In this document: positions 1 to 23,481 of the stretch, one piece after another
How the letters are laid out: every line of letters starts with the position of its first letter
Position numbering within the stretch: the first letter of the stretch is position 1
Origin: a virus
Taxonomy: Duplodnaviria > Heunggongvirae > Uroviricota > Caudoviricetes
Strand: one strand, 5' to 3'
IMG/VR virus record: IMGVR_UViG_2565956633_000002
Length of the DNA stretch: 23,481 nucleotides
Position numbers and translations under genes: made by a program
Notes under the pieces: generated by a model
The model's input: the letters and a program-made list of their open reading frames with translations, nothing else
Told to the model about the DNA's origin: nothing
Database searches by the model: none

Positions 1-530
1 CATATCAGGAACTTGTTCGCACCTTCCCTAATGTAGTCGGCGCTTGCAACGTTGTTATATTCCGTTGCGAAGCAGCATAACAACGTCAGAACGTGCTCTG
101 TCGTTATTTCGCTCCAGTTGATGTTGAAAAATTCATCGCCTTTTTTGTCATGTTCGGAATCGAAGATGCTTTGGTGAAGGATGTATTTGCCGGATTCCTT
201 GCGCGGTAACTTGATCGCTTTCTGGCGTTCCAATTCCTTGTAAATCTGCATTGCTTCAATCAGTACCGGTCTGCCGTTCATGAAGGGATCACGCAACCTT
301 ACACGCTGGCCAACTCGACCGGTAATAAAGCTGTTTTCCTCTTCCACCAGCACGATAAAACCCTTTTCCTCTTTTTCTCGCAATTCGCGCAGCAGCTGGA
401 GTTCCATATCGCGGCGGCGTTCAGGGTAGCTGGTCCGCTCAGCCATTATCAGCTCATTGTTGATCCATGCAGCAGTCATTGACGCCGGTTTGCCGACGCT
501 CATTGAAACAACGCATATTTTCTTATCCAT
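1..530 (-). CDS. hypothetical protein, N-terminal 177 codons only; ORF runs off the window start
   Basis: Reverse-strand ATG at 530-528, then an uninterrupted frame to position 1 (MDKKICVVSMSVGKPASMTAAW...REGANKFLI), checked codon by codon. It lies directly downstream of ref, where mat sits in P1, but I do not recognise the protein. Confidence 0.55.
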   Translation of the reverse strand, partial: MDKKICVVSMSVGKPASMTAAWINNELIMAERTSYPERRRDMELQLLRELREKEEKGFIVLVEEENSFITGRVGQRVRLRDPFMNGRPVLIEAMQIYKELERQKAIKLPRKESGKYILHQSIFDSEHDKKGDEFFNINWSEITTEHVLTLLCCFATEYNNVASADYIREGANKFLI

Positions 531-718
531 AGCGCCCCTACAAAAAAGAAAAGCCACCAGCGGCGGCTTAGCAATACAACTGAAGGTAGCGCCCGGTACT
601 CAGACTGTGCCGTCCATGGAATATTTGAAAAGGGATCCATCCGTACCGGGCGTGTGATGATTCTGACTCAAGTCACTTGTCAGTTGTCAATCATTTAAGA
701 TTAAAAATAATATATTTA

Positions 719-1279
719 TTAGTGCATGATGTTTGCCATTTCATAGGCGTCAGCCAGCAACTCCATCTCTGACTTGTTCAACAAGGTGAATTCTTTCTTG
801 CCTCCTACCACGCCATCGGCATGAACAGGGACCAGCCAGGGGTATTTTTCTCTTACTTCAGCCGGTGCTGCATGCTGGTGGTGCCATCTGCAAAGGGGCA
901 ATTGCTTTTTGTGACAACCCGGCGCGGTACGACCGGAGATATGGTGCAGAGACACCTCTTCAGATATTACTCCATGCATGTAGCAGGCAATGCAGGGGAG
1001 AGTGCCAAGAGCATTGGCGATGGTCCGTTCCTCCGCCGTCGGTGTTCGCCCCTTCAAGCCACGAGATTTTATTTTTACCGCACTTTTCCGCGTTTTGCTG
1101 GCTGGTGGGCGCTCTTTCTGTTTAGCGATACGGCGGTCGATAGAATCCCGCATTTTCTGATATTGCGATTCTCGCCAGGCGGGGTCAGCCAACTTTTCCC
1201 GTTGCCGAGCGATCGCTCGTTCTCTGGCTGCCTTCTGCCACTCGCGGCGCTGTTCAAGTTTTTGTTCGATTGTTTTCAT
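719..1279 (-). CDS. ref: Ref, recombination enhancement function (HNH-family endonuclease), 186 aa
   Basis: Translation MKTIEQKLEQRREWQKAARERAIARQREKLADPAWRESQ...CYMHGVISEEVSLHH...CRWHH...EMANIMH matches P1 Ref as I remember it, with a basic N-terminal tail and an HNH Cys/His core. The 212-codon ORF in the track begins at a TTG; the first ATG (1279-1277) gives the 186-aa product. Confidence 0.85.
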   Translation of the reverse strand: MKTIEQKLEQRREWQKAARERAIARQREKLADPAWRESQYQKMRDSIDRRIAKQKERPPASKTRKSAVKIKSRGLKGRTPTAEERTIANALGTLPCIACYMHGVISEEVSLHHISGRTAPGCHKKQLPLCRWHHQHAAPAEVREKYPWLVPVHADGVVGGKKEFTLLNKSEMELLADAYEMANIMH

Positions 1280-1284
1280 ATGGC

Positions 1285-1310
1285 AAAAAAAAGGCGGCCT
1301 AATGGCCGCC
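1285..1310 (-). terminator. intrinsic terminator-like hairpin plus U8 in the ref leader, directly abutting the ref ATG
   Basis: Minus-strand RNA reads GGCGGCC-AUUA-GGCCGCC followed by UUUUUUUU, then GCCAU and the AUG. It is a 7-bp GC stem with a 4-nt loop, and there is no Shine-Dalgarno between the U-run and the start. Confidence 0.55.
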
Positions 1311-1364
1311 AATGATGTCAAGGAGTGAAGTAATGGCAACGTCTTCGTAGTTGACAAAAACTGC

Positions 1365-1394
1365 GGCTAAATTATAGCAATCAATTAGAGCAAT
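1365..1394 (-). promoter_or_regulatory. two overlapping C1 repressor operators upstream of ref (Op2-like), overlapping a TATAAT box
   Basis: Minus strand reads ATTGCTCTAATTGATTGCTATAATTTAG. This matches the asymmetric P1 C1 operator consensus ATTGCTCTAATAAATTT twice, both imperfectly. Confidence 0.6.
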
Positions 1395-1500
1395 GGTAGA
1401 TATTTTGTTTCTCGCGAATCACATTTTTTCACTTCAGTACCTGTGTGCTATACTCCTTCTTGATTGATTGGATGCGGAATACAAACCCGCTCTTTTGTGC

Positions 1501-1528
1501 AGCCTGGCTCCTTGCCAGGCTTTTTTTT
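1501..1528 (+). terminator. rho-independent terminator, plus strand
   Basis: AGCCTGGC-TCCTT-GCCAGGCT is a perfect 8-bp stem with a 5-nt loop, followed by T8 (1521-1528). No plus-strand gene lies upstream, so it probably ends a short plus-strand RNA. Confidence 0.6.
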
Positions 1529-1838
1529 ATTTCATCATGGAAGCTGTTAACGCTTTGGACCTTGCTGAACTGATTGAAAGGGCATTGTTTACCTTACCCA
1601 GGAGTTCGCCAAATTCCCCCATCACTCTAGTAAGCCCGCGCCGCGCTTCCTCCTCCGTTGCATTCATCACAAAATGTTCAGCACTCCGCATGCTTTTAAC
1701 GGGGAACGCAACAGATATCGAGTCGATATCAGGCATCCTATCGCTCAACTTTACGGTGACAATGACAGATGGCGACAGAATATTAGTGCTTACAGACAGC
1801 ACTACATATTTTCCGTCGATGTTGAAATCCTTTCTCAT
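1527..1838 (-). CDS. hypothetical protein, 103 aa, between cre and ref
   Basis: ORF with ATG at 1838 and a C1-type operator just upstream. Product MRKDFNIDGKYVVLSV... is not recognised. The Shine-Dalgarno spacing is short (GGTGG, 3 nt, ATG). Confidence 0.45.
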   Translation of the reverse strand: MRKDFNIDGKYVVLSVSTNILSPSVIVTVKLSDRMPDIDSISVAFPVKSMRSAEHFVMNATEEEARRGLTRVMGEFGELLGKVNNALSISSARSKALTASMMK

Positions 1839-1854
1839 ATGCCACCATAAATAT

Positions 1855-1871
1855 CAAAGAATTAGAGCAAT
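1855..1871 (-). promoter_or_regulatory. C1 operator
   Basis: Minus strand reads ATTGCTCTAATTCTTTG (13/17 to consensus). It lies between the cre stop and the 103-codon ORF. Confidence 0.55.
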
Positions 1872-1888
1872 CATTTACGCGTTAATGG

Positions 1889-2920
1889 CTAATTGCCATC
1901 TTCCAGCAGGCGCACCATTGCCCCTGTTTCACTATCCAGGTTACGGATATAGTTCATGACAATATTTACGTTGGTCCAGCCACCAGCTTGCATGATCTCC
2001 GGTATTGAAACTCCGGCACGGGCCATATCTCGCGCGGCTCCGACACGGGCACTGTGTCCAGACCAGGCCAGGTACCTCTGTCCAGAGTCATCCTTAGCCC
2101 CGTAAATCAATCGGTGAGTTGCTTCAAAAATCCCTTCTAGGGCGCGAGTTGATAGCTGGCTGGTGGGTGATGGCGAGGCAACACCATTTTTTCTGACCCG
2201 GCAAAACAGGTAGTTATTCGGATCATCAGCCACACCAGAGACAGAAATCCATCGCTCGACCAGTTTAGTTACCCCCAGGCTAAGTGCCTTCTCTACACCT
2301 GCGGTGCTAACCAGCGTTTTCGTTCTGCCAATATGGATTAACATTCTCCCACCGTCAGTACGTGAGATATCTTTAACCCTGATCCTGGCAATTTCGGCTA
2401 TACGTAACAGGGTGTTATAAGCAATCCCCAGAAATGCCAGATTACGTATATCCTGGCAGCGATCGCTATTTTCCATGAGTGAACGAACCTGGTCGAAATC
2501 AGTGCGTTCGAACGCTAGTGCCTGTTTTGCACGTTCACCGGCATCAACGTTTTCTTTTCGGATCCGCCGCATAACCAGTGAAACAGCATTGCTATCACTT
2601 GGTCGCGGCAGCCCGGACCGACGATGAAGCATGTTTAGCTGGCCCAAATGTTGCTGGATAGTTTTTACTGCCAGACCGCGCGCCTGAAGATATAGAAGAT
2701 AATCGCGAACATCTTCAGGTTCTGCGGGAAACCATTTCCGGTTATTCAACTTGCACCATGCCGCCCACGACCGGCAAACGGACAGAAGCATTTTCCAGGT
2801 ATGCTCAGAAAACGCCTGGCGATCCCTGAACATGTCCATCAGGTTCTTGCGAACCTCATCACTCGTTGCATCGACCGGTAATGCAGGCAAATTTTGGTGT
2901 ACGGTCAGTAAATTGGACAT
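1889..2920 (-). CDS. cre: Cre site-specific tyrosine recombinase, 343 aa
   Basis: Translation MSNLLTVHQNLPALPVDATSDEVRKNLMDMFRDRQAFSEHTWKMLLSVCRSWAAWCKLNNRKWFP...RLLEDGN is Cre. The DNA is near-identical to the P1 cre sequence I know from vectors. Differences I can see: ASPSPT where P1 has AAPSAT, and a C-terminal N where P1 has D. Confidence 0.97.
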   Translation of the reverse strand: MSNLLTVHQNLPALPVDATSDEVRKNLMDMFRDRQAFSEHTWKMLLSVCRSWAAWCKLNNRKWFPAEPEDVRDYLLYLQARGLAVKTIQQHLGQLNMLHRRSGLPRPSDSNAVSLVMRRIRKENVDAGERAKQALAFERTDFDQVRSLMENSDRCQDIRNLAFLGIAYNTLLRIAEIARIRVKDISRTDGGRMLIHIGRTKTLVSTAGVEKALSLGVTKLVERWISVSGVADDPNNYLFCRVRKNGVASPSPTSQLSTRALEGIFEATHRLIYGAKDDSGQRYLAWSGHSARVGAARDMARAGVSIPEIMQAGGWTNVNIVMNYIRNLDSETGAMVRLLEDGN

Positions 2921-2927
2921 TTAACAC

Positions 2928-3149
2928 TCAGATAATGGTTTTAAGTAAAGTGTACAGGATCGGCTCTGCCTTTACCTGTTTATGGTTCTCGTCATAGAAA
3001 CGCCAGCGACCGCGCGTGCGTTCTATTTTCTCTTCACCGCGCGATAATGACAGTTGGCAACTATCACGATCAAACCCTTTTGCCCGCCAGTAACCACGGT
3101 TTTTCTCAAGCTCAAGATGAGTGGACACTTTAGCAGCTGAATATCCCAT
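2928..3149 (-). CDS. hypothetical protein, 73 aa, immediately upstream of cre
   Basis: ATG at 3149 is preceded by GAGGTG then AAAA. The stop lies 8 bp before the cre ATG. Product MGYSAAKVSTHLELEKNRGYWRAKGF... is not recognised. Confidence 0.45.
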   Translation of the reverse strand: MGYSAAKVSTHLELEKNRGYWRAKGFDRDSCQLSLSRGEEKIERTRGRWRFYDENHKQVKAEPILYTLLKTII

Positions 3150-3246
3150 TTTTCACCTCTGATTGATTGGTGGTGCTAAGTGCGCTACGCGAAATCTGGA
3201 GTACTAACACTGCCAACATTTCGCAGATTTTACGTAGCGCAACCTT

Positions 3247-3319
3247 GATCAAATGATCAAGTGATCACTATTTGACCTGATAAGGTATTGAACTGTATGG
3301 ATTTACAGGTGAATTGATC
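3247..3319. promoter_or_regulatory. cluster of four Dam (GATC) sites in the cre upstream region
   Basis: GATC at 3247, 3255, 3263 and 3316, within the palindromes TTGATCAAATGATCAA and AGTGATCACT. From memory, the P1 cre promoter region is reported to be methylation-regulated. Confidence 0.4.
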
Positions 3320-3379
3320 ATGTTCAATAACCCTTAAGGGTCTGAAGAGGAGTTTACGTCCAGCTGCGCATAAAAATCA

Positions 3380-3396
3380 AGAATTATTAGAGCAAT
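3380..3396 (-). promoter_or_regulatory. C1 operator (Op99-like)
   Basis: Minus strand reads ATTGCTCTAATAATTC. Confidence 0.65.
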
Positions 3397-3462
3397 AAAT
3401 TTTGAGAGAAAAATCCCACTCCACCAGCCAAAAACTGGATTGTTTTTCATAGTTGTTTGACA

Positions 3463-3479
3463 ATTGCTCTAATAAATTA
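3463..3479 (+). promoter_or_regulatory. C1 operator (Op99-like), upstream of coi-c1
   Basis: ATTGCTCTAATAAATTA, 16/17 to consensus. Confidence 0.7.
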
Positions 3480-3717
3480 TAGTTTTGCCGCCGTTTCGTA
3501 ATACGACTTTGGATTCACTATTTAATGTGTCTTCAGCGTTGTAGAGCGGCTCAGAAGGAAATGAGCAAACAGGGAAACCTTATACAACGGCATTACAGCT
3601 ATGCATTGCTCATCTTACACACAGCGCAATGTTGTTAGATTACCCCAGCATGGATCATGGGTGAAACAGTAGGTCAGAGCTTCAGGCTCTGTGTTGTCAA
3701 TACAGTGAGGCATAATT

Positions 3718-3927
3718 ATGGCTTTCATTCCACCAACCATCGACGACGTTAGACATTGCTCTAACGCTTTATCTGTAGACCCCGCCGAAACCGACGCTGC
3801 CCGCGCCATTGCTGAACACTACTCAAAGATATCCAATCAGGAGTACCGCATCACCCAAGACGACCTGGATGATCTCACTGACACAATCGAATATCTCATG
3901 GCCACTAACCAGCCAGACTCACAATAA
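3718..3927 (+). CDS. coi: Coi, C1 inactivator, 69 aa
   Basis: 69-codon ORF directly upstream of c1 with Shine-Dalgarno GTGAGG. The size and position are those of P1 coi. Confidence 0.8.
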   Translation: MAFIPPTIDDVRHCSNALSVDPAETDAARAIAEHYSKISNQEYRITQDDLDDLTDTIEYLMATNQPDSQ

Positions 3928-3928
3928 A

Positions 3929-3945
3929 TGCACTAATAAATCTAT
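3929..3945 (+). promoter_or_regulatory. weak C1-operator-like site between coi and c1
   Basis: TGCACTAATAAATCTAT, with the core CTAATAAAT conserved. A near-copy occurs at 23058-23074. Confidence 0.3.
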
Positions 3946-4037
3946 TATTTTCGTTGGATCCTTCTATAATGGTGGCCAACAACTCCCAGTGTAATCCGCT
4001 GTGAGTTGTTGGCCATGTCAATTCTGGAGGAGGATCA

Positions 4038-4889
4038 ATGATAAATTATGTCTACGGCGAACAACTGTACCAGGAGTTCGTCAGCTTCAGGGATCTCTTT
4101 CTAAAAAAAGCTGTTGCACGCGCCCAACACGTTGATGCCGCCAGCGACGGTCGTCCTGTTCGCCCGGTTGTCGTTCTGCCGTTCAAAGAAACGGACAGCA
4201 TTCAGGCTGAAATTGATAAATGGACTTTAATGGCGCGGGAACTGGAACAGTACCCAGACCTCAATATCCCAAAGACTATTTTATATCCAGTGCCTAACAT
4301 CCTTCGCGGTGTGCGTAAGGTTACGACTTATCAGACAGAAGCTGTGAACAGCGTCAACATGACCGCTGGCCGCATTATTCATCTGATTGATAAGGACATT
4401 CGCATCCAGAAAAGCGCGGGGATCAATGAGCACAGTGCGAAATACATAGAGAACCTGGAAGCAACAAAAGAGCTAATGAAGCAGTACCCGGAGGATGAAA
4501 AATTCCGTATGCGTGTACACGGCTTTAGCGAAACAATGCTGCGCGTCCACTACATTTCCAGTAGCCCTAACTACAATGATGGTAAATCAGTTAGTTACCA
4601 TGTGCCGCTGTGTGGTGTGTTTATCTGCGATGAAACTCTCCGTGATGGAATCATCATCAACGGTGAATTCGAGAAAGCAAAATTTAGCCTTTATGACTCT
4701 ATAGAACCGATCATCTGCGACCGCTGGCCGCAGGCAAAAATATATCGCCTGGCAGATATTGAAAATGTAAAAAAACAAATTGCCATCACTCGCGAAGAGA
4801 AAAAGGTCAAATCAGCCGCATCAGTTACGCGCAGCCGTAACACTAAGAAGGGGCAGCCAGTAAACGACAACCCCGAAAGCGCGCAATAA
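4038..4889 (+). CDS. c1: C1 repressor of lysis (immC), 283 aa
   Basis: Translation MINYVYGEQLYQEFVSFRDLFLKKAVARAQHVDAASDGRPVRPVVVLPFKETDSIQAEIDKW... matches P1 C1 in sequence and length. Strong Shine-Dalgarno GGAGGAGG. Confidence 0.95.
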   Translation: MINYVYGEQLYQEFVSFRDLFLKKAVARAQHVDAASDGRPVRPVVVLPFKETDSIQAEIDKWTLMARELEQYPDLNIPKTILYPVPNILRGVRKVTTYQTEAVNSVNMTAGRIIHLIDKDIRIQKSAGINEHSAKYIENLEATKELMKQYPEDEKFRMRVHGFSETMLRVHYISSSPNYNDGKSVSYHVPLCGVFICDETLRDGIIINGEFEKAKFSLYDSIEPIICDRWPQAKIYRLADIENVKKQIAITREEKKVKSAASVTRSRNTKKGQPVNDNPESAQ

Positions 4890-4892
4890 ATT

Positions 4893-4914
4893 ATGCCCGG
4901 CATCAACCGGGCAT
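4893..4914. terminator. bidirectional terminator-like hairpin between the convergent c1 and ant genes
   Basis: ATGCCCGG-CATCAA-CCGGGCAT, an 8-bp stem with A/T-rich flanks on both sides. Confidence 0.45.
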
Positions 4915-4921
4915 TCTTCCA

Positions 4922-6040
4922 TTATTCAGCTGCCACCGGTTTTAACAAGCCAGCATCGAGCAGTTTACGCGTCAACCACTGCTGGCCTTTACCCGTTAAT
5001 TGAGGCGTCAACCGTATCTGGTAGCCATCTTCATCATCCAGCACCACTTCTTTCACCGTGAAATACCCCGCGTTGATGTACTGCTGGAACGGCACATTTT
5101 TACGTCCACCGGACGCTATCAGGATGCCGTTCTCCCGTAACCAGACAAACAGCGCGTTTTGCTTAAGTCCAACAACCTTTGCAAAATTCCCAATCAGGAT
5201 CCCTTTAGCTACTGATACCCGGTCGGCAAAATCGACTTTAGGAGCGGCGGCCACCAGCTGCTGATTTAGCTGGTGGGCTTTCTGTTCCAGAAGTTGCTTT
5301 TGTTCAGCCAGTTCGGCAGCCAGGCGTAGGGCTTCAGGAAGCGTCTGGGGGATTGCGATCGGTTGCTGTTCTTTTTGTCGGAAGTAGCTGTCTTCCAGTT
5401 TTTCAAAGAATGCCCATGCCTGATCGGTTTCGAGCATTTTAGCGTGGCGGGCTGCGCCGCGTTCTGTCCAGAGGGTGAGTGAGCGAACATTGCGAGCAAT
5501 TTTTACAGAGTAGTTTAAAGCTACTCTGTGCTTCAACTCGCGCAATGATTCTCCTTCAACTTTGAAAAAGTGCTTCCCTTCAACAAAGCGTACTTTGTTC
5601 TCATGATGATTTTGGCGAATACGGATTGTTTCTGTCCCATACCCTCTAGCAAGAGTCTCGGTTGTCACTACACGCACTCCCTGCCATTCCAGAACGGGAA
5701 TTTCATCAGACTGATTCTGAACAACCACCAGCTCCGATTCCTGAACTGAAGGTGCATGAATTTTTTCTGATTTAACGTTAGTTGCTTTCATTCTGTGTGC
5801 CTCCTTGCGTGCTTCGGCTGCGACGGTTGCGTAATTCAGATGACCCTGTTCGAGCAGGTATTCGCGAATATCAGACAGCAGGATACGGTGAACCGCGTTC
5901 TTGTCCTTTCTCCGGTAAAGTTGTTTAGTGATCATGAAGTAGTTGGCTATAACACTGGGAATATCCCTGGTGCTGATACAGGCAGTGTGCTGTTCAATTG
6001 CCTCGATCATCTCTTCACGGGTGACTAATGACGTTCTCAT
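4922..6040 (-). CDS. ant: antirepressor Ant1 (372 aa) with in-frame internal start for Ant2 (ATG at 5790, 289 aa); ORF6N/Bro-N-like and KilA-C-like regions
   Basis: 372-codon ORF translationally coupled to the upstream 73-codon ORF (ATGA overlap at 6037-6040). A perfect internal Shine-Dalgarno AAGGAGG sits 8 nt before Met84. The predicted 41 kDa and 32 kDa products fit P1 Ant1/Ant2. The C-terminal region looks like a KilA-C antirepressor domain. Confidence 0.7.
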   Translation of the reverse strand: MRTSLVTREEMIEAIEQHTACISTRDIPSVIANYFMITKQLYRRKDKNAVHRILLSDIREYLLEQGHLNYATVAAEARKEAHRMKATNVKSEKIHAPSVQESELVVVQNQSDEIPVLEWQGVRVVTTETLARGYGTETIRIRQNHHENKVRFVEGKHFFKVEGESLRELKHRVALNYSVKIARNVRSLTLWTERGAARHAKMLETDQAWAFFEKLEDSYFRQKEQQPIAIPQTLPEALRLAAELAEQKQLLEQKAHQLNQQLVAAAPKVDFADRVSVAKGILIGNFAKVVGLKQNALFVWLRENGILIASGGRKNVPFQQYINAGYFTVKEVVLDDEDGYQIRLTPQLTGKGQQWLTRKLLDAGLLKPVAAE

Positions 6041-6258
6041 AGCCCCTCCTGAACAGAAGCGTTAACAGGGAGGCACCAGTAACTGAGAGAATTGCGTGAA
6101 TCAGTGGAAAAACGGGCAGAGAAAATACATGGGGCGTCAGGAAGCTGAGAGCGGGCCTCATCTTCTGTTGGTGCAATAACGAAGTGATAGTGACGTTTTT
6201 GGCAGGAGTAAAAGCGCCAGATAAATTCAGGATGAGTTGGGGTAGGGATAGTAGCCAT
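6037..6258 (-). CDS. icd: Icd-like protein, 73 aa, translationally coupled to ant
   Basis: ATG at 6258 is preceded by Shine-Dalgarno AAGGAGG then a 7-nt spacer. Product is MATIPTPTHPEFIWRFYSCQKRHYHFVIAPTEDEARSQLP... The 73-aa size and the icd-ant coupling mirror P1 immI. I do not remember the P1 Icd sequence, so the identity is structural only. Confidence 0.55.
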   Translation of the reverse strand: MATIPTPTHPEFIWRFYSCQKRHYHFVIAPTEDEARSQLPDAPCIFSARFSTDSRNSLSYWCLPVNASVQEGL

Positions 6259-6423
6259 ATTGGCAGCCTCCTTAGACGTTGGTATGTAACCACCGCAGAA
6301 GAGACCAATCTTGCTGGCGGTGGACTGTACGGAGTTGGCCTTACTGGCGTCCAAGGTAACCAGCCTACCCGAAGGTAGCCCCATACAGCCCACCATTGTA
6401 GAGGTGTGCGTGTACGCCGATAC

Positions 6424-6447
6424 AAAAAAAAGACGCGAGCGGCGTCT
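6424..6447 (-). terminator. rho-independent terminator, minus strand
   Basis: Minus RNA reads AGACGC-CGCTC-GCGTCT followed by U8 (plus-strand A-run at 6424-6431). Confidence 0.55.
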
Positions 6448-6570
6448 GTATCGCCTTAGACTTAAGCGGGAGGCCAATCCCGGCACCCGTTTTAATGAGG
6501 TGCCTGATAAGCATAAACCGAAAATGCCTCAAGGCGCAAGAGGTCAGGTTCAATGTAACATCGGTAGCTA
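6448..6570 (-). ncRNA. candidate c4-like antisense regulatory RNA (boundaries approximate)
   Basis: This is the transcribed region between a C1-operator promoter and the terminator. It contains AUUGGCCUCC, which is complementary to the icd ribosome-binding site GGAGGCUGCCAAU, and a GUCUAAGG copy also present at that site. The arrangement follows the P1 c4-icd-ant paradigm. Confidence 0.3.
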
Positions 6571-6577
6571 AAAAACA

Positions 6578-6594
6578 CAATTTATTAGAGCAAA
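6578..6594 (-). promoter_or_regulatory. C1 operator (Op51-like) at the head of the immI-like module
   Basis: Minus strand reads TTTGCTCTAATAAATTG, 15/17 to consensus. Confidence 0.65.
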
Positions 6595-6597
6595 TGT

Positions 6598-8082
6598 TCA
6601 TTCATTAAGCCATGCCAGAGCTTCATCAACCTGCGCTTCGTCTTCGACGCTAAGCACTTCATCCTGGGGAACATAATCCGCCAGCATAGCGAAACAATAT
6701 GTATCCCAATGGTCTGGTGAGTGCAGGTTGAGTTTTTTCTTCATATCCTCCTTACTCATCACCTTCCATTGACCTGCGGAGTTAATCCCTACAGGGATTT
6801 TCGACGCTTCCTCAATAGTTTCATTACCCTTATCCAGTCTCATACGACCAGATTTTACGGCCTCTGCGGCTTGAACGTTGGCATAAGCACGTTTATCAAA
6901 GTACAGGCTCTTATCTTCACGGCTATGCATCTTTTTACCCCAGCGTATACGCTGTACGGTAATACCATAATACTCGTACATCAGATCCGCTGTTGCTTTA
7001 CCCAGGCCATCGCCATCTATCGCTATGGTGATATTGGGGAATCGCTCAGGATTACATTCTGCGAAAATTTTGGCGGCAAGCTGCGTTTCTGTAACGTCTG
7101 TGTATTCCAGCATTCGATAGTTGATTACACGGCGTTTATTTCGCTGGCCGGACACCATCATGATATTGATAACTGACTTATCCCGTCCCGTACCACCAGC
7201 AACGTCCACACATGCAAGCCAGCCCCATCCTTTGGCAATCTTAACTTTCCGCCGCGTTGCACGTTCAACCTCATCACGTCCAAGAAGGAAGCCGTCCTGT
7301 GATTTAGGGAATAGGCCGCGCACCTTAATCATGTACATAGGGTTATCACGCCCGCCGTACTCCGCCAGCTTCATTTTGATAAATTCTGGCGTTACCAGCG
7401 GTGATTCCTCACTGTTAAGCGTGATCGCCGTATAAACGCCATCTGGGTTACCAGGACGCTTGGCCAGTTTATGGTGAGTATCGTAGAAATAGCCGCTTGG
7501 GCGTGTAGGCTGTGACAGTAATAAGATGCGGTTATCCTGTCCGGTAAGAGCACCGGTGATGATACCGAAAGCTCTATCACTGACACCGGAGGCTTCATCG
7601 ATAATATACAGAAGATGATCTGCGTGTTCACCGGCGAGAGCTTCTTCACTTCCCAGACGAAAGCCCTTCGGTACTACAGTCCATACACCTTTACCAGTAA
7701 CCTCATAGAAAGCGGTTTCTGTCAGAACAAAATAATCAGCAAGCCATGGAAAACGGCTGGTGGCAGTAGCCCAGTTTATCTTGATGTACTTGAATATACC
7801 GGTCATTACCTGCTGAATTTTGTTCGCAACGATAATGGCACGGGCACCTGGATACATGATTATGAACAACATGATCATGATAGAAGTCATGTCTGATTTC
7901 CCGGTACCGTGACCAGACGAAACAGATGTCTTGCTACCCTGTTCCTGCACAGACTCAATAATCAGATCCTGCTGCCAGGTAGGTGTTTTGCCGAACAAAA
8001 CATCAGCGGCAGCAATCCAGTCATAACGATATAGCGCCACCAGCTCGCGCCAACGTGGATCCGTTACGCAACTTCTGGCCAT
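6598..8082 (-). CDS. pacB: PacB, pacase / terminase large subunit, 494 aa
   Basis: Terminase-type ATPase with Walker A GHGTGKS and a C-terminal nuclease region. The 494-aa length and the one-base overlap with the upstream gene (TAATG) match P1 pacB. Confidence 0.9.
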
Positions 8083-9275
8083 TAATCATCATCCCCGTAT
8101 AGCTTGCGGGTAACTTCTTCGTCTTCCTCCTCGTCTTCGTCCAGGTCTTGTTCCAGCCATGGGTCGTTTGATACACCTTCAGTATCAACATCTCCATAAC
8201 CGCCTGTATCAACGATATCGGCGATTTCTTCCCTACGCTGCTCAATCCACAATGCGGCATCGGCGCGGCGGTTGGCGGCCCGTTCTCGCGCAACTTTGTC
8301 CAGATCTTCAAGAGAAGGGCCACCGACGGCTGTTTGCCTTTCCTCATCATCGGTATTGGTCTTAGGAGCACGCAGATCGGCTTTGATTTGCTCCAGCATC
8401 AGGGGCGGTACTTTCCCTCCATGCGCCTCGATGAATTCAGCTGCCTCCAGCACTGACCAGTTGTTTTCACGCTTTCGTTCGTATGCCAGCTTAACAATGC
8501 CAGCTTGCCCCATAGACAAAGCGTGCTTTTCCGCCTCCCGGCTTTCTTTTCGATAGTTATTCCGGATGCTGTAAATGGTGTTGATCAGGCTGCTTATCTG
8601 CGCGGAACAGCTGTTTAGCATGCTCGCGATACGGTATTCAGGCGGAGTTCCTTCATCATCGTCTTTTTGCTGATCGCGCATTTCCTGAACCAAGCGAATA
8701 CACGTATCCCTGGCGTTCTCCAGCATAAGGAGATGAGAGAGAGACTTTTCCAGAAGAGTGGTTTCCAGAACATCAGCCCCGGACCGACGCAACATAGCGC
8801 GCGCGGCCTTCCGCGCTTCAACGTTATCTATCAGGTAATCGCCAGCTTCGAATTCAAAGCGTTCACCATCATCATCCAGGGTGTCGCGTTCCAGGCGATC
8901 ACGTAAGGTCCGGTGGGCGCGGGTGATCACGTCATGATCATCAGAACGATCATTTATGCGCTTATTCTGGCGCTTCGCGTTCTCGACTGCGGCACTGACA
9001 ACAGCATTAACTCTTTGTTTTTCAGCCATTTCAGCCACAATGTGATCACCTGCACGTTGATCATTAGCGTGATCAATGATCATGCTTTTTAGTGGTTTTC
9101 TGACAGGCTTATTTGGCTTACGGCTGTCCGCTGTTCCGGTGTCTTCTTTGAATGCACGGAGATAACGACGTGCGGTGTTTGGGTTGAGATTAAACTCGGC
9201 GGCATATTGTGCGATGGTGTAACCACCATCTCGCGCCAGGCGAGCAAAATTCTTCTTGTGATCGTCCCAGGTCAC
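8082..9275 (-). CDS. pacA: PacA, pacase small subunit, 397 aa (GTG start)
   Basis: GTG start with Shine-Dalgarno AAGGAAG. The product has an N-terminal helix-turn-helix-like region and an acidic tail, and the pac site lies inside the ORF as in P1. Confidence 0.88.
8896..9083. other. pac packaging site: two clusters of TGATCA/GATC hexamers flanking the presumed cut region
   Basis: TGATCA at 9043, 9058, 9070 and 9078 on one side. On the other side, GATC-containing hexamers at 8896, 8924, 8935 and 8948. This is the known 4 + 3 Dam-site architecture of P1 pac. Confidence 0.65.
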
Positions 9276-9361
9276 TTATGCTTCCTTTCGTATAAAACTC
9301 TTTTTGACGCGAGGGTAACGAAAGTCACATGTCAAAAGGCCCGGAACGGGCAAGCAATCAA

Positions 9362-9814
9362 TCAGATACGTGCGGATGTGGCATTACCGTAATGACGGTG
9401 CTGACGGACCACCTTATTGAAAAGTTGACGCGCCATCACCCAAGGCTGGTGCTCCCGGCGTTCCTTTTCGTCCTGCGTCATATAGAGTTCGTTCTGGAGT
9501 TTTTCATCAAACCGGCGCGGAGCGCGGCTGCGGCGAAAGAATTCAGGATTCAGAGAGTGGATCTGAAATCTACGTGGGCGTGTACTGTCATCAATCAAAA
9601 CAGACGAATACTTAGACACAGCGATAGCCTTTAAGCGCAGATAAACATCGCGCTTATCGACATCCAGATGCGGGTATTCCTTTTCAAGAATTGCTGCGAG
9701 TTCTTTCGCTGATAGAAGAGATTTAGTGCGGATCATGTAATCCGCAATCTCGTACGATGTTATTCGTGAGTGATTTATTTCCATGAAGTGGCGTCCCTGC
9801 CAGTTAAGTAACAT
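9362..9814 (-). CDS. hypothetical protein, 150 aa, in the position of lpa (late promoter activator) upstream of pacA
   Basis: ATG at 9814 with Shine-Dalgarno AGGTGA, and tandem C1 operators immediately upstream. The protein is not recognised; the assignment is positional only. Confidence 0.5.
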   Translation of the reverse strand: MLLNWQGRHFMEINHSRITSYEIADYMIRTKSLLSAKELAAILEKEYPHLDVDKRDVYLRLKAIAVSKYSSVLIDDSTRPRRFQIHSLNPEFFRRSRAPRRFDEKLQNELYMTQDEKERREHQPWVMARQLFNKVVRQHRHYGNATSARI

Positions 9815-9871
9815 CCTGTCACCTACTGATTAGCCCATGTCAACTAATCAACGTGGAATATAATACCCTCG

Positions 9872-9901
9872 ATTAAAGAAATAGCAATACATTAGAGCAA
9901 T
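9872..9901 (-). promoter_or_regulatory. tandem C1 operators (Op88-like)
   Basis: Minus strand reads ATTGCTCTAATGTATTGCTATTTCTTTAAT. Confidence 0.6.
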
Positions 9902-9902
9902 T

Positions 9903-10946
9903 TTATCTAACGCTCGACGAGTGACTTGTGATAGCGCCGACTCCAAGCGCGTAATCAAAGAACAATCGTTGATGCATCGCCAGCCTACCGTGCGTCTTCT
10001 CCCAATTATCGCGGTCACGCTCAATATCACGCTGGCATGACTGGCACAGAGGAATAGCATAAATGTCATGCGCGCATAATCGACTATGACGAACGATATA
10101 AGGCGTAATGTGAGCGCCAGCTCCCGCAGCTCCACAGCCACAGCATGGACGGGAAGCCACAAAGTCCATGTACTCGGGCAATTTTAGCGATTGAAGTTTT
10201 GGTATTTTGAAATGCGCCATACCTGGGTCGGAGTCAACATCCACAGGGCATACTTTTGCACGCATCGGCGCGGCGCGTTCTTCCATCATCTGAACATATG
10301 CTGTAGCGCGATCGTCATACGGGCGAATATCCGCCTCTTTCAGAGGTCCGCTATCCTGCGGAGTAGCCTTCATCTTATTTATTGATATGCGGCAGACTTC
10401 TTCCGGCATCAGGTGCATCATGTTGCGCATGAAAGCCCACCAGCACAGTTCCTGAATACTTAAATCATGGCCATCTGAAAGCCCCATTTCCTGACGGGCG
10501 ACATCCAGTATCCAGTTAACGCGATTATTATGCAGCGTTTCTTTCAGCTCATTAAAACCACGCATCCGGTAATGGTTATCGTGATGCCAGCACAGCAACA
10601 CCGCGCTATTGTCTCGTTCAGTGTGGACAATATGGTTGTCACACCAACTACGATCTGCGGCCTGGCATCGCCCCTCTTTCCTGCGCAACCACGCCACCAG
10701 CGCGTCAATTCCACCAATACGACGAAACAGCTCATCGCTGTTAAAAAACGGCTGCAACGCCTCATTTGTTGCCATGGTTTGCTCGGAAACAACGAGGCCG
10801 TCGTCCATGTGCTCGATTAACTCACGCGGCACCGGCTCCATAATAAATTTACGGCCAGCCTCCACCAGCTTTCTGACCTCCTGATCCACTTTGAATGTGG
10901 CGACGCCAAGCTCTTTTTGTACAAAGGGAGTAATTACGGCTTTCAC
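9903..10946 (-). CDS. hypothetical Cys/His-rich protein, 347 aa (P1 pdcB position)
   Basis: GTG start with Shine-Dalgarno AAGGTG. The product has several CxxC and HxxH clusters ([20 protein letters not shown]) and sits two genes downstream of doc. Confidence 0.65.
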
Positions 10947-10973
10947 ATCACACCTTTAATCACTGATTGGGCT

Positions 10974-11153
10974 TTATCTGCTGCCCGGCATTCTCTGTTT
11001 AAGCACAACCATTTCCTGACGGCATAACACAGCAATAGCGGTCCTGACACCAACTTGCTTACCAACCAGGTAATGCTTTACCTCGCGGCGACTCACGCCA
11101 TCAAGAAGCATCTTTAACGCTTCACGGGACAACTTGTTGTATTTACGTGCCAT
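10974..11153 (-). CDS. small basic protein, 59 aa (P1 pdcA position)
   Basis: ATG at 11153, 4 bp after the doc stop. Product MARKYNKLSREALKMLLDGVSRREVKHYL... looks like a possible helix-turn-helix protein. Confidence 0.5.
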   Translation of the reverse strand: MARKYNKLSREALKMLLDGVSRREVKHYLVGKQVGVRTAIAVLCRQEMVVLKQRMPGSR

Positions 11154-11157
11154 TAAT

Positions 11158-11538
11158 CTACTCCGCAGAACCATACAATCTACGTAACGTGTCGGCGACA
11201 GAAGATACAGATATCTCGCCAGTCGCAGCGCCTACAGTAAGGTCTGCCAGTTCAGGTGAATCAAATACCTGCACCCCGTTACGGCGTAGAAATAACAGCG
11301 CACTGTTTAGCGCGGTACGCTTATTGGCATCATTGAATATATGCCCTCTCGCTGTAGCCACCAGGTAGGTGGCGGAGACTTCGAAAAGGTCGGTGATCTC
11401 TTCGTAGGCAACTCTGGCCTGAACTCTCCCGATAATGGCCTCTGCCCTACCCGGATCTGACATTCCCGGCAGGCCGCCGTAGCGGTTTATATTCGCATCA
11501 TGAAGCGCAATAAGTTCTTCCGGTGATATATGCCTCAT
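11158..11538 (-). CDS. doc: Doc toxin (Fic/Doc family), 126 aa
   Basis: Translation [75 protein letters not shown]... is essentially P1 Doc. Confidence 0.95.
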
Positions 11539-11759
11539 TATCGGTTAACCAGTTCCTTGTTGGTGGAGTCCAGGGTGTCAAACAGGGATGCAAATTCAGC
11601 ATCCAGCGCCGCTTTTTTGTAGGCTTCGAAAGTAGCCTTGCTGACAATTACTGCTGGCTCACGGCCTCTGCGGGTGATTTCAACCTCTTCCCCGGCCTCA
11701 ACATTGTTGAGCACTTCAGAAAGTTTGCCGCGCGCGGTACGGAAGTTAATGGATTGCAT
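11538..11759 (-). CDS. phd: Phd antitoxin, 73 aa
   Basis: Translation [73 protein letters not shown] is P1 Phd. Its stop overlaps the doc start (TAATG). Confidence 0.95.
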
Positions 11760-11935
11760 AAACACCTCATGTACTCGTTATGTGTACGCAATCATAAACC
11801 TCACAGGCATAAAGCACCAGCACTTTGCGGCTTAACAAACCTCTAGGCAGGTCATTCGTAGCCTAATGTCCGAACTGCTAAAGCATCCAAGTTGCTGTAG
11901 AATCACCGCCAATTACATAAGCCTGAAATAAGTGG

Positions 11936-13498
11936 ATGAAAATGACAAGTATTCAACAACGTGCAGAGCTTCATCGTCAAATCTGGCAAATTGCTAACGA
12001 TGTCAGGGGTTCGGTCGATGGATGGGATTTTAAGCAATACGTTCTGGGCGCACTTTTCTACCGTTTTATCAGCGAAAATTTTTCCAGCTATATTGAAGCC
12101 GGTGATGACAGCATCTGTTATGCGAAACTGGATGACAGCGTAATTACTGATGACATTAAAGACGATGCCATCAAAACCAAAGGCTACTTCATCTACCCAA
12201 GTCAGCTTTTCTGCAACGTAGCTGCGAAAGCAAATACCAATGACAGACTGAACGCAGATTTAAACAGCATCTTCGTTGCTATCGAAAGCTCTGCTTACGG
12301 TTACCCTTCAGAAGCTGACATCAAAGGTTTGTTTGCTGATTTCGATACCACCAGTAACCGCCTGGGTAACACCGTTAAAGATAAAAATGCCCGCCTGGCT
12401 GCGGTTCTGAAAGGGGTTGAAGGGTTAAAACTTGGTGACTTCAACGAACATCAGATTGACCTGTTCGGTGATGCCTATGAGTTCCTGATTTCTAACTATG
12501 CGGCAAATGCCGGTAAGTCAGGCGGTGAGTTCTTTACACCGCAGCACGTCTCTAAGCTGATTGCACAACTGGCAATGCACGGCCAGACCCACGTTAACAA
12601 AATCTACGACCCGGCAGCAGGTTCCGGTTCGCTGTTGTTGCAGGCTAAAAAACAGTTTGATGACCATATCATCGAAGAAGGCTTTTTTGGTCAGGAGATC
12701 AACCATACGACCTATAACCTGGCGCGTATGAACATGTTTTTGCACAACATCAACTACGACAAGTTTGATATCAAGCTGGGTAATACACTGACTGAGCCGC
12801 ACTTCAGAGATGAAAAACCGTTTGATGCCATCGTTTCTAACCCGCCGTATTCGGTGAAATGGATTGGCAGCGATGACCCGACGCTGATTAACGATGAACG
12901 TTTTGCCCCGGCTGGCGTTCTGGCCCCCAAATCCAAAGCTGACTTTGCGTTTGTATTACATGCGCTGAACTATCTTTCTGCCAAAGGTCGTGCTGCGATT
13001 GTCTGCTTCCCGGGCATTTTTTACCGTGGCGGCGCGGAGCAGAAAATCCGTCAGTATCTGGTTGACAATAACTATGTCGAAACCGTGATTTCACTGGCAC
13101 CGAACCTGTTCTTTGGCACCACCATTGCCGTAAATATTCTGGTGCTGTCTAAACATAAAACGGATACCAAAGTTCAGTTTATTGACGCCAGCGAACTGTT
13201 CAAAAAAGAGACTAACAACAACATCCTGACCGATGCCCATATCGAAAAAATTATGCAGGTATTTTCCAGCAAGGAAGATGTTGCCCATCTGGCAAAATCT
13301 GTCGCGTTTGAGGCCGTTGTCGCGAATGACTATAACCTGTCAGTGAGCAGCTATGTAGAAGTGAAAGATAACCGCGAAACTATCGATATTGCTGAGCTAA
13401 ATGCTGAGCTGAAAACCACGGTCAGCAAAATCGACCAGTTGCGTAAAGATATTGATGCGATTGTGGCTGAAATTGAAGGCTGCGAGGTGCAGAAATGA
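11936..13498 (+). CDS. hsdM: Type I restriction-modification methyltransferase subunit HsdM, Type IC (EcoR124 family), 520 aa
   Basis: N6-adenine methyltransferase motifs are present: [10 protein letters not shown] (AdoMet binding) and VSNPPYS (motif IV). The 520-aa length and N-terminus [25 protein letters not shown] fit EcoR124-type HsdM. Confidence 0.93.
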
Positions 13499-14706
13499 GC
13501 GAGTTGAGTTATCTGGAAAAATTGCTGGATGGGGTTGAAGTTGAGTGGTTGCCATTGGGGGAAATAACCAAATATGAACAGCCAACAAAGTATTTGGTAA
13601 AAGCAAAAGATTATCACGACACATATACCATACCGGTTCTTACTGCCGGAAAAACATTTATTCTTGGATACACAAATGAGACTCATGGTATTTATCAGGC
13701 ATCAAAGGCACCTGTAATAATTTTTGATGATTTCACCACCGCTAATAAATGGGTGGATTTTGACTTTAAGGCAAAATCATCGGCCATGAAAATGGTTACA
13801 TCATGTGATGATAATAAAACCTTACTGAAATATGTTTACTATTGGCTCAATACATTACCAAGTGAATTCGCAGAGGGAGACCATAAACGCCAATGGATTA
13901 GTAATTATTCTCAAAAAAAAATCCCAATCCCCTGCCCGGATAATCCGGAAAAATCCCTTGCCATCCAGTCTGAAATCGTTCGGATTCTGGATAAATTTAC
14001 TGCACTTACCGCTGAGCTTACCGCTGAGCTTAACATGCGTAAAAAACAGTACAACTATTATCGCGACCAGTTGTTGAGTTTTAAAGAGGGTGAGGTTGAG
14101 TGGAAGACTTTGGAGGAGGTGCTAGTAGATAAATTTTGGATTATGCCCGCAACTCCGAAGTTTGATGACAATGGTGAAATTCCATATGTCACTTCAAAGA
14201 ATATTAGTGGTGGGAACATCGATTTTGAAAGAGTTAAGCATATTTCCCGGGACGATTTTTTGAGCATCTCCAAAAATAGACCGATCTTGAAAGGTGACTT
14301 TCTTATAAGCATGATTGGTACTATTGGTGAGATTGCTCGAGTAAAATGTCTCGATCCTGATTTTTACGGTCAAAACATGTACCTAATCAGGTTGAATGAG
14401 GAATTACTTCACCCTAGATATTTTCTGCATTTCTTCGACTCACCAAGAATGAAATTTTACTTTAAGTCAGTAAAAAACAATTCAGGGCAAGGTTATCTTA
14501 AAGCAAATAACATTGATGGTTTATCTATTCCTTTACCATCGATTGATGAGCAACAAAAAATTGCCTTTATCCTCGATAAGTTCGACACCCTGACCAACTC
14601 CATCACCGAAGGTCTCCCGCGTGAAATCGAGTTGCGCCAGAAACAATACGAGTACTACCGTGATTTACTGTTCAGTTTCCCGAAACCTGAAACTGTCAGT
14701 AATTAA
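13495..14706 (+). CDS. hsdS: Type I specificity subunit HsdS, Type IC, 403 aa, two target-recognition domains
   Basis: ATGA overlap with hsdM. The central conserved region carries the TAEL-TAEL repeat typical of Type IC HsdS, and there are duplicated conserved motifs (QKQYEYYRD / KKQYNYYRD). Confidence 0.9.
14005..14028 (+). repeat. tandem 12-bp repeat (CTTACCGCTGAG x2) encoding TAEL-TAEL in the hsdS central region
   Basis: Exact tandem duplication read directly from the sequence. In the EcoR124I / EcoR124II paradigm, two versus three copies of this repeat change the spacer length of the recognition site. Confidence 0.85.
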
Positions 14707-14828
14707 TTGACCATTGCTACCGACCGGGCCACCTTAACACCCGGTCAGTATATAGGCTATTTTTTTACACGCTGGAAGTCACCATTAACACCCTTCCGGC
14801 CCTTGCCAGACGGCACAAAGGATGCGCT

Positions 14829-17800
14829 ATGACTCATCAGACACACACCATTGCTGAATCCAATAACTTTATCGTTCTTGATAAGTACATCAAAGCTGAG
14901 CAAACAGGCGACAGCTATCAGAGTGAATCGGACCTGGAACGGGAACTGATTCAGGACCTGCGAAATCAGGGCTATGAATTTATACCCGTAAAATCACAGT
15001 CGGCGATGCTGGCCAACGTTCGGGAACAGCTTCAGAACCTCAATGGTGTGGTGTTTAATGACAGCGAATGGCGGCGTTTCACGGAGCAGTATCTGGACAA
15101 CCCGAGTGATGGCATTCTGGATAAGACCCGTAAAATCCATATCGACTATATTTGCGACTTTATTTTTGATGACGAGCGTCTTGAGAACATCTATTTGATA
15201 GATAAAAAGAATCTCATGCGCAATAAGGTGCAGATTATCCAGCAGTTTGAACAGACGGGTTCTCATGCTAACCGTTATGACGTCACGATCCTGGTTAATG
15301 GTTTACCGCTGGTGCAAATCGAACTAAAAAAACGCGGGGTGGCGATTCGTGAGGCTTTCAACCAGATACATCGTTACAGTAAAGAGAGTTTTAACAGCGA
15401 AAATTCCCTGTTTAAGTATCTGCAACTGTTTGTCATTTCTAACGGCACCGATACCCGTTATTTTGCCAACACGACAAAGCGCGATAAAAACAGTTTTGAC
15501 TTCACCATGAATTGGGCGAAATCAGACAACACGCTGATTAAAGACCTCAAAGACTTTACCGCTACCTTTTTCCAGAAACATACTCTGCTGAATGTTCTGG
15601 TGAACTACAGCGTTTTTGACAGTAGTCAGACGCTACTGGTGATGCGACCGTACCAGATTGCCGCCACCGAACGAATCTTATGGAAAATCAACAGCTCCTA
15701 TAAAGCGAAAAACTGGTCTAATCCCGAAAGCGGTGGCTTTATCTGGCACACTACCGGTTCTGGTAAAACACTGACCAGCTTTAAAGCCGCGCGTCTGGCA
15801 ACAGAACTGGACTTTATTGATAAAGTCTTCTTCGTGGTCGACAGGAAAGACCTCGATTACCAGACCATGAAGGAATACCAGCGTTTTTCGCCAGACAGCG
15901 TCAACGGCTCGGAAAATACCGCAGGTCTTAAACGAAATCTGGATAAGGACGATAACAAAATTATCGTCACCACTATTCAGAAACTTAATAACCTGATGAA
16001 AGCAGAAAGCGACCTGCCTGTATACAATCAGCAAGTGGTGTTTATATTTGATGAATGCCACCGCAGCCAGTTTGGAGAAGCGCAGAAAAACCTGAAGAAG
16101 AAATTCAAACGCTATTATCAGTTTGGTTTTACCGGCACACCTATTTTCCCGGAAAACGCTTTAGGCTCAGAAACGACCGCCAGCGTATTTGGCCGTGAAT
16201 TGCATTCGTATGTGATTACCGATGCGATTCGAGATGAAAAAGTGCTTAAATTCAAGGTGGACTACAACGATGTGCGGCCACAGTTTAAGTCTTTAGAGAC
16301 AGAAACCGACGAGAAAAAACTGAGTGCGGCTGAAAATCAGCAGGCGTTTCTTCATCCCATGCGTATACAGGAAATTACGCAATATATTCTGAATAACTTC
16401 CGCCAGAAGACCCACCGTACTTTCCCAGGTTCCAAAGGCTTTAATGCCATGCTGGCAGTGAGTAGCGTGGATGCCGCGAAAGCCTATTACGCGACGTTTA
16501 AACGGTTACAAGAGGAAGCAGCTAATAAATCGGCTACCTATAAACCGCTGCGTGTTGCGACAATCTTCTCCTTTGCCGCCAATGAAGAACAAAATGCCAT
16601 TGGTGAAATTTCCGATGAAACTTTTGATACCAGCGCAATGGACAGCAGTGCTAAAGAGTTTCTGGACGCTGCAATTCGTGAATATAACAGCCATTTTAAA
16701 ACTAACTTTAGCACCGACAGTAACGGTTTTCAGAACTACTATCGTGATTTAGCCCAGCGGGTTAAAAATCAGGATATCGATCTGCTAATTGTCGTGGGGA
16801 TGTTTTTAACCGGCTTCGATGCTCCAACATTGAACACGCTATTCGTCGATAAAAACTTGCGTTTTCACGGCCTGATGCAGGCATTTTCCCGCACCAACCG
16901 TATTTATGATGCAACTAAAACCTTCGGTAATATCGTCACTTTCCGGGATCTGGAACGCTCAACTATTGATGCCATAACGCTGTTTGGTGACAAAAACACC
17001 AAAAATGTGGTGTTAGAAAAGAGTTATACAGAGTATATGGAAGGCTTTACTGATGCTGCTACAGGTGAAGCTAAACGCGGCTTCATGACAGTAGTTTCAG
17101 AACTGGAACAACGGTTCCCTGACCCTGCCAGTATTGAAAGTGAAAAAGAGAAGAAAGACTTCGTTAAACTGTTTGGCGAATACCTGCGTGCCGAGAACAT
17201 CCTGCAAAACTATGATGAATTTGCCACGCTAAAAGCCCTGCAACAAATCGATCTTAGCGATCCTGTTGCGGTAGAAAAATTCAAAGCAGAACATTATGTG
17301 GATGATGAAAAGTTCGCTGAATTGCAAACAATTCGTCTCCCTGCTGATCGCAAGATTCAGGATTATCGTTCTGCCTATAACGATATTCGCGACTGGCAGC
17401 GCCGTGAGAAAGAAGCTGAGAAAAAAGAGAAATCAACCACTGACTGGGATGACGTAGTTTTTGAGGTCGATTTGCTGAAGTCTCAGGAAATAAACCTGGA
17501 TTATATCCTTGGACTGATTTTCGAACACAACAGACAAAATAAAGGCAAGGGCGAAATGATCGAAGAGGTCAAACGCTTAATTCGTTCAAGCCTGGGGAAC
17601 CGAGCGAAAGAGGGCCTGGTGGTCGATTTTATTCAGCAAACGAACCTGGATGATTTACCAGATAAAGCCAGTATCATTGAGGCATTCTTTACGTTTGCTC
17701 AACGCGAACAGCAACGTGAAGCAGAAGCATTGATAAAAGAAGAAAATCTCAATGAAGAAGCAGCAAAACGCTATATTCGCACGTCTTTAAAACGCGAATA

Positions 17801-17945
17801 CGCCACCGAAAATGGCACAGAATTAAACGAAACATTACCAAAACTTAGTCCATTGAATCCGCAATATAAAACGAAAAAACAGGCAGTTTTCCAGAAAATC
17901 GTCTCGTTTATTGAGAAGTTTAAAGGCGTAGGCGGAAAAATATAG
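14829..17945 (+). CDS. hsdR: Type I restriction endonuclease subunit HsdR, Type IC, 1038 aa
   Basis: Superfamily 2 helicase motifs are present (Walker A TGSGKT, DEAH-box FDECHRSQ). The 1038-aa length matches EcoR124I HsdR as I recall it. Shine-Dalgarno AAGGA. Confidence 0.93.
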
Positions 17946-17962
17946 CCCAATTCGTGTTTTTC

Positions 17963-17990
17963 TTGCGGGTTCTTAATTAAACCCGCAAGA
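17963..17990. repeat. perfect 9-bp inverted repeat CTTGCGGGT / ACCCGCAAG around a TTAATTAA core, just after the hsdR stop
   Basis: Read directly from the sequence. There is no U-run after the stem in either transcript orientation, so it is not a classical terminator. It is a possible protein-binding site or island boundary. Confidence 0.5.
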
Positions 17991-18024
17991 GACCGTGGGG
18001 TTCCAAATGGCTAATATACTCCCC

Positions 18025-18111
18025 TTACCCATGCGCGACGATGCCGCCAAAAGTGATAGAGAACAGCCAGAAATAGATCGCGGTCATAATGATTTTGAAT
18101 ACCGTGTTCAT
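18025..18111 (-). CDS. small hydrophobic peptide, 28 aa, predicted single transmembrane helix
   Basis: ATG at 18111 is preceded by Shine-Dalgarno CAGGAG with a 7-nt spacer. Product is MNTVFKIIMTAIYFWLFSITFGGIVAHG. A C1-type operator lies about 85 bp upstream. It is convergent with hsdR. Confidence 0.4.
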   Translation of the reverse strand: MNTVFKIIMTAIYFWLFSITFGGIVAHG

Positions 18112-18140
18112 ATCTTCAGCTCCTGTGATTGATTGGATAT

Positions 18141-18172
18141 ATGCCGCGCCCCTTGCGGCATGTTTTTATTTT
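18141..18172 (+). terminator. rho-independent terminator, plus strand
   Basis: ATGCCGC-GCCCCTT-GCGGCAT followed by GTTTTTATTTT. Confidence 0.55.
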
Positions 18173-18195
18173 CACTTTCTCTGTTTTAAAAAACA

Positions 18196-18212
18196 AGATT
18201 TATTAGAGCAGC
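18196..18212 (-). promoter_or_regulatory. C1 operator
   Basis: Minus strand reads CTGCTCTAATAAATCTT, 14/17 to consensus. Confidence 0.55.
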
Positions 18213-18718
18213 TATTGTTGATGGAGAAGCACGTTTTCATACTCCCTGACCATTAACGTAAGTACGCCGTGACTCCTGAAAACACGCGCCACTTCAATCT
18301 TATCTTCCAGCGCGAACGCAATTTTACTTAGACCAATTTTCTTAAGGAGATCAATCTTTGCTGGACCGTCATTTCTGTCATCGGTGGCAGGACGCATAGA
18401 TAGCAAAGGCTCAGCCCCGTTTGTTACGTACTTCCGCAGCCAGGCTCGTGTTTTATCCCTTGCGATCTCACAGCGCCCGGTTACAAACCAGACCGTGTAA
18501 ACGTTAAATAACTGGCGCACCATATCAATAACTGGAGTGATGGGAGTATCGGTGTCACAGGCAAGGTTAAACTCGTTCCAGTGCTCTGTTAATGCACCTT
18601 TGCCAGGTGGTGGAAGTAAATGCAACCTGTCTTCCGTTGCCTCTGATATCGTCCCATCAATATCTACTATGACGATGTACGGACGTTCCTGGTGTGCGTG
18701 TTTATTGAAAATACTCAA
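18212..18718 (-). CDS. HAD-superfamily phosphatase-like protein, 168 aa (TTG start)
   Basis: HAD motif I DxDGT is present near the N-terminus (IVIVDIDGTISE), and there is a later acidic motif. Shine-Dalgarno GGAGGG precedes the TTG start. Confidence 0.65.
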   Translation of the reverse strand: MSIFNKHAHQERPYIVIVDIDGTISEATEDRLHLLPPPGKGALTEHWNEFNLACDTDTPITPVIDMVRQLFNVYTVWFVTGRCEIARDKTRAWLRKYVTNGAEPLLSMRPATDDRNDGPAKIDLLKKIGLSKIAFALEDKIEVARVFRSHGVLTLMVREYENVLLHQQ

Positions 18719-18737
18719 ATGCCCTCCTCATTGGACG

Positions 18738-18770
18738 AAAAAAAATGCTGGTAGGCGCACTCAACCAGCA
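18738..18770 (-). terminator. rho-independent terminator, minus strand, between the 420-codon gene and the HAD-like gene
   Basis: Minus RNA reads UGCUGGU, an 11-nt loop, ACCAGCA, then U8, followed immediately by the Shine-Dalgarno of the next gene. Confidence 0.55.
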
Positions 18771-18791
18771 TTAAAAGTGACACTGTAACTA

Positions 18792-20054
18792 TCAGCGAAC
18801 GTAAATAGTGCCGCCGTTCTCTTTTTCCCATGCATCGCTACGTGCATAGCAAACATCGAGAAGTCTTCTTGCCGCTGTTTCCTCTAAACCCAATTCGACA
18901 ACCAACTGCTCATGACGGCGGGTAACCACATCAAACAGGGTATGCAGCCCTTTAGCTGCCAGATCATCAATAAATTCCGGTTCGAACGGCAGCTCTGCCT
19001 CTGCCAACATAACCTCTTGCGCCCACTCAACTCGACGGACCAGTTCCGGGCGGCGGCTTTCCATCTCTTTACAGATCAATTCATGGAAGAACTCTACCCA
19101 ACCTTCCGGCTGGAACTCGCGGAAAATGGCCAACGGCTGGAAGTTTGGCATCAACCATTCGTTGATCCGGATATCAATGGCATAGCCCATGTCGCAGCAG
19201 AACTGATAAGCAAAGTCCAGCTTAGAAACGATATAAGGACGCTCGTTATTGAACTCTTTAGGCGATGAGATCCCATAAGCCAGGAGGCGCGGGAAGAAGG
19301 AGATTTGCCCTAACGTCGGATGAAGTTTGCTTGCAGGGAAACGGCGCTCAGTAATGCCATACATTTCCTTCTTGAGCGTCGCAAATTTGGCATTCTCATT
19401 AACCAGCGCGGTAACCTCTGCTTTTTTATTAGCAAATGCCACGCGCGCCTCGCTTGCATCTTTAATAGTTTTTTTGAGCTGTTGGTTAAGGTCGGCGACC
19501 TGCTTACGCAGTTCCTGTCGCTCGCTTTTAGCTTTGTTATAGCGTTTCTCAAGGTTAAAAGGATCAAGTTTCATGATCTCTTTATATTGAGATTTTAGCG
19601 TTGAAATCTGTGAGTTCCGCAGTTCAACCATCGCGGTCATTTCATTGAGTTTTGTTTCCAGCTCAATGCTTATACGTTCGGCATTATCAGCACGCTGGTT
19701 GGCGTCATGCGTCGCATCGTCGATCGCGTCCTGTTGCTGGCGTTTCAAATGTTCAATTTGCAGCTGAAGCTCTTCAATTTCTTTACCCTTCAGACCAAGA
19801 TCCAACTGCATATTTTCAGCTGCATCTACCAGGGAGTTATGGCTATCAGCTTCTGCGTTATAAACATCAATAAGCTGTGCGTGAAGCATCTCCGCTGACT
19901 GAACCGCATTATCAAAAAAACGCGCTGTGAGGTCATCACAACTAACGCGGCGTTGCGCGGCCCGGATGTTCTGGATAATGGCCGGGATACCGGCATTCAG
20001 GACGTCAGGGATAGATACATTTTCGATTGATTGGTTTTGTGCTGAAGTGCTCAT
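18792..20054 (-). CDS. hypothetical protein, 420 aa, with a long N-terminal coiled-coil region and an unrecognised C-terminal domain
   Basis: Long ORF with a heptad-rich, charged N-terminal half (LKGKEIEELQLQIEHLKRQQQDAIDD...) and a C-terminal globular part. Its start lies 1 nt after the stop of the upstream 72-codon ORF (TGAAATG). Confidence 0.7.
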   Translation of the reverse strand: MSTSAQNQSIENVSIPDVLNAGIPAIIQNIRAAQRRVSCDDLTARFFDNAVQSAEMLHAQLIDVYNAEADSHNSLVDAAENMQLDLGLKGKEIEELQLQIEHLKRQQQDAIDDATHDANQRADNAERISIELETKLNEMTAMVELRNSQISTLKSQYKEIMKLDPFNLEKRYNKAKSERQELRKQVADLNQQLKKTIKDASEARVAFANKKAEVTALVNENAKFATLKKEMYGITERRFPASKLHPTLGQISFFPRLLAYGISSPKEFNNERPYIVSKLDFAYQFCCDMGYAIDIRINEWLMPNFQPLAIFREFQPEGWVEFFHELICKEMESRRPELVRRVEWAQEVMLAEAELPFEPEFIDDLAAKGLHTLFDVVTRRHEQLVVELGLEETAARRLLDVCYARSDAWEKENGGTIYVR

Positions 20055-20055
20055 T

Positions 20056-20274
20056 TCAAAGTTCCGTATTAGCTTGTGCTTCGGTCATTTTTCCTAAGTA
20101 TGAAGGTGGAAGGACTACGCAATTTGTATCCAGTCCCTCACCTATGGCAGCCTGTAAAATTCTGGCTAAGGTGAGTCTCTTGTTGCGATACCTGGTGATG
20201 ACATGCCTGATACCGCCGGTCGGCGTAACAAAGGCGATCAGCCAGTAGTGATATTTCCGTCGGAATGGCCACAT
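20056..20274 (-). CDS. hypothetical basic protein, 72 aa, first gene of a two-gene operon
   Basis: ATG at 20274 with Shine-Dalgarno AAGGTG and a 4-nt spacer. A C1 operator lies 15 bp upstream. Product is MWPFRRKYHYWLIAFVTPTGGIRHVITRYRNKRL... Confidence 0.5.
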   Translation of the reverse strand: MWPFRRKYHYWLIAFVTPTGGIRHVITRYRNKRLTLARILQAAIGEGLDTNCVVLPPSYLGKMTEAQANTEL

Positions 20275-20288
20275 AGTGCACCTTATAG

Positions 20289-20354
20289 ATTGCTCTAATA
20301 AAAAACGTGATGAGTGTACATCACGTTTTAAAAATATGGAATTATTAGAGCAAT
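20289..20354. promoter_or_regulatory. pair of divergently oriented C1 operators flanking a hairpin
   Basis: ATTGCTCTAATAAAAAA on the plus strand at 20289-20305. Hairpin CGTGATG-AGTGTA-CATCACG at 20306-20325, with an A-run before and a T-run after. Minus-strand ATTGCTCTAATAATTCC at 20338-20354. Confidence 0.6.
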
Positions 20355-20355
20355 A

Positions 20356-21057
20356 TTATTCTGATTCTCGCTCAAAAAATGAGCTGATAAGGGGAAGCCA
20401 ATCCTCTGACACTTCGCGAGGTCGCGGTTTGCCGTGGAAAAAGATTATTCGGCAGTCTTTTGGTAATGCCCCATTCCCCCTGGAGTAACGCGCGCTCGCA
20501 TATTTCGAACCAGGTTCCACAACATCGGCCTTGTAACTTACAAACCATCCCGGATACAGATCCTGAAATGCTGGTGTATCATCACCCATAACCTTCCGCA
20601 AAAACCCCTGCTCACCCCAGCATTCAGTAGTAACACAACGAGCAATCCAACCTTCCGGATCTTGCCAGAATGCACTCCAGATATGCGCTTTTACACTATT
20701 TGGTATCCACAGGGCACCGCTGCCACGATATTGTGGATGGTAAAAATCCCTAAGCATGGTGAAGCTGGTTGGTGGATTCTCTAGGATTGGGCGTATATCA
20801 CCGGCAATAACCGTGTCCAAATCCAGATAGAACAGATCATCGGTTATATCCGGTCGGAACAACTCGATTTTCGCCCACCAGCCACGGCACTTTTGCCACT
20901 GGTTGATCAATGGGACAACTTTGACGCCAGGTACATGTAAACGCTTCAGGTCTGTCAGGCAAATAATTTCATAGCCTTTTGGCAGTTGATTAACCAGCCA
21001 CTGCACATCGGAAGCGTTATAGTCACCACCAGAGCGAAGAACTAAAGCAATCTTCAT
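20356..21057 (-). CDS. hypothetical protein, 233 aa, with a DxD motif (possible nucleotide-sugar transferase fold)
   Basis: ATGA start/stop overlap with the upstream phosphatase gene. Contains a DLDTV motif. The family is not recognised. Confidence 0.65.
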
Positions 21058-21731
21058 GCTGCACCATCACCTTTCACTTTCATCAATGTCAGGTTTCCGC
21101 AAAATACGGCACCTGTGTCGATATAATGCTGATTCCAGAATGTCTTCGGGCTTTTCACCGGAGTGTGACCAAAGATAAAACGATCTGCGCCAGAAATTTC
21201 GCCACCAATATCATCCATCGAATCACTGATACGCTCGCGCGCCCAGACAACGTTGAAAAGCGGCACCTCCTTACCGAATTGATATTCATTATCCGGATAG
21301 TCGGCATGGGCTATAACGATAGTTTCTTGCCCGGTGTTCAACTCAATGATATAGGGCAGTCGTCTTACCAACTCCACCAGCGCCCTGGCTAATATTTCCT
21401 GATCAGCGTCCAGCATGAAGAACCATTGACCGCCATTCATTAGCCAGTTATTCACGTTGCCATCTGGACTTAACGCATCAATCATCAGCCGCTCATGGTT
21501 CCCCATCACTGCCCTGAACCAGGGCATCTGCAATAGTTCCAGACATTCGACATTTTCAGTACCGCGATCGATAAGGTCGCCGACCGATATCAGTAAATCC
21601 TGCGCCGGGTCAAAATCCACACGATGGAGTTCGGACATCAGTCTGGTGTAGCAACCATGCAGATCACCAACAACCCAGACATTCCTGTATTTGGTACCGT
21701 CGATACGGTGATAAATTGTGGGTGCCATCAT
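21054..21731 (-). CDS. Ser/Thr protein phosphatase, lambda-PPase family (P1 ppp-like), about 225 aa
   Basis: All three metallophosphoesterase signatures are present (VVGDLHG, GDLIDRG, GNHE), and the product is strongly similar throughout to lambda PPase as I remember it ([19 protein letters not shown]...[11 protein letters not shown]). I chose the ATG at 21731 because it forms an ATGA overlap with the upstream gene. Confidence 0.85.
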
Positions 21732-22354
21732 GTATTCTTCAGCCATTCTTTAAGAGTCATCTGCGGAATACCTCCCATTTTCCCGCATGAAACAACGTCA
21801 ATCTGTTCACGCGCAGACTGGAATAACAAAGGCAGGTGACTTAGATTTTTTGGCGTGCCGCCGGAGTGAACGCGTGGTTCTTGTGTAGCGTCAACGCCCA
21901 CCAGGGCGACATGTTTGAATCCGATATGGAAAGCCAGGTTCAGAGCACCATATGCACTATTGCCGCTGGCAATTTCATTCTCATCTTCGCAAAGGCCGAA
22001 ATGTGCGGACCAGCGCCACGCCCACCACTCGGGAGAATTCGTATTTTTTGGCTCCGTGCCGCGCTCAGCCACACGACGGAAGCACAGAACGCCATCTCTG
22101 ACTTCACGTTCTTTAACATCGGGTAGTGCCATGCAATAACAAACACCACGGCGACGGCGGCCACGACCAACGCGCCGCATATTGTCTGGCGATGGATCAA
22201 GGGTGAAAAAATAAGAAGCGCGGTTAAGCCAGTCGATGGCCCCATTGACCGCTATAATCGGCACTCCGCGCGGCGCAACAAAGTTTGCGGCGCTTGGGCC
22301 ACTGCCGACGATAATAACGCGATCACTGCCTCTAAATTTATTCTTGGGAAACAT
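21728..22354 (-). CDS. hypothetical protein, 208 aa, paralogue of the next gene (shared GSGPS ... IIAVN motifs)
   Basis: [31 protein letters not shown] here versus TVFCVGSGPSLTREDCAAIEKTGCSIIAVNNSW in the adjacent ORF. Shine-Dalgarno AGGAG lies 12 nt upstream of the ATG. Confidence 0.6.
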
Positions 22355-22914
22355 TGAATTGCACTGCTCCTACTTGCATTCAAAATATGTAAATCTGCGT
22401 GTTTTTTGCGGGTATCCAGGAACTGCTGTTGCCATTTTGAAATAGACACCTGCGTTGGATTCCGTAGGGCTTGAGGGTGCGCGCCATGCCAATGAAGGCC
22501 GTTTTGCAGAGAACAGTCATAGCCGACTAATACCACTACTTCAGCCCCTGATTCAGCAGCCAGACTGATAGCCTGCGCGCCGCTATTTACCCCTTCCGCC
22601 GGTCCACAATATCGCCTGTACTCCAACGAAAATGATTTCGCCGCCGCCAGGTTGGCTGTCACTTTGCGGAATCTCCCTCCCGGTATGGTGGATCCGTATT
22701 GCTTCCACCATGACAAATCACCGGCGTATAAGGCATAAATGTCATCGAACATCTGCCAGGAATTGTTAACCGCGATGATTGAACAGCCAGTTTTTTCTAT
22801 AGCAGCACAGTCCTCACGAGTGAGTGACGGACCGCTACCGACACAAAAAACAGTCCTAGTCGCCCTGGGTGGTATGTTCATTCTCAGCTGCAAATTCAGC
22901 CTCCAGGCGAGCAT
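22252..22914 (-). CDS. hypothetical protein, up to 220 aa, paralogue of the previous gene; start uncertain (ATG at 22914 or 22881)
   Basis: Same motif set as the downstream paralogue. Its 3' end overlaps the downstream paralogue by 103 bp in a different frame. Confidence 0.55.
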   Translation of the reverse strand: MLAWRLNLQLRMNIPPRATRTVFCVGSGPSLTREDCAAIEKTGCSIIAVNNSWQMFDDIYALYAGDLSWWKQYGSTIPGGRFRKVTANLAAAKSFSLEYRRYCGPAEGVNSGAQAISLAAESGAEVVVLVGYDCSLQNGLHWHGAHPQALRNPTQVSISKWQQQFLDTRKKHADLHILNASRSSAIQCFPRINLEAVIALLSSAVAQAPQTLLRRAECRL

Positions 22915-23057
22915 TCATTTCAGCGATTACCGGGTCCACTACAGCATCTGCTTCCTGTTCATTACGCGGCATGATCGATGCCAGCGATTCATAATTAGCC
23001 TTGAATGACACGATTATTCTCCCGATGTTAATGTGCGCTATATCAAAGAGCACATAT

Positions 23058-23074
23058 GCACTAATTAATTTATT
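23058..23074 (+). promoter_or_regulatory. weak C1-operator-like site
   Basis: TGCACTAATTAATTTAT. The surrounding 25 bp nearly duplicate 3928-3953. Confidence 0.3.
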
Positions 23075-23077
23075 ATT

Positions 23078-23359
23078 TTAAGCAGCATACAACCACTTGT
23101 CGCCGTTCAATACATGCTCAATAGCCTCACCCTTTTTAAGGCTTATGTATTCCAGGATGGCGGTTATCGCTTGTTCTGCACCATACGCAAGAACGACGTA
23201 GTAACCTTCCTCTCTAAGCCTGCGCATCCAGGCGATCTGCTCTTTCGTCGGGGCTTTACCATTTGGTTCTTTAAGCTCAATTCGCATGCCGTGATAAATA
23301 CCGCATGCTTTATCGAGACTCATGTCCGGATAACCTTTTTTCTGCCCTTCAGCCTTCAT
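23078..23359 (-). CDS. VRR-NUC-like small nuclease-domain protein, 93 aa
   Basis: Only one start codon (ATG 23359) is available after the in-frame stop at 23474-23476. The product carries GYPDM ... IELKEPNGK ... Q..W motifs reminiscent of a PD-(D/E)xK VRR-NUC domain. Confidence 0.45.
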   Translation of the reverse strand: MKAEGQKKGYPDMSLDKACGIYHGMRIELKEPNGKAPTKEQIAWMRRLREEGYYVVLAYGAEQAITAILEYISLKKGEAIEHVLNGDKWLYAA

Positions 23360-23481
23360 TTTCCCGGCGGTTGCTTTTGAACGTTTCCCTCTGAAGTGGT
23401 CAACAAAAACTGGCCACCGAGTTAGAGTTTTTTCCAGTATCGATTTTCCGATTCGTTTGGTGGTAACCCACCATTATATTC

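Follow-up and report, generated by a model that had tools for sequence, protein, structure and literature searches.

The closest described system lies at ref of phage P1, a C1-controlled gene that is induced in the lytic cycle and whose product stresses the host (PMC4713147), and for which the title of a 1988 paper names an 'attenuator-antiterminator' (Windle, Laufer and Hays, 1988, J Bacteriol 170:4881; cited in PMC4713147). As far as that title goes, both the gene and the element, a terminator-like leader behind a C1-operated promoter, are the same as those at one of the loci described here, where our sequence is 97% identical to P1. The trp and pyrBI attenuators and the platforms of riboswitches run likewise from promoter through leader and intrinsic terminator to gene, and the ref leader resembles them further in containing a segment that can hold the terminator's 5′ arm; unlike the trp and pyrBI attenuators, the leaders studied here have no conserved leader ORF (75 mat loci, JK004) and match no Rfam aptamer. 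At mat, a structured RNA comes right after the promoter and is followed by a terminator, an arrangement that recalls lambda N/nut and Q and HK022 put, by analogy only. Late transcription in P1 uses the activator Lpa together with host SspA, and is not known to use an antiterminator. P1 is also unlike phages with genome-wide antitermination in that a P1-wide scan finds only two such leaders. Within the P1 family, the precedent for regulated leader elongation is c4-icd-ant of P1/P7 immI (C4 antisense RNA, premature termination). That system lies at another locus and works through an antisense RNA, and we found no sequence relation between it and the ref or mat leaders. C4 RNA and an isrK-like RNA, the latter with a terminator-like hairpin, lie at 6313-6503 of the sequence analysed, and were the sole Rfam matches in it to reach the gathering score. 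A last point of comparison is the ordinary operon-end terminator, which the hairpins proximal to pap and pmgR resemble, lying 20-30 nt past the stop codons of pmgS and pmgQ, and from which the pmgR hairpin differs in standing between inverted C1 operators, with the DNA of its U-run forming part of operator Op86b.

The sequence analysed (the window) is a stretch of 23,481 nucleotides of Caudoviricetes DNA (IMG/VR record IMGVR_UViG_2565956633_000002), and is part of a P1-family phage-plasmid. Megablast places it in the P1 family, with 97% identity to phage vB_EcoM-673R5, 98.6% to SJ46 and, over 3339-23391, 95.7% to P1. Gene names were transferred by alignment from the annotated P1 record AF234172, with the addition of Pfam, and all four hairpin sites described below, as well as the genes mat, ref, pap, pmgS, pmgR and pmgQ, are located on the minus strand (Table 1). 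When Ref and PmgS of the window were used as protein seeds against viral contigs, the only relatives found were at least 93% identical, and of no use for covariation; diverse relatives were obtained by re-seeding with JK004, D6 and Xenorhabdus proteins.

Table 1. Genes, leader elements and control regions of the window, by position.
Feature	Position	Strand	Description
mat	1..530	-	truncated by window edge; AUG 530..528; Shine-Dalgarno AGGGG 539..535
mat leader terminator	542..569	-	AAGCCGCC-GCU-GGUGGCUU 569..551, 8 bp; U-run UUCUUUUUU 550..542
mat leader structured domain	591..651	-	closing helix GCCCGGUAC 651..643 with GUACCGGGC 599..591
mat promoter region	660..690	-	-35 TTGACA 690..685; -22 box AAGTGACTT 678..670; -10 CAGAAT 665..660
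ref	719..1279	-	186 aa, RecA-dependent nuclease; Pfam RecA_dep_nuc E = 7.6e-50
ref leader terminator	1285..1310	-	GGCGGCC-AUUA-GGCCGCC 1310..1293, 7 G-C pairs; U8 1292..1285
candidate ref antiterminator, 3′ half	1305..1321	-	UUGACA 1321..1316; GCGGC 1309..1305
candidate ref antiterminator, 5′ half	1351..1367	-	GCCGC 1367..1363; UGUCAA 1356..1351
P2ref -10 TATAAT	1371..1376	-	predicted transcription start near 1364
C1 operator Oref ATTGCTCTAATTGATTG	1378..1394	-	P1 annotation by alignment; between -35 and -10 of P2ref
pap	18718..18212	-	Pfam HAD_PNKP
pap-proximal terminator	18738..18772	-	hairpin 18772..18744; T-run to 18738; 19 nt upstream of pap UUG
pmgS	20054..18792	-	P1 record AF234172 transfer
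pmgR	20274..20056	-	72 codons; AUG at 20274; P1 record AF234172 transfer
pmgR control region	20289..20354	-	Op86a 20354..20338; hairpin 20329..20302 and U-run; inverted Op86b 20289..20305 (+)
pmgQ	21057..20356	-	P1 record AF234172 transfer

Hairpins and U-runs ahead of four genes

An earlier note on this DNA had pointed to a hairpin and U-run immediately before the start codon at four places. All four elements are there, on the minus strand, and end 5-25 nt ahead of ref, mat, pap and pmgR. Formal folding, which the note had set as a refuting test, found none of the hairpins weak, with dG values of -11 to -15 kcal/mol for the hairpin alone. The tract 3′ of the stem is U8 at ref and at pap, UUCUUUUUU at mat, and U6 beyond paired U at pmgR. 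Eight compact terminators in the window pass strict criteria (hairpin of at most 30 nt, dG of -10 or lower, 6 or more U in 8), an ∼8-fold excess over the 0.93 ± 0.87 expected from 60 first-order Markov simulations (maximum 3), and further scans detected 22 and 23 terminator-like sites where 11.3 and 12.6 were expected. Because of these folding energies, and because of the census excess over the Markov null, the hairpins can be taken as neither weak nor a product of chance. Stem pairing has been kept in evolution at all four sites, through few independent events. We think it probable, in a judgement made jointly for the whole explanation given here, that selection has kept all four as true intrinsic (Rho-independent) terminators. 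What the sequence gave us directly are folding energies, conservation and covariation, and the placement of each hairpin relative to conserved promoter elements, and from these we infer termination itself, read-through and regulatory logic; transcript-end information for these loci was found in none of PMC8201110, the delta-hfq preprint and PMC10695390.

In the whole P1 genome (OP279344.1), canonical terminators stand within 30 nt ahead of a co-directional gene at these four sites only. This makes the pattern a local one rather than a genome-wide regime, and a genome-wide design principle was ruled out by the same scan. Closeness of terminator to start codon is uninformative, since the genome is compact and the gaps between co-directional genes are short (the intergenic gaps here are just 73-247 nt). 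The informative feature is instead the presence or absence of a promoter upstream of the hairpin, and across P1 only ref and mat have such an element, placed 84-109 nt ahead of the terminator that abuts the gene. The explanation that we favour, and hold to be more than an even bet, divides the sites into two classes, leader attenuators (ref and mat) and operon punctuation (the pap and pmgR sites). The earlier note had read the pattern as regulated read-through rather than punctuation, which finds support at ref and mat, finds none at pap, and is ambiguous for pmgR.

Leaders of ref and mat

At ref, we see what the note described, a hairpin, U8 and an ATG with no Shine-Dalgarno sequence, and this layout is shared with the JK004 clade. 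GCCAU separates the U8 from the AUG (1279..1277), and the hairpin folds at -15.0 kcal/mol alone and at -16.2 in context (z = -3.1). Among P1-family loci, all 78 whose sequence extends over the ref leader share the operator, TATAAT, the leader, the 7-bp G-C hairpin, a run of 7-10 U and a start without a Shine-Dalgarno sequence, none being present in any variant of these loci. Their stem is essentially conserved, except that a few loci differ in the terminal one or two bases of the 3′ arm, and the loop is variable (ATTA, ATCA, TAAA). Comparison of leaders across P1-family genomes, a check that the note had proposed, also took in Cronobacter phage JK004 and three contigs (L167-L169), whose Ref is 65% identical to that of the window, and the ref terminator is kept in both clades. 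The JK004 clade retains the operator with TATAAT directly after it, followed by a ∼60-nt leader and a hairpin of 7 bp with its U8. The start codon stands at the shared position as ATG or GTG and has no clear Shine-Dalgarno sequence ahead of it (in L169, at most a weak GGGA), and the stem of this clade, GACGGUC-uucg-GACCGUC plus U8, is unlike that of P1 in sequence. In pair counts, the ref hairpin is 100% paired with 2 compensatory pairs, against at most 71% in slid controls, and covariation here and in the pmgR hairpin rests essentially on one deep split, between P1 and the JK004 clade, so that independent events are few. The ref gene of D6, whose Ref is 55% identical and lies in a different context, has a Shine-Dalgarno sequence (AAGAGG) and no hairpin.

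Two segments of the ref leader form a candidate antiterminator, the 3′ half of which overlaps the predicted promoter P1ref and a pyrimidine-rich motif, CUCCYUGAC, that both clades conserve at 0-8 nt ahead of the hairpin. When the window's leader was folded as it would be before the terminator 3′ arm is made, the 5′ arm was held by an upstream segment, at -17.3 kcal/mol; the counterpart in the JK004 clade is a pairing of ACUGUCA with UGACGGU, the terminator 5′ arm itself, at about -9 to -10 kcal/mol. The conserved C1-controlled promoter upstream, the stem-divergent copy in JK004, and the antiterminator pairing in both clades all support the earlier reading of ref in terms of read-through or attenuation. 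Attenuation at ref is already known, insofar as the layout agrees with what the 1988 title announces. What the sequence comparison adds is that the JK004 clade conserves the element although its stem differs, plus a conserved, predicted alternative pairing. An N-terminal extension of Ref from the in-frame TTG at 1357 was considered and rejected, because the U-run and the spacer vary in length and the frame is lost. Rfam searches of 480-1560, which contains the mat and ref leaders, returned hits below threshold in every case, and those on the ref leader were suhB/mmgR (22.9 bits) and rseX (23.8 bits), all below gathering scores.

In the mechanism that we propose for ref and mat, the promoter stands upstream of the terminator, and the gene would be expressed only by polymerase reading through. 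At ref, the C1-repressed P2ref would yield a leader of ∼85 nt, in which GCCGC...UGUCAA would pair with UUGACA...GCGGC and hold the terminator 5′ arm, so that antiterminator and terminator would be alternatives. Polymerase terminating at the U-run would produce a short leader RNA only, and polymerase reading through would produce an mRNA with its AUG 5 nt past the U8 and no Shine-Dalgarno sequence. The terminator would also stop read-through from the upstream genes cre and c8, and the net effect would be an insulated Ref nuclease expressed at a low level, which fits a lytic, C1-controlled and host-stressing gene (PMC4713147).

The site before mat had been listed in the note as the weaker case, and instead proved to be the most deeply conserved of the four. 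The order of promoter, ∼100-nt leader, GC hairpin, U-run, Shine-Dalgarno sequence and mat recurs in the P1, JK004, D6 and Xenorhabdus lineages, with a structured leader, and this recurrence in four lineages supports read-through at mat as well. The leader terminator (dG = -11.0 in the window) has counterparts at the same place in JK004 (L327, 663-681), in D6 (L328, 446-464), in four contigs of Xenorhabdus and in several new clades from metagenomes; its stem sequences differ in JK004 and D6, and D6 has the same leader arrangement with a Mat that is 33% identical. In P1, JK004 and D6, conserved promoter elements precede the hairpin by ∼90-110 nt (the predicted start in the window is near 653; P1 annotation Pmat/LPmat), and no promoter-like sequence was seen in these three between the U-run and the AUG, a distance of 10-25 nt. 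In JK004, TTGACG, AAGTGACTT and CACAAT are arranged alike and come after the upstream gene's own terminator, so the mat hairpin is not merely the terminator of ref. Since mat is among the known essential genes of P1 (PMC10695390), polymerase must pass the leader terminator. This terminator is annotated in none of the records examined, and the mat leader, judged from its sequence, is a new extension of the attenuation reading.

In the P1 record, Mat begins at an ATG just past the promoter and reads through the hairpin. The G-run in the window is one G shorter than in P1, which puts P1's annotated ATG out of frame. The offset between the upstream ATG and the ATG at 530 is 0 in 33 of 75 loci, 2 in 36 and 1 in 6, and P1's annotated start is accordingly out of frame in 42 of the 75 relatives. 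JK004, D6 and the recent P1 record OP279344.1 annotate the shorter Mat. Because the frame of the upstream ATG shifts among the 75 loci, the annotated start of P1 Mat is probably wrong, and the true start is probably MDKKICVV at 530..528. A leader peptide in the mat leader was rejected as well, since the ORF of the upstream ATG shifts frame in relatives and stops before the hairpin in JK004.

In the mat leader, the 9-bp closing helix of the structured domain encloses a further hairpin, AUGGA/UCCAU (640..636 with 620..616), whose loop holds CUUUUCAAA; GGACGGCACA is invariant. When the window was aligned with JK004 and L368-L371 (RNAalifold, pair counts), pairing was seen in 98% of cells and covariation in 3 of the 9 pairs of the closing helix. 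For the D6 superclade (a covariance model with 16 matches, 14 of them distinct sequences), 12 of 28 pairs are compensatory in an alignment that was fitted to the model and thus leans towards its structure; none of 500 shuffles scored as high, and slid controls gave at most 7. A MAFFT alignment of D6 with Xenorhabdus leaders was too poor for use. The D6-clade model scores P1-type leaders at 12-14 bits only, mainly over linker and terminator, and what this comparison supports for the two types of leader is a shared architecture, not homology. The linker between domain and terminator varies freely. Minimum-energy folds contain no antiterminator that competes with the mat terminator. Read by eye, the invariant GGACGGC of the leader could pair with the terminator 5′ arm GCCGCC, with one A bulged.

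Transcripts from LPmat and from Pmat would start with a ∼60-nt structured domain, followed by a variable linker, the terminator, the Shine-Dalgarno sequence and the AUG. It is conceivable, though we regard it as doubtful, that the mat leader (∼110 nt) represents an undescribed class of cis-regulatory RNA in P1/D6-like phage-plasmids, made up of a three-stem domain, linker and terminator, in which the domain would sense a late-phase signal or modify RNA polymerase, so that mat would be transcribed only on override of the terminator, and that the same factor could act at the neighbouring ref attenuator. The signal might come from a protein (Mat or Lpa, for example), from a small RNA or from a metabolite.

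Hairpins ahead of pap and pmgR

The hairpin ahead of pap has 9 bp, an 11-nt loop and a dG of -11.0, with eight T (18745..18738) of which the first two close the stem. The family consensus at this site is an 11-bp stem (-17.6 kcal/mol in P1), in which the window copy has U.U in place of a G-C pair, and the JK004 stem differs and is followed by U8. Terminator-like elements are also present after pmgS in L248-L250, relatives that likewise lack pap. No promoter for pap is annotated in the P1 record and none is evident in the sequence; AGTGTCACT, a candidate late promoter, was rejected because it is 3 positions off the -22 consensus A(A/T)GT(G/T)ACTT and no usable -10 follows. Read-through is not borne out here, since the hairpin begins 20 nt past the pmgS stop codon and persists in L247, which is without pap, and since pap has its own strong Shine-Dalgarno sequence (GAGGAGG) ahead of a conserved UUG start at 18718. 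These features point to operon punctuation, in which the hairpin would end the pmgR-pmgS unit, with pap behind it.

The gene pmgR is essential for head completion (PMC9024508), and the hairpin ahead of it has 11 bp, with a dG of -11.1 for the inner 9 bp and of -26.9 (z = -6.7) once the inverted C1 operators on either side are folded with it. Among the sequences compared, which included JK004 and L247-L251, it is 96% paired, with 2 compensatory pairs and three stem variants, again largely across the single P1-JK004 split. A predicted promoter, PpmgR, has its -35 (TTGCTC, 20353..20348) in Op86a and its -10 (TAAAAC, 20330..20325) at the 5′ foot of the hairpin, and its predicted start lies near 20318, in the hairpin loop, so that its transcripts would escape termination. 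The -10 is poor (TGAAGC in JK004) and is without the conserved final T; the spacing of 17 nt between operator and hairpin/-10 is constant across clades. Whether read-through applies at pmgR is ambiguous, for the hairpin is under selection, but the promoter predicted in the P1 record would start transcription inside it. The hairpin is probably the end of a pmgN-pmgQ unit combined with a promoter restart, the next promoter probably starting inside the hairpin. Its embedding in operators is unusual and may leave room for repressor influence on termination; C1 bound at the operators might, as one possibility, strengthen termination in lysogens.

Alternative readings and their bearing on P1

All four sites could instead be operon punctuation with re-initiation. 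Each hairpin would then do no more than halt transcription arriving from upstream, and the gene behind it would be served by a separate promoter located in or past the hairpin, its transcripts never containing a full terminator. This fits pap purely, and the predicted PpmgR start in the loop and the constant 17-nt spacing are in line with it at pmgR, where the missing final T of the -10 speaks against it. At ref, the P1 record has a predicted P1ref with a TG extension (TTGCCA, 16 nt, TG-n-CATCAT; -10 at 1317..1312), from which transcription would begin near 1305, within the hairpin's 5′ arm, and in P1 itself ref might therefore not depend on read-through. However, the P1ref hexamers are absent from the JK004 clade, though the hairpin and the C1-controlled upstream promoter stay, and no promoter downstream of the hairpin is visible by eye in the sequences of that clade. 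At mat, the distant upstream position of the promoter in P1, JK004 and D6, the lack of any promoter seen past the U-run, and the separate terminator of the upstream gene in JK004 are all contrary to re-initiation, and as an account of the four sites together we judge it unlikely. A different account holds that the promoter-to-terminator units are small-RNA genes (∼85 nt at ref, ∼110 nt at mat), with the genes behind them expressed by leaky termination. Both leaders are laid out in the manner of Hfq-type RNAs (structured 5′ domain, single-stranded linker, terminator and U-run), the weak Rfam hits on the ref leader are all to small-RNA families, and the mat linker varies freely, like seed-free regions. 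Those hits are sub-threshold and seemingly driven by the terminator, however, and the unit is always directly upstream of mat in four lineages, which points to cis-regulation; we regard small-RNA genes as quite improbable.

Leader attenuation at ref and mat, the reading that we prefer, leaves room for two further proposals. One is that the terminators of ref and mat are strong and are overcome conditionally, in the lytic or late phase only, by a phage or host factor or by the mat leader RNA itself (riboswitch-like or put-like). An antiterminator is named in the 1988 title, the essential mat lies behind a canonical terminator, the mat leader is built like an aptamer domain with a terminator expression platform and shows strong covariation, the CUCCYUGAC motif is kept beside the ref hairpin in both clades, and the by-eye pairing of GGACGGC with the terminator arm would also be in keeping with such control. 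On the other side, no Rfam family matches, mat folds without a competing structure, and constitutive partial read-through is a simpler account of the same sequence data, so that conditional antitermination is, in our estimate, possible rather than probable. The other proposal concerns translation. Enhancers that are AU-rich or U-rich and act via ribosomal protein S1 are established, and the earlier note had raised S1-dependent initiation; the U-run of ref could be mainly such an enhancer, replacing the Shine-Dalgarno sequence, with the hairpin incidental. The ref start lacks a Shine-Dalgarno sequence in both clades and has U7-10 located 5-13 nt upstream of the start codon, but the hairpin has been kept by compensatory change, for which a simple S1 site has no need, and mat, pap and pmgR have normal Shine-Dalgarno sequences. 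An S1 site as the main function is thus unlikely, whereas S1-assisted initiation is plausible for ref only, where it would not conflict with attenuation and would probably complement it.

Bacterial genetics relies on P1 as a workhorse, and resistance genes are spread by phage-plasmids of the P1 type; to our knowledge, no map of P1 transcripts has reached nucleotide resolution. The comparison made here suggests that the ref attenuator of 1988 is a conserved device and not a peculiarity of P1, and that only two of the four cases of a hairpin before a start codon need a special explanation. A probable wrong start of mat in the reference annotation hides a conserved, structured leader RNA that ends in a terminator and extends from Escherichia to Xenorhabdus. 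A mat leader that acts conditionally would be a regulatory RNA new to phages and would give direct access to the timing of P1 late functions, and one that acts constitutively would illustrate how a fixed degree of partial termination can set expression.

Hairpins and leaders near ref, mat and pap

Terminator hairpins lie just upstream of several minus-strand genes, and in the ref leader we found a pyrimidine-rich motif, CUCC(Y)UGAC, similar to the anti-Shine-Dalgarno sequence, which is located 0-8 nt 5' of the terminator and is kept in the P1 clade and in that of the Cronobacter phage JK004. Its UUGAC portion forms a piece of the proposed ref antiterminator, the leader pairing that is the alternative to the terminator. 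At mat, the annotated P1 ORF runs through both the leader and the terminator hairpin, and the reading frame linking the two mat ATGs varies among relatives; judged from the sequences, the start in the reference P1 annotation is probably 37 codons too early. The pap-proximal hairpin (18744-18772, minus strand) is weaker in the window than in the family consensus, with one pair altered on both sides from G-C to a U.U mismatch, the stem shortened from 11 to 9 bp, and the energy changed from -17.6 to -11.0 kcal/mol.

Features of the window examined (window coordinates unless another record or locus is named)
Feature	Position	Strand	Remarks
Pyrimidine-rich motif CUCC(Y)UGAC	1322-1330; related locus L165, about 1151-1162	minus (window)	
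Annotated and downstream Mat ATG region	528-640; P1 (AF234172), 2716-2826	minus	
Promoter-like site	1426-1454	plus	TTTTCA, 17 nt, TG-extended TATACT; from sequence
Strong terminator	1501-1521	plus	dG -15.6 (hairpin energy), then T8
C4 antisense RNA	6313-6400	minus	75.9 bits
isrK-like RNA	6426-6503	minus	60.8 bits
Terminator-like hairpin with U8, in isrK-like RNA	6447..6431	minus	
372-aa gene in immI-like module		minus	Ant/Roi-like per annotation of neighbouring records
Hydrophobic 28-codon ORF MNTVFKIIMTAIYFWLFSITFGGIVAHG	18025-18111	minus	Shine-Dalgarno AGGAG
13-nt near-palindrome GTTACAGTGTCAC	18777-18789	minus	immediately 3' of pmgS stop codon
Terminator-like hairpin inside pmgS	19920-19948	minus (sense strand)	dG -10.1, then U7

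The pmgS and pmgT positions

The near-palindrome that follows pmgS is kept in all clades compared (P1, JK004 and the related loci L247-L251), and this holds even where the non-coding surroundings have diverged; comparison with the -22 box of P1 late promoters gave no match. The hairpin inside pmgS falls within codons 1-45, and P1 has one there too. The hydrophobic small ORF occupies the position of pmgT in P1, downstream of a pmgT-type operator for the repressor C1 (about 18195-18210), and is preceded by a hairpin (18139-18163) that reads as a canonical terminator on the opposite strand only.

Modules that differ from P1

Between c1 and pacB, the minus strand carries an immI-like module (4922-6503), whereas P1 is without one there. 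The module is made up of the C4 antisense RNA, the isrK-like RNA with its hairpin and the 372-aa Ant/Roi-like gene. Where P1 has its humD-to-pmgT region, the window has three co-directional plus-strand ORFs of 520, 403 and 1038 aa (11936-17945). In ON470615.2, the nearest phage record, this stretch is labelled as hsdM-hsdS-hsdR, the genes of a type I restriction-modification system, and the P1 record notes that the flanks are similar to sequences adjoining plasmid hsd loci.

A putative plus-strand unit between c8 and ref

On the plus strand between c8 and ref, the promoter-like site is separated by about 50 nt from the strong terminator, and together (1426-1529) they would make up a putative unit of ~65 nt, oriented convergently with c8. 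The P1 record has no annotated feature at the matching site, and Rfam returned only sub-threshold matches for the unit, such as SorX at 22.6 bits. This stretch could be a small RNA that has escaped annotation, or it may serve just to end c8 transcripts as a bidirectional terminator.

Follow-up and report, generated by a model that had tools for sequence, protein, structure and literature searches.

What is the role of an 11-mer that recurs letter for letter, and on the same strand, in a P1-like phage-plasmid? The window, that is the whole stretch of 23,481 nt analysed here, is a segment of such a phage-plasmid whose minus strand corresponds to the P1 top strand, and an exact search of it bore out the three plus-strand copies of TGATTGATTGG that had been reported (copies 1 to 3; Table 1). 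An earlier note on this DNA had taken these copies for a shared translational operator lying directly 5′ of a Shine-Dalgarno (SD) sequence at three loci, and had listed two further 10/11 copies. The latter exist, at 20024-20034 and 9354-9364, each shifted by one with respect to the position first given. The former reads CGATTGATTGG on the plus strand and CCAATCAATCG on the minus strand, and spans nt +21 to +31 of pmgS. The latter, in the opposite orientation, coincides with no plus-strand gene and has no equivalent in the Cronobacter phage JK004 or the Salmonella plasmid pCFSAN058588; it is probably a chance match, outside the system described below.

The argument that three exact copies of an 11-mer are very unlikely by chance in 23 kb did not hold, as dinucleotide-preserving shuffles of the window contained on average 1.0 canonical 11-mer at three or more copies and 61% of the shuffles contained at least one. 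The real window itself holds two further 11-mers at three or more copies, one of them containing a Chi site. The repeated 11-mer is real and non-random because of where its exact copies lie, on the same strand, in non-coding sequence and beside start codons, and because it recurs in whole genomes. CCAATCAATC occurs five times in P1, six times in JK004 and four times in pCFSAN058588, with about 0.2 occurrences expected per genome, and five of the six JK004 copies are exact 11-mers (0.04 expected). The 10-mer families found at three or more copies in all three genomes comprise this motif, the C1 operator, Chi and a few others.

Two of the exact copies and the 10/11 copy in pmgS sit at translation start regions of P1 genes. 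At copy 2 the minus strand reads CCAATCAATCA-GAGGTG-AAAA-ATG, as had been described, and the ORF is cra. At copy 3 the layout CCAATCAATCA-CAGGAG-ATG of a 28-codon ORF (orf28) was likewise found, with a spacer of 8 nt instead of the 7 nt initially counted; this copy lies downstream of the C1 operator Op88 and of PpmgT. All three sites are in the mRNA sense, between -25 and +31 of a start codon, and are kept at orthologous genes in two diverged lineages; a motif search in P1-family genomes, the check proposed by the earlier note, recovered the motif gene-sense beside start codons in P1, JK004 and pCFSAN058588. The leader of the first cre-operon gene carries the exact motif at -26 to -16 in JK004 and at -20 to -10 in pCFSAN058588, while the orf28 orthologs have the exact motif at -22 to -12 (JK004) or TCAATCAATCA, with a G.U pair kept (pCFSAN058588), and the pmgS orthologs of both have the exact motif at +21 to +31 though the neighbouring codons differ. 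In JK004 all five exact 11-mers fall at -26 to +31 of start codons, in sense, at the ref ortholog (where the copy overlaps the AUG), the first cre-operon gene, pmgS, the orf28 ortholog and the gene that follows lxc; the same four orthologous sites recur in pCFSAN058588. Three of the locations, the cre-operon leader, orf28 and pmgS, have the motif in every lineage, and the other sites are lineage-specific.

Copy 1 could not be upheld as a third operator with its own SD. Its minus strand reads CCAATCAATCA-AGAAGGAG, with no ATG, GTG or TTG 5-9 nt downstream, and the SD-like run AGAAGG serves no ORF, varies at four of six columns in the P1 group (on the plus strand it is the discriminator CCTTCT) and is missing from the strand opposite the corresponding unit in JK004 and pCFSAN058588. 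The opposite strand carries an invariant extended -10, the complement of the motif at the predicted +1 and a terminator, which argues that site 1 is the gene of an antisense RNA. Judging from these sequence features, copy 1 most likely marks the 5′ end of a small regulatory RNA (sRNA), as yet unannotated, that is encoded on the opposite strand and able to pair with the other copies; the idea of target sites for a trans-acting antisense RNA would hold for copies 2 and 3 and for the 10/11 copy in pmgS, and fail for copy 1.

The candidate sRNA corresponds to about 1895-1828 of the P1 bottom strand, between c8 and ref and on the strand opposite these genes, and is predicted to fold into 9 free nt at the 5′ end, a hairpin, a U-rich linker and the terminator (MFE -23.2 kcal/mol, z = -3.0). 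No plausible plus-strand gene was found upstream of the terminator, the mechanical plus-strand ORFs having no family matches. The putative promoter is a consensus match from a scan that, run on shuffled sequence, finds 0.7 such sites per 400 nt. In silico, the locus thus combines a promoter-like site, a terminator and the lack of an ORF, as expected for an independent unit, and promoter and terminator are both kept in JK004 and pCFSAN058588. A search of Rfam gave no gathering-score match at 1380-1580 (the best sub-threshold hit was SorX, 22.6 bits vs a cut-off of 46.6), the P1 and P7 records have no feature annotation at the locus, and literature searches by sequence string and by topic returned nothing on the candidate RNA.

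Table 1. Features of the candidate sRNA locus, its predicted targets and their surroundings (positions in the window).
Feature	Position	Strand	Remarks
-35-like hexamer TTTTCA	1426-1431	+	weak; promoter scan TTTTCA-17-TATACT, 9/12, TG before -10
Extended -10 TGcTATACT of candidate promoter	1446-1454	+	promoter scan; 6 nt before copy 1
Candidate trans-acting sRNA, ~66-69 nt	1461-1529	+	predicted 5′ end 1461-1463; 3′ end in U tract
Putative seed UGAUUGAUUGG (copy 1)	1461-1471	+	core GAUUGAUUGG at 1462-1471
Predicted Rho-independent terminator, AGCCTGGCtccttGCCAGGCT then T8	1501-1529	+	terminator scan; stem-loop part 1501-1521
cre	1889-2920
cra	2928-3149
cra SD GAGGTG	3154-3159	-	between copy 2 and cra AUG
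Copy 2, predicted sRNA target in cra leader	3160-3170	-	-21 to -11 of cra AUG (3149)
Opposite-orientation 10/11 copy GCAATCAATCA	9354-9364	+	at lpa stop codon; present in P1
Unannotated 28-codon hydrophobic ORF (orf28) MNTVFKIIMTAIYFWLFSITFGGIVAHG	18025-18111	-	upstream of pmgT; conserved in JK004, pCFSAN058588
orf28 SD CAGGAG	18120-18125	-
Copy 3, predicted sRNA target in orf28 leader	18126-18136	-	-25 to -15 of start
Hairpin adjoining copy 3	18139-18163	+/-	minus: 5′ stem-loop of PpmgT transcript; plus: scores as terminator
Predicted sRNA target inside pmgS	20024-20042	-	CCAATCAATCG at +21 to +31; pmgS CDS 18792-20054

Among 54 unique P1-group sequences of IMG/VR, none of the nine columns of the extended -10 varies, 11 of the 14 spacer columns do, and so do six of seven columns at the -35-like hexamer; both arms of the terminator stem are invariant and its loop is variable. 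JK004 and pCFSAN058588 have TGaTATACT, likewise 6 nt away from the seed, and no -35. With the -35 weak or absent, promoter activity would depend on the extended -10, and the -35-like hexamer is probably dispensable. Seed positions 1462-1470 are invariant in 78 P1-group loci, with the two end positions varying once each, and copy 2 is invariant at all 11 columns in 79 loci. Within the P1 group, conservation falls off only slightly in the flanks of the motif, so that taken alone it is weak evidence. P7 has a C8 protein of only 85% identity, but its sRNA region matches at 100% identity over 115 of the 116 nt queried (99% of the query).

The searched collections contained three lineages, and the P1 group itself is 95-100% identical, so that comparative power comes from two outgroups. 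JK004 differs from P1 by Cre and C8 proteins of 80 and 51% identity, respectively. At the sRNA locus both JK004 and pCFSAN058588 read TTGTGaTATACT-CATTCG-CGATTGATTGG, followed by a hairpin of unrelated sequence, a linker (..GTGC) and, on the same strand, the terminator AGCCCGGCgaaaGCTGGGCT with a T-rich tail, in which a U-A pair has undergone a compensatory change to C-G. GATTGATTGG is identical in the P1 group, in both outgroups and in all metagenome copies, and the three unrelated sequences of the first hairpin all fold, the pattern of a conserved seed on a drifting body. RNAalifold on the three lineages recovered both helices, with compensatory changes at three pairs. Scans of IMG/VR and of metagenomes yielded no lineage beyond the same three, and GTDB genomes gave 12 matches, of which two Escherichia contigs, also with loxP, look P1-like; the ten remaining matches lie in unrelated taxa, and their number is close to that estimated to arise by chance. 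Two other sources of comparison were set aside: in SSU5-like phage-plasmids with distant Cra homologs, cra is translationally coupled to an upstream gene and so has no leader, and partial matches to the orf28 region in IncF plasmids are IS1 truncations beside hsdR and uninformative.

In order to rank pairing sites we used cofold tiling, which includes unfolding costs, instead of a duplex scan; the latter, run with the first 24 nt of the sRNA, was dominated by GC-rich matches to a part inside the sRNA's own hairpin. The 11-bp seed duplex is rich in A-U pairs (about -15 kcal/mol), and with a longer query many unrelated sites score equally. In P1, eight sites have at least 9 nt complementary to the seed, and four of the eight lie at -25 to +31 of a start codon, in sense. 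The best trans site in the tiling of the whole P1 genome, on both strands, is pmgS, at -21 kcal/mol; 10 + 8 nt are complementary there (ΔΔG -19.9 kcal/mol), the second block being GCACAAAA (20035-20042), directly before the motif and complementary to the sRNA linker UUUUGUGC. The cra leader cofolds with the sRNA at -13.5 kcal/mol, and P1 positions 163-243 score -17.1, among the best few of the genome. For the orf28 leader, the cofold value is -13.7 kcal/mol with 13-14 contiguous pairs, and the natural copy 3 variants CUAAUCAAUCA and CCAGUCAAUCA retain G.U pairing. The hairpin adjoining copy 3 is context of the predicted system. A scan for promoter-like sites found none on the plus strand near copy 3, and a second sRNA paralog was rejected at this site, as a terminator is present but lacks a promoter-like site. 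With regard to a type I toxin-antitoxin pair, orf28 is a conserved hydrophobic ORF abutted by a plus-strand terminator, with no plus-strand promoter-like site and no protein-family match.

Expression data for P1 in a Δhfq host bear on these pairings: pmgS is over-expressed and its operon neighbour pmgR reduced (preprint 10.64898/2025.12.28.696737), which lends circumstantial support to regulation of pmgS by the sRNA. In the same host cra, cre and pmgT go down, not up (10.64898/2025.12.28.696737), a misfit with simple Hfq-dependent repression of all targets.

Architecture, conservation, complementarity and the positions of the complementary sites give in silico support to the candidate sRNA, and we consider it probable that an RNA of about 68 nt acts in trans, its 5′ seed pairing with the start regions of cra(-cre), the 28-codon ORF and pmgS. 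In P1-family phage-plasmids a small, independently transcribed gene would lie between c8 and ref on the opposite strand. Transcription from an extended -10 promoter, TGnTATACT, would start 7-9 nt downstream and give an RNA with the 5′ end (U)GAUUGAUUGG, then a short hairpin, a U-rich linker and a Rho-independent terminator. The single-stranded seed would pair with CCAAUCAAUC(A) inside the ribosome-binding window of several phage mRNAs, namely in the cra-cre leader, in the leader of the 28-codon ORF upstream of pmgT and at codons 7-10 of pmgS. Extra pairing may occur with repA at +4 to +12 in P1 itself, and in the relatives with the gene that lies downstream of lxc and with the ref ortholog. 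The pairing most likely would block 30S binding and/or trigger decay, leading to post-transcriptional repression.

The alternative that fares best, though we regard it as rather unlikely, is an RNA operator, CCAAUCAAUCA, mostly placed directly 3′ of a hairpin and bound by a phage or host protein that represses or activates translation; all copies would be binding sites, including site 1, where promoter and terminator on the plus strand would be incidental or have some other role. A GC-rich hairpin does lie 0-9 nt before every copy in the sense orientation, including site 1, but the motif-adjacent hairpins differ in sequence and spacing, and the pmgS copy lies within coding sequence and has no hairpin. 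Also in favour of an operator is the 11th base, an A kept in most targets even though the 5′ base of the sRNA is U in P1 and C in the two other lineages. As for the protein, pCFSAN058588 encodes a member of the ProQ/FinO family; no candidate was identified. Left unexplained is why the plus-strand extended -10 and terminator of site 1 are invariant across three lineages and the SD-like run of the sense strand is variable.

It is quite improbable that the motif works without any factor, as a translational enhancer or ribosome standby site, unstructured and C/A-rich, placed upstream of the SD and favouring 30S or S1, which arose repeatedly or spread by gene conversion. Elements of this kind, C/A-rich and located in leaders, enhance translation in enterobacteria, as known from work on GcvB targets, and the motif is indeed G-free, C/A-rich and single-stranded between hairpin and SD at cra and orf28. 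An enhancer, however, needs a composition, not an exact 10-11-mer that is identical across lineages with diverged flanks; nor does it fit the pmgS copy inside the ORF, the JK004 ref copy over the AUG or site 1, which has no ORF, and the complementary transcription unit is left unexplained.

A trans-acting RNA other than the candidate was also considered. The earlier note had proposed a check against known P1 small RNAs; the C4 and IsrK-like RNAs of the window (6313-6503) are complementary to the motif over at most 6 nt and were rejected. The host sRNA OmrA, whose sequence was confirmed by Rfam RF00079 and in the region between galR and aas of E. coli, has at nt 10-18 the sequence AUUGAUUGG, complementary to CCAAUCAAU, which gives contiguous complementarity of 9 nt, or of 11 nt at the cra site. 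We judge this targeting very improbable: validated OmrA/B targets need nt 2-10 (CCAGAGGUA), and pairing of the downstream segment is dispensable for cirA (PMC2588501), so that complementarity restricted to nt 10-18 falls outside the validated seed. The target motif of the OmrA/B 5′ subzone, CUCUGG (PMC12692685), is absent next to the 11-mer. Furthermore, OmrB is mismatched at nt 16, nt 16-20 are in a stem of the Rfam consensus, chance matches of 9 nt to one or other host sRNA are not rare, and the phage has its own perfect complement of the motif. Among DNA sites, the C1 operator was discarded, as the motif fails to match ATTGCTCTAATAAATTT, shares with it at most ATTG, and the k-mers of C1 operators in the window make up a family of their own; compared by eye with the consensus sites of IHF, Fur and DnaA, the motif matched none.

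Finally, the reading of the copies as functionless chance repeats, to which the shuffles and the conserved P1-group flanks would be congenial, is effectively refuted by the cross-lineage recurrence of CCAATCAATC far above expectation, with the functional-looking copies all gene-sense, beside start codons and at orthologous genes.

The preferred reading, a phage-borne base-pairing sRNA, would be a new RNA of a known type, with a 5′ seed. Like the enterobacterial 5′-seed sRNAs of the OmrA/OmrB, RybB and MicC type, the candidate would be a short RNA (about 70-90 nt in that class) with its own predicted promoter, a seed at or next to +1 that is better conserved than the rest of the RNA, then an internal hairpin, a stretch rich in U and a Rho-independent terminator with its U tail, and predicted short pairings of 9-11 nt near the SD/AUG or early codons of several mRNAs; it even has the 9-mer of OmrA nt 10-18 in common. 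Unlike them, it belongs to a phage-plasmid and is predicted to act on genes of that same phage, and it has no sequence or structure match to any Rfam family (including C4 RF01695, isrK RF01394 and OmrA-B RF00079). With the C4 antisense RNA of P1 and P7 (immI; RF01695) and IsrK, it would share being a P1-family regulatory RNA that blocks a ribosome-binding region by short complementarity. C4, however, is processed from the transcript of its own target icd-ant and, according to the annotation, uses two short loop sequences, a′ and b′, whereas the candidate has its own, convergent gene and a single linear 5′ seed serving several dispersed targets. DicF is a prophage-encoded trans-acting sRNA that is processed from a longer transcript and targets host genes. 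The candidate resembles it as a short phage-borne RNA with a terminator, predicted to repress several mRNAs at translation starts, and differs in a predicted regulon that is phage-internal (the cre operon, pmgS, orf28/pmgT and perhaps repA).

A far-reaching extension, which we hold to be unlikely, would make the candidate a master post-transcriptional regulator of plasmid-prophage maintenance, with one 10-nt seed coordinating Cre dimer resolution (cra-cre), replication (repA +4 to +12, in P1), Ref (in JK004), the morphogenetic pmgS/pmgT and a possibly toxic 28-residue membrane peptide; the RNA might then also be the real basis of c8, the lysogeny-establishment function defined by genetics that maps next to it.

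P1 ranks among the best-studied temperate phages, and Cre-lox is used universally as a genetic tool. Curated P1/P7 records, Rfam and the searchable literature show neither an RNA gene between c8 and ref nor an operator common to cra, pmgS and the pmgT leader. As the locus illustrates, a copy of a repeated motif need not be a further target and may instead encode the regulator itself. If the sRNA reading is true, it would mean that cre and the C1-controlled operons are also regulated post-transcriptionally, would offer a testable explanation for some Hfq-dependent effects on P1 development, and would define a small phage-internal sRNA regulon conserved in P1-like phage-plasmids of Escherichia, Salmonella and Cronobacter.

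On the plus strand of site 1, the complement of the motif lies 6 nt downstream of TGcTATACT, and a promoter scan returned TTTTCA-17-TATACT with TG. The seed, the 5′ segment of the candidate sRNA, is followed by a small hairpin, then by UCUUUUGUGC and AGCCTGGCtccttGCCAGGCT with T8. The RNA predicted from 1461-1463 has 9 nt free at its 5′ end and an MFE of -23.2 kcal/mol (z = -3.0). Over 54 unique P1-group sequences from IMG/VR, no variation was found in the extended -10 (0 of 9 columns), the seed core or the terminator stems, while the promoter spacer (11 of 14 columns), the terminator loop and the supposed Shine-Dalgarno sequence (SD), which is the discriminator CCTTCT (4 of 6), were variable. 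The C8 protein of P7 is only 85% identical, yet its candidate sRNA stretch is 100% identical over 115 of the 116 queried nt (99%). The locus has no match in Rfam, and no feature is entered at this position in the curated records of P1 and P7. An earlier note had read site 1 as an SD-bearing operator; the minus-strand sequence is CCAATCAATCA-AGAAGGAG and lacks a start codon within range, and judged from sequence the site is probably the gene for a candidate sRNA, not an operator.

Starting from the C8 protein and continuing with BLAST, two more distant P1-like elements were located as outgroups: the Cronobacter phage JK004 (Cre 80% and C8 51% identical) and the Salmonella plasmid pCFSAN058588. 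In both, the unit comes after the c8 module and is encoded opposite to the genes, in the order TTGTGaTATACT-CATTCG-CGATTGATTGG, hairpin, linker (..GTGC), AGCCCGGCgaaaGCTGGGCT and T-rich tail. All three lineages keep the -10 block, the terminator and the 10-nt GATTGATTGG; the hairpin 1 sequences are unrelated between them and all three fold. RNAalifold recovered both helices, with three pairs altered on both sides. The SD-like run of P1 is not present on the sense strand in either outgroup (CGCGAATGAG). No lineage beyond the P1 group, JK004 and pCFSAN058588 came up when GTDB genomes, IMG/VR and metagenomes were scanned; confidence in the candidate sRNA is limited, the comparison comprising two outgroup lineages.

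The three exact copies of TGATTGATTGG reported earlier were all found, but their supposed improbability was not upheld: 61% of dinucleotide shuffles of the window contain such an 11-mer (mean 1.0 canonical 11-mer with at least three copies), and the window itself has two further ones outside the C1-operator family. One of these, CCCACCAGCCA, is accounted for by Chi (GCTGGTGG / CCACCAGC), which is strongly over-represented in the P1, JK004 and pCFSAN058588 genomes. The motif signal beyond chance is positional and comparative. P1 holds the same three exact sites and is uninformative on constraint because their flanks are 97-100% identical. Both 10/11 copies exist, one base away from where they had been placed; the opposite-orientation copy has no equivalent in JK004 or pCFSAN058588 and is probably due to chance. 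The minus-strand sequence at site 2 is CCAATCAATCA-GAGGTG-AAAA-ATG(cra), as described, and at site 3 it is CCAATCAATCA-CAGGAG followed by the ATG of the 28-codon orf28, with a spacer of 8 nt, not 7.

In the P1, JK004 and pCFSAN058588 genomes CCAATCAATC occurs above expectation, with copies near start codons at orthologous genes. P1 has 5 copies (0.18 expected) and 8 sites whose complementarity to the seed extends over 9 nt or more; half of these lie in sense at -25 to +31 of a start codon (cra, orf28, pmgS, repA). In JK004 the exact 11-mer occurs 5 times where 0.04 would be expected, and a sixth CCAATCAATC copy belongs to the candidate sRNA locus itself; the same four sites recur at orthologous positions in pCFSAN058588, where one reads TCAATCAATCA and retains a G.U pair. 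Among 10-mer families present at least three times in all three genomes, the nameable ones are the motif, the C1 operator and Chi, with a few further shared 10-mers besides. Cofold energies net of unfolding were -13.5 (cra), -13.7 (orf28) and -19.9 kcal/mol (pmgS), and at pmgS GCACAAAA beside the motif is complementary to the sRNA linker UUUUGUGC. When both strands of the whole P1 genome were tiled, pmgS ranked first among trans sites, with the cra leader among the top few. The natural site 3 variants CUAAUCAAUCA and CCAGUCAAUCA retain G.U pairing, weak evidence because most transitions in the motif would do so. Outside the window, P1 repA codons 2-4 (AUG-AAUCAAUCA; +4..+12) are complementary to candidate sRNA nt 1-9, with a weak predicted interaction (ddG -6.6 kcal/mol). 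Sites 2 and 3 and pmgS behave as predicted targets, as the idea of a shared translational operator or antisense RNA target had it, which fails for site 1.

The hydrophobic orf28 product (MNTVFKIIMTAIYFWLFSITFGGIVAHG), abutted by a plus-strand terminator, is conserved in P1, JK004 and pCFSAN058588; the curated P1 record does not list it, and no protein family matches it. Its sequence could be that of a small membrane protein or type I toxin-like peptide. In both outgroups orf28 and the gene after lxc have similar hairpins ahead of the motif (GGCCGCACGC-loop-GCGGCC), which suggests that a leader module made up of hairpin and motif was duplicated.

The window is 96-98% identical to P1-like phages (Punavirus), its minus strand being the P1 top strand, and from high to low coordinates holds pmgS, pap, a type I hsdMSR cassette, phd-doc, pdcAB, lpa, pacAB, an extra C4/isrK/icd/ant-like module, c1-coi, cra-cre, c8 and ref. 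The restriction-modification cassette, bounded by the orf28 region and phd-doc, replaces P1 pmgT..humD; the EcoDXXI and R124/3 hsd loci have the same junctions according to the P1 annotation, and the hsdR-proximal part also occurs in IncF plasmids, there truncated by IS1. P1 has nothing at the position of the extra, second immI-like module, between pacB and c1. The stretch separating coi/c1 from cra lacks precisely loxP, the window reading CTTCAGACC-C-TTAAGGG and P1 CTTCAGACC-TAATAACTTCGTATAGCATACATTATACGAAGTTATA-TTAAGGG; a search across the window allowing up to 3 mismatches gave no match, both arms are present in nearly all related loci, the closest phage included, and cre and cra are intact. 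The start codon of ref is directly preceded by a strong terminator-like hairpin (GGCGGCCATTAGGCCGCC with T8), which follows the ref promoters and C1 operator that the P1 annotation places at the equivalent positions and corresponds to the published attenuator of ref.

Coordinates of the motif copies and other features
Feature	Sequence	Position	Strand or sense
Exact copies, sites 1, 2, 3	window	1461-1471, 3160-3170, 18126-18136	
Same three sites	P1	186-196, 1885-1895, 84367-84377	
10/11 copy	window	20024-20034	same orientation
10/11 copy	window	9354-9364	opposite orientation
Exact 11-mer, ref ortholog	JK004	overlaps AUG	gene sense
Exact 11-mer, first gene of cre operon	JK004	-26..-16	gene sense
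Exact 11-mer, orf28 ortholog	JK004	-22..-12	gene sense
Exact 11-mer, pmgS	JK004	+21..+31	gene sense
Exact 11-mer, gene after lxc	JK004	-24..-14	gene sense
Alike hairpins	JK004 (L170)	64780-64840, 70400-70460	
Alike hairpins	pCFSAN058588 (L265)	10790-10835, 16495-16540	
repA match	P1	62620-62628	bottom
orf28	window	18025-18111	minus
Terminator	window	18139-18163	plus
hsdM, hsdS, hsdR	window	11936-17945	plus
Second immI-like module	window	4922-6600	minus
isrK-like RNA, same module	window	6426-6503	minus
C4 antisense RNA, same module	window	6313-6400	minus
icd-like ORF and 372-aa Ant/Roi-like ORF, same module	window	within 4922-6600	minus
Position lacking loxP	window	~3325-3340	minus
Hairpin upstream of ref	window	1293-1310	minus
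Chi	window	1099, 2157, 20874	
ProQ/FinO-family protein	pCFSAN058588	84602-85132 (L266 41602-42132)	
9-mer shared with OmrA	window	1463-1471	
OmrA	host (L007)	601-688	

The motif could possibly be an RNA operator bound by a protein, since a hairpin precedes each copy in sense orientation and pCFSAN058588 encodes a ProQ/FinO-family RNA chaperone; this would leave the strand-specific conservation at site 1 unexplained. As a target of host OmrA it would draw on the 9-mer AUUGAUUGG (OmrA nt 10-18) common to the seed, which however lies outside nt 2-10, on which validated OmrA/B targets depend (PMC2588501); the shared 9-mer could be coincidence or partial host-sRNA mimicry. A C/A-rich enhancer that acts independently of any factor fails to account for the exact 10-mer identity, the coding-sequence copies or the ORF-less copy. 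Pure chance repeats are excluded by recurrence across lineages.

We propose that a candidate sRNA of ~68 nt would pair through its 5′ seed GAUUGAUUGG with CCAAUCAAUC in the start regions of the cra(-cre), orf28(-pmgT) and pmgS mRNAs, and that pairing would cause ribosome occlusion and/or mRNA decay. Its architecture, conservation and complementarity, and the position of the latter, are seen in silico; its transcription, RNA ends, chaperone use and sign of regulation we infer. In a Δhfq host, P1vir reportedly over-expressed pmgS, with its operon neighbour pmgR reduced, and cra, cre and pmgT were lowered (preprint 10.64898/2025.12.28.696737); the former fits repression of pmgS, whereas the lowering of cra, cre and pmgT does not fit. 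The ProQ/FinO gene of pCFSAN058588 lies beside lysozyme and ssb genes, and its product might bear on how sRNAs act in the P1-like family.

The candidate sRNA, known here in silico, matches no curated RNA family, and a literature search found no description of it. It would work like the enterobacterial 5′-seed sRNAs OmrA/B and RybB, and may be likened to C4 and DicF, phage RNAs that block translation; unlike C4 it would have a gene of its own, a single linear seed and scattered targets. This candidate is of interest because it concerns P1 and cre.

Follow-up and report, generated by a model that had tools for sequence, protein, structure and literature searches.

A predicted trans-acting small RNA with a conserved 5' seed in P1-type phage-plasmids

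A short plus-strand gene between ref and c8 probably encodes a real regulator of P1-like phages, as judged from its conservation and its complementary sites. In the window analysed here (the whole stretch of 23,481 nucleotides), we consider it rather likely that positions 1462-1528 of the plus strand are the gene of a non-coding RNA of about 67 nt, which would act in trans on translation start regions through a 5'-terminal seed. The RNA is most likely a new trans-acting sRNA of an already known kind, and it is unannotated even in P1. A short trans-acting plus-strand RNA had been proposed at this place in an earlier note on the window. That proposal is supported by the conserved architecture, the invariant seed, the sites at start regions, and the matching of RNA nucleotide 11 with the targets; the 5' end and the target set were revised. 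No prior description of the RNA was found in the literature by sequence or by concept, and a mention in the P1 genome paper or in subscription journals is possible. The library of a P1 RNA-seq study (PMC8201110) was unstranded.

Genomic setting and the predicted transcript

The whole window is of the P1-type phage-plasmid kind, and its orientation is reversed relative to the P1 coordinates. The identity of the region around the candidate is 99.4% to phiW39 and SJ46, and 94.3% to P1. The candidate was correctly placed by the earlier note between ref and a 103-codon gene, which is named c8 in the P1 record; the 73-codon gene of that note is cra. The genes that flank the candidate are all on the minus strand:

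719-1279, minus strand, ref
1527-1838, minus strand, c8 (the 103-codon gene)
1889-2920, minus strand, cre
2928-3149, minus strand, cra (the 73-codon gene)

The P1 record places two ref promoters and the C1 operator Oref in the c8-ref spacer, all on the minus strand; it annotates no plus-strand feature and no terminator in that spacer. The "establishment of lysogeny" locus c8 is assigned only putatively to the 103-codon ORF in the same record. The candidate gene is convergent with the cra-cre-c8 operon and abuts the end of this gene block in all three lineages compared below. In the arizonae and JK004 lineages, c8 and the RNA terminator are separated by an additional membrane ORF of about 52 codons (L211, about 2830-2990; L214, 3315-3473, gene_58), so that the RNA gene there abuts the stop codon of that ORF and not that of c8.

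Other parts of the window were also noted. The loxP arm ATAACTTCGTATA (up to 2 mismatches), expected near 3300-3400, is absent from the whole 23.5 kb window, despite a Cre nearly identical to P1 Cre and a cra leader with its GATC cluster. The window appears to depart from the P1 sequence just past about 3300. An antirepressor-like gene (4922-6040, minus strand), a C4 RNA (6313-6400, minus strand), and an isrK-like RNA (6426-6503, minus strand) directly follow c1 (4038-4889, plus strand); an immI-type module therefore adjoins immC in this lineage, which presumably differs from the P1 layout.

The predicted RNA gene consists of the following features:

1426-1431, plus strand, weak -35-like hexamer TTTTCA, 17 nt before the -10 (promoter scan)
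1444-1454, plus strand, extended -10 TGTGcTATACT, with TG at 1446-1447 and the hexamer TATACT at 1449-1454 (sigma-70 scan and sequence reading)
1455-1461, plus strand, -10-to-start spacer CCTTCTT, 7 nt, fixed in length and variable in sequence
1462-1528, plus strand, predicted primary transcript of about 67 nt, equal to complement(1828..1894) of the P1 record AF234172
1462-1471, plus strand, seed GAUUGAUUGG at the 5' end, first 7-9 nt predicted single-stranded
1470-1493, plus strand, internal hairpin with a GCGG/CCGC core (fold prediction)
1501-1528, plus strand, intrinsic terminator, with a stem-loop at 1501-1521 (8-bp stem with 6 G-C, 5-nt loop) and a T8 run to 1528

The promoter scan called TTTTCA-17-TATACT with the TG, ending at 1454. 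The extended -10 element of the earlier note is therefore real, and its coordinates (1445-1453) were one base off, as TGcTATACT ends at 1454. The columns 1445-1453 show no variation in 78 distinct P1-type sequences, and TGnTATACT is retained in the Salmonella arizonae plasmid CP053320, in Cronobacter phage JK004, and in the variants L215 and L217. The upstream sequences of the arizonae plasmid and JK004 are different, and contain no counterpart of the TTTTCA hexamer. A late (Lpa-dependent) P1 promoter was considered and rejected. A promoter of this class should have a 9-bp -22 box at a fixed distance of 4 nt from the -10, like the one annotated for LPmat; that box (AAGTGACTT) has no counterpart at 1436-1444 (AGTACCTGT). 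The 8-mer ACTTCAGT is common to LPmat and this promoter region, but it is 10 nt out of register.

The RNA had been supposed to begin with CUCCUUCUU, including an anti-Shine-Dalgarno sequence. This 5' end is ruled out, since C1453 and U1454 close the -10 hexamer, and 1455-1461 form the spacer. The CUCC overlaps the hexamer, so that the start would be near G1462 and the 5' end would be GAUUGAUUGG; the anti-Shine-Dalgarno sequence falls outside the predicted RNA and is not conserved. G1462 is a purine 8 nt past the hexamer, with a pyrimidine before it, and its choice is based on the position of the -10 and on where conservation and complementarity begin. The comparative data agree with this start. 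The spacer occurs in nine variants, always of 7 nt (among them CCTTCTT, CTTTCTT, CCTTTCT, CCCTTCC, and CGTTCTT in the P1 type; CATTCGC, CGTTCGC, and CATCCGC in the other lineages), and the next ten bases are invariant in all but one plasmid.

In the predicted fold (-23.2 kcal/mol, z = -3.0), the 5' end is free and is followed by a small hairpin, a U-rich linker, and the terminator; the mean unpaired probability of the seed is 0.55-0.70. The terminator proposed earlier at 1501-1528 was confirmed on the plus strand, as an 8-pair stem-loop followed by T8. On the minus strand the hairpin is followed by GCACAAAAG, so that only plus-strand transcripts would be terminated. The U-tail of the RNA abuts the c8 stop codon (1527-1529, minus strand). 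Hfq-type features were also looked for: the P1-type RNA has the U8 tail and a UCUUUUGUGC linker, and the linker is not U-rich in arizonae and JK004.

A plus-strand peptide was rejected. The earlier statement that the region has no plus-strand ORF is right in substance and wrong in the letter: three mechanical ORFs (42, 28, and 163 codons) run through it, and none is credible. They have no Shine-Dalgarno sequence, and nothing of them is conserved in the other lineages. An internal T-run varies from 5 to 9 T between isolates, and this length polymorphism excludes a plus-strand reading frame. A promoter of its own and an intrinsic terminator are thus predicted to bound a short non-coding transcript, as in trans-acting sRNAs of the 5'-seed type. 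The Rfam search, at the gathering threshold and at a permissive E-value, found no family for the candidate; the best score was 22.6 bits for SorX (cut-off 46.6), which reflects a generic likeness to sRNA terminators.

Conservation of the RNA locus

The P1-type comparison included 78 distinct sequences, from 80 viral contigs and P1. The 86-nt block 1443-1528 is the locally most conserved stretch in these sequences. Its mean pairwise diversity (pi) is 0.013; the values are 0.079 in c8 as a whole, 0.16 at its third codon positions, and 0.085-0.14 in the spacer beside the block. The seed columns 1462-1471 are invariant in all 78 sequences, and the predicted RNA gene is identical in P1 and P7. The block is kept in loci where unrelated DNA replaces the ref side. 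It was also found in 615 of 5,426 complete E. coli genomes (11%), always with at least 95% identity, and the c8 CDS is the only annotation beneath it.

The seed and its targets are both invariant inside the P1 type (78 loci), which leaves no seed-target co-variation there. The target regions are also too uniformly conserved for a site-specific constraint to show; the pmgS-pap region, for example, is nearly invariant. Some observations count against the reading as a regulator. One E. albertii plasmid has a G10 to U change in the seed, and its three targets are unchanged. About a dozen of the 78 loci have unrelated sequence without the 11-mer at cra and its leader, and the RNA gene is unchanged in them. 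The cra gene would thus be dispensable or replaceable. The loci with a replaced cra position include L016, L017, L022, L034, L069, L075, and L079, and L046 is also listed; the cra ATG is changed to CTG in two loci.

Distant relatives were searched by tblastn with C8, which found the arizonae plasmid CP053320 (C8 50% identical) and then phage JK004. The variants L215 and L217 came to light when viral contigs were scanned for the pattern. One genome per species was also scanned for an exact pattern with 16 fixed bases; nearly all hits were chance matches in unrelated phyla, and the real ones were L148 and L168 alone. The arizonae plasmid and JK004 have the same design at this locus: TGaTATACT, a 7-nt spacer (CATTCGC), an identical GATTGATTGG, a hairpin of unrelated sequence, GUGC, and a terminator. 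In both, the locus immediately follows the c8 operon, in convergent orientation.

An alignment of 15 distinct RNAs from three lineages showed that seed positions 1-9, the GUGC, and most of the terminator are invariant; position 10 is changed in one plasmid. The middle of the RNA cannot be aligned between lineages, and the hairpin is kept in position but not in sequence. The single-stranded recognition element is thus conserved above the RNA body, as in other 5'-seed sRNAs. In the three-lineage alignment of the locus, the 10-mer has 100% identity, versus 38% in its flanks, and the only other conserved blocks are TGTGnTATACTC (the promoter island) and the terminator. All 120 cells of the terminator helix pair, with one compensatory change (U-A to C-G) and two wobble-compatible changes. 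This covariation is a single event, and its support is therefore modest.

Complementary sites and pairing with the seed

The 11-mer CCAATCAATCA occurs in three exact copies in the window, all on the minus strand (1461-1471, 3160-3170, and 18126-18136). The copy at 3160-3170 is one base before the Shine-Dalgarno sequence of cra, and the copy at 18126-18136 is one base before that of a 28-codon ORF. The earlier note had described the RNA as carrying the complement of an element before the start sites of these two ORFs, and the exact 11-mer does precede both. With up to one mismatch, the window has 5 hits versus 0.69 expected, and none of 100 shuffles reached 5; the 103-kb SJ46 genome has 3 exact copies versus 0.075 expected. 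The 10-mer CCAATCAATC occurs 5 times in SJ46, 4 times in arizonae, and 6 times in JK004, versus about 0.2 expected per genome of about 95 kb (own arithmetic, with equal base frequencies assumed). All copies are on the sense strand, except for one antisense copy in SJ46, and the sense copies outside the RNA locus are at translation start regions. The predicted targets in the window are as follows:

3161-3170, minus strand, CCAAUCAAUC at -21 to -12 of cra (Shine-Dalgarno sequence GAGGUG at 3154-3159, AUG at 3147-3149)
18127-18136, minus strand, CCAAUCAAUC at -25 to -16 of the 28-codon hydrophobic ORF (18025-18111)
20025-20034, minus strand, CCAAUCAAUC at +21 to +30 of pmgS (codons 7-10)

The cra site has an unpaired probability of 0.84, and the homologous operon leaders of arizonae and JK004 retain the motif. 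Across the three lineages, the pmgS motif is 100% identical versus 63% in its flanks, and the motif in the small-ORF leader is 90% identical versus 46%. Apart from the copy at the RNA locus, JK004 has five copies, all between -26 and +30 of start codons:

-26 to -17 of gene_62, the first gene of the gene_62-cra-cre-c8 operon
+21 to +30 of pmgS
directly before the Shine-Dalgarno sequence of the small hydrophobic ORF
directly before the Shine-Dalgarno sequence of a second small membrane ORF
-10 to -1 of gene_52 (Ref)

Four of these five sites are within 30 nt of CDS starts given in the JK004 record. About 4% of the strand positions are that near an annotated start, which gives P of about 1e-5 by our own arithmetic. 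Start regions were taken from the CDS starts of the records, since an annotation-free mask was too crude and missed pmgS, whose AUG overlaps an upstream stop. In the arizonae plasmid, the homologous operon leader, pmgS, and the second small ORF each carry the motif; at the first small ORF it is shortened to a 9-mer. The second small membrane ORF of arizonae and JK004 is behind a C1-operator-like sequence, with the 10-mer just before its Shine-Dalgarno sequence. The predicted target set is thus larger than proposed before, with pmgS added in the window, and ref and the second small membrane ORF in other lineages.

Several features of these target genes were observed. The 28-codon hydrophobic ORF (sequence MNTVFKIIMTAIYFWLFSITFGGIVAHG; 18025-18111, minus strand) is at about 84,400-84,480 of the P1 record; the C1 operator Op88 and the pmgT promoters of P1 precede it, and it is the first ORF behind them. 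It is unannotated in the P1 record and is annotated in SJ46 as a longer "membrane protein". The ORF reads MNT[VA]FKIIM.AIYFWLFSITFGGI in the window, P1, and SJ46; the arizonae ORF has 46 aa with the same N-terminal hydrophobic stretch. The gene for a type I restriction R subunit (14829-17945) ends just before the small ORF, with 17950-18025 between them, at the position of pmgT in P1. According to the P1 record, this stretch is matched by DNA that follows the hsd loci of EcoDXXI and R124/3, so that recombination seems to have recurred at the junction immediately behind the 28-codon ORF. The gene pmgS starts with an ATG that overlaps the stop codon of the preceding frame (TGAAATG, window 20055-20090, minus strand), which suggests translational coupling; pmgS would therefore not be a first cistron, unlike the other predicted targets. 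The pmgS site at +21 to +30 is also past the region where pairing is known to block initiation.

The ref leader has a strong terminator-like hairpin between the annotated ref promoters and the ref start, GGCGGCC-ATTA-GGCCGCC followed by T8 (window 1285-1310, minus strand), which ends 5 nt before the ATG. The equivalent leader hairpin of JK004 ref has another stem (GACGGTC-TTCG-GACCGTC, followed by T8) and is followed by the 10-mer. This arrangement suggests a conserved terminator or attenuator in the leader of ref. A paralogous second RNA gene was considered at 18126-18175 (plus-strand seed, hairpin, and T-run). It was rejected, as a promoter is missing, and arizonae and JK004 do not keep the T-run. 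The equivalent hairpin in these two lineages is the 5' stem-loop of the small-ORF mRNA.

RNA nucleotide 11, the first after the seed, is U in arizonae, C in JK004, and A in the P1 type. Its counterpart in the targets is the base 5' of the 10-mer. All three arizonae targets with the full 10-mer have A there; all five JK004 targets have G, and so do both targets of L215, which is JK004-like. Three homologous sites (the operon leader, pmgS, and the second small ORF) switch together with RNA nucleotide 11; at pmgS the switch is an Asn to Ser change. Arizonae targets have 11-13 contiguous pairs and JK004 targets have 11-14, G-U pairs included. The complementarity in these two lineages never extends upstream of the predicted +1, and it reaches 1-4 nt downstream of the seed. 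The nucleotide 11 pattern can also fit a lineage-specific flank common to all motif copies, and alone it is compatible with a co-evolving factor that binds the motif.

In the P1 type, the site of the small ORF has 13-15 contiguous pairs, G-U included, and A11 pairs only there. The cra and pmgS sites have only 10 bp because A11 faces A; the cra pairing is 11 bp if transcription starts at T1461. The seeds and target sites are mostly predicted to be unpaired. An RNA-RNA interaction prediction on the cra and 28-codon start regions had been suggested as a check. The duplex energy was no better than that of shuffled seeds: targets gave -22 to -22.5 kcal/mol, versus -20.9 to -23.6 for shuffled 20-mers in the same genome. 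Ranking of targets by duplex energy is therefore uninformative. The complementary sites are enriched at start regions and co-vary with the RNA, as for 5'-seed sRNAs, and their duplex energy does not rise above the shuffled background.

Known systems, alternative explanations and a proposed function

The closest likeness is to the 5'-seed sRNAs of the RybB, OmrA/B, and MicC type. These RNAs have a conserved single-stranded stretch of about the first 10 nt, a variable middle, a Rho-independent terminator with a U-tail, and multiple targets at start regions. Most of the targets predicted here have an A just 3' of the paired stretch, and such an A has been described for RybB targets. The candidate differs in that it is phage-encoded and apparently targets the operons of the phage itself, and there is no sequence relationship.

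The earlier note had drawn an analogy to P1 c4, which is valid in function only. C4 blocks the translation of icd, with polarity on ant. Like the C4 RNA of P1 and P7, the candidate would be a phage RNA (C4 has about 70-80 nt) that acts in trans on the ribosome-binding region of a leader ORF, and the same logic could fit the 28-codon ORF and the pmgT operon. However, C4 is cut from the operon transcript that carries its targets, and it has two internal recognition segments; the candidate has a predicted promoter of its own, one 5'-terminal 10-nt seed, and targets in several other units. The extended -10 is 8 nt before the conserved 5' end, and the targets belong to other transcription units, at distances of 1.6-18.6 kb. 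The C4 covariance model (RF01695) had its sole window hit at 6313-6400 (75.9 bits). It gave no match in 1250-1650 at E-values up to 10, and the candidate is thus not a C4 member.

The CI immunity RNA of P4 has a short recognition sequence that is complementary to sites repeated in the phage genome. The candidate is similar as a small phage RNA with a short element complementary to genome-repeated sites. CI arises by processing of a leader transcript and acts by terminating transcription prematurely, whereas the candidate has an independent promoter by prediction and its sites are at start codons.

The small RNAs of tisB/istR-1, shoB/ohsC, and dinQ/agrB can pair over a limited stretch with the 5' part of an mRNA that encodes a tiny hydrophobic peptide. 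The candidate has this feature too, but its genes are not neighbours, and there are extra targets that encode no such peptide. The RNA might be chiefly a type I antitoxin-like RNA, which silences one or more small hydrophobic peptides from C1-controlled leaders, with the other matches as accessories. The 28-codon hydrophobic ORF is conserved (46 aa in arizonae), the second small membrane ORF of arizonae and JK004 also has the 10-mer just before its Shine-Dalgarno sequence, and the longest pairing in the P1 type, of 13-15 pairs, is with the small ORF. The complementarity is 10-15 nt long. However, the RNA gene is 16.6 kb from the ORF and neither overlaps nor adjoins it, and the other targets (operon leader, pmgS, and ref) are equally well conserved. 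A Pfam and PHROG search of the small hydrophobic peptides gave no family match, and their toxicity is purely putative. We regard this explanation as unlikely.

Another explanation is that the RNA is made but acts mainly in cis, either as an antisense RNA to c8 read-through into the ref promoter region or as an insulator between c8 and ref, and that the distant matches are secondary. The RNA gene is convergent with the cra-cre-c8 operon and abuts its last gene in all three lineages. There is also no minus-strand terminator after c8, where the hairpin is followed by GCACAAAAG, so that a read-through RNA would form a 67-bp duplex with the candidate RNA. However, any sequence would be sufficient for such a role, which leaves two things unexplained: the ten 5' bases stay the same although the lineages differ in the RNA body, and the complement of these ten bases is present, with matching flanks, at start regions 1.6-18 kb away. 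Cis and trans roles could coexist, and a mainly cis-acting RNA seems quite improbable to us.

The motif CCAAUCAAUC(A) might also be a sense-strand cis-element, such as a translation enhancer or a factor site. The copy at 1461-1471 would then be a decayed one, the promoter and terminator would be fortuitous, and no RNA would be made. All copies, that of the RNA locus included, are on the same strand. The minus strand of the RNA locus (1440-1529) resembles the leader of the small ORF (18105-18180), with tgaaa(a)taaaaa, a CAAGGRG-loop hairpin, the 11-mer, and a Shine-Dalgarno-like AAGGAG. The flanking base is lineage-specific and common to all copies in a genome, as for a co-evolving binding site, and an A follows the 10-mer at most targets, even where the RNA could not pair with it. 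However, no ORF follows the copy at the RNA locus, and the Shine-Dalgarno-like sequence changes: it is AAGAAGGAG in the window and GCGAAUGAG in arizonae and JK004, and it varies within the P1 type too. The next start codon is 44-50 nt from this copy in arizonae and JK004, unlike at all other copies. The RNA locus also keeps TGTGnTATACTC on the opposite strand, 7 nt from the motif, and a plus-strand-only terminator 40-45 nt further on, across otherwise unrelated sequence; both are absent at the other copies, and neither is needed by a cis-element. A cis-element without an RNA is therefore very unlikely. The likeness of the two regions may mean that the RNA gene arose by duplication of a target leader, whose 5' stem-loop and A-run became the terminator of the RNA.

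An RNA gene is favoured by the traits that only the copy at the RNA locus has, which are the invariant extended -10 at a fixed distance, the plus-strand-only terminator, the position-fixed hairpin, and the lack of an ORF and of a conserved Shine-Dalgarno sequence. An extended -10 promoter that is independent of a -35 would produce a primary RNA of about 67 nt, which would end at its own terminator, convergent with the cra-cre-c8 operon. The single-stranded seed GAUUGAUUGG would pair with CCAAUCAAUC in the start regions of several phage mRNAs: in the window those of cra, the 28-codon leader ORF of the C1-controlled pmgT operon, and pmgS; in the relatives also those of ref and the second small membrane ORF. 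Pairing beside the Shine-Dalgarno sequence would most likely block 30S binding and reduce the translation of the first cistron. Reduced translation of the leader ORF may lower the expression of the operon behind it by polarity. The RNA would be constitutive and would form a post-transcriptional layer over operons that are also under C1, and a cis effect on c8 read-through transcripts may coexist with it.

A further and more tentative idea, which is possible but not what we expect, is that the RNA is a third immunity element. It would be a constitutive post-transcriptional co-repressor of the first cistrons of several operons that are under C1 or related to lysogeny: cra-cre-c8, the pmgT operon through its leader peptide, pmgS, and ref in some lineages. 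If so, it would help to set the lysis-lysogeny balance or the stability of the plasmid prophage, and the "establishment of lysogeny" phenotype of c8 could partly stem from the abutting RNA gene.

P1 is among the best-studied phages and the source of Cre-lox, yet its record is blank on the plus strand at this place. The P1-type phage-plasmids are common and often carry resistance genes, such as CTX-M-27 in SJ46. The regulator would be of a well-known kind, and would extend the existing picture without changing it. If the RNA is real, it would join genes without a known common control, namely the cre operon, ref, pmgS, and the tiny membrane peptides behind C1 operators. It would also define a small and testable regulon, and might give functional leads for cra, c8, and the unannotated 28-codon ORF.

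Follow-up and report, generated by a model that had tools for sequence, protein, structure and literature searches.

A probable second immI-type immunity module in the pacB-c1 spacer of a P1-like phage-plasmid

Content and position of the cassette

The window, which is the whole 23,481-nucleotide stretch of Caudoviricetes DNA analyzed here, carries, on its minus strand, an inserted cassette of 1,708 bp (4890-6597) between pacB and c1. Read along that strand, the cassette holds a C1 operator-like site, two candidate promoters, an IsrK-like leader RNA, a C4-type antisense RNA gene, two target sites (a2 and b2), an icd-like ORF, an ant1-like ORF with a nested ant2-like frame, and a hairpin. An initial annotation made from the sequence had listed the operator, an antisense RNA, the icd-like ORF, and ant1/ant2, and each of these was found in its place, well beyond chance. 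The leader RNA and the target sites are additions to that list.

Junction comparison determined that the cassette stands exactly where P1 and phiW39 have a 24-bp c1-pacB spacer, which it replaces. P1, P7, SJ46, and phiW39 do not carry the cassette, and their sequences match its flanks in two pieces. The junctions were base-identical across all alleles, and kilA-repL and sim were not moved by the cassette. The P1 map given in the initial annotation, with c1 next to pacB and immI far from immC, was correct: in the P1 annotation, 24 bp separate the stop codons of c1 and pacB, and immI lies approximately 45 kb away, followed by kilA-repL. The same annotation had regarded the order between pacB and c1 as unusual. 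The order is indeed absent from P1, but it is less unusual than was supposed, since the cassette is present in approximately half of the IMG/VR contigs matched by two junction patterns.

The convergent stop codons of c1 and ant are separated by a G+C-rich hairpin, ATGCCCGG-N6-CCGGGCAT (4893-4914), that received a terminator-like call on the minus strand. The hairpin belongs to the cassette, is identical in all alleles, and is likely a terminator shared by c1 and ant. Four other ORFs, 6365-6601(-), 6311-6571(+), 6015-6425(-), and 6037-6486(-), were rejected as genes: all run across icd or the RNA genes, and none had a family match.

Operator and candidate promoters

The operator-like site TTTGCTCTAATAAATTG (6594-6578, minus strand) has 2 mismatches to the consensus ATTGCTCTAATAAATTT (15/17), with the pacB stop codon 3 nt before it. 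Nine operator-like sites were observed in the window compared to 0.14 expected. The site was kept at the head of every sampled allele, and only pFLI21_1 (L009) differed, by one base. In P1, Oc4 is found at the equivalent position, and we regard the site as the counterpart of P1 Oc4/Op51. A C1 operator at the head of the module had been claimed beforehand, and this site bears it out at the sequence level; it appears to overlap a candidate promoter.

Both promoters were assigned by homology only. The first, a P51a analogue that would be controlled by C1 (6552-6580, minus strand), was read from the sequence by analogy with P1 P2c4; its -35, TTGTGT (6580-6575), overlaps the operator and its extended -10 is TGT-TACATT (6560-6552). 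The second, a P51b or PisrK analogue that would be constitutive (6510-6539, minus strand), has a -35 of TTGCGC (6539-6534), an 18-nt spacer, and a -10 of TATGCT (6515-6510), so that transcription would start approximately 7 nt further on, where the leader model has its 5' end (6503). The canonical-site alleles and D6 retain both hexamers (TTGCGT/TATCCT, TTGCGC/TATATT). A sigma-70 consensus scan of the minus strand upstream of the leader found nothing convincing and called neither candidate; the P51b analogue, with an 8/12 match, was under the scan threshold.

Leader RNA, C4 RNA, and target sites

The leader (6503-6426, minus strand) matched Rfam isrK (RF01394) at 60.8 bits, above the curated cutoff of 50. 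Its a1 site (UUGGCCU, 6477-6471) lies in a hairpin loop and is followed by b1 (GUCUAAGG, 6461-6454) and by a called intrinsic terminator with a stem at 6447-6431 and a U8 run. The candidate antisense RNA of the initial annotation was recovered as a full-length match (1-87) to Rfam C4 (RF01695; 75.9 bits, E=1.7e-13, cutoff 45) at 6400-6313 of the minus strand. Within C4, b' (CCUUGGACG, 6356-6348) lies in the loop of hairpin 2 and a' (AGGCCAA, 6341-6335) in an unpaired junction. On the same strand, the a2 target (UUGGUCU, 6302-6308) lies in the icd-ant mRNA leader, and the b2 target (CGUCUAAGG, 6278-6270) is overlapped by the icd Shine-Dalgarno sequence AAGGAGG (6273-6267), the two together spanning 6267-6278.

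The window C4 pairs with all four sites (a1, b1, a2, and b2) at 7/7 and 8/8 positions. One of the 7 a'-a2 pairs is G-U. The b'-b2 pairs, also with one G-U, were counted over the compared octamer GUCUAAGG, and a flanking C-G is a ninth pair by reading. Because of these wobbles in a'-a2 and b'-b2, repression by the window allele could be weaker than by other alleles. The spacing of a1 and b1 is 16 nt in the window and 14 nt in P1, and that of a2 and b2 is approximately 30 nt in the window and 29 nt in P1. Pairs of a1 and b1 were counted by script, as the aligner had gapped inside a1 of the window row.

Covariation was assessed in 9 RNA cassettes, comprising seven operator-C4-icd-ant modules (listed as five from the pacB-c1 site, two from the canonical immI site, and one from D6) and the immunity regions of two P4-like satellites. 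P1 was left out of the formal count and read directly, as MAFFT shifted its a' by one column and mis-gapped a2. Only the RNA regions of vB_EcoM-673R5 were used; its c1 and ant CDSs are fragmented in the record, probably by sequencing errors. Over the nine cassettes the a'-a2 and b'-b2 pairs were 91.7% paired, and eight pairs were changed on both sides. The observed covariation score was reached by 0 of 500 shuffles, and slid controls were 26-53% paired. Helix 2 (a'-a2) was 100% paired with 4 pairs changed on both sides; helix 1 is b'-b2. Cognate sets of C4 and targets paired at 14-15 of 15 positions and non-cognate sets at 8-15. The only non-cognate value of 15/15 came from JL22 set against the second D6 module, the a/b sites of the two being identical, and the remaining non-cognate values were 8-14. 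All four sites were fully complementary in 42 of 43 IMG/VR modules. At least 5 C4 specificities (a/b combinations) occur at the pacB-c1 site, and the a and b sites reassort.

Icd and Ant proteins

The icd-like ORF (6258-6037, minus strand; 73 aa, 8.4 kDa) matched NCBIfam phage_ICD_like and was 82% identical to P1 Icd, which is likewise 73 aa. Icd was 73 aa wherever the locus spanned the full ORF. Its stop codon and the ant start codon overlap as ATGA. The initial annotation described a 73-codon ORF coupled to a 372-codon antirepressor; the ORFs and their overlap are as described, and the two are presumably coupled.

Ant (6040-4922, minus strand; 372 aa, 42.5 kDa) matched PHROG "anti-repressor Ant" (1.9e-131) and two Pfam domains, ORF6N (aa 116-202, nt 5695-5435) and ANT/KilAC (aa 260-361, nt 5263-4958). 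A sequence search for PDB relatives of Ant found none. The alignment to P1 Ant1 that the initial annotation had proposed gave 56% identity overall, rising to approximately 93% over the C-terminal third. P1 Ant1/Ant2 share with it the N-terminal 95 aa and the KilAC domain. The middle domain is replaced, being ORF6N in the window and an unrelated, P1-specific segment of approximately 100 aa in P1 Ant1. An internal in-frame start behind AAGGAGG, with a product of approximately 32 kDa, had also been anticipated. It corresponds to M84 (ATG 5791; AAGGAGG 5806-5800), and the nested frame (4922-5791, minus strand) is predicted to encode 289 aa or 32.8 kDa. The start codon and the Shine-Dalgarno sequence are identical to those of P1 ant2. 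M84 was invariant in the Ant alignment, and conservation extended to the operator and to the Shine-Dalgarno sequences of icd and ant2. Ant was 364-372 aa in 24 of 30 complete copies. In the other 6 of 30, ant was truncated or disrupted by an IS; with approximately 20% of complete copies disrupted, the module is dispensable.

Proposed operation of the module

We propose, with considerable confidence, that the cassette, lying in the pacB-c1 spacer of a P1-like phage-plasmid, is a second immunity module of the immI type, complete and probably functional. The sequence elements, their arrangement, their covariation, and their conservation across alleles were all observed; that the promoters are active, the RNA is processed, C4 represses, and Ant binds C1 is what we infer. 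The immI region of P1 and P7 (Op51-P51a/b, c4, icd, ant1/ant2) runs in the same order from a C1 operator over a promoter, in the window a candidate one, through an a1/b1 leader, C4, a2/b2, and icd to ant1 with its nested ant2. The position of b2 on the icd ribosome-binding site has the geometry of P1 b2, and the Icd protein, the N- and C-terminal parts of Ant, and the codon-84 start of Ant2 are common to both. The two differ in the middle of Ant, in C4 a' (AGGCCAA in the window, CUGUCAA in P1), and in b' (CCUUGGAC in the window, UCACUAAC in P1). They also differ in the leader, which in the homologous place in P1 matches c4-a1b1 at 51 bits and isrK at 35 bits. Rfam clan CL00128 unites C4 and c4-a1b1.

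In a lysogen, C1 bound to the operator at 6594-6578 would close the overlapping promoter, and the weaker downstream promoter would go on transcribing the leader-C4-icd-ant unit. Many of these transcripts would end at the leader terminator, giving an IsrK-like RNA of approximately 78 nt with a1 and b1, and the read-through transcripts would be processed to a C4-type RNA. The a' and b' sequences of C4 would then pair with a2 and b2 on the mRNA. Since b2 covers the icd ribosome-binding site, icd would not be translated, and since the ATGA overlap would make ant translation depend on that of icd, both Ant1 and Ant2 would fail to be made. Upon entry into a cell with no cognate C4, or in the absence of C1, expression of icd-ant would follow, Ant would neutralize C1, and lytic growth would be favored. 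Because the C4/target specificity is unlike that of the canonical immI of the same genomes, the module may add an independent layer of heteroimmunity.

The leader could instead turn the module on. In Gifsy-1 of Salmonella (isrK-orf45-anrP), the short IsrK raises anrP translation more than 100-fold and is complementary to the downstream STnc1160 RNA (Hershko-Shalev et al. 2016, PMC4825925). By its architecture alone, the window module may be likened to that activating circuit: an isrK-family leader with its own terminator would be followed in the same order by a processed read-through RNA, a small ORF, and a coupled antirepressor. The short leader would then act in trans on the read-through transcript or sponge C4, and the small ORF and antirepressor would be switched on, which we consider doubtful. 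It seems equally doubtful that the leader is a positive regulator through which the module is tuned by physiological signals and not by superinfection alone. The leader scored above the isrK cutoff, and a1/b1 pair with C4 as well as a2/b2 do, so the leader could compete for C4. However, the small ORF is a P1-type Icd (82% identity) and not orf45, and the homologous leader of P1 immI is a c4-a1b1 with a weak isrK match. For P1 it is established that C4 acts, on balance, as a repressor. Gifsy-1 also differs in having no C1 operator and in an output that feeds the antiterminator AntQ. Repression and activation are not exclusive mechanisms, so activation by the leader would be a refinement of the immI-type module and not a true alternative to it.

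A different question is what Ant acts on. Only two islands are hypervariable, and the ORF6N part is one of them, with 51-72% identity between alleles compared to 97-100% around it. At least 6 ORF6N types occur at this one locus, and their linkage to RNA type is only partial. Across the same elements C1 shows approximately 98% conservation, too little variation to account for the diversity of Ant. Taken together with a middle domain that differs from that of P1, these data suggest that the target of Ant may not be C1, or not only C1. Ant could then be an inter-element weapon against the repressors of other resident prophages or plasmids and not its own C1, with the variable ORF6N part setting the target; the same RNA-icd front end in D6 drives a Rha-type antirepressor. 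We consider an exclusively foreign target unlikely. P1 Ant1 and Ant2 bind C1, and they have the N-terminal 95 aa and the KilAC domain in common with the window Ant. Moreover, a C1 operator heads the module, which argues that the module is wired into the C1 circuit.

A probable extra copy at the pacB-c1 site

The initial annotation had left it between a rearranged genome and an extra immunity module. Judged from the genomes of relatives, the extra module is the supported choice. RCS47, JL22, and vB_EcoM-673R5 have the cassette at the pacB-c1 site together with a canonical c4-icd-ant1/2-kilA-repL locus, which is the second locus that the initial annotation had thought worth seeking; the canonical locus was retained in 3 of 3 phage genomes having the cassette. 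In 673R5 the window allele is at the pacB-c1 site and another C4 (a' CUGCUAA) at the canonical locus, and p95JB1A has three modules with three specificities. Two or more ant-like places were found in 36 of the best 40 plasmid matches.

P1 immI lies between sim and kilA-repL, whereas the window module lies between pacB and c1 with no sim, kilA, or repL attached. Map position is not a mechanistic feature, so the pacB-c1 site would mark a paralogous copy. The canonical-site alleles of pSJ_98 (NZ_CP011063) and pJMK02 (NZ_CP180395) have an IsrK-type leader, C4, Icd, and an ORF6N-KilAC Ant as in the window, and are 83-89% identical in nucleotides to the window module over the matching 58-69%. They occupy the classical immI position, are followed by kilA and repL, and have a' GUUCCAA and b' CCUUUUGC.

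It is highly unlikely that the window module is the sole immI of its genome, displaced from sim/kilA-repL by rearrangement. NZ_CP145673 does have a 100% identical module and no canonical immI; however, it is an IS-ridden, degraded P1 derivative with most phage genes gone. NZ_CP099352, with a 99.9% identical module, has one ant-like place, as do several other plasmids. The best matches of the whole window in PLSDB were 97-98% identical, and the two records whose module is 100% identical diverge beyond it, so that the canonical immI is judged from relatives. Against these cases stand the three phage genomes and most of the plasmid matches described above, and the C4 specificity, which is unlike that of the canonical copies. 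Rearrangement is also at odds with junctions that are identical in all alleles and a 24-bp spacer replaced with kilA-repL and sim in place.

A decaying passenger with no present function is the most improbable reading of all: although the cassette is absent from approximately half of the matched P1-like contigs, with no sign of a defect in those elements, and some ant copies are broken, three-way compensatory covariation of the C4 loops with four target sites is unexpected in decaying sequence, icd was intact wherever covered and ant in 80% of complete copies, and the operator, the ant2 start, and the Shine-Dalgarno sequences of icd and ant2 have been kept.

Prior record and significance

The insertion is common among sequenced relatives and is known in print through a passing mention by Venturini et al. 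(2019); the module goes unmentioned in the JL22 paper. Multiple immI-like regions may be treated in the D6 paper (Gilcrease & Casjens 2018). The module is a real but ordinary feature: the kind of switch is known, and so is the polymorphic site.

In E. coli and Salmonella, resistance and virulence genes are widely carried by P1-like phage-plasmids, whose coexistence, exclusion, or induction of one another depends on their immunity circuits. We suggest tentatively, as a possibility short of an even chance, that as many as three mutually orthogonal operator-C4-icd-ant modules, each at a fixed site and equipped with a combinatorial two-site (a/b) antisense code and a separately hypervariable Ant middle, form a multi-locus immunity barcode that decides superinfection and induction among co-circulating P1-like elements. 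Should the extra module operate as proposed, many natural P1-like elements would have two or three independent antisense-RNA "locks" on antirepressors compared to the single immI of textbook P1, and expectations for heteroimmunity, plasmid incompatibility-like behavior, and prophage induction would be altered. The natural allelic series is also a ready set of apparently orthogonal RNA regulator/target pairs.

Such a barcode may have cross-talk with P4-like satellites through a shared a' and near-cognate b sites. The RNA cassette of the P4-family immunity region (seqA-CI RNA-seqC) is 85-89% identical to that of the window allele. The P4-like elements compared are integrated beside yicC in E. 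coli chromosomes and have a' AGGCCAA in common with the window, but they differ in their b sites and are followed by satellite replication genes (primase), not by icd-ant under a C1 operator. Against the a2/b2 targets of an O157 satellite, the window C4 makes 14 of 15 pairs. Premature termination of transcription is the established result in P4 (summarized in PMC4825925).

For the window itself, the result is mainly a tidier annotation. The RNA genes are now annotated as "ash family protein" or "hypothetical protein", which masks the module.

Organization of the pacB-c1 module

In the window, c1 (4038-4889, plus strand) is preceded by coi and encodes a 283-aa protein assigned to the NCBIfam equivalog phage_rep_C1, and pacB (6598-8082) and pacA (8082-9275) lie on the minus strand. 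Wedged between c1 and pacB, and convergent with c1 as the initial annotation had described, is a minus-strand block of 1,708 bp running from 6597 down to 4890. The C1 operator reported at its head was recovered as the operator-like site TTTGCTCTAATAAATTG (6594-6578, minus strand), 3 bases past the pacB stop codon. Matches to the C1 operator consensus with 3 or fewer mismatches numbered 9 in the window compared to 0.14 expected by chance; the operator heading the block is therefore no chance match. The 8 further sites, with 1-3 mismatches, were outside the module, at 1378-1394, 3380-3396, 3463-3479, 3927-3943, 9885-9901, 18196-18212, 20289-20305, and 20338-20354, some of them where P1 would have them (upstream of coi/c1, near cre, and upstream of lpa).

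A candidate C1-controlled promoter (-35 at 6580-6575, extended -10 at 6560-6552) overlaps the operator, and a second candidate promoter (6539-6510) lies ahead of a leader (6503-6426, minus strand; Rfam isrK, 60.8 bits) closed by an intrinsic terminator, whose stem at 6447-6431 is followed by a run of 8 T residues (minus strand). The antisense RNA that had been suspected matched Rfam C4 over its full length (6400-6313, minus strand; 75.9 bits, E=1.7e-13). Downstream, a 73-codon ORF (6258-6037, minus strand) with AAGGAGG ahead of its start was 82% identical to P1 Icd, which likewise has 73 aa. The ATG of a 372-codon ant-like ORF (6040-4922, minus strand) overlaps the small-ORF stop codon (ATGA), and translational coupling of the two is predicted by analogy. 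The stop codons of ant and c1 face each other across a G+C-rich hairpin (4914-4893).

The 372-codon product contains Pfam domains ORF6N (aa 116-202) and ANT/KilAC (aa 260-361). The comparison with P1 Ant1 gave 56% identity over the whole length, with the last ~145 residues ~93% identical and the first ~95 residues similar. The internal start noted earlier is codon 84, an ATG at 5791 with AAGGAGG just ahead; both the codon position and the Shine-Dalgarno sequence are those of P1 ant2. Predicted masses were 42.5 kDa for the full product and 32.8 kDa from codon 84. All details of the module given in the initial annotation were thus borne out.

The stretch that Rfam identifies as C4 RNA and leader (window 6313-6503; also L004:18894-18995 and L007:2905-3111) is overlain by protein annotation: PGAP places an 'ash family protein' there, in many cases flagged as a pseudogene, and the record of the P1-like phage JL22 has 'hypothetical protein gp120'. 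Elsewhere in the window, 3 plus-strand ORFs of 520, 403, and 1,038 aa (11936-17945), adjoining the phd-doc/pdcB/lpa block, have in relatives the annotation of the M, S, and R subunits of type I restriction-modification, cargo that is absent from reference P1.

Origin and distribution of the module

The P1 map was as the initial annotation had given it. The c1 and pacB stop codons of P1 are 24 bp apart, and its immI (Oc4, P51a/b, a1, b1, c4, a2, b2, icd, ant1/ant2) lies ~45 kb away, between sim and kilA-repL. P1, P7, SJ46, and phiW39 matched the c1 and pacB flanks of the window in two pieces, without the block, whereas RCS47, JL22, and vB_EcoM-673R5 (673R5) possess it. Comparison of the junctions determined that the block (4890-6597), from the first base past the c1 stop codon to the last base before the pacB stop codon, is an exact swap for the 24-bp spacer. 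Both junctions were identical across all alleles examined, which points to a single ancestral insertion that has since diversified inside.

The order in the window had been attributed either to rearrangement of the genome or to an extra immunity module. RCS47, JL22, and 673R5 each also carry the canonical c4-icd-ant1/2-kilA-repL locus; in 673R5, which has the window allele at pacB-c1, the C4 of the canonical locus differs (a' CUGCUAA, b' UCAUUCGU). At least two ant-like places were present in 36 of the 40 best plasmid matches. Plasmid p95JB1A (NZ_CP021336.1) has 3 operator-C4-icd-ant modules (L021:28687-30268, L021:36271-37855, and L022:29152-30725), one at pacB-c1, one on the ref side, and one at the canonical position by kilA-repL, and their a'/b' sets are all different (AGGCCAA/CCUUGGAC, CUGCUAA/UCAUGUAC, and GUUCCAA/CCUUUUGC). 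The exception inspected, NZ_CP145673, has a 100% identical module and has lost canonical immI and most phage genes; it is an IS-riddled remnant with capsule genes. Read from these relatives (the closest PLSDB match to the window is at 98%), the module is very probably an extra one and not a displaced one, a paralog within a class of modules already known.

The module was present at ≥80% in 290 PLSDB plasmids and in 279 of 5,426 complete E. coli genomes, and the window RNA allele was found at ≥99% identity in 129 E. coli records. Exact-pattern matching of IMG/VR contigs counted 45 occupied junctions and 50 P1-type empty spacers, both lower bounds. The site is thus polymorphic, already visible in hundreds of records and noted once in print: Venturini et al., in a passage naming RCS47, mention an insertion with two 'short hypothetical orfs', which are probably icd and an artefact ORF over the C4/leader RNA. 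No functional analysis of the module or mention of its RNA genes was found in the literature. One contig, IMGVR_UViG_2698536372_000019, has the pacB-end/operator junction pattern twice (L038:1224-1251 and 2790-2817, 1,566 bp apart), both leading into a C4 of the window type; either part of the module may have been duplicated in tandem, or the assembly may be at fault.

Pairing between C4 and its targets

The C4 of P1 has two segments, a' (CUGUCAA) and b' (UCACUAAC), whose complements are found both in the leader (a1/b1) and in the icd-ant mRNA (a2/b2), with b2 directly adjoining the icd ribosome-binding site. The window repeats this arrangement with other sequences. Its a' AGGCCAA (6341-6335) pairs with a1 UUGGCCU (6477-6471) and a2 UUGGUCU (6308-6302), and its b' CCUUGGACG (6356-6348) pairs with b1 GUCUAAGG (6461-6454) and b2 CGUCUAAGG (6278-6270), the latter overlapping the Shine-Dalgarno sequence at 6273-6267. 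Other pacB-c1 alleles combine a' GUCUCAA with b' CCUUUGAC (RCS47) or CCUUUUGC (JL22), or a' GUUCCAA with CCUUUGAC (ETEC1706) or CCUUUUGC, and in each all four targets are altered in step with its own a' and b'.

Covariation was counted in 9 related RNA cassettes (7 operator-C4-icd-ant modules and 2 P4-like satellite immunity regions). Pairing in the a'-a2 and b'-b2 helices amounted to 91.7%, and in 27 cells there were 8 pairs in which both sides had changed. In 500 shuffles, neither the observed paired fraction nor the covariation score was ever reached, and sliding the partners by 1-3 columns lowered pairing to 26-53%. Cognate C4/target sets paired at 14-15 of 15 positions compared to 8-15 for non-cognate sets, among which 15 occurred only for JL22 and the second module of phage D6, with identical a/b sites (others, 8-14). 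Among 43 IMG/VR modules, in four alleles (22 of the window type, then 13, 5, and 3), complementarity was full at all four sites in 42. Such a pattern is what selection on RNA-RNA pairing would produce, and its compensatory nature argues strongly against a decaying relic. Length constancy points in the same direction: Icd has 73 aa in every locus spanning the full ORF, and Ant has 364-372 aa in 24 of 30 complete copies. The sole non-cognate case among the 43 (a' GUUCCAA, a2 UUGGAAC, a1 UUGAGAC) looks like a recombinant whose leader target no longer matches its own C4.

Proposed regulation

The most likely reading is that the module is of the P1 immI type and forms part of the C1 circuit. C1 would repress the promoter overlapping the operator, and the second candidate promoter would supply the leader and C4. 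Binding of C4 to a2/b2 would block the icd ribosome-binding site and, with it, the coupled translation of Ant1/Ant2; when cognate C4 is absent, Ant would be made and would antagonise C1. Promoter activity, RNA processing, repression, coupling, and C1 binding are predicted here from the established behaviour of P1/P7 immI; the elements, their geometry, covariation, and conservation are observed.

Mosaic structure of the alleles

Alleles were 97-100% identical in c1, pacB, and most of the module, with two islands at 50-80% identity: the RNA cassette (~6235-6515) and the ORF6N-coding part of ant (~5340-5640). The pacB-c1 locus alone has at least 6 ORF6N types, with 48-80% identity between types, and their linkage to RNA (C4) type is only partial. 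P1 Ant1 has an unrelated segment of ~100 aa where the window Ant has ORF6N, and the Ant of pJMK02 has both. C1 is ~98% conserved among the same elements, so its diversity does not explain the ORF6N variation. As it stands the module is of modest interest; three aspects are worth pursuing: the allelic series of apparently orthogonal C4/target pairs, the occurrence of as many as 3 modules in one plasmid, and the Ant domain, whose hypervariability is unexplained.

The leader RNA and related systems

The P1 leader, at the homologous place, matched Rfam c4-a1b1 (51 bits) and, weakly, isrK (35 bits). These matches identify the window leader as a C4-system a1/b1 leader, of a variety that scores above the isrK cutoff. 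The isrK-orf45-anrP locus of Gifsy-1 has the same architecture as the module; there, a short terminated RNA activates translation of the read-through mRNA and, through it, that of the coupled antirepressor. The authors pointed out that IsrK is complementary to the processed RNA downstream, and also noted a resemblance to P4 seqA/CI (PMC4825925). P4-like elements by yicC in E. coli chromosomes have immunity regions (L017:4991-5241 and L018:4990-5243) 85-89% identical to the window RNA cassette (6255-6530), with a' in common. Given this likeness and the Gifsy-1 precedent, the leader may act as target, as C4 decoy, or as both; it is on this point that the mechanism is least certain. With the a2/b2 targets of the O157 satellite, the window C4 would form pairs at 14 of 15 positions, which makes cross-talk of phage-plasmid and P4-like satellite conceivable.

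Phage D6 (MF356679; L015:2406-3827) has the same isrK-C4-icd front end, but the 110 nt ahead of it contain no obvious C1 operator. The effector behind it is a Rha-type (Phage_pRha) antirepressor and not an ORF6N-KilAC Ant, which suggests that the RNA-icd cassette is a portable regulatory head for different effectors.

Follow-up and report, generated by a model that had tools for sequence, protein, structure and literature searches.

The minus strand from 6594 to 4922 most probably carries a complete antirepressor switch of the P1 immI type, a reading to which a probability of about 0.82 is assigned. The window in which it lies is the whole stretch of 23,481 nt that was analysed (IMG/VR record IMGVR_UViG_2565956633_000002). 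The switch consists, in order, of a C1 operator, an IsrK-type leader with the a1/b1 boxes and a terminator, the C4 RNA, the a2/b2 boxes over the icd ribosome-binding site, icd, and the antirepressor gene. A preliminary description had marked two complementary segments here, one upstream of a terminator and one at the icd start. The upstream segment belongs to an a1/b1 target copy packaged as an IsrK-type terminated leader RNA, and its partner is C4 with its a'/b' sequences, not the icd ribosome-binding site.

Nothing at the locus is new in kind. A C4 RNA with an IsrK/seqA-type target copy and with a2/b2 over the icd ribosome-binding site is a known textbook circuit of phage immunity, covered by curated Rfam families. 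The practical value lies in a correct annotation and in the recognition of an extra C1-operated antirepressor module of non-P1 specificity adjoining pacB.

Genomic Setting

The window is a portion of a P1-like phage-plasmid; Escherichia phage vB_EcoM-673R5 matches it with 97% identity across 96% of its length. The genes and sites around the switch are the following.

9275..8082, minus strand: pacA
8082..6598, minus strand: pacB
6578..6594, minus strand: site TTTGCTCTAATAAATTG, resembling a C1 repressor operator and deviating from the P1 consensus at 2 positions
3' of pacB, minus strand: non-coding leader of 340 nt, followed by a 73-aa ORF and a 372-aa ORF
6037..6258, minus strand: icd, cell-division inhibitor gene, 73 aa, with its AUG at 6258
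4922..6040, minus strand: antirepressor gene, 372 aa, with the Pfam domains ORF6N (70 bits) and ANT/KilAC (108 bits)
4038-4889, plus strand: C1 repressor gene
1889-2920, minus strand: Cre recombinase

Since pacB directly precedes c1 in P1 itself, the block of leader, icd and antirepressor gene is an insertion relative to P1. The 73-aa product shares 82% identity with P1 Icd (BLASTP) and scores 49.8 bits with the NCBIfam model phage_ICD_like against a cut-off of 25; Pfam gave no match for Icd or C1. The 372-aa ORF is, judged by its domains, an antirepressor, and its ATG overlaps the stop codon of icd according to the ORF coordinates.

The operator-like site at 6594..6578 precedes the module and corresponds in position to Op51/Oc4 of P1 immI; in P1, Oc4 is found just upstream of a1/b1/c4. 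With a criterion of no more than 3 mismatches to ATTGCTCTAATAAATTT, nine such sites were counted in the window versus 0.14 expected by chance (1378-1394, 3380-3396, 3463-3479, 3927-3943, 6578-6594, 9885-9901, 18196-18212, 20289-20305 and 20338-20354). Some of them cluster upstream of c1, and two form a facing pair at 20289-20354.

An intact type I restriction-modification system occupies 11936-17945 of the plus strand, and this hsd stretch aligns with the Hsd genes beside phd/doc in the annotated relative vB_EcoM-673R5.

11936-13498, plus strand: hsdM
13495-14706, plus strand: hsdS
14829-17945, plus strand: hsdR

The C4 Antisense RNA and Its Targets

The real effector of the locus is a C4 antisense RNA lying between the two marked segments. 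Its parts and the boxes downstream of it are as follows.

6313..6400, minus strand: C4 antisense RNA (Rfam C4, RF01695)
6349..6356, minus strand: C4 b' CCUUGGAC, within the hairpin-2 loop of 12 nt, complementary to b1 and b2
6335..6341, minus strand: C4 a' AGGCCAA, single-stranded, 3' of hairpin 2, complementary to a1 (7/7) and to a2 (7 bp with one G-U)
6302..6308, minus strand: box a2 UUGGUCU, a few nt 3' of C4, in the same position as P1 a2
6277..6270, minus strand: box b2 GUCUAAGG, overlapping the icd Shine-Dalgarno sequence AAGGAGG (6273..6267)

The stretch 6400..6313 matches the full RF01695 model with 75.9 bits against a gathering score of 45, and C4 folded alone adopts the canonical Rfam structure (z = -3.5). 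It is the sole C4 match in the window; neither the sequence nor the structure of C4 was found at 6478..6468, where the isrK model matches. Membership in the C4 class is further borne out by the b' loop and the single-stranded a', which match two downstream boxes, one of them over the ribosome-binding site of the next gene. The spacing of the boxes is also close to that of P1: by the coordinates given here a1 and b1 are separated by 9 nt and a2 and b2 by 24 nt, the P1 values being 7 and 22 nt. By the test of ARAGORN, which returned zero tRNA or tmRNA genes, the structured stretch does not resemble a tRNA. The preliminary description, which had recognized the logic of c4, icd and ant here, was thus right about the type of immunity locus, but it exchanged effector and target and missed the true C4.

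Two further features of this region may be recorded. Within 6306..6265 of the minus strand, local pairing is possible between the icd Shine-Dalgarno sequence (AAGGAGGC) and the 3' part of a2 (GGUCUCUU), leaving b2 partly in the loop; with z = -1.4, this hairpin is not significantly more stable than shuffled sequences. The 5' end of C4 (AUGGUGGGCUGUAUGG) has a conserved AUG, one of two that, like those of Gifsy-1 orf45, are spaced 12 nt apart. The upstream ORF that begins at the C4 AUG (6396..6037, minus strand) is probably not a conserved coding feature, its length being unconserved across 58 modules.

The IsrK-Type Leader RNA

The leader upstream of C4 contains the second copy of the C4 targets within a short terminated RNA.

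6426..6503, minus strand: IsrK-type leader RNA, a1/b1 target copy with terminator (Rfam isrK, RF01394)
6471..6477, minus strand: box a1 UUGGCCU, within the hairpin-2 loop of the IsrK RNA, fully complementary (7/7) to AGGCCAA of C4 a'
6454..6461, minus strand: box b1 GUCUAAGG, in the linker that joins hairpin 2 to the terminator, complementary to the C4 b' loop with one G-U
6424..6447, minus strand: intrinsic terminator, stem AGACGC/GCGUCU followed by a U-run (terminator scan and Rfam isrK alignment)
6510..6539, minus strand: putative promoter of the IsrK-like leader, -35 TTGCGC (6539..6534), 18-nt spacer, -10 TATGCT (6515..6510)

The isrK model covers 6503..6426 with all of its positions (1-77 of 77) and scores 60.8 bits against a gathering score of 50. 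Folded alone, the RNA forms three hairpins in both the MFE and the centroid structure, and the last of these is the intrinsic terminator with its U-run, as the terminator scan also found. The upstream segment 6478..6468 constitutes the loop and the 3' stem of hairpin 2; in the isolated RNA, UUGGCC forms the loop itself and b1 is part of the linker. The central segment of the RNA complements the C4 region further downstream, a1 matching a' and b1 matching b', as seen both in the leader MFE and in the co-variation described below. The identity of a1, AUUGGCCU, is based on its position relative to the annotated P1 a1 and on co-variation in 35 modules, and b1 is positionally equivalent to P1 b1.

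Some elements of the preliminary description were confirmed at this point. An intrinsic terminator does stand just 3' of the upstream segment (a 6-bp stem at 6447..6431, then a T-run), and the direct repeat GUCUAAGG accompanying both segments occurs at 6461..6454 and 6277..6270 as the sole two copies in the 23.5-kb window; these copies are b1 and b2, and the repeat is of functional significance. The upstream element is probably a separate short RNA. Its assumed role as the antisense effector was not upheld by the comparison with the P1 c4 elements, in which the upstream segment maps to a1, a copy of the C4 target.

Rfam has a family of its own for the P1 element, c4-a1b1 (RF03163), whose best score here (20.5 bits at 6516..6463) is below the gathering score of 46.7. 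The P1 a1/b1 region scores 51 bits with c4-a1b1, and isrK is sub-threshold there. Because of the sub-threshold c4-a1b1 score, the equivalence to P1 a1/b1 rests on position, complementarity and the isrK match. The stretch 6503..6426 works like a1/b1 though it is filed under isrK.

The leader RNA would start near 6503. The hexamer positions of the putative promoter are conserved in an alignment of four phages, with a weak match to the consensus (3/6 and 4/6), and a consensus promoter scanner reported zero minus-strand promoters in 6000-6700. When the leader is read through (6503..6240), the predicted MFE is -101.2 kcal/mol (z = -3.7), with a1-a' and b1-b' paired in cis.

In the vB_EcoM-673R5 record (ON470615.2, L127:33041-33140), hairpin 2 of the IsrK region has a 1-nt deletion in its stem (CCTCCCG to CCT-CCG) and the terminator T8 is shortened to T6. 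No isrK call at the gathering score is obtained there because of these single-base homopolymer deletions, which are probably sequencing errors; numerous CDSs of the record, c1 and pacA among them, are split as well.

Co-Variation among Related Modules

Related modules were retrieved from IMG/VR by a pattern anchored on the invariant 5' stem and tetraloop of C4. The 120 loci obtained represent 88 unique and 35 non-redundant modules; among the latter, a' occurs in about 17 versions and b' in about 24. Box a1 was placed by a contiguous-helix search, start codons were chosen with ATG preference, and pairing energies were computed on short defined segments. RNAduplex applied to whole segments of 70-90 nt yielded extended duplexes interrupted by large interior loops, and z-scores that were not informative.

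In nearly all of the 35 modules, a' is matched over 7-10 nt by the complementary boxes a1 and a2, and the b' loop by b1 and b2; b2 ends 5-11 nt ahead of the start codon in most of them. Cognate pairs were compared with non-cognate ones for each recognition element:

a' with a1: cognate -11.3 vs non-cognate -5.9 kcal/mol, p = 2e-22
a' with a2: cognate -9.8 vs non-cognate -6.9 kcal/mol, p = 2e-12
b' with the translation initiation region (TIR): cognate -15.8 vs non-cognate -8.2 kcal/mol, p = 5e-17
b' with the upstream region (b1): cognate -13.4 vs non-cognate -11.4 kcal/mol, p = 7e-6

The same relation is visible in the four-phage alignment of the window with RCS47, D6 and Stx2 phage F039. In this order, a' reads AGGCCAA, GUCUCAA, GUCUCAA and GUCCUAA, and a1 reads UUGGCCU, UUGAGAC, UUGAGAC and UUAGGAC. 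Boxes a1 and a2 track a', b1 and b2 track b', and the cross-tables of C4 against targets are diagonal-dominant, while the icd start region AAGGAGGCUGCCA(A/U)UAUGGCUACU is invariant. The co-variation of the boxes with C4 supports a P1-like mechanism for the module of the window. The approximately 35 specificities, with their clean inter-molecular co-variation, illustrate how heteroimmunity classes are encoded.

The C4 cores of the P1/P7 type (IMG/VR loci L003-L087) are nearly identical apart from their recognition sequences. They have two versions of a', CUGUCAA and CUGCUAA, which occur with at least seven b' loops (UCACUAAC, UCACAAUC, UCGUAAGU, UCAUUCGU, UCAUGUAC, UCACAAGU and UCUUGUAC). Since a' and b' are combined variously and all four target boxes always match, the recognition boxes of this type seem to reassort independently.

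The phage vB_EcoM-673R5 (L128:32812-33020 and L127:33158-33245) and two P1-like contigs of IMG/VR (L054:1830-2036 with 8454-8644; L022) each carry two complete C4 systems that differ in specificity, and every system has an icd of its own. One system in these genomes is the canonical immI (c4-a1b1 and C4, between simB and ant1) and the other is the pacB-adjacent isrK and C4 module, as in the window.

Proposed Mechanism

In the proposed switch, transcription would start downstream of the C1 operator, and the IsrK-type leader (6503..6426) would be made first, with a1 exposed in the loop of a hairpin and b1 in the linker after it, ahead of the intrinsic terminator. Transcripts reading through the terminator would reach C4 (6400..6313), whose excision presumably yields a stable RNA of about 77-88 nt. 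The b' of the hairpin loop and the single-stranded a' may then pair with b2 (6277..6270) and a2 (6308..6302), and occupation of b2 over the Shine-Dalgarno sequence would block icd translation and, through coupling and polarity, the expression of the antirepressor. The upstream copy could act in two ways. In cis, the pairing of a1/b1 with a'/b' would lock the read-through leader closed; in trans, the short terminated IsrK-like RNA could bind C4, or the C4 part of the long transcript, and counter repression, as experiments have demonstrated for the IsrK of Gifsy-1. The promoter, C4 processing and the sign of any effect in trans are inferred. Which way the latter acts, and by what mechanism, is uncertain, because the authors of the Gifsy-1 study favour remodelling of the orf45 mRNA by IsrK, not titration of the C4-like RNA, and because constitutive STnc1160 did not antagonise IsrK (PMC4825925).

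A purely cis-acting scheme of the P4 kind has a modest chance of being correct. According to it, C4 binds a1/b1 on the nascent transcript and causes termination at 6447..6424, so that C4 limits its own read-through into c4, icd and ant, and the short RNA is a by-product lacking a trans function. The architecture does resemble P4 seqA-CI-seqC, IsrK is regarded as a seqA homolog in the literature (a structural homolog in PMC4825925), a1/b1 stand immediately 5' of the intrinsic terminator, and they co-vary with C4. Against it, the short IsrK of Gifsy-1 works in trans, and the behaviour of constitutive STnc1160 is unlike that of a termination factor antagonised by IsrK. The sequence by itself does not separate a mainly cis action of the a1/b1 copy (folding or termination) from a trans action (decoy or activator).

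It is less probable still, and on the whole unlikely, that the module works as proposed for Gifsy-1, with an IsrK-like RNA opening the leader so that ribosomes load at the AUG at 6396 and translate through to icd and ant. The frame from this AUG is indeed open for 46 codons and runs in frame into and through the icd AUG; moreover, Gifsy-1 orf45 begins at the equivalent AUG pair, and anrP expression needs orf45 translation. However, this ORF differs in length among 58 modules, from 14 codons to more than 76, and has just 14 in the P1 type, a Shine-Dalgarno sequence before 6396 is not obvious, and the AUGG belongs to the closing stem of C4.

Proposed Direct Pairing of the Leader with the icd Start Region

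The P1-like reading replaces the original proposal that the two segments are near-perfect inverted complements and that the upstream AUUGGCCUCC loop itself binds the start region of icd and its Shine-Dalgarno sequence, whether in cis or as a terminated RNA in trans, repressing icd in the manner of c4. The letters of both segments were given correctly, GGGAGGCCAAT at 6468-6478 and ATTGGCAGCCTCC at 6259-6271 of the plus strand; in the minus-strand RNA they read AUUGGCCUCCC (6478..6468) and GGAGGCUGCCAAU (6271..6259).

6259..6271, minus strand: downstream segment GGAGGCUGCCAAU, part of the icd Shine-Dalgarno sequence (6271..6267) and the spacer to the AUG

The complementarity itself is weaker than had been claimed: the segments form only 5+5 bp around a 3-nt bulge or, alternatively, one 7-bp helix (GGCCUCC/GGAGGCU, including one G-U pair, -13.6 kcal/mol). 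When all 16-nt windows of the leader were scanned against the icd SD-AUG segment, the upstream segment was the best partner (-17.0 kcal/mol), followed by the C4 loop (-15.9), and the pairing of the window type is the strongest of the 35 module types (-15.2). However, 39% of dinucleotide-shuffled upstream leaders pair equally well with the SD-AUG segment (mean -16.7, sd 2.1), so that the complementarity is not above chance. Across the 35 modules, the a1 hairpin shows no cognate preference for the SD-start segment (-9.61 cognate vs -9.70 kcal/mol non-cognate, p = 0.49).

The pairing is also lost in the relatives, an outcome that the preliminary description had itself named as refuting it. Between a1 and the icd ribosome-binding site it amounts to -15.0 kcal/mol in the window versus -8.4, -8.7 and -6.2 in RCS47, D6 and Stx2 F039, where the icd start region is the same and a1 is different. 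The region of the downstream segment is invariant among these relatives of differing specificity and does not co-vary with a1. Two window-type variants (L039 and L092) have a changed spacer, CCAAU to CCAUU, with no compensating change in a1. The folding check gave a similar answer, as the leader MFE is devoid of the a1-SD helix, a1 being paired with a' and b1 with b'. Given also that the element matches isrK and not C4, direct pairing as the mode of icd repression is highly improbable and, by its lack of conservation, close to refuted. It is just as doubtful that in this specificity class the a1 loop has gained a second complementarity, to the icd Shine-Dalgarno sequence and spacer; if this were true, the IsrK-type RNA or the cis leader could occlude the icd ribosome-binding site directly, adding a C4-independent repression to the mimicry of the C4 target.

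Comparison with Known Systems

The pair of isrK and C4 is present in about 170 phage records, mostly those of Stx-converting lambdoid phages, and both elements are explicitly annotated in LC710660. Padalon-Brauch et al. and Hershko-Shalev et al. are said to be among the origins of the RNA families concerned. The c4 and c4-a1b1 motifs were catalogued by Weinberg et al. 2010 (PMC2864571), and the Rfam models of C4 and isrK detect the CI and seqA relatives (PMC10111431).

The immunity region of P4 (seqA, CI RNA with seqB, seqC) resembles the window in having a processed small RNA with its own target copies on both sides. The CI RNA of P4 acts mainly via premature transcription termination, not via occlusion of a ribosome-binding site, and neither icd nor an antirepressor gene is found downstream in P4. 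The termination depends on CI and is mediated by seqA (PMC4825925, PMC10111431).

In the Gifsy-1 system (IsrK - orf45/STnc1160 - AnrP), IsrK, which base-pairs with the orf45/STnc1160 region downstream of it, switches on translation of the antirepressor in trans (Hershko-Shalev et al. 2016, PMC4825925). The short IsrK acts there on the read-through transcript and triggers prophage induction (PMC4825925). The window shares with this system a full-length match to the IsrK-based Rfam family, three hairpins, a partly read-through terminator, an RNA middle complementary to the downstream C4-like region, and an antirepressor downstream. The closed 'structure A' of the isrK-orf45 read-through transcript (PMC4825925) was reproduced in the prediction for the window. 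Unlike Gifsy-1, the window has icd between the C4 region and the antirepressor gene, and its module, with a C1 operator, belongs to a plasmid prophage of the P1 kind.

The switch is comparable to P1/P7 immI (Op51/Oc4 - a1 b1 - c4 - a2 b2 - icd - ant1/ant2) in the order of all parts; the annotated P1 region runs from the Oc4 operator and promoters through a1, b1, c4, a2 and b2 over the Shine-Dalgarno sequence to icd and ant, and a1/b1 are labelled 'putative' targets in that annotation. In P1, RNase P excises a stable C4 RNA of approximately 77 nt from the precursor transcript. This RNA reportedly binds a2/b2, blocks icd translation and so prevents ant expression, as is said to have been found by Citron and Schuster in 1990 and Biere et al. 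in 1992. The notes of the P1 GenBank record agree with the action of C4 on a2/b2.

Both systems have the same C4 fold, whose second hairpin carries b' in its loop and is followed by a single-stranded a', together with a1 in a hairpin loop and b1 7-8 nt downstream of it, a2 just 3' of C4, b2 22-23 nt beyond a2 and over the Shine-Dalgarno sequence, a C1 operator-like site upstream, and an Icd that is 82% identical. The window a' is AGGCCAA vs CUGUCAA in P1 and its b' is CCUUGGAC vs UCACUAAC; because the recognition sequences differ, the module has an immunity specificity different from that of P1. The leader of the window passes the gathering score of isrK and fails that of c4-a1b1, the reverse being true of P1, and the antirepressor of the window is an ORF6N and KilAC protein. 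Unlike immI of P1, the module is located between pacB and c1 as an additional one, and the closest complete relative of the window also carries the canonical immI.

Follow-up and report, generated by a model that had tools for sequence, protein, structure and literature searches.

Sequence relatedness and complementation between subunits are the criteria that separate Type I restriction-modification systems into families. The locus considered here falls in the Type IC family, whose members include EcoR124I, EcoDXXI and EcoprrI. That P1 DNA flanks Type IC hsd loci is stated in the title of the 1997 paper by Tyndall and coworkers (PMID 9157244), as that title is given in PMC12707154. The arrangement described below, with identical breakpoints, is accordingly already known, having been published in that year and written into the GenBank annotation of P1 (AF234172), which marks position 87969 as the end of homology for the sequence upstream of EcoDXXI hsd and position 84482 as the corresponding end for the DNA that follows EcoDXXI hsd and R124/3 hsdR. 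The interval pmgT-humD constitutes "variable region 8" of the P1-like phage-plasmids and is highly variable (PMC9603915), though the term hsd has no occurrence in that paper as an occupant of the region. The number of Thr-Ala-Glu-Leu (TAEL) repeats in HsdS sets the spacing between the half-sites of the target, with two repeats in EcoR124I and three in EcoR124II, EcoDXXI and EcoprrI (PMC3874165).

The DNA analysed, referred to here as the window, is a stretch of 23,481 nucleotides from IMG/VR virus record IMGVR_UViG_2565956633_000002. Both flanks of the hsd genes are colinear with P1 (mat, ref, c8, cre, lox, c1, pacBA, lpa, pdcB, doc, phd, pap, pmgS, pmgR, pmgQ and ppp), to which the window is 97-98% identical except in the hsd cassette, an insert at 4889-6595 and pacA/B (85%). 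Nine C1-operator-like sites occur in the window, against a chance expectation of 0.14. The colinear backbone and the C1 operators point to a P1-like phage-plasmid (Punavirus), an assignment judged from these 23.5 kb only. Beyond doc, the left flank continues through pdcB, lpa and pacA/B, all minus-strand P1 genes, and both the Pfam matches and the colinearity with P1 agree with a preliminary description of this DNA in which plus-strand hsd genes lie between two stretches of minus-strand P1 backbone (Table 1). The open reading frame listed by the program for phd extends to a GTG at 11765.

Table 1. Features of the hsd locus and its P1-like flanks, with positions in the window.
Feature	Position	Strand	Description and basis
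doc, addiction-module toxin	11158-11538	-	Pfam Fic/DOC; ~98% identical to P1 doc
phd, antitoxin	11538-11759	-	73 aa from ATG 11759; Pfam PhdYeFM_antitox; colinear with P1 phd
P1-derived half of phd-hsdM gap	11760-11836		Pphd promoter region, ending with the stop codon of deleted humD; junction comparison
5' leader of hsd cassette	11837-11935	+	not in P1; common to other hsd-bearing loci
hsdM, m6A methyltransferase subunit	11936-13498	+	520 aa; Pfam N6_Mtase (2.4e-121), HsdM_N
hsdS, specificity subunit	13495-14706	+	403 aa; Pfam Methylase_S, two stretches
HsdS N-terminal recognition domain	13549-13917	+	DNA similarity to other alleles lost/regained
HsdS central conserved region	13918-14114	+	DNA similarity to other alleles lost/regained
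12-bp repeat ACCGCTGAGCTT	14008-14031	+	two tandem copies (Thr-Ala-Glu-Leu x2); sequence reading
HsdS C-terminal recognition domain	14115-14571	+	DNA similarity to other alleles lost/regained
HsdS C-terminal conserved region	14572-14706	+	DNA similarity to other alleles lost/regained
hsdS-hsdR spacer	14707-14828	+	promoter-like TTAACA-18-TATTTT at 14734-14763; consensus scan
hsdR, translocase/endonuclease subunit	14829-17945	+	1038 aa; Pfam HSDR_N, SWI2_SNF2, T1R_D3-like, EcoR124_C (PF12008, 1.8e-71)
Perfect inverted repeat/hairpin	17962-17991		17 nt past hsdR stop, inside cassette
Retained P1 leader of replaced pmgT operon	18021-18211	-	P1 homology; includes PpmgT promoter region
Small ORF	18111-18025	-	28 aa, hydrophobic; within retained pmgT leader
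Intrinsic-terminator-like hairpin and T-run	18139-18163	+	canonical terminator in P1 DNA beyond cassette
C1 operator-like site (Op88/OpmgT)	18196-18212		operator scan
pap	18212-18718	-	Pfam HAD_PNKP; colinear with P1 pap
pmgS	18792-20054	-	P1 gene, right flank

The three hsd genes share one strand in the order found in Type IC systems, with hsdM and hsdS overlapping by 4 bp and hsdR set apart by a gap of 122 bp, and PADLOC calls their products a Type I methyltransferase, a specificity subunit and a restriction endonuclease. HsdM is identical to the M chain of EcoR124I (7bst_D) at 513 of its 520 residues (98.7%) and preserves the motifs DPAAGSGS and NPPY. HsdR differs from EcoR124I HsdR (2w00_A) at 14 positions across the approximately 968 residues displayed in the alignment (~98.5% identity); the D...ExK nuclease motif and the GSGKT and DECH motifs are all preserved there, and the protein combines nuclease and helicase motifs with a C-terminal domain of the EcoR124 type. 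Judged from the sequence, the cassette is an intact Type IC operon of the EcoR124 family, as the preliminary description had it, and the close relatedness of HsdM and HsdR to a family member (~98.5-98.7%) bears that reading out. The same description proposed comparing the G+C content of the operon with that of its flanks; the cassette has 43.3%, below the 48.1% of the flanks, and the two recognition domains of HsdS have 35-36%.

HsdS has the organization of a Type IC specificity subunit, with two recognition domains and two conserved regions, a central one bearing the TAEL repeats and another at the C terminus. Residues 1-204 match EcoR124I HsdS (7bst_A) at 203 of 204 positions, the N-terminal domain that recognises GAA included, whereas residues ~205-359 align only weakly and form an unrelated domain. 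Since identity with EcoR124I would extend to both recognition domains and the C-terminal one is different, the operon is a specificity variant rather than EcoR124I itself, and its target is probably not GAAN6RTCG. HsdS is thus a natural hybrid that joins the N-terminal domain of EcoR124I and two TAEL repeats to a different C-terminal domain. By analogy with EcoR124I, a target of the form GAA-N(about 6-7)-X is expected, where X is the C-terminal half-site and the two methylated adenines lie 7 bp apart. Among 5.8 billion proteins searched, the C-terminal domain (HsdS residues 197-365) has no characterised relative from which a target could be assigned; its matches are unnamed, mostly half-size S subunits of at most 71% identity, plus two incomplete copies of this allele. 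Only 5 plasmid records carry this domain. The rare combination of HsdS domains is the sole mildly new element of the locus, and it is already present in databases; the protein is the same, or nearly the same, as WP_023157127.1, and the allele also occurs in NCTC11129.

Homology to P1 in BLAST alignments stops at window position 11835 (87970 in the P1 record) and restarts at 18021 (84482), placing the breakpoints at 11836/11837 and 18020/18021. As in other hsd loci embedded in P1 DNA, phd-doc lies upstream and P1 homology begins at a fixed point 3' of hsdR. The preliminary description placed humD, lxr and hot, and not a Type I system, at this site in P1, with which the P1 record agrees, and it proposed alignment with P1 and P7 as a means of finding the breakpoints; neither reference has hsd there, and in P7 the interval is filled by ~8 kb of different genes. 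Its view that the operon was inserted in inverse orientation into a P1-like backbone holds for the orientation and the backbone but not for the insertion, since 3,487 bp of P1 (humD-lxr-hot-upfONM-pmgVUT) have been exchanged for 6,184 bp (11837-18020). In the same way, the divergent gap of 176 bp between phd and hsdM (11760-11935), which had been singled out as an unusual boundary, is present, but it consists of the P1 Pphd region followed by the hsdM leader and hence contains no special element end. No direct or inverted repeats join the two ends of the cassette and no target duplication was found at the junctions, and transposition or site-specific insertion was rejected on these grounds. 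Position 18021 was also considered as a breakpoint common to all P1-like phages and rejected, as P1 and P7 remain alike beyond it; the common start of all phage matches there simply marks the point at which the window diverges.

The noncoding features on either side of the genes bear on how the operon might be expressed. A consensus scan of the leader (11837-11935) found no sigma-70 match of at least 9/12 upstream of hsdM, and the hsdM-hsdS promoter region that we infer there is for that reason putative. The promoter-like site in the hsdS-hsdR spacer is presumed to be a separate promoter for hsdR; this spacer of 122 bp contains no open reading frame and no prrC-like gene. The inverted repeat 3' of hsdR, pointed out in the preliminary description, has perfect arms of 10 bp (17963-17972 and 17981-17990), or 11 bp if the flanking T/A is counted, around a loop of 8 nt. 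It has a predicted folding energy of -27.2 kcal/mol (z = -3.9) and is unchanged in four other hsd-bearing loci; by our own estimate, ~0.1 such repeats per 23 kb would be expected by chance. The repeat was rejected as the boundary of the cassette, within which it sits by 30 bp, and also as a canonical terminator, since neither strand has a U-tract 3' of the stem (the T-run on the plus strand precedes the stem and the A-run on the minus strand follows it). The C1 operator to the right of the cassette was taken in the preliminary description to control a flanking gene, which proved mistaken: the operator stands 3' of pap and does not control it, and the gene under its control in P1 is pmgT, which belongs to the replaced block. 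Three substitutions private to this window fall in the operator and in both -35 boxes of PpmgT, which favours decay over use.

Taken together, the region 11837-18020 is very probably a cassette of the EcoR124I/EcoDXXI/EcoprrI family, which is carried by plasmids and phages, at its usual site between phd-doc and pap, one that would protect the lysogen and has spread by flanking homology. Based on EcoR124I, HsdS and two HsdM subunits would form a methyltransferase modifying one adenine per strand of a bipartite target, and addition of HsdR would yield an ATP-driven translocase that cuts incoming DNA at a distance from the site if that DNA is unmethylated. It is likely that hsdM-hsdS and hsdR are transcribed from their own promoters during lysogeny, regardless of the surrounding C1-repressed phage genes, so that the lysogen would be guarded against foreign phages and plasmids. 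DNA of the element itself would be modified, as probably would that of its progeny. Transfer of the cassette would occur through homologous recombination in the P1-derived flanks, and new specificities would arise by recombination within the conserved parts of hsdS. Two further modest proposals, which we regard as doubtful, are that the HsdS combination may specify a Type IC target new to experiment, and that antisense RNA from PpmgT could lower restriction in the lytic phase after induction. The stranded, C1-repressed PpmgT (~18166-18212) is directed into the 3' end of hsdR, and because that strand has no canonical terminator, antisense RNA following prophage induction is conceivable.

The same locus is widespread. 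Intact copies of its left junction occur in 715 plasmid records and of its right junction in 262, while in many other plasmid records the right flank stops at window position 18104, matching the 84-bp homology of R124/3. Among complete E. coli genomes, 585 out of 5,426 (about a tenth) contain 80% or more of the locus. Plasmid NZ_LT883139 is 99.0% identical over 7 kb and has the same hsdS allele at the same site. In NZ_CP122909, humD and hot are kept between phd and hsdM, and the hsd leader follows hot rather than phd. The Punavirus members vB_EcoM-673R5 (ON470615) and phi456 (OR339795) have the same hsdM and hsdR at this site, with other HsdS recognition domains. Given the frequency of these junctions, hsd could be ancestral backbone of this P1-like branch, with P1 and P7 having done the replacing, and since the flanks are 97-98% identical to P1, the direction of the exchange is not readable from one window. 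This reading is nevertheless very unlikely. The G+C content of the cassette lies below that of the flanks, its orientation is opposite to that of every neighbour, and the operon is missing from most P1-like phage records. In addition, a C1-controlled operon is interrupted at the right junction, leaving its promoter, operator and first small ORF stranded (18021-18212), the stop codon of humD has been left behind at the left junction, and a Klebsiella phage-plasmid has hsd genes (83% identical) without P1 flanks.

It could also be supposed that the window comes from a conjugative or other plasmid with a captured P1 fragment and hsd, R124 and the EcoDXXI plasmid being examples, given that 397 of the plasmid records matching the locus are typed as conjugative and that the classical Type IC systems were reportedly described on conjugative plasmids. 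The colinearity of the entire 23.5 kb with P1 on both sides makes this improbable, as do the extension of the right flank beyond the R124-type end at 18104 and the nature of the best full-length matches, IncY plasmids that are non-mobilizable, measure 93-97 kb and agree in size and replicon type with P1-like prophages. That the operon is an inactive relic is suggested by the frequent damage to related loci, including the IS5-family transposase that interrupts phi456 hsdS, the hsdM and hsdR of vB_EcoM-673R5 that are annotated as fragments, and IS insertions within the locus in some other plasmids. All three frames in the window are full length, however, with lengths equal to those of the crystallised proteins, and every catalytic motif inspected is preserved, so that we give this idea hardly any credence. 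A cassette of the EcoR124I/EcoDXXI/EcoprrI family remains the preferred reading, and the preliminary description of the operon as defence cargo at a variable hotspot adjoining an addiction module fits both variable region 8 and the adjacent phd-doc.

Given the 1997 publication and the presence of the locus in roughly one-tenth of complete E. coli genomes, the observation is genuine but ordinary, and its value as a discovery is small, since Type IC hsd genes travelling in P1 DNA beside phd-doc have been known since that time. It is nonetheless a tidy case of a defence system adjoining an addiction module in a recombination-prone region of a phage-plasmid, of spread by flanking homology rather than transposition, and of swaps of HsdS recognition domains that lead to new specificities. 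Its practical use lies in annotation, as a P1-like phage-plasmid with an EcoR124-family system and the half-site GAA.

Among the known systems, EcoR124I of plasmid R124 (PDB 2w00 and 7bst-7btr) shares with this locus the order hsdM-hsdS-hsdR, the two TAEL repeats and the base 3' of hsdR at which P1-derived sequence begins. In R124/3 the right P1 flank ends at 84 bp, whereas here it continues through pap, pmgS and further. The EcoDXXI and EcoprrI loci resemble this one in their breakpoints (87969 and 84482), in having phd-doc upstream and in the extended P1 DNA downstream, but differ from it in their HsdS recognition domains and in having three TAEL repeats rather than two. EcoprrI is further distinguished by its defining feature, the anticodon-nuclease gene prrC between hsdS and hsdR, which the locus described here lacks.

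The hsdM, hsdS and hsdR genes form a complete operon within P1-like DNA, as the preliminary description had observed, and this arrangement is confirmed by ORF calls, alignment to P1 (AF234172), Pfam, and PADLOC, whose Type I roles for the three ORFs agree with Pfam. HsdM matches the M subunit of the EcoR124I crystal structure (7bst_D) at all but 7 of its 520 positions, and HsdR has 14 differences from EcoR124I HsdR (2w00_A) within the approximately 968 residues displayed. Alignment to the EcoR124I chains shows that the methyltransferase motifs are present in HsdM, and the nuclease D...ExK and motor motifs GSGKT and DECH in HsdR.

Features of the hsd cassette, its right junction and the block between c1 and pacB
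Feature	Position	Strand	Basis or context
ORF6N/KilAC antirepressor-like protein	4922-6040	minus	4889-6595 block
Ash-family protein	6037-6486	minus	4889-6595 block
78-aa ORF			4889-6595 block
C1-operator-like site (TTTGCTCTAATAAATTG)	6578-6594		upstream edge of 4889-6595 block
Operon's own leader	11837-11935		upstream of hsdM
hsdM	11936-13498	+	ORF call; Pfam N6_Mtase 2.4e-121, HsdM_N
hsdS	13495-14706	+	ORF call; Pfam Methylase_S, two stretches
12-bp repeat (ACCGCTGAGCTT), two copies	14008-14031	+	sequence read; within hsdS
Promoter-like site	14734-14763		consensus scan; hsdS-hsdR gap
hsdR	14829-17945	+	ORF call; Pfam HSDR_N, SWI2_SNF2, T1R_D3-like, EcoR124_C 1.8e-71
Inverted repeat	17963-17972 / 17981-17990		perfect 10-bp arms; 11 bp with flanking T/A pair
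28-aa hydrophobic small ORF (MNTVFKIIMTAIYFWLFSITFGGIVAHG)	18025-18111	minus	AGGAG ribosome-binding site
Hairpin with T-run	18139-18163		terminator/fold scan; P1 flank
C1 operator (Op88/OpmgT)	18196-18212		remnant of replaced pmgT operon

The hsd genes are surrounded on both sides by minus-strand P1 DNA, which includes doc, phd, pdcB, lpa and pacA/B on the left and pap, pmgS, pmgR, pmgQ and ppp on the right. Window positions 8499-11835 align with the lpa-to-phd side of P1 and positions 18021-21500 with the pap-to-ppp side, locating the breakpoints at the ends of the humD-to-pmgT interval. This interval in P1 is 3,487 bp long and carries humD, lxr, hot, upfO, upfN, upfM, pmgV, pmgU and pmgT, whereas 6,184 bp stand in its place in the window, and the event was therefore a replacement. 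The pmgT-humD interval is described as variable region 8 of P1-like phage-plasmids (PMC9603915), and P7 has approximately 8 kb of different genes there. The earlier view of the operon as defence cargo in a P1 backbone holds, but as a replacement of 3,487 bp rather than an insertion. Junction comparison places the left break one base beyond the humD stop codon and the right break between the stop codon of the 28-aa small ORF and the site where pmgT has its start codon in P1, so the exchange was gene-precise. The coordinates first reported for the boundary sequences were accurate, as 11760-11935 coincides precisely with the divergent gap between phd and hsdM and the perfect inverted repeat at 17963-17990 was recovered. 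These sequences are not element ends, however, since comparison of both ends found no repeats or target duplications bordering the cassette. The inverted repeat (fold of -27.2 kcal/mol, z = -3.9) is unchanged across four other hsd-bearing loci. Inspection of sequence and fold ruled out the hairpin following hsdR as a canonical terminator in either direction; hsdR transcripts are likely stopped at the hairpin and T-run in the P1 flank.

The C1 operator had been assigned to a C1-controlled neighbouring gene but belongs instead to the replaced pmgT operon, of which the window still has the operator, the promoter region and also the 28-aa small ORF. The small ORF, the sole surviving gene of that operon, lies in P1 between the C1-controlled PpmgT promoter and pmgT, is unannotated in AF234172, and is intact in P1, P7 and four hsd-bearing loci. 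Among seven aligned loci, three substitutions within 18190-18212 are private to the window and affect the end of Op88/OpmgT (ATT to GCT) and the -35 box of each of the two annotated pmgT promoters. These changes may reflect decay of a promoter with no operon left to drive. More speculatively, the stranded C1-controlled promoter could direct antisense transcription into hsdR.

The G+C content of the cassette is 43.3% compared with 48.1% for the flanks, and falls to 35-36% in the HsdS recognition domains. This lower G+C content and the pmgT-operon remnants left stranded beside the cassette argue that the hsd genes are incoming DNA, and both make it unlikely that the operon is part of the backbone. 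The window is also unlikely to be part of a conjugative plasmid that captured a P1 fragment, given that colinearity with P1 extends over the full 23.5 kb and that non-mobilizable IncY plasmids of 93-97 kb give the best matches along its whole length. Nor is the operon likely to be an inactive relic, as every frame and motif is intact.

By analogy with EcoR124I, HsdS and two HsdM subunits would methylate a bipartite site, and the addition of HsdR would turn this complex into a translocating endonuclease, driven by ATP, that cleaves DNA lacking the modification. Expression in the lysogen is expected because the operon has its own leader and a promoter-like site and points away from the phage operons that C1 represses; it would then guard the lysogen against other phages and plasmids. 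HsdS is a hybrid of an EcoR124I N-terminal part (residues 1-204, 203 of 204 identical) and a different C-terminal recognition domain, as residues ~205-359 are unrelated to EcoR124I and similarity resumes in the C-terminal conserved region. The comparison chain is labelled EcoR124II in the PDB, yet was taken as EcoR124I because it carries two TAEL repeats, the number that PMC3874165 gives for EcoR124I. From the Type IC family rules for the N-terminal half-site and repeat-number spacing (PMC3874165), the N-terminal domain is predicted to read GAA and two TAEL repeats to separate the methylated adenines by 7 bp. A search of 5.8 billion proteins found no named or characterised relative of the C-terminal recognition domain.

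The allele is uncommon but not new. DNA of its C-terminal domain occurs in 5 plasmid records and that of its N-terminal domain in 40, and the E. coli plasmid NZ_LT883139 is 99.0% identical across the whole 7-kb region. Three chromosome records, NZ_LR134222 (NCTC11129; 4605307-4611855), NZ_CP007392 and NZ_CP007393 (ST2747), contain the same run of genes from phd through hsdMSR to pap, including the window's hsdS allele, at 98.5-99.0% identity; these copies may represent an integrated P1-like element or an artefact of assembly. Plasmids NZ_CP086387, NZ_CP099352 and NZ_CP061751 each have two sites with EcoR124I-type N-terminal recognition domain DNA, so their HsdS alleles may be duplicated or symmetric.

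Elsewhere in the window, a 1.7-kb block (4889-6595) that P1 lacks separates c1 and pacB, which are 25 bp apart in P1; it appears to be a second cargo module, perhaps an antirepressor under C1 control. Over 6596-8804, identity to P1 is only 85% in pacB and most of pacA, compared with 97-99% in adjoining segments, which points to a mosaic packaging module.

Placement of an hsd cassette in P1 DNA at these breakpoints is already known and widespread. The P1 GenBank record describes 87969-88647 as '98 pct identical to the E. coli conjugative plasmid sequence upstream of the EcoDXXI hsd locus', and 84263-84482 and 84399-84482 as homologous to DNA downstream of EcoDXXI hsd and R124/3 hsdR; these blocks end at the window's two breakpoints. 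These annotations go back to Tyndall et al. (1997; cited in PMC12707154), whose title places Type IC hsd loci between flanks of P1 DNA. Intact copies of the left junction, with 150 bp on each side, occur in 715 plasmid records and of the right junction in 262; many further records end at window position 18104, corresponding to the 84-bp R124/3-type remnant. Among 5,426 complete genomes of E. coli, 585 include at least 80% of 11700-18250. In the IncY plasmid CP122909 (1937-2924), humD and hot, but not lxr, are retained between phd and this cassette end, so the left side has been remodelled more than once, and the locus there is an intermediate or recombinant form. The Punavirus records vB_EcoM-673R5 and phi456 have the same hsdM and hsdR with other HsdS domains. 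An IS5-family DDE transposase gene, which the record names 'putative baseplate hub protein', splits the hsdS of phi456 (OR339795, 3514-5951). In vB_EcoM-673R5 (ON470615, 3441-9392), the methyltransferase is annotated in two pieces and hsdR in fragments named HsdR2, a hypothetical protein and HsdR1, which suggests frameshifts or sequencing errors in that record. The window differs from EcoprrI-type loci, which contain prrC, in that the 122-bp hsdS-hsdR gap has no prrC, and the locus is therefore not of that type. Klebsiella phage vB_KpnS_p4727 (PQ492289, 4119-10052) carries hsdM-hsdS-hsdR at 82.7% identity without P1 flanks, and the operon therefore occurs in another phage-plasmid context too.

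Follow-up and report, generated by a model that had tools for sequence, protein, structure and literature searches.

The TAEL spacer repeat of a Type IC specificity gene carried by a P1-like phage-plasmid

The hsdMSR operon and its carrier

The DNA analysed here, a stretch of 23,481 nucleotides referred to as the window, belongs to a P1-like phage-plasmid. Besides the genes listed in Table 1 it encodes a DUF968 protein, and a Type IC restriction-modification operon directly adjoins phd, at the site of humD in P1 and P7. The same placement of hsdMSR by phd was found in phages vB_EcoM-673R5 and phi456, and the insertion is also present in many E. coli plasmids of ~90-120 kb, with different hsdS alleles. 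No relevant account of Type I systems on phage-plasmids of the P1 kind turned up in the literature searched.

Table 1. Coordinates of the phage-plasmid genes, the hsdMSR operon and the parts of hsdS in the window.
Feature	Position	Strand	Evidence or match
Cre-like integrase	1889-2920
c1	4038-4889
pacA/pacB	6598-9275
lpa	9362-9814
phd/doc	11158-11759
hsdMSR	11936-17945
hsdM, 520 aa	11936..13498	+	Pfam N6_Mtase and HsdM_N; match to EcoR124 HsdM (7bst_D), 1152 bits over 1-520
hsdS, 403 aa, Type IC specificity subunit	13495..14706	+	Pfam Methylase_S, two stretches
N-terminal target-recognition domain (TRD1), aa 1-150	13495..13944	+	149/150 identical to the EcoR124I N-TRD
Central conserved region, aa 151-204, contains the repeat	13945..14106	+	54/54 identical to EcoR124I
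12-bp tandem repeat CTTACCGCTGAG x2.3, L-TAEL-TAEL, HsdS central helix	14005..14032	+	Sequence, Tandem Repeats Finder, 7bst_A
C-terminal target-recognition domain (TRD2), aa 205-345	14107..14529	+	30/141 identical to EcoR124I
Distal conserved region, aa 346-403, second coiled-coil helix	14530..14703	+	52/58 identical to EcoR124I
hsdR, 1038 aa	14829..17945	+	Pfam HSDR_N, SWI2_SNF2 and EcoR124_C; match to EcoR124I HsdR (2w00_A), 2283 bits over 1-1038

Between c1 and pacB, a 372-aa ORF on the reverse strand (4922-6040) carries ORF6N and KilAC antirepressor (ANT) domains. Against its closest relatives, the loci L001 and L002, the window matched at 89% over 6596-9823 and had no match at 4889-6595; the stretch around this ORF looks like a swapped module. 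The first of these relatives is a P1-like element with the hsdS allele of the window, recorded inside the 'chromosome' of E. coli NCTC11129 (4593102-4622313). It adjoins priA, is flanked by copies of IS5, IS1, IS66 and IS30, and could be a phage-plasmid that has integrated or been rearranged, or else the product of an assembly join.

The three genes lie in the order hsdM-hsdS-hsdR, with an ATGA overlap between hsdM and hsdS and a gap of 122 bp before hsdR. HsdM and HsdR match the EcoR124 subunits at ~2.2 bits per residue, where an identical protein gives 2.3, and were placed in the EcoR124 exchange group, as judged by sequence only. HsdS has the layout of N-terminal TRD, central region, C-terminal TRD and distal conserved region, with the family-specific conserved regions present, and the hallmark of Type IC, a tandem tetra-amino-acid repeat in the central conserved region, is found as TAEL x2 in a perfect 12-bp tandem. 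A reading of the letters without database searches (the sequence-only reading) had assigned the repeat to a Type IC hsdS of the EcoR124 family, and the assignment is borne out by TRD1, the central region and the full-length HsdM and HsdR matches to EcoR124I. Relatedness of the target-recognition domains to those of EcoR124-type HsdS, on which that reading also depended, was found for TRD1 and not for TRD2. With a TRD1 and central region like those of EcoR124I and a divergent TRD2, the operon reads as a Type IC system with a GAA-reading domain, a spacer of two units and a second domain unlike that of EcoR124I; on its sequence, it is a new allele of an already known kind, the EcoR124 family.

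The HsdS of the window is identical to the database protein P0001, seen on 158 contigs, and the RefSeq allele WP_023157127.1 is 99.9% identical to its gene in DNA. Its TRD2 recurs unchanged (141/141) on plasmid pKTa005_6, joined to another TRD1 and three TAEL copies. When hsdS was compared with the whole window by tblastn and blastn, only the gene itself was matched. With no further hsdS segment in the window, an inverting hsdS shufflon was rejected.

Tandem Repeats Finder reported the tract as 2.3 copies of the 12-bp unit (period 12, 100% matches), the top tandem-repeat score in the window. From 14005 the letters run CTTACCGCTGAG CTTACCGCTGAG CTTA, followed by ACATG, so that the two perfect copies at 14005-14028 and the partial third unit at 14029-14032, both described from the letters before, were confirmed. 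A codon of the hsdS ORF begins at 14005, and the tract therefore encodes L171-TAEL-TAEL (aa 171-179), in which TAEL x2 occupies aa 172-179; the span 14005-14028 corresponds to the LTAE register of the two TAEL units. The window contains one perfect tandem of this 12-bp kind, whereas 200 mononucleotide-shuffled versions gave 0.0 on average. Of the 120 best protein relatives, 114 likewise have TAEL x2, and the EcoR124I HsdS (PDB 7bst_A) carries the identical tract, while the distal conserved region of the window HsdS is without DNA repeat.

Repeat number and spacing in the Type IC family

EcoR124I, with two TAEL units, recognizes GAA N6 RTCG and EcoR124II, with three, GAA N7 RTCG; EcoDXXI and EcoPrrI have three units as well, and in hybrid enzymes the gap shifts exactly as the repeat number predicts (PMC3874165, Loenen et al. 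2014). The hybrid enzymes also served to assign the N-terminal TRD to GAA (Table 2 in PMC3874165). In natural strains of Neisseria gonorrhoeae, LEAT repeat variants of NgoAV correspond to GACN6TGC or GACN7TGC (PMC6789123). That two versus three TAEL copies distinguish EcoR124I from EcoR124II, as the sequence-only reading had it, is supported by this literature (PMC3874165), and given the rule established for EcoR124 and NgoAV the interpretation offered there is the textbook one.

The conserved motifs on either side of the tract were present in at least 586 species-representative genomes, and among the parsed loci the linker varied in length only in steps of four residues. Of the systems from other species whose integrity could be judged, 48 were intact, and all of these had either two units (30) or three (18). 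The evaluable loci with zero, one or five units were all defective (5/5), with hsdM, hsdS or hsdR deleted or frameshifted. Taken at face value, this division of intact and defective systems by unit count has a chance of 1 in C(53,5), ~3.5e-7, to be read with the limit that several of the defective loci are metagenome-assembled genomes, so that some of the defects could be assembly errors. Among the systems inspected for integrity, counts of 0, 1, 4, 5 and 8 were confined to decayed systems, with the exception of a one-copy variant of the window's own allele (P0016, see below).

Units 1 and 2 were identical in DNA in 38 of the 48 intact loci, where 100,000 permutations gave a maximum of 14, and yet 18 synonymous spellings of the unit occur between these loci. 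Such identity within genes despite divergence between them (concerted evolution) implies that lineages with functional systems have repeatedly lost and regained units; some of the identity is to be expected from shared codon bias.

Turnover was also visible as pairs of natural alleles. Five HsdS pairs were found that are identical except for one TAEL unit. Apart from P0001 and P0016 these are P0034 and P0056, P0104 and P0115, P0024 (two copies) and the HsdS of pKTa005_6 (three copies), which differ by 0 mismatches and have the same TRD2 as the window, and a chromosomal pair, PG20180057 (two) and 04-00955 (three). In the latter pair all three genes are intact in both strains, and over 8.4 kb the two are set apart by a single substitution and by the 12-bp indel.

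These observations bear on the possibility that the repeat is static, TAEL x2 being a conserved coiled coil that changes no specificity in the window's allele and whose length variants are dead ends. The almost invariant copy number of that allele would fit, as would the restriction of 0, 1 and at least 4 copies to decayed systems, bar the one-copy variant. Such a static element is nevertheless highly improbable, as two and three copies are both common in intact systems, intact 2/3-copy pairs occur on otherwise identical backbones, the identity of the units in spite of synonymous divergence between genes speaks for recurrent turnover in functional lineages, and going from two to three copies turns N6 into N7 experimentally (PMC3874165).

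In three natural E. coli HsdS alleles of 407 aa (P0020, P0021 and P0023), both TRD positions were seen to be occupied by the GAA-type TRD1. They resemble the engineered symmetric EcoR124I-NT and are predicted to read a palindromic site of the GAA-N-TTC type.

Copy number in the window's allele and in disrupted systems

The allele of the window occurs on 242 contigs as 16 nearly identical protein variants, every one with two units. P0016, on a single contig, has one unit and is otherwise identical to P0001; its DNA shows the DUF968-doc-phd-hsdMSR context of the window and matches it over 6.6 kb at 98.7% identity, the alignment being broken by one 12-bp gap. No three-unit version of this allele was found, against 242 contigs with two units and one with one. 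Since single units are otherwise found only in degraded systems, P0016 may be inactive rather than respecified. Natural allele pairs differing by one unit do exist; the description of the repeat as a 'built-in switch' overstated the frequency of change, as the number is nearly fixed in intact systems, with 242 two-copy contigs against one with one copy for this allele.

Across complete E. coli genomes, the central region was found in 1273 of 5426, in 1364 records. Copy numbers were taken from match spans in the rows listed and in a spread sample of 60 records, in which about 31 had two units (~52%), 22 three (~38%) and two five. The identity bands of BLAST matches to synthetic three- and four-copy queries were unusable as counts, as gapped matches split, and a synthetic four-copy query of the central-region protein gave only short fragments, unusable for full-length copy counts.

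Exactly four units were present in 10 E. coli records, and all eight inspected records with at least four copies were disrupted by insertion sequences (8/8). With eight copies, strain 33-6 has IS1 in hsdS. Five copies were found in NC101, with ISEc45 in hsdS, and in STB20-1, with IS2 in hsdM. The four-copy systems are those of the ETEC1701 plasmid (an IS3-family element in hsdS), of E89 and 2017.02.04CC (IS3, with hsdM lost) and of CUVET21-PYO5 (ISEc45). Strain 58-3 has the same eight-copy tract as 33-6, the strain for which the disruption was established. The tract of 33-6 (CP050031.1, 1576-1671) consists of eight perfect copies of the 12-bp unit, TAEL x8, the largest expansion seen, in an hsdS truncated at its 5' end by IS1.

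One chromosomal allele disrupted by ISEc45 was represented by eight independent strains with identical 525-bp flanks, in which 2, 2, 3, 4, 4, 4, 5 and 5 units were counted. Its undisrupted version has three units in 10 of 11 genomes and two in the remaining one. Five loci of this allele, three disrupted and two intact, have 5, 4, 2, 2 and 3 units with 0 substitutions in the 2065 bp upstream. A range of two to five units next to unchanged flanks means that the tract mutates faster than point substitutions accumulate. This E. coli chromosomal Type IC locus adjoins a tRNA-Leu gene and, existing both intact and ISEc45-disrupted, offers a natural experiment, already in place, on how the repeat drifts once the gene has died. 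Most of the visible variation of the tract, however, lies in systems that are no longer alive.

Assembly artefact was rejected as the source of the copy variation. NC101 shows five copies in two independent assemblies, and the tract is shorter than the 31-mer used in the Logan assemblies.

The speed of change in this one lineage (5, 4, 2, 2 and 3 copies without a substitution in 2065 bp) and the homogenization of units within genes would suit a high-frequency contingency locus, in which clonal switching keeps mixed N5, N6 and N7 subpopulations as a form of bet-hedging by the phage-plasmid. The numbers in working systems point the other way. With 2.3 copies of a 12-mer the tract is short for slippage, the window's allele shows one variant against 242 two-copy contigs across isolates, the intact chromosomal allele keeps three copies in 10 of 11 genomes, and wide variation appears only after IS inactivation. 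A contingency locus of this kind is very unlikely.

The tract is mutable and constrained by selection, and very probably serves as a length ruler rather than as a rapid phase switch. Selection keeps live systems at two or three units, and changes of one unit are rare and surface occasionally. With the number so held, a change is very probably an occasional evolutionary event and not programmed phase variation. That the tract in the window is the canonical TAEL spacer found in Type IC HsdS proteins, mutable in length but kept at two or three units in this manner, is considered very probable.

Predicted specificity and meaning for the family

The proposed action of the repeat follows the EcoR124I framework. 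The tract sits in the first of two long helices that separate the two target-recognition domains, where each 12-bp unit would contribute about one extra helical turn and move the second half-site by 1 bp. Two units would place the two methylated adenines 7 nt apart, and the site would read, in order, GAA, a gap of the N6 type and the half-site recognized by the new TRD2. The units share one DNA sequence, which allows a unit to be gained or lost in frame by slippage or by unequal exchange, with N7 or N5 variants as the expected outcome; for the window's allele, we infer that a third unit would widen the gap by 1 bp. The natural intact pairs with a one-unit difference lend the proposed spacing role indirect support.

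The predicted recognition site is accordingly GAA-N6-like, with its second half set by the new TRD2. The N6 is a prediction, because the gap depends on the place of the methylated adenine in the TRD2 half-site. As TRD2 is unrelated to that of EcoR124I, only the GAA half-site and the spacing of the adenines can be predicted, and the second half-site would not be RTCG. The only solved relatives are uncharacterised or distant and point to no half-site for TRD2.

Compared with EcoR124I and EcoR124II of plasmid R124, the window shares the operon layout, the full-length HsdM and HsdR matches and the closely matching TRD1, central and distal regions, and its two TAEL units recur, in the same DNA spelling, in E. 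coli alleles of the EcoR124 family. It differs from them in its TRD2 and in its carrier, a P1-like phage-plasmid instead of R124. EcoDXXI and EcoPrrI likewise belong to the Type IC family and use the TAEL repeat as a spacer ruler, with three units where the window has two. The natural strain-to-strain variation of the tetrapeptide number in NgoAV parallels the 2/3-copy pairs found here, although NgoAV has a LEAT repeat, another host and other TRDs, and its specificity also depends on a downstream frameshift.

A farther-reaching reading would make the TAEL tract intrinsically hypermutable throughout enterobacterial Type IC systems and masked by purifying selection, counts outside two to three marking a dead system, with phage-plasmid alleles throwing off N5 and N7 variants at a measurable rate that occasionally sweep as new specificities. 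As a whole this is unlikely.

Since the finding re-identifies a textbook mechanism, it changes little. It does provide a prediction for an allele of a P1-like phage-plasmid, namely GAA, an adenine separation of 7 nt and a new half-site. The by-products, which are the intact natural 2/3-copy pairs, the homogenization of units at the DNA level and the occurrence of four to eight copies only in IS-disrupted systems, may help the annotation of R-M systems and the interpretation of methylomes. They suggest that the number of repeats can serve as a marker of inactive Type IC systems, and that nature already offers, in some strain pairs, an experiment on the N6/N7 rule.

What the first reader, a model, noticed from the sequence alone, without database searches (positions are those of the whole stretch)
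18010..18213. C1-operator-controlled 28-codon hydrophobic ORF that is fully overlapped by a potential antisense transcript
The small ORF (18025-18111, minus strand) has a strong Shine-Dalgarno and encodes a single predicted transmembrane helix. The opposite strand carries a TATACT box (18016-18021) and a good terminator (18141-18172), so a plus-strand RNA would be antisense to the entire ORF and its ribosome-binding site. This resembles a type I toxin-antitoxin or a small membrane regulator. Alternatively, the ORF could be the 5' remnant of a backbone gene truncated by the hsd insertion.
Basis: inference. Interest (0 to 1): 0.5.

Follow-up and report, generated by a model that had tools for sequence, protein, structure and literature searches.

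The report
Small membrane-protein gene heading P1's Op88 operon
The 28-codon ORF is most likely a real, conserved but unstudied small membrane-protein gene at the head of a repressor-controlled early operon of P1-like phage-plasmids; it was not truncated by the restriction-gene insertion, and nothing supports a toxin-antitoxin pair.

Summary
The window is a P1-like phage-plasmid. A type I hsdMSR cassette (11936-17945, +) has replaced the variable region pmgT..humD.

**What is there**
- The ORF at 18025-18111(-) exists, with an AGGAG Shine-Dalgarno and one hydrophobic helix.
- It lies downstream of the homologue of P1's C1 operator Op88/OpmgT (18196-18212).

**Not a truncation by hsd**
- P1 itself carries the same 28-codon ORF with the same stop codon.
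- P1 homology ends 4 nt after that stop. In P1, pmgT starts 10 nt later.

**Evidence that it is a gene**
- More distant P1-like elements keep the same layout in the same place (Cronobacter phage JK004 and four Logan/metagenome contigs).
- The layout is: operator, -35, 17 nt, -10, a stem-loop at the predicted 5' end, SD, then a small transmembrane ORF.
- These relatives encode 48-65 aa versions. dN/dS in the 53-aa clade is 0.22-0.39.
- The stem sequences differ between lineages.
- The ORF stop overlaps the next gene's start in three lineages.

**Type I toxin-antitoxin reading: not supported**
- TATACT (18015-18020) lies in hsd-derived DNA, has no -35 and is absent from P1.
- The plus-strand terminator is specific to the P1 clade.
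- The sense mRNA is not unusually structured.
- There are no Rfam, Pfam or NCBIfam matches.

Any antisense RNA here would most plausibly be hsdR read-through. Function is unknown. Interest is modest.

The parts
18196..18212 (-). C1 repressor operator, the homologue of P1 OpmgT (former Op88). Its 5' end overlaps the pap stop codon.
   Evidence: It matches ATTGCTCTAATAAATTT with 3 mismatches; the window holds 9 matches against 0.14 expected. P1 annotates the same position as a protein_bind feature. The operator is conserved in JK004, L121-L123 and L135.
18168..18196 (-). Predicted promoter, equivalent to P1pmgT in the P1 record: -35 TTGTTT (18191-18196) abutting the operator, a 17-nt spacer, and -10 GAAAAT (18168-18173).
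   Evidence: The P1 annotation predicts this promoter. The geometry TTGATT/TTGTTT, 17 nt, nAgAAT is kept in four diverged lineages. It is weak by consensus and the scan did not call it. No transcription start site has been measured.
18141..18161 (-). Stem-loop ATGCCGC-AAGGGGC-GCGGCAT at the predicted 5' end of the mRNA. Read on the + strand together with the T-run at 18163-18172, it forms an intrinsic-terminator-like site.
   Evidence: Folds are and the terminator scan. Relatives have a hairpin at the same place with different stems, including one compensatory A-U to G-C change between L121 and L122. Loop indels of 1-2 nt are tolerated.
18120..18124 (-). Shine-Dalgarno AGGAG, 8 nt upstream of the ATG, inside the conserved motif CAATCA(C/T)(A/C)GGAGC.
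   Evidence: Sequence; conservation of the motif across clades.
18025..18111 (-). 28-codon ORF for a small single-pass membrane protein, stop codon included.
18015..18024 (.). Junction between the P1 backbone and the hsd cassette. P1 homology ends at 18021, which is the GGGG after the stop codon. The TATACT hexamer (18015-18020, +) begins immediately on the hsd side.
   Evidence: Alignment with P1 and SJ46; BLAST boundaries; downstream sequence classes.
14829..17945 (+). hsdR (EcoR124-type C-terminal domain), convergent with the small ORF. Its read-through is the most plausible source of any antisense RNA.
   Evidence: Pfam domains. No canonical terminator lies between 17945 and 18139 on the + strand. 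The hairpin at 17961-17990 has no U-run.
18212..18718 (-). pap (HAD/PNKP-type phosphatase), the upstream neighbour.

Best explanation
The ORF is a genuine small gene. It is the first cistron of the C1-repressed Op88/pmgT early operon found in P1-like phage-plasmids.

**Proposed mechanism**
1. C1 binds the operator that abuts the -35 and keeps the unit off in the lysogen. This step rests on homology to P1 Op88, which was shown to be an operator experimentally.
2. On derepression, transcription starts at about 18161, at the foot of a stem-loop. That stem-loop probably protects the 5' end of the mRNA (inferred).
3. Ribosomes load at the exposed AGGAG and make a 28-aa peptide. Residue K6 precedes one hydrophobic helix at residues 7-25. 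The peptide most likely inserts in the inner membrane with its N terminus inside (inferred).
4. In P1-type genomes its stop codon lies inside the SD of pmgT. In relatives the stop overlaps the next start codon. Its translation therefore probably also drives expression of the downstream gene (inferred).

**What differs in this window**
- The downstream genes were replaced by a convergent hsdMSR cassette, so the peptide is the only product of the unit.
- The transcript would run antisense into hsdR.
- hsdR read-through would be antisense to the ORF and would stop at the hairpin plus T-run.

**Function**
The biochemical target of the peptide is unknown. The closest working analogy is a small membrane protein that modulates a host or phage membrane protein early after induction.
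For: **The ORF is intact in P1 and widespread**
- P1 and SJ46 have the same ORF and stop codon. pmgT starts 10 nt later.
- Of about 118 loci, all but two (L035 and L091) keep the start codon, the reading frame and a stop at the same position.

**The 44-aa start used by some annotations is unlikely**
- Loop-length variants AAGGC, AAGGGC and AAGGGGC put the upstream ATG in or out of frame. This argues for the SD-proximal start.

**Conserved layout in diverged relatives**
- JK004 (Pap 72% identical), L121-L123, L135 and L142 have the same operator, promoter, hairpin, SD and small transmembrane ORF, in the same position after pmgS or pap.
- Residues M1, K6, A11 and W15 are invariant, and a 19-aa hydrophobic window with mean KD 2.0-2.3 is kept.
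- dN/dS is 0.22-0.39 within the 53-aa clade.
- The stop overlaps the next start (ATGA or TGATG) in three lineages.

**Hairpin**
- Stems differ between lineages but still pair.

**Family size**
- An exhaustive profile search of 1.84 billion representative proteins returned only this family, 9 hits.
Against: - No transcript, transcription start site, ribosome-profiling or peptide data were available.
- The promoter is weak by consensus and the scan did not call it.
- Selection evidence within the P1 clade alone is weak: 9 distinct synonymous versus 12 non-synonymous variants, binomial p = 0.056.
- In hsd-type loci 21 of 33 copies carry amino-acid changes, including G22D and G23D inside the helix. 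The copy in this window may therefore be under relaxed constraint.
- The P1-clade protein lacks the 20-40 aa hydrophilic tail of its relatives.
- CRISPRi knock-down of pap, pmgT, pmgU and pmgV shows no lytic-growth defect (PMC10695390), so no phenotype is known.
Confidence: 0.72

Rival explanations
1. Translated leader only. The ORF is translated, but the peptide sequence does not matter in the P1 clade. It survives because its translation couples ribosomes to pmgT and shields the mRNA from Rho, or because it overlaps RNA-level signals. In this window it would be a functionless relic.
For: - The stop codon sits inside the pmgT SD, and stop and start overlap in relatives.
- The P1 clade has lost the hydrophilic tail.
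- In pmgT-type loci even synonymous variation is low: 4 synonymous variants in 28 codons, against 30 in the last 65 codons of pap.
- hsd-type copies accumulate substitutions. The ratio of small-ORF to pap variants is 17/32 in hsd-type loci against 7/47 in pmgT-type loci, Fisher p = 0.011.
Against: - Hydrophobic character and specific residues (K6, A11, W15) are kept across clades whose synonymous sites are saturated.
- dN/dS is 0.22-0.39 in the 53-aa clade.
- A pure coupling device would not need a transmembrane helix.
Confidence: 0.18
2. Type I toxin-antitoxin. The peptide is a membrane toxin, and a plus-strand RNA that runs from the TATACT box to the terminator is its antisense antitoxin.
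For: - The peptide is small and hydrophobic, similar in size to TisB or DinQ (my own knowledge).
- A plus-strand hairpin with T-run lies just beyond the ORF start.
Against: - TATACT has no -35 and no promoter-like site is called.
- It lies in hsd-derived DNA and is absent from P1-type loci.
- The terminator T-run is missing in JK004, L121 and L135.
- The sense RNA fold has z = -0.3 with the SD accessible.
- The unit is under the phage repressor and heads an operon.
- There are no Rfam or Pfam toxin or sRNA matches.
Confidence: 0.05
3. Remnant of a longer backbone gene cut by the hsd insertion.
For: - The P1/hsd junction lies only 4 nt after the stop codon.
- More distant relatives encode longer proteins of 48-65 aa.
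Against: - P1 and about 80 pmgT-type loci without hsd have the identical 28-codon ORF and stop codon.
- Any shortening relative to the 48-65 aa forms therefore predates the hsd insertion and is unrelated to it.
Confidence: 0.02

Closest known systems
Bacteriophage P1 Op88 (OpmgT) operator and promoter region upstream of pmgT (NC_005856, 84293-84488)
   Same: The DNA is orthologous, with about 97% identity over the 780 nt shared with P1. It has the same operator, predicted promoters, hairpin and small ORF.
   Different: The P1 reference annotation lists no CDS in this leader. In the window, pmgT and everything up to humD is replaced by hsdMSR. The operator has two extra mismatches (GC for AT at positions 1-2) and the hairpin loop is 2 nt longer.
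Database entries annotated 'membrane protein' or 'hypothetical protein': SJ46 J46_0098 (AMR60016.1) and RefSeq WP_001312275.1 (44 aa), plus the 28-aa ECO9545_16321
   Same: Same reading frame and same C-terminal 28 residues.
   Different: The 44-aa forms start at an ATG inside the hairpin that has no SD. Loop indels throw that ATG out of frame in this window and in at least 9 other loci. The 28-aa start is the likely one.
Bacterial small single-pass membrane regulators under 50 aa, such as MgtS, PmrR, AcrZ and KdpF (my own knowledge)
   Same: Similar size, one helix, a strong ribosome-binding site of its own, and conditional expression.
   Different: No sequence relationship was found. No partner protein is known. 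This one is phage-encoded and repressor-controlled.
Type I toxins with cis-antisense RNAs, such as hok/sok, tisB/istR and dinQ/agrB (my own knowledge)
   Same: A small hydrophobic peptide, and in this window a possible overlapping antisense transcript.
   Different: There is no dedicated antisense promoter, no conserved antisense terminator, no structured translation-blocking 5' UTR and no family match.
Type IC hsd loci flanked by P1-like DNA (EcoR124, EcoDXXI), as noted in the P1 GenBank record
   Same: The hsdR-proximal flank in the window is the flank that the P1 record notes as 96-98% identical to DNA downstream of the EcoDXXI hsd locus and of R124/3 hsdR.
   Different: In IncF-type plasmids the P1 remnant is cut by IS1 at window position 18104. 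That removes the start codon and the promoter. Here the whole unit is intact.

Membership tests
Type I toxin-antitoxin system | Small hydrophobic membrane-active peptide ORF | tested here: met
   28 aa; residues 7-25 have mean KD 1.97.
Type I toxin-antitoxin system | Antisense RNA antitoxin with its own promoter, conserved together with the toxin | tested here: not met
   No promoter-like site was called. TATACT lies in hsd-side DNA and is absent from P1-type loci. No conserved antisense promoter or terminator occurs in JK004, L135 or L121.
Type I toxin-antitoxin system | Toxin mRNA with a structured leader that limits translation | tested here: not met
   The sense RNA fold has z = -0.32. The SD is unpaired in the centroid folds of 4 of the 5 homologues; in the window's own fold it is partly paired in a weak helix.
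Type I toxin-antitoxin system | Match to a described toxin or antitoxin family | tested here: not met
   Pfam, NCBIfam and PHROGs gave no significant hit. Rfam gave only a sub-threshold GcvB match, 17 bits against a gathering score of 42.
Type I toxin-antitoxin system | Growth arrest on overexpression, relieved by the antisense RNA | not testable with these tools
   Needs an experiment.
P1 C1-controlled early operon | 17-bp asymmetric operator matching ATTGCTCTAATAAATTT and overlapping the promoter | tested here: met
   18196-18212(-), 14 of 17 positions. Orthologous to OpmgT/Op88. The -35 abuts the operator.
P1 C1-controlled early operon | C1 binding and repression shown for this copy | not testable with these tools
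   The window copy has two extra mismatches at operator positions 1-2, a variant seen in no other locus. Binding was shown only for P1 Op88 (Citron et al. 1989, as cited in PMC5005818).
Genuine protein-coding small gene | Conserved start, frame and SD in diverged relatives at the same genomic position | tested here: met
   JK004, L121-L123, L135 and L142.
Genuine protein-coding small gene | Purifying selection on the peptide | tested here: met
   dN/dS is 0.22-0.39 in the 53-aa clade. The signal is weak within the P1 clade alone, p = 0.056.
Genuine protein-coding small gene | Direct evidence of translation | not testable with these tools
   No ribosome-profiling or proteomic data were found.
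Gene fragment created by the hsd insertion | A longer ORF with the same N terminus in hsd-free relatives of the same clade | tested here: not met
   P1 and SJ46 have the same 28 codons and stop. 83 of the 85 non-hsd loci likewise.

The most novel reading that the evidence does not exclude
The peptide could be a functional early effector that is conserved across P1-like phage-plasmids, for example a modulator of a host inner-membrane protein. In hsd-carrying elements the retained C1-controlled promoter would fire convergently into hsdR on prophage induction. Induction would then be coupled to antisense down-regulation of the element's own restriction subunit, while hsdR read-through would dampen the peptide during lysogeny.
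Probability: 0.1. Interest if true: 0.6.

Novelty: new member of a known kind. Interest (0 to 1): 0.3.

Why it matters
- P1 is a reference phage, yet its curated annotation has no gene in the Op88 leader.
- Other records call a 44-aa protein there, probably from the wrong start codon.
- Recognising a conserved, repressor-controlled small membrane protein at the head of variable region 8 adds one gene to the P1 early programme. That region often carries restriction systems and other cargo.
- It corrects the start-site annotation.
- It provides a defined promoter, 5' hairpin and SD module that stays in place whatever cargo follows.
- It does not change any general principle.

Tried and rejected
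I used the 44-aa, 53-aa and 48-aa forms instead.

**Searches that found nothing useful**
- Pfam, NCBIfam and PHROGs gave nothing significant. The best hits were phrog_27041 at E = 0.16 and phrog_22925 at E = 0.05.
- Rfam gave only a sub-threshold GcvB hit.
- The metagenome scan added only one JK004-like locus, L142, among chance hits.

**A wasted scan**
- The single genome-contig scan used a mistyped anchor, CCAATCAC instead of TCAATCAC. It returned only chance hits; the Klebsiella hit L126 is an unrelated gene.

**Literature**
- Lobocka et al. 2004 is not held.
- The P1vir RNA-seq paper says nothing about this region.

**Ideas rejected**
- That the ORF's stop codon is a boundary shared by many different cargo types. 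Only two major downstream classes exist, pmgT-type and hsd-type, plus rare others.
- That hsd-type copies have a different syn/non-syn ratio from pmgT-type copies. The counts are 8/9 against 4/3, Fisher p = 1.
- That the plus-strand ORF 17995-18132 is a gene. It spans the junction and has no SD.

Full report
**Context**

The window is a P1-like phage-plasmid (Punavirus). Pfam scans and BLAST identify these genes:
- cre at 1889-2920(-)
- pdcB/DUF968 at 9903-10946(-)
- doc at 11158-11538(-)
- hsdM at 11936-13498(+), hsdS at 13495-14706(+) and hsdR at 14829-17945(+), the last with an EcoR124_C domain
- pap at 18212-18718(-)
- pmgS at 18792-20054(-)

From ORF lengths, c1 (4038-4889) and pacB/pacA are also recognisable; this is inference. 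The hsd cassette occupies the position of pmgT-pmgU-pmgV-upfMNO-hot-lxr-humD in P1. A survey of P1-like plasmids calls that stretch highly variable region 8 (PMC9603915). The P1 GenBank record notes that the DNA just downstream of Op88 is 96-98% identical to DNA downstream of the EcoDXXI hsd locus and of R124/3 hsdR.

**Checking the observation**

These elements are present as described:
- The ORF 18025-18111(-) encodes MNTVFKIIMTAIYFWLFSITFGGIVAHG.
- AGGAG lies 8 nt upstream of the ATG.
- Residues 7-25 are hydrophobic, mean KD 1.97.
- A C1-operator match, GCTGCTCTAATAAATCT, lies at 18196-18212(-). It is one of nine in the window, against 0.14 expected, and is orthologous to P1 OpmgT/Op88.
- A plus-strand hairpin at 18139-18163 followed by a T-run is called as terminator-like.

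The TATACT hexamer is at 18015-18020. It has no -35 partner, and no promoter-like site was called on either strand.

**Not a truncation by hsd**

Alignment with P1 and SJ46 shows the same 28 codons and the same TAA. Homology continues through TAAGGGG and breaks at window position 18021/18020. In P1 the next bases are GATGCATGAAAGG, the SD and start of pmgT. The TATACT box therefore lies entirely in hsd-derived DNA and does not exist in P1-type genomes.

**Distribution**
- 916 E. coli RefSeq records, from 885 of 5426 genomes and almost all plasmids, match the region.
- They fall into three classes. hsd-type matches are full length. P1-type matches begin at 18021. In IncF-type plasmids only 17990-18104 survives next to hsdR, and IS1 removes the ORF start and promoter.
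- In 118 loci, mostly from IMG/VR, the downstream sequence is pmgT-type in 76, hsd-type in 33 (the window included) and other in 9. Seven of those nine are pmgT-like variants.

**Which start codon**

Some records annotate a 44-aa protein: SJ46 'membrane protein' and RefSeq WP_001312275.1. That form starts at an ATG inside the hairpin and has no SD. Loop-length variants (AAGGC, AAGGGC, AAGGGGC) move that ATG out of frame in this window and in at least nine other loci, while the SD-proximal ATG is always kept. The 28-aa form is the likely product.

**Is it a gene?**

Evidence within the P1 clade is modest.
- No start-codon loss, frameshift or premature stop was seen in the loci with a full-length ORF, except two (L035 and L091) whose 3' end is replaced after codon 19.
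- There are 9 distinct synonymous and 12 distinct non-synonymous variants, binomial p = 0.056.

The stronger evidence comes from more distant relatives.
- Cronobacter phage JK004 (Pap 72% identical) has, after pap: the operator ATTGCTCTAATAAATAT, then TTGTTT, 17 nt, AATAAT, the hairpin GGCCGC...GCGGCC, CAATCAATCACCGGAGCC, and an ATG opening a 53-aa ORF, MHLIFKLAITAFYAWMLTVVITSFKPDANMKASRYLGNLSASYDCDQQGDDSL. Its stop overlaps the next start as ATGA.
- Logan contigs L121-L123 carry 53-aa forms.
- L135 carries a 48-aa form, MNTAFKLAMAAFYFWIFCIAFNGLVKAAPTLQVIYQNDAPASNQEGSF. Here pap is missing and the unit follows pmgS directly.
- A 65-aa variant, P0028, also exists.

All of these share the same architecture. 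M1, K6, A11 and W15 are invariant, and a hydrophobic helix is always present. dN/dS within the 53-aa clade is 0.22-0.39. Between P1 and that clade synonymous sites are saturated (pS 0.65-0.78) while pN is 0.42. An exhaustive profile search of 1.84 billion representatives found only nine proteins, all of this family. The family is therefore real, small and confined to P1-like elements. Its helix is conserved and its C-terminal tail is variable, from 3 to 40 residues.

**The hairpin and the 'terminator'**

Every lineage has a stem-loop 25-40 nt upstream of the start codon, but the stems differ:
- ATGCCGC/GCGGCAT
- GGCCGC/GCGGCC
- UUGGCAGUCAC/GUGACUGCCAA, against UUGGCGGUCGC/GUGACCGCCGA, which differ by a compensatory A-U to G-C change
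- AAGGCCAC/GUGGCCUU

With the conserved geometry of -35, 17 nt and -10, the predicted start site falls at the foot of the stem. The element is therefore best read as a 5'-terminal stem-loop of the sense mRNA. Such structures are known to protect against 5'-end-dependent decay; that is established knowledge, not tested here.

Only in the P1 clade is the stem preceded by AAAATAAAAAC. That stretch is the -10 and discriminator region, and on the other strand it gives the T-run that makes a terminator. JK004, L121 and L135 lack the T-run, while P1 has it. So the plus-strand terminator is a lineage-specific and possibly incidental property. In this window it is nevertheless the first canonical terminator after hsdR. 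The 11-bp hairpin at 17961-17990 has no U-run.

**Type I toxin-antitoxin reading**

The defining features other than peptide size were not met:
- There is no antisense promoter, in this window or conserved elsewhere.
- There is no conserved antisense terminator.
- The sense RNA is not unusually structured, z = -0.32. The SD is unpaired in the centroid folds of four of the five homologues; in the window's own fold it is partly paired in a weak helix.
- There is no family match.
- The unit is under the phage repressor and heads an operon.

Any antisense RNA in this window is more simply explained as the hsdR 3' UTR. Conversely, the Op88 transcript meets no convincing minus-strand terminator before entering hsdR. 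Both points are inferences.

**State of the copy in this window**

hsd-type loci carry many more amino-acid variants (21 of 33 copies) than pmgT-type loci (3 of 76). The variants include A10T, G22D, G23S/D and G28R. Relative to the adjacent end of pap, the small ORF is enriched in variants: 17/32 against 7/47, p = 0.011. The syn/non-syn ratio does not differ (8/9 against 4/3). The sequences are not independent, so this is only a hint. It could mean relaxed constraint once the downstream operon is lost. It could also mean import of neutrally evolved copies that travelled with hsd cassettes.

The window's peptide has A4V and A10T. Its operator has a GC-for-AT change seen in no other locus.

**Function**

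Function is unknown. CRISPRi knock-down of pap, pmgT, pmgU and pmgV gave no lytic defect in P1 (PMC10695390).

My best mechanistic reading has three parts:
- It is a C1-repressed early transcript with a protective 5' stem-loop.
- It encodes a small inner-membrane peptide with its N terminus inside and a variable periplasmic tail.
- Translation of the peptide is coupled to the next gene.

The peptide's target is undetermined.

**Verdict**

The sequence features are real apart from the antisense promoter. The gene is real but ordinary in kind and unannotated in the P1 reference. The toxin-antitoxin and truncation readings are not supported. Interest is modest.

Noticed in passing
window 1378-1394, 3380-3396, 3463-3479, 3927-3943, 6578-6594, 9885-9901, 20289-20305, 20338-20354: Eight further matches to the C1 operator consensus with at most 3 mismatches, against 0.14 expected by chance. 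They lie around cre, c1 and coi, upstream of pacB and lpa, and at pmgR, as expected for a P1-type immunity network.
   Followed up: no
window 17961-17990: A perfect 11-bp GC-rich hairpin, CTTGCGGGTTC...AACCCGCAAG, lies 16 nt after the hsdR stop. It has a U-run before it rather than after it, so it is not a canonical terminator in either direction. The plus-strand 3' flank of hsdR folds with z = -3.1.
   Followed up: partly
L006 (NZ_CP024816.1, pCREC-629_1) 3001-5935: In IncF-type plasmids the hsdR gene with its 84-bp P1 remnant is cut by IS1A. It sits next to an S-4TM effector gene and a SMODS nucleotidyltransferase gene, which look like a CBASS-type defence pair.
   Followed up: no
L135 2834-3001: This P1-like relative lacks pap entirely. 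The operator, promoter, hairpin and small-ORF unit follows pmgS directly, so the unit is independent of pap.
   Followed up: partly
L120 3540-3548; L121, L122 and L135 hairpin loops: The non-P1 lineages have different stems but similar 9-nt loops: ACGCTATCA, GCACTACCA and GCGCTTCCA. A conserved loop on variable stems could be a recognition site. The P1 clade has a short, unrelated loop, AAGG(GG)C.
   Followed up: no
L035 and L091 (IMG/VR), small ORF codon 19 onward: In two loci the ORF is interrupted after codon 19 by AT-rich foreign sequence (AACAAAAAAACCTTAATAG...), giving a 48-aa chimeric ORF in L091 (L035 has no stop within the 150 nt read). These are the only disrupted copies among about 118.
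   Followed up: no
L120 3745-4059; L122 3159-3473: The gene coupled to the small ORF in the 53-aa clade is 104 aa. It has weak matches to Ren-like exclusion proteins and MarR-type winged-helix proteins (phrog_142 at E = 7e-4; MarR_2 weak). It is not obviously related to P1 pmgT, which matches phrog_874.
   Followed up: no
window 18212-18214 / operator positions 1-2: The pap stop codon overlaps the first bases of the C1 operator. In this window TAA became TAG and the next T became C, which gives an operator variant seen in no other locus examined.
   Followed up: partly

Follow-up and report, generated by a model that had tools for sequence, protein, structure and literature searches.

The closest described relative of the locus analysed here is the pmgN-pmgO-pmgP-ppp-pmgQ (hdmA-D) operon of phages P1 and P7, as annotated by Lobocka et al. 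2004 (AF234172 / NC_005856 / AF503408). In that operon, five genes are joined through ATGA junctions and a 103-bp pmgO/pmgP overlap, and are flanked by C1 operators. The dispensability of the pmg genes is documented (PMC9024508, PMC10695390), and in-frame deletions of pmgN, pmgO, pmgP, pmgQ and ppp left both plaquing and antirestriction unchanged (PMC9024508).

The window, a stretch of 23,481 nucleotides from a member of the Caudoviricetes (IMG/VR record IMGVR_UViG_2565956633_000002), aligns to phage P1 without gaps at 98% nucleotide identity. Nineteen phage records match over 80% or more of the query (100% in each of the matches listed), at 97.9-98.5% identity and with the same set of coding sequences. 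All of the operon features described for P1 and P7 recur in the window, which differs from them by point substitutions only (about 2%) and represents another P1-like isolate. The gene block, which lies entirely on the minus strand, is the already annotated pmg operon of a P1-like phage-plasmid. P1 features were mapped onto the window via the gap-free alignment to AF234172 (locus coordinate = window - 16199), statements by the P1 authors on the pmg genes were taken from the GenBank notes, and the resulting features are collected in Table 1.

Table 1. Features of the pmg operon and its flanks, in coordinates of the window.
Feature	Position	Strand	Basis or remark
Oppp (former Op83), C1 repressor operator upstream of operon	23055..23071	+	P1 annotation AF234172; window sequence TATGCACTAATTAATTT
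sigma-70 promoter PpmgN region	23075..23110	-	P1 annotates PpmgN at 23084-23110; consensus scan GCGACA-17-TAAAAT at 23103-23075
pmgN, 51 aa, first operon gene	22856..23011	-	P1 annotation; PHROG 2350, E 3e-37
pmgO, 220 aa, Maf/MptE/sialyltransferase-like	22252..22914	-	alternative start M12 at 22881
AGGAG Shine-Dalgarno-like element, 12 nt before pmgP ATG	22367..22371	-	within DNA for PmgO conserved SR motif
pmgO/pmgP dual-coding overlap, 103 nt	22252..22354	-	pmgO codons 187-220 + stop; pmgP codons 1-35
pmgP, 208 aa, PmgO paralogue	21728..22354	-	ORF; PF01973 partial match; PHROG 2111, E 4e-132; 328 homologues
ppp, 230 aa, lambda NinI-type PPP-family Ser/Thr phosphatase	21054..21746	-	start 21746 (as P1) or ATGA start 21731
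pmgQ, 233 aa, probable GT8-like GT-A glycosyltransferase	20356..21057	-	PHROG 1962 'glycosyltransferase', E 4e-127
operon end: hairpin + T-run 20300-20329 between inverted C1 operators OpmgRa (20338-20354) and OpmgRb (20289-20305)	20289..20354	-	sequence + P1 annotation

A previous sequence-only reading of this stretch had described four closely packed genes linked by overlapping start and stop codons, and all four open reading frames, together with their packing into a single operon, are borne out. The ATGA at 21054-21057 combines the ppp stop with the pmgQ start. That at 21728-21731 combines the pmgP stop with an in-frame ATG of ppp, which is also the position at which the Klebsiella ppp homologue starts, whereas the P1 annotation places the ppp start 15 nt further upstream, at 21746. 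What that reading lacked was the annotated status of the block in P1 and the fifth gene at the head of the operon, pmgN, which has a GTG start codon preceded by GGGAGA some 6-7 nt upstream, and which also overlaps pmgO (59 nt, or 26 nt with the pmgO start at 22881). Going by the P1 annotation, the operon would be transcribed from the C1-repressed promoter, and PpmgR of the next operon is located in the operon-end region. The hairpin following pmgQ is visible by eye, and was not reported by the terminator scan.

The overlap between pmgO and pmgP, which are read in different frames, was confirmed to the nucleotide. It had been proposed to be either a real overlap, a recent frameshift or a programmed frameshift, with the proviso that homologues sharing the overlap and retaining both proteins intact would mark it as ordinary. 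Such homologues exist. The pmgP ATG falls on the same Cys codon of the conserved "CF" motif of PmgO in 11 lineages whose proteins are as little as about 40% identical, and the overlaps at this junction measure 40, 49, 67, 70, 94, 100 or 103 nt. Other relatives have an overlap of 4-13 nt (in L120, 13 or 43 nt according to the choice of start), and in one distant phage (P0051, locus L003) pmgO and pmgP are fused in frame. The pmgP ATG is formed by the last base of one PmgO codon and the TG of the conserved Cys codon, and the last conserved helix of PmgO is therefore read over the poorly conserved N-terminus of PmgP.

Within the overlap, the first 45-50 nt code for PmgO residues that are conserved family-wide, beyond which the PmgO frame of P1 continues for 18 extra codons through GSGPS-coding DNA before reaching a stop. 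With regard to where the conserved C-terminus ends, a check that had been suggested beforehand, the PmgO family profile stops at residue 202, and residues 203-220 form a lineage-specific tail; tails past residue 202 vary in length among homologues, and the block of residues 211-220 has a pLDDT of about 59. The extra length of the overlap in P1 is due to a drifting stop codon, which adds this poorly modelled tail to PmgO. In the 80 near-identical P1 copies recovered by a viral-contig scan, from which 69 P1-like haplotypes were compared, polymorphism density is 0.019 in the overlap versus 0.106 in the flanks, or roughly fivefold lower (binomial p = 8e-4). Furthermore, no indel was found in the overlap among P1, P7 and 69 further equal-length haplotypes (71 P1-like haplotypes aligned at full length), and the relatives from Klebsiella (L007) and Pantoea (L090) retain the AGGAG ahead of pmgP as AGGAGG. 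As judged by sequence conservation, the overlap is shown to be ordinary, old, dual-coding and evolutionarily conserved, and neither an error nor a recent frameshift.

If the overlap had arisen through a recent frameshift mutation or a sequencing error, pmgO and pmgP would originally have been one gene or two abutting genes. The in-frame fusion in the one distant phage could be read in this way, as could an A6 tract upstream of the overlap (22402-22407) that is frameshifted in some natural variants (P0002). However, the recurrence of the junction with both full-length reading frames in 11 lineages, the lack of indels across the P1-like haplotypes, and the family-wide conservation of the PmgO residues at the start of the overlap leave this explanation practically no chance, and on these comparisons it is already effectively refuted. 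A programmed -1 ribosomal frameshift, which would yield a PmgO-PmgP fusion besides the two separate proteins, is likewise extremely improbable. It is true that pmgP is read in the -1 frame with respect to pmgO, that a canonical X_XXY_YYZ heptamer, A_AAT_TTA, occurs in the pmgO frame at 22333-22339, and that the natural fusion in L003 implies that a fused product could be functional. Yet this heptamer, the sole slippery one, is specific to P1, being absent in the Klebsiella, Pantoea and Citrobacter relatives with the overlap, and by our own estimate one such heptamer would be expected by chance in about 1/8 of overlaps of equal length. The 96 nt of downstream RNA fold no better than shuffled sequences (z -1.38); neither a heptamer conserved in relatives nor a downstream stimulatory structure was thus found, and the candidate site was rejected. 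In addition, a shift at the heptamer would remove the conserved terminal helix of PmgO, which the natural fusion retains, and pmgP possesses its own ATG and upstream AGGAG. Of the three proposals, only that of a real overlap stands.

The two upstream genes had also been suggested to be duplicates on the basis of shared GSGPS and IIAVN motifs. Both proteins do contain VGSGPS...IIAVN, and the motifs of PmgP comprise GSGPS, IIAVNG, GNSA...VGVD and NLSHLP. Pairwise BLASTP aligns PmgO and PmgP along the N-terminal motif stretch only (E 0.003), and it is the profile methods that show their paralogy: hhalign matches the two families with a probability of 99.6% (E 1.2e-24), and in a joint MAFFT alignment the central NSG...G(Y/V)D motif lines up, as do the strand and helix at the C-terminus, so that the similarity reflects real homology and not chance. 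The duplication is nonetheless ancient and not recent, as hardly any pairwise identity remains beyond the motifs and the proteins belong to separate, widespread families.

PmgO and PmgP are ancient paralogues with a Maf/MptE/sialyltransferase-like fold, and the Rossmann-like arrangement of the MptE/Maf fold was recognised; within the pair, the structure model covers PmgO alone. Against PF01973 (MptE-like/Maf), PmgO and PmgP score 23.4 and 20.9 bits, respectively, in partial C-terminal matches below the gathering threshold of 34.6, while the fused homologue P0051 scores 44.6 bits and several homologues have a precomputed PF01973 match. Searches of PDB sequences gave nothing meaningful, whether run with PmgO itself or with the PmgO or PmgP profile. 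The MptE-like fold is common to the Maf flagellin glycosyltransferases and the GT42/GT29 sialyltransferases and, at the level of sequence profiles, also to the Kdo transferase WaaZ, which itself matches PF01973 over residues 1-195 and has the same motifs as PmgO and PmgP. The relationship to WaaZ (the E. coli K-12 KdoIII transferase, CAZy GT73) holds at the superfamily level only: the likeness is marginal, with 11.8 bits against a TIGR04437 cut-off of 200 (E 0.11), hhalign of the PmgP profile with the single WaaZ sequence gives a probability of 10%, which is too weak to use, and the WaaZ family PF27901 gives only a 'faint' match, on P0051.

The description of the fourth gene as a DxD protein and putative transferase holds up well. 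Across 41 PmgQ homologues, D79-L-D81 is invariant, and H208, G209, P211 and P213 of an H208-G-x-P-x-P motif are at least 90% conserved. The AF2 model of PmgQ (pLDDT 94.7) has a GT8-like GT-A fold, its Foldseek matches being Gat1, glycogenin, GlyE and LgtC (E 2.5e-8 to 1e-6), and a profile search of PDB sequences returned the GT8 structure 6mw5 (E 2.9e-8). The alignment with the GT8 core enzyme WaaJ is weak (hhalign E 2e-4, probability 45%), and a Pfam scan of PmgQ found no family at E <= 1, Glyco_transf_8 (PF01501) included. The GT-A fold, the DxD motif and the C-terminal His motif that characterise GT8, and that serve it in metal and nucleotide binding, are all present, and from model and motifs PmgQ is probably a GT8-like, DxD, retaining hexosyltransferase.

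The assignment of the remaining gene as a lambda-type Ser/Thr phosphatase is confirmed by PF00149 (59.2 bits; cut-off 21.5) and the NinI-like PHROG 246 (E 2e-113). Like lambda NinI, Ppp has all of the PPP-family motifs (GDLHG, GDLIDRG and GNHE in the translation), and the P1 annotation gives 64% identity to the lambda phosphatase; it remains under the NCBIfam equivalog cut-offs for E. coli PphA and PphB (279 and 239 bits versus 326 and 332). Whereas the lambda phosphatase is encoded in the nin region, Ppp lies inside a glycosyltransferase operon. None of the non-P1 relatives carries the gene between P and Q, and some P1-like contigs lack it there as well. By this comparison of gene order Ppp stands outside the conserved module, as an insertion between P and Q that is limited to part of the P1 clade.

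Many unrelated phages share the order O-P-Q, or P-Q, and in some of them a fourth gene, nucleotide-sugar-transferase-like, accompanies it; these diverse loci were found by a viral-contig scan led by a distant PmgP sequence. The module lies directly after or near a major capsid, portal or MuF gene in loci L109/L115, L110/L111, L112, L113, L118, L120, L123, L125 and L128, with the lysis cassette on one side and terminase on the other in L108 and L114, and in the typical moron position in lambdoid prophages. In P1 itself the operon is outside the head module, and many chromosomal prophage homologues of PmgO have no P and Q nearby.

Together, the pmg genes most likely make up a non-essential cassette for sugar transfer. 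We assign a probability of roughly 0.7 to the explanation as a whole, namely a P1-like operon with an old dual-coding overlap, in which O, P and Q constitute a cytoplasmic glycosylation cassette with a head or virion protein as the likeliest acceptor. PmgO, PmgP and PmgQ would act together, with PmgO and PmgP possibly as a heterodimer, and needed in fixed proportion because they are fused in one phage (L003). As donors, the enzymes would draw on nucleotide sugars of the host, with PmgO and PmgP using a CMP-ulosonic acid such as CMP-Kdo and PmgQ a UDP-hexose. CMP-Kdo is made plausible as a donor by the reported ability of Maf enzymes to use it in E. coli (bioRxiv 10.1101/2020.06.03.131540; PMC11339370). 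A head or virion protein is favoured as acceptor because relatives repeatedly carry the cassette among head-morphogenesis genes. Several observations were counted against the cassette: the deletions have no plaque phenotype, PmgO and PmgP fall below the PF01973 threshold, the P1 operon is outside the head module, and PmgO homologues often occur in chromosomal prophages without P and Q. So was the C1-controlled promoter, which implies expression from early after derepression. The published proteome of the P1 virion includes no report of glycosylation, and a literature search returned no biochemical data on sugar transfer by PmgO, PmgP or PmgQ and no glycosylated P1 protein. In a more far-reaching proposal, which we regard as possible but doubtful, PmgP-PmgQ, along with PmgO and in some cases a fourth transferase, would constitute a virion-glycosylation cassette that is widespread among phages of Gram-negative bacteria and decorates head proteins, including those of P1, with a glycan of host-derived ulosonic acid (Kdo-type) and hexose.

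The cassette might instead remodel the host envelope rather than the virion, with PmgO and PmgP extending the LPS core, in the manner of WaaZ, by one more Kdo-type sugar, and PmgQ resembling the GT8 LPS-core hexosyltransferases. The LPS core, which serves P1 as receptor, would thereby be altered, bringing superinfection exclusion or a smaller loss of progeny on cell debris. In keeping with this, WaaZ shares a superfamily and motifs with the paralogues, PmgQ aligns weakly with WaaJ and structurally with LgtC, overexpressed WaaZ is reported to truncate the outer core (Frirdich 2003), C1 control of the P1 operon allows early expression, and lambdoid prophages carry the module in a moron position. 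However, the module is inside the head gene cluster in many phages, so that expression would come too late to remodel an existing outer membrane, the likeness to WaaZ is far below family thresholds, and the deletions show no plaque phenotype; we consider envelope remodelling rather unlikely. It is quite unlikely that PmgO and PmgP are not glycosyltransferases at all and act, like MptE or thiamine pyrophosphokinase, as (pyro)phosphotransferases with a small-molecule substrate, perhaps in functional connection with the phosphatases Ppp and Pap. The sequence-only reading had favoured a host-modification or anti-defence cassette, for which no direct evidence was found. A cassette that modifies or dephosphorylates a component of host immunity would fit accessory, non-essential genes under a C1-controlled promoter in P1 and a eukaryotic-like phosphatase. 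Yet antirestriction is unchanged in the single deletions (PMC9024508), the phosphatase is outside the conserved module, and Pfam, PHROG and NCBIfam scans gave no likeness to known anti-defence proteins, making this role very unlikely.

The gene block and its long overlap belong to a phage genome that ranks among the best known, no new explanation is called for, and the frameshift question is closed. The remaining value is functional: a fusable O/P paralogue pair, a constant P-Q partnership and recurrent placement among head genes together offer a concrete hypothesis on the role of pmgO, pmgP and pmgQ, in a model phage with existing deletion mutants. Should P1 virions or host LPS prove to be glycosylated by the cassette, there would be consequences for phage immunogenicity, for receptor masking and for how hundreds of prophage genes, now named 'norphogenetic protein' (sic, a database misspelling), are annotated. 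If the virion-glycosylation reading is true, a Proteobacterial counterpart of mycobacteriophage virion glycosylation would have been hidden for 20 years under 'putative morphogenetic function'.

Comparison with known enzymes places the putative glycosylation cassette near several systems. Unlike the Maf flagellin nonulosonic-acid glycosyltransferases (PF01973 / DUF115, e.g. PDB 5MU5), PmgO and PmgP are single domains of about 200 aa without the Maf flanking domains, score sub-threshold in Pfam and have no link to flagellin; the phage loci examined contain no nonulosonate biosynthesis genes. Comparison with the GT42 sialyltransferases Cst-I/II gave no PDB sequence match, and E. coli K-12 is not known to make CMP-sialic acid. 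PmgQ shares the GT-A fold and invariant DxD of the GT8 retaining enzymes (glycogenin, the Gat1 Skp1 alpha-galactosyltransferase, GlyE, LgtC and WaaJ), and its C-terminal H-G-x-P-x-P-W resembles HxxGxxKPW, but it is shorter (233 aa), lacks a PF01501 match and reaches a TM-score of only ~0.57. In mycobacteriophages, glycosyltransferase genes beside the capsid gene reportedly modify virion proteins. The virion glycosylation cassettes of mycobacteriophages (Freeman et al. 2023, Cell Host Microbe; cited in PMC12582341) differ from the pmg genes in their enzyme families, in that the pmg hosts are Gram-negative, and in that the P1 operon is outside the head module; what they have in common is that the glycosyltransferases are phage-encoded and that many of the PmgP-PmgQ relatives likewise lie among head genes.

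Along its entire length, the region shares 97.9-98.5% identity with P1, P7, RCS47, SJ46 and other P1-like phage-plasmids (megablast, phage records). The P1 records AF234172 and NC_005856 name its four ORFs pmgO, pmgP, ppp and pmgQ, for which the P7 names are hdmA-D, and place before them a small gene, pmgN, that the sequence-only reading had not listed. The P1 annotation also contains the 103-bp pmgO/pmgP overlap, a C1 repressor operator, Oppp (formerly Op83), with the promoter PpmgN upstream of the operon, and two inverted C1 operators 3' of pmgQ. Given these matching genes, overlap and operators, the block is, as judged from its sequence, a locus that had already been annotated in a classical phage. 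ORF calls and inspection of the sequence confirm the earlier description of the four ORFs, the 103-nt overlap and both ATGA junctions, the ppp stop being joined to the pmgQ start at 21054-21057, and the pmgP stop to an in-frame ATG within ppp at 21728-21731.

Genes of the pmgN-pmgQ operon, by window position
Gene	Position	Strand	Product or remark
pmgN	22856-23011	minus	small gene preceding pmgO (P1 annotation)
pmgO	22252-22914	minus	220-aa ORF
pmgP	21728-22354	minus	208-aa ORF
ppp	21054-21746	minus	230-aa ORF
pmgQ	20356-21057	minus	233-aa ORF

At the head of the operon, pmgN and pmgO overlap out of frame (22856-22914) by 59 nt, or by 26 nt if PmgO begins at M12 (22881). The annotated pmgO start appears uncertain, since residues 1-20 are modelled at a pLDDT of 50-57 and homologues have shorter N-termini. 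Beyond pmgQ (20289-20354), a 7-bp hairpin with a T-run lies on the minus strand at 20300-20329. It is flanked on both sides by the inverted C1 operators ATTGCTCTAATAA and TTATTAGAGCAAT (Op86a/b in the P1 annotation), so that the terminator is interleaved with the repressor sites that belong to the following operon, pmgR-pmgS; this hairpin is absent from the terminator-scan output.

The pmgO and pmgP ORFs, whose frames differ, have exactly 103 nt in common (22252-22354), for which a real overlap, a recent frameshift or a programmed frameshift had been proposed. The junction was reconstructed in 15 lineages. In 11 of these (P1, Klebsiella, Salmonella-type and Pantoea P1-like plasmids, several contigs of ~90-100 kb, a Citrobacter rodentium lambdoid prophage and two others), the pmgP ATG consists of the third base of the codon preceding PmgO's conserved Cys and the TG of the Cys codon itself; the base supplied is always A, and the PmgO motif is xCF or xCY. 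This arrangement persists down to ~40% PmgO identity, with overlaps of 40, 49, 67, 70, 94, 100 and 103 nt, and the position of the PmgO stop is its sole moving part. The remaining lineages overlap by 4-13 nt (in the contig L120, 13 or 43 nt by start codon), and in a 62-kb phage contig, L003, PmgO and PmgP form a single in-frame fusion of 376 aa (P0051).

The conserved PmgO domain ends near residue 202 in the homologue alignment, and the PHROG 4603 profile covers residues 25-202. Past this point the tails vary in length and sequence among homologues, and residues 211-220 form a block of pLDDT ~59 in the AlphaFold model. The extra length of the P1 overlap arises because the PmgO frame stays open through the DNA coding for PmgP's GSGPS, which it reads as 'SAVAQAPQ...'. 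From 74 full-length P1-like copies, 71 distinct haplotypes were obtained, of which 69 match the window sequence in length. In this set of 69, polymorphism affects 2 of the 103 overlap positions (0.019), versus a density of 0.106 in the flanking single-coding parts (binomial p = 8e-4), and the overlap is free of indels among the P1-like haplotypes compared.

A junction so widely shared and free of indels excludes a recent frameshift. Programmed frameshifting from pmgO into pmgP would agree with the -1 position of the pmgP frame and with a canonical heptamer, A_AAT_TTA, that the pmgO frame contains at 22333-22339. Relatives having the same overlap, however, lack this heptamer, the RNA 3' of it is unremarkable in structure (z -1.38), and a slip there would deprive PmgO of the conserved last helix that the natural fusion still has. 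Moreover, pmgP is provided with a separate ATG and, 12 nt before it, with AGGAG, which two relatives have as AGGAGG. Programmed frameshifting is therefore without support. Homologues with the same overlap and both proteins intact, which the sequence-only reading had named as the mark of an ordinary overlap, were found, and the overlap is, on these comparative grounds, real, old and ordinary.

Natural decay of pmgO was also observed. In the variant P0002 (174 aa, 48 member sequences), a frameshift in the pmgO A6 tract (22402-22407) leads to the terminus ...KKTRRFTYFECK* at a TAG (22370-22372) that overlaps the first base of the pmgP AGGAG, 15 nt upstream of the pmgP ATG; PmgO is shortened and pmgP left intact, which suggests repeated loss or phase variation of pmgO in P1-like plasmids. 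In L117, a 101-kb P1-like viral contig, a further case is seen at 6460-7007, where PmgO is broken into ORFs of 118 and 115 aa beside intact PmgP and PmgQ.

Both proteins carry GSGPS and IIAVN motifs, from which a duplication had been proposed. While pairwise BLASTP recovers this stretch only (E 0.003), the family profiles match with a probability of 99.6% (E 1.2e-24), and in the MAFFT alignment the NSG...G(Y/V)D block coincides, as do the strand and helix at the C-terminus. By these comparisons PmgO and PmgP are true, though anciently diverged, paralogues, the PmgP family being larger (328 matches versus 51) and also better conserved. The only Foldseek match below 1e-3 for the PmgO model is Maf, a flagellin glycosyltransferase. 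PmgQ, modelled at a pLDDT of 94.7, matches the GT8 retaining glycosyltransferases Gat1, glycogenin, GlyE and LgtC (Foldseek E 2.5e-8 to 1e-6) and 6mw5 (sequence profile, E 2.9e-8), and its D79-L-D81 is invariant, in keeping with the DxD transferase first suggested. Likewise, Ppp is a standard phosphatase of the lambda NinI type (PF00149, 59 bits; PHROG 246, E 2e-113; motifs GDLHG, GDLIDRG and GNHE), in agreement with the lambda-type phosphatase first suggested. As its start, the 21731 of the sequence-only reading is no less likely than the 21746 annotated in P1, because a Klebsiella homologue begins at the ATGA position, from which lambda NinI presumably also aligns. Several P1-like contigs of 90-100 kb (L124, L126, L127 and L117) have the O-P-Q genes but no ppp, and their O and P genes overlap by 40 nt. 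By this distribution, ppp seems to have been inserted between its two neighbours in only part of the clade, which makes the phosphatase a passenger outside the core of the cassette.

HMM searches across diverse loci recover a recurring cassette, ordered O-P-Q or P-Q without O, joined in some phages by a fourth member, a weakly PF03407-like nucleotide-sugar transferase. In at least six capsid lineages it directly follows the HK97-type major capsid gene or its connector (L109/L115, L110/L111, L112, L120, L123, L125, L128); elsewhere it follows the portal gene (L113) or the portal and MuF genes (L118), or lies between the lysis cassette and terminase (L108, L114). In L118 the portal protein (2939-4714; PF06381) ends in an Acb1 anti-CBASS domain (PF23474, E 1e-29) and is thus a portal-anti-defence fusion. 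Many chromosomal prophage PmgO homologues lack P and Q. Between the lysis and terminase genes of a Hafnia alvei prophage (L004, 6001-8007), the genes after a PmgO-like one encode a 280-aa protein whose sole Pfam match, of GT-B type, is non-significant (PF13692, E 0.22) and a Methyltransf_23 protein, which replace PmgP and PmgQ; alternative partner sets therefore exist for PmgO homologues.

In the literature searched, no paper assigning a function to pmgO, pmgP, pmgQ or ppp was found; in RefSeq, two of the products are already called 'alpha-2,3-sialyltransferase' and 'glycosyltransferase'. In-frame deletions of pmgN, pmgO, pmgP, pmgQ and ppp are among the 24 of 29 P1 knock-outs without plaquing defect or antirestriction change, which leaves the proposed anti-defence role unsupported, and only PmgC and PmgG, of the Pmg proteins, were detected in virions (PMC9024508). 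By CRISPRi, pmgO, pmgP, ppp and pmgQ are non-essential; pmgN is scored essential, yet its deletion is viable and the downstream genes are non-essential, a contradiction flagged by the authors (PMC10695390). The paralogues, phosphatase, DxD transferase and real overlap of the sequence-only reading stand, and its frameshift and anti-defence proposals are unsupported. The locus and its overlap are already known; any further interest lies solely in the function of the conserved, head-associated O-P-Q cassette.

These analyses establish the operon, the O/P paralogy and dual-coding junction, the protein folds, the natural fusion and the partnership of P with Q. We propose that O, P and Q would constitute a cytoplasmic glycosylation cassette, in which O and P may be required together in fixed proportion, served by the tight overlap and elsewhere by fusion. 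Among the annotated loci, no gene of nucleotide-sugar biosynthesis was flagged beside the cassette, so its donors would have to be host-derived, O and P taking a CMP-ulosonic acid and Q a UDP-hexose. CMP-Kdo is the only CMP-ulosonic acid donor known in E. coli K-12. In E. coli, Maf enzymes can reportedly accept CMP-Kdo (bioRxiv 10.1101/2020.06.03.131540, PMC11339370). The acceptor would most likely be a virion or head protein, because the cassette lies repeatedly inside head gene clusters; the analogy is with mycobacteriophage virion glycosylation (Freeman 2023, cited in PMC12582341).

On a smaller rival reading, O and P would be pyrophosphokinases of the MptE type; the main rival to virion glycosylation is a WaaZ-like remodelling of the LPS core. 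The LPS core is the P1 receptor. E. coli WaaZ, the KdoIII transferase of GT73 (K-12 waaZ, L107 5346-6197), matches PF01973, the MptE-like/Maf family, over residues 1-195 (E 7e-7), which places GT73 in the Maf/sialyltransferase-like fold class; WaaZ is not known to have a solved structure. The WaaZ sequence 'LSGPTS...DIIAVNGS...SGLD' resembles the PmgP motifs, although direct similarity between the two proteins is marginal, and the C-terminal H-G-x-P-x-P-W of PmgQ aligns with the HxxGxxKPW of WaaJ.
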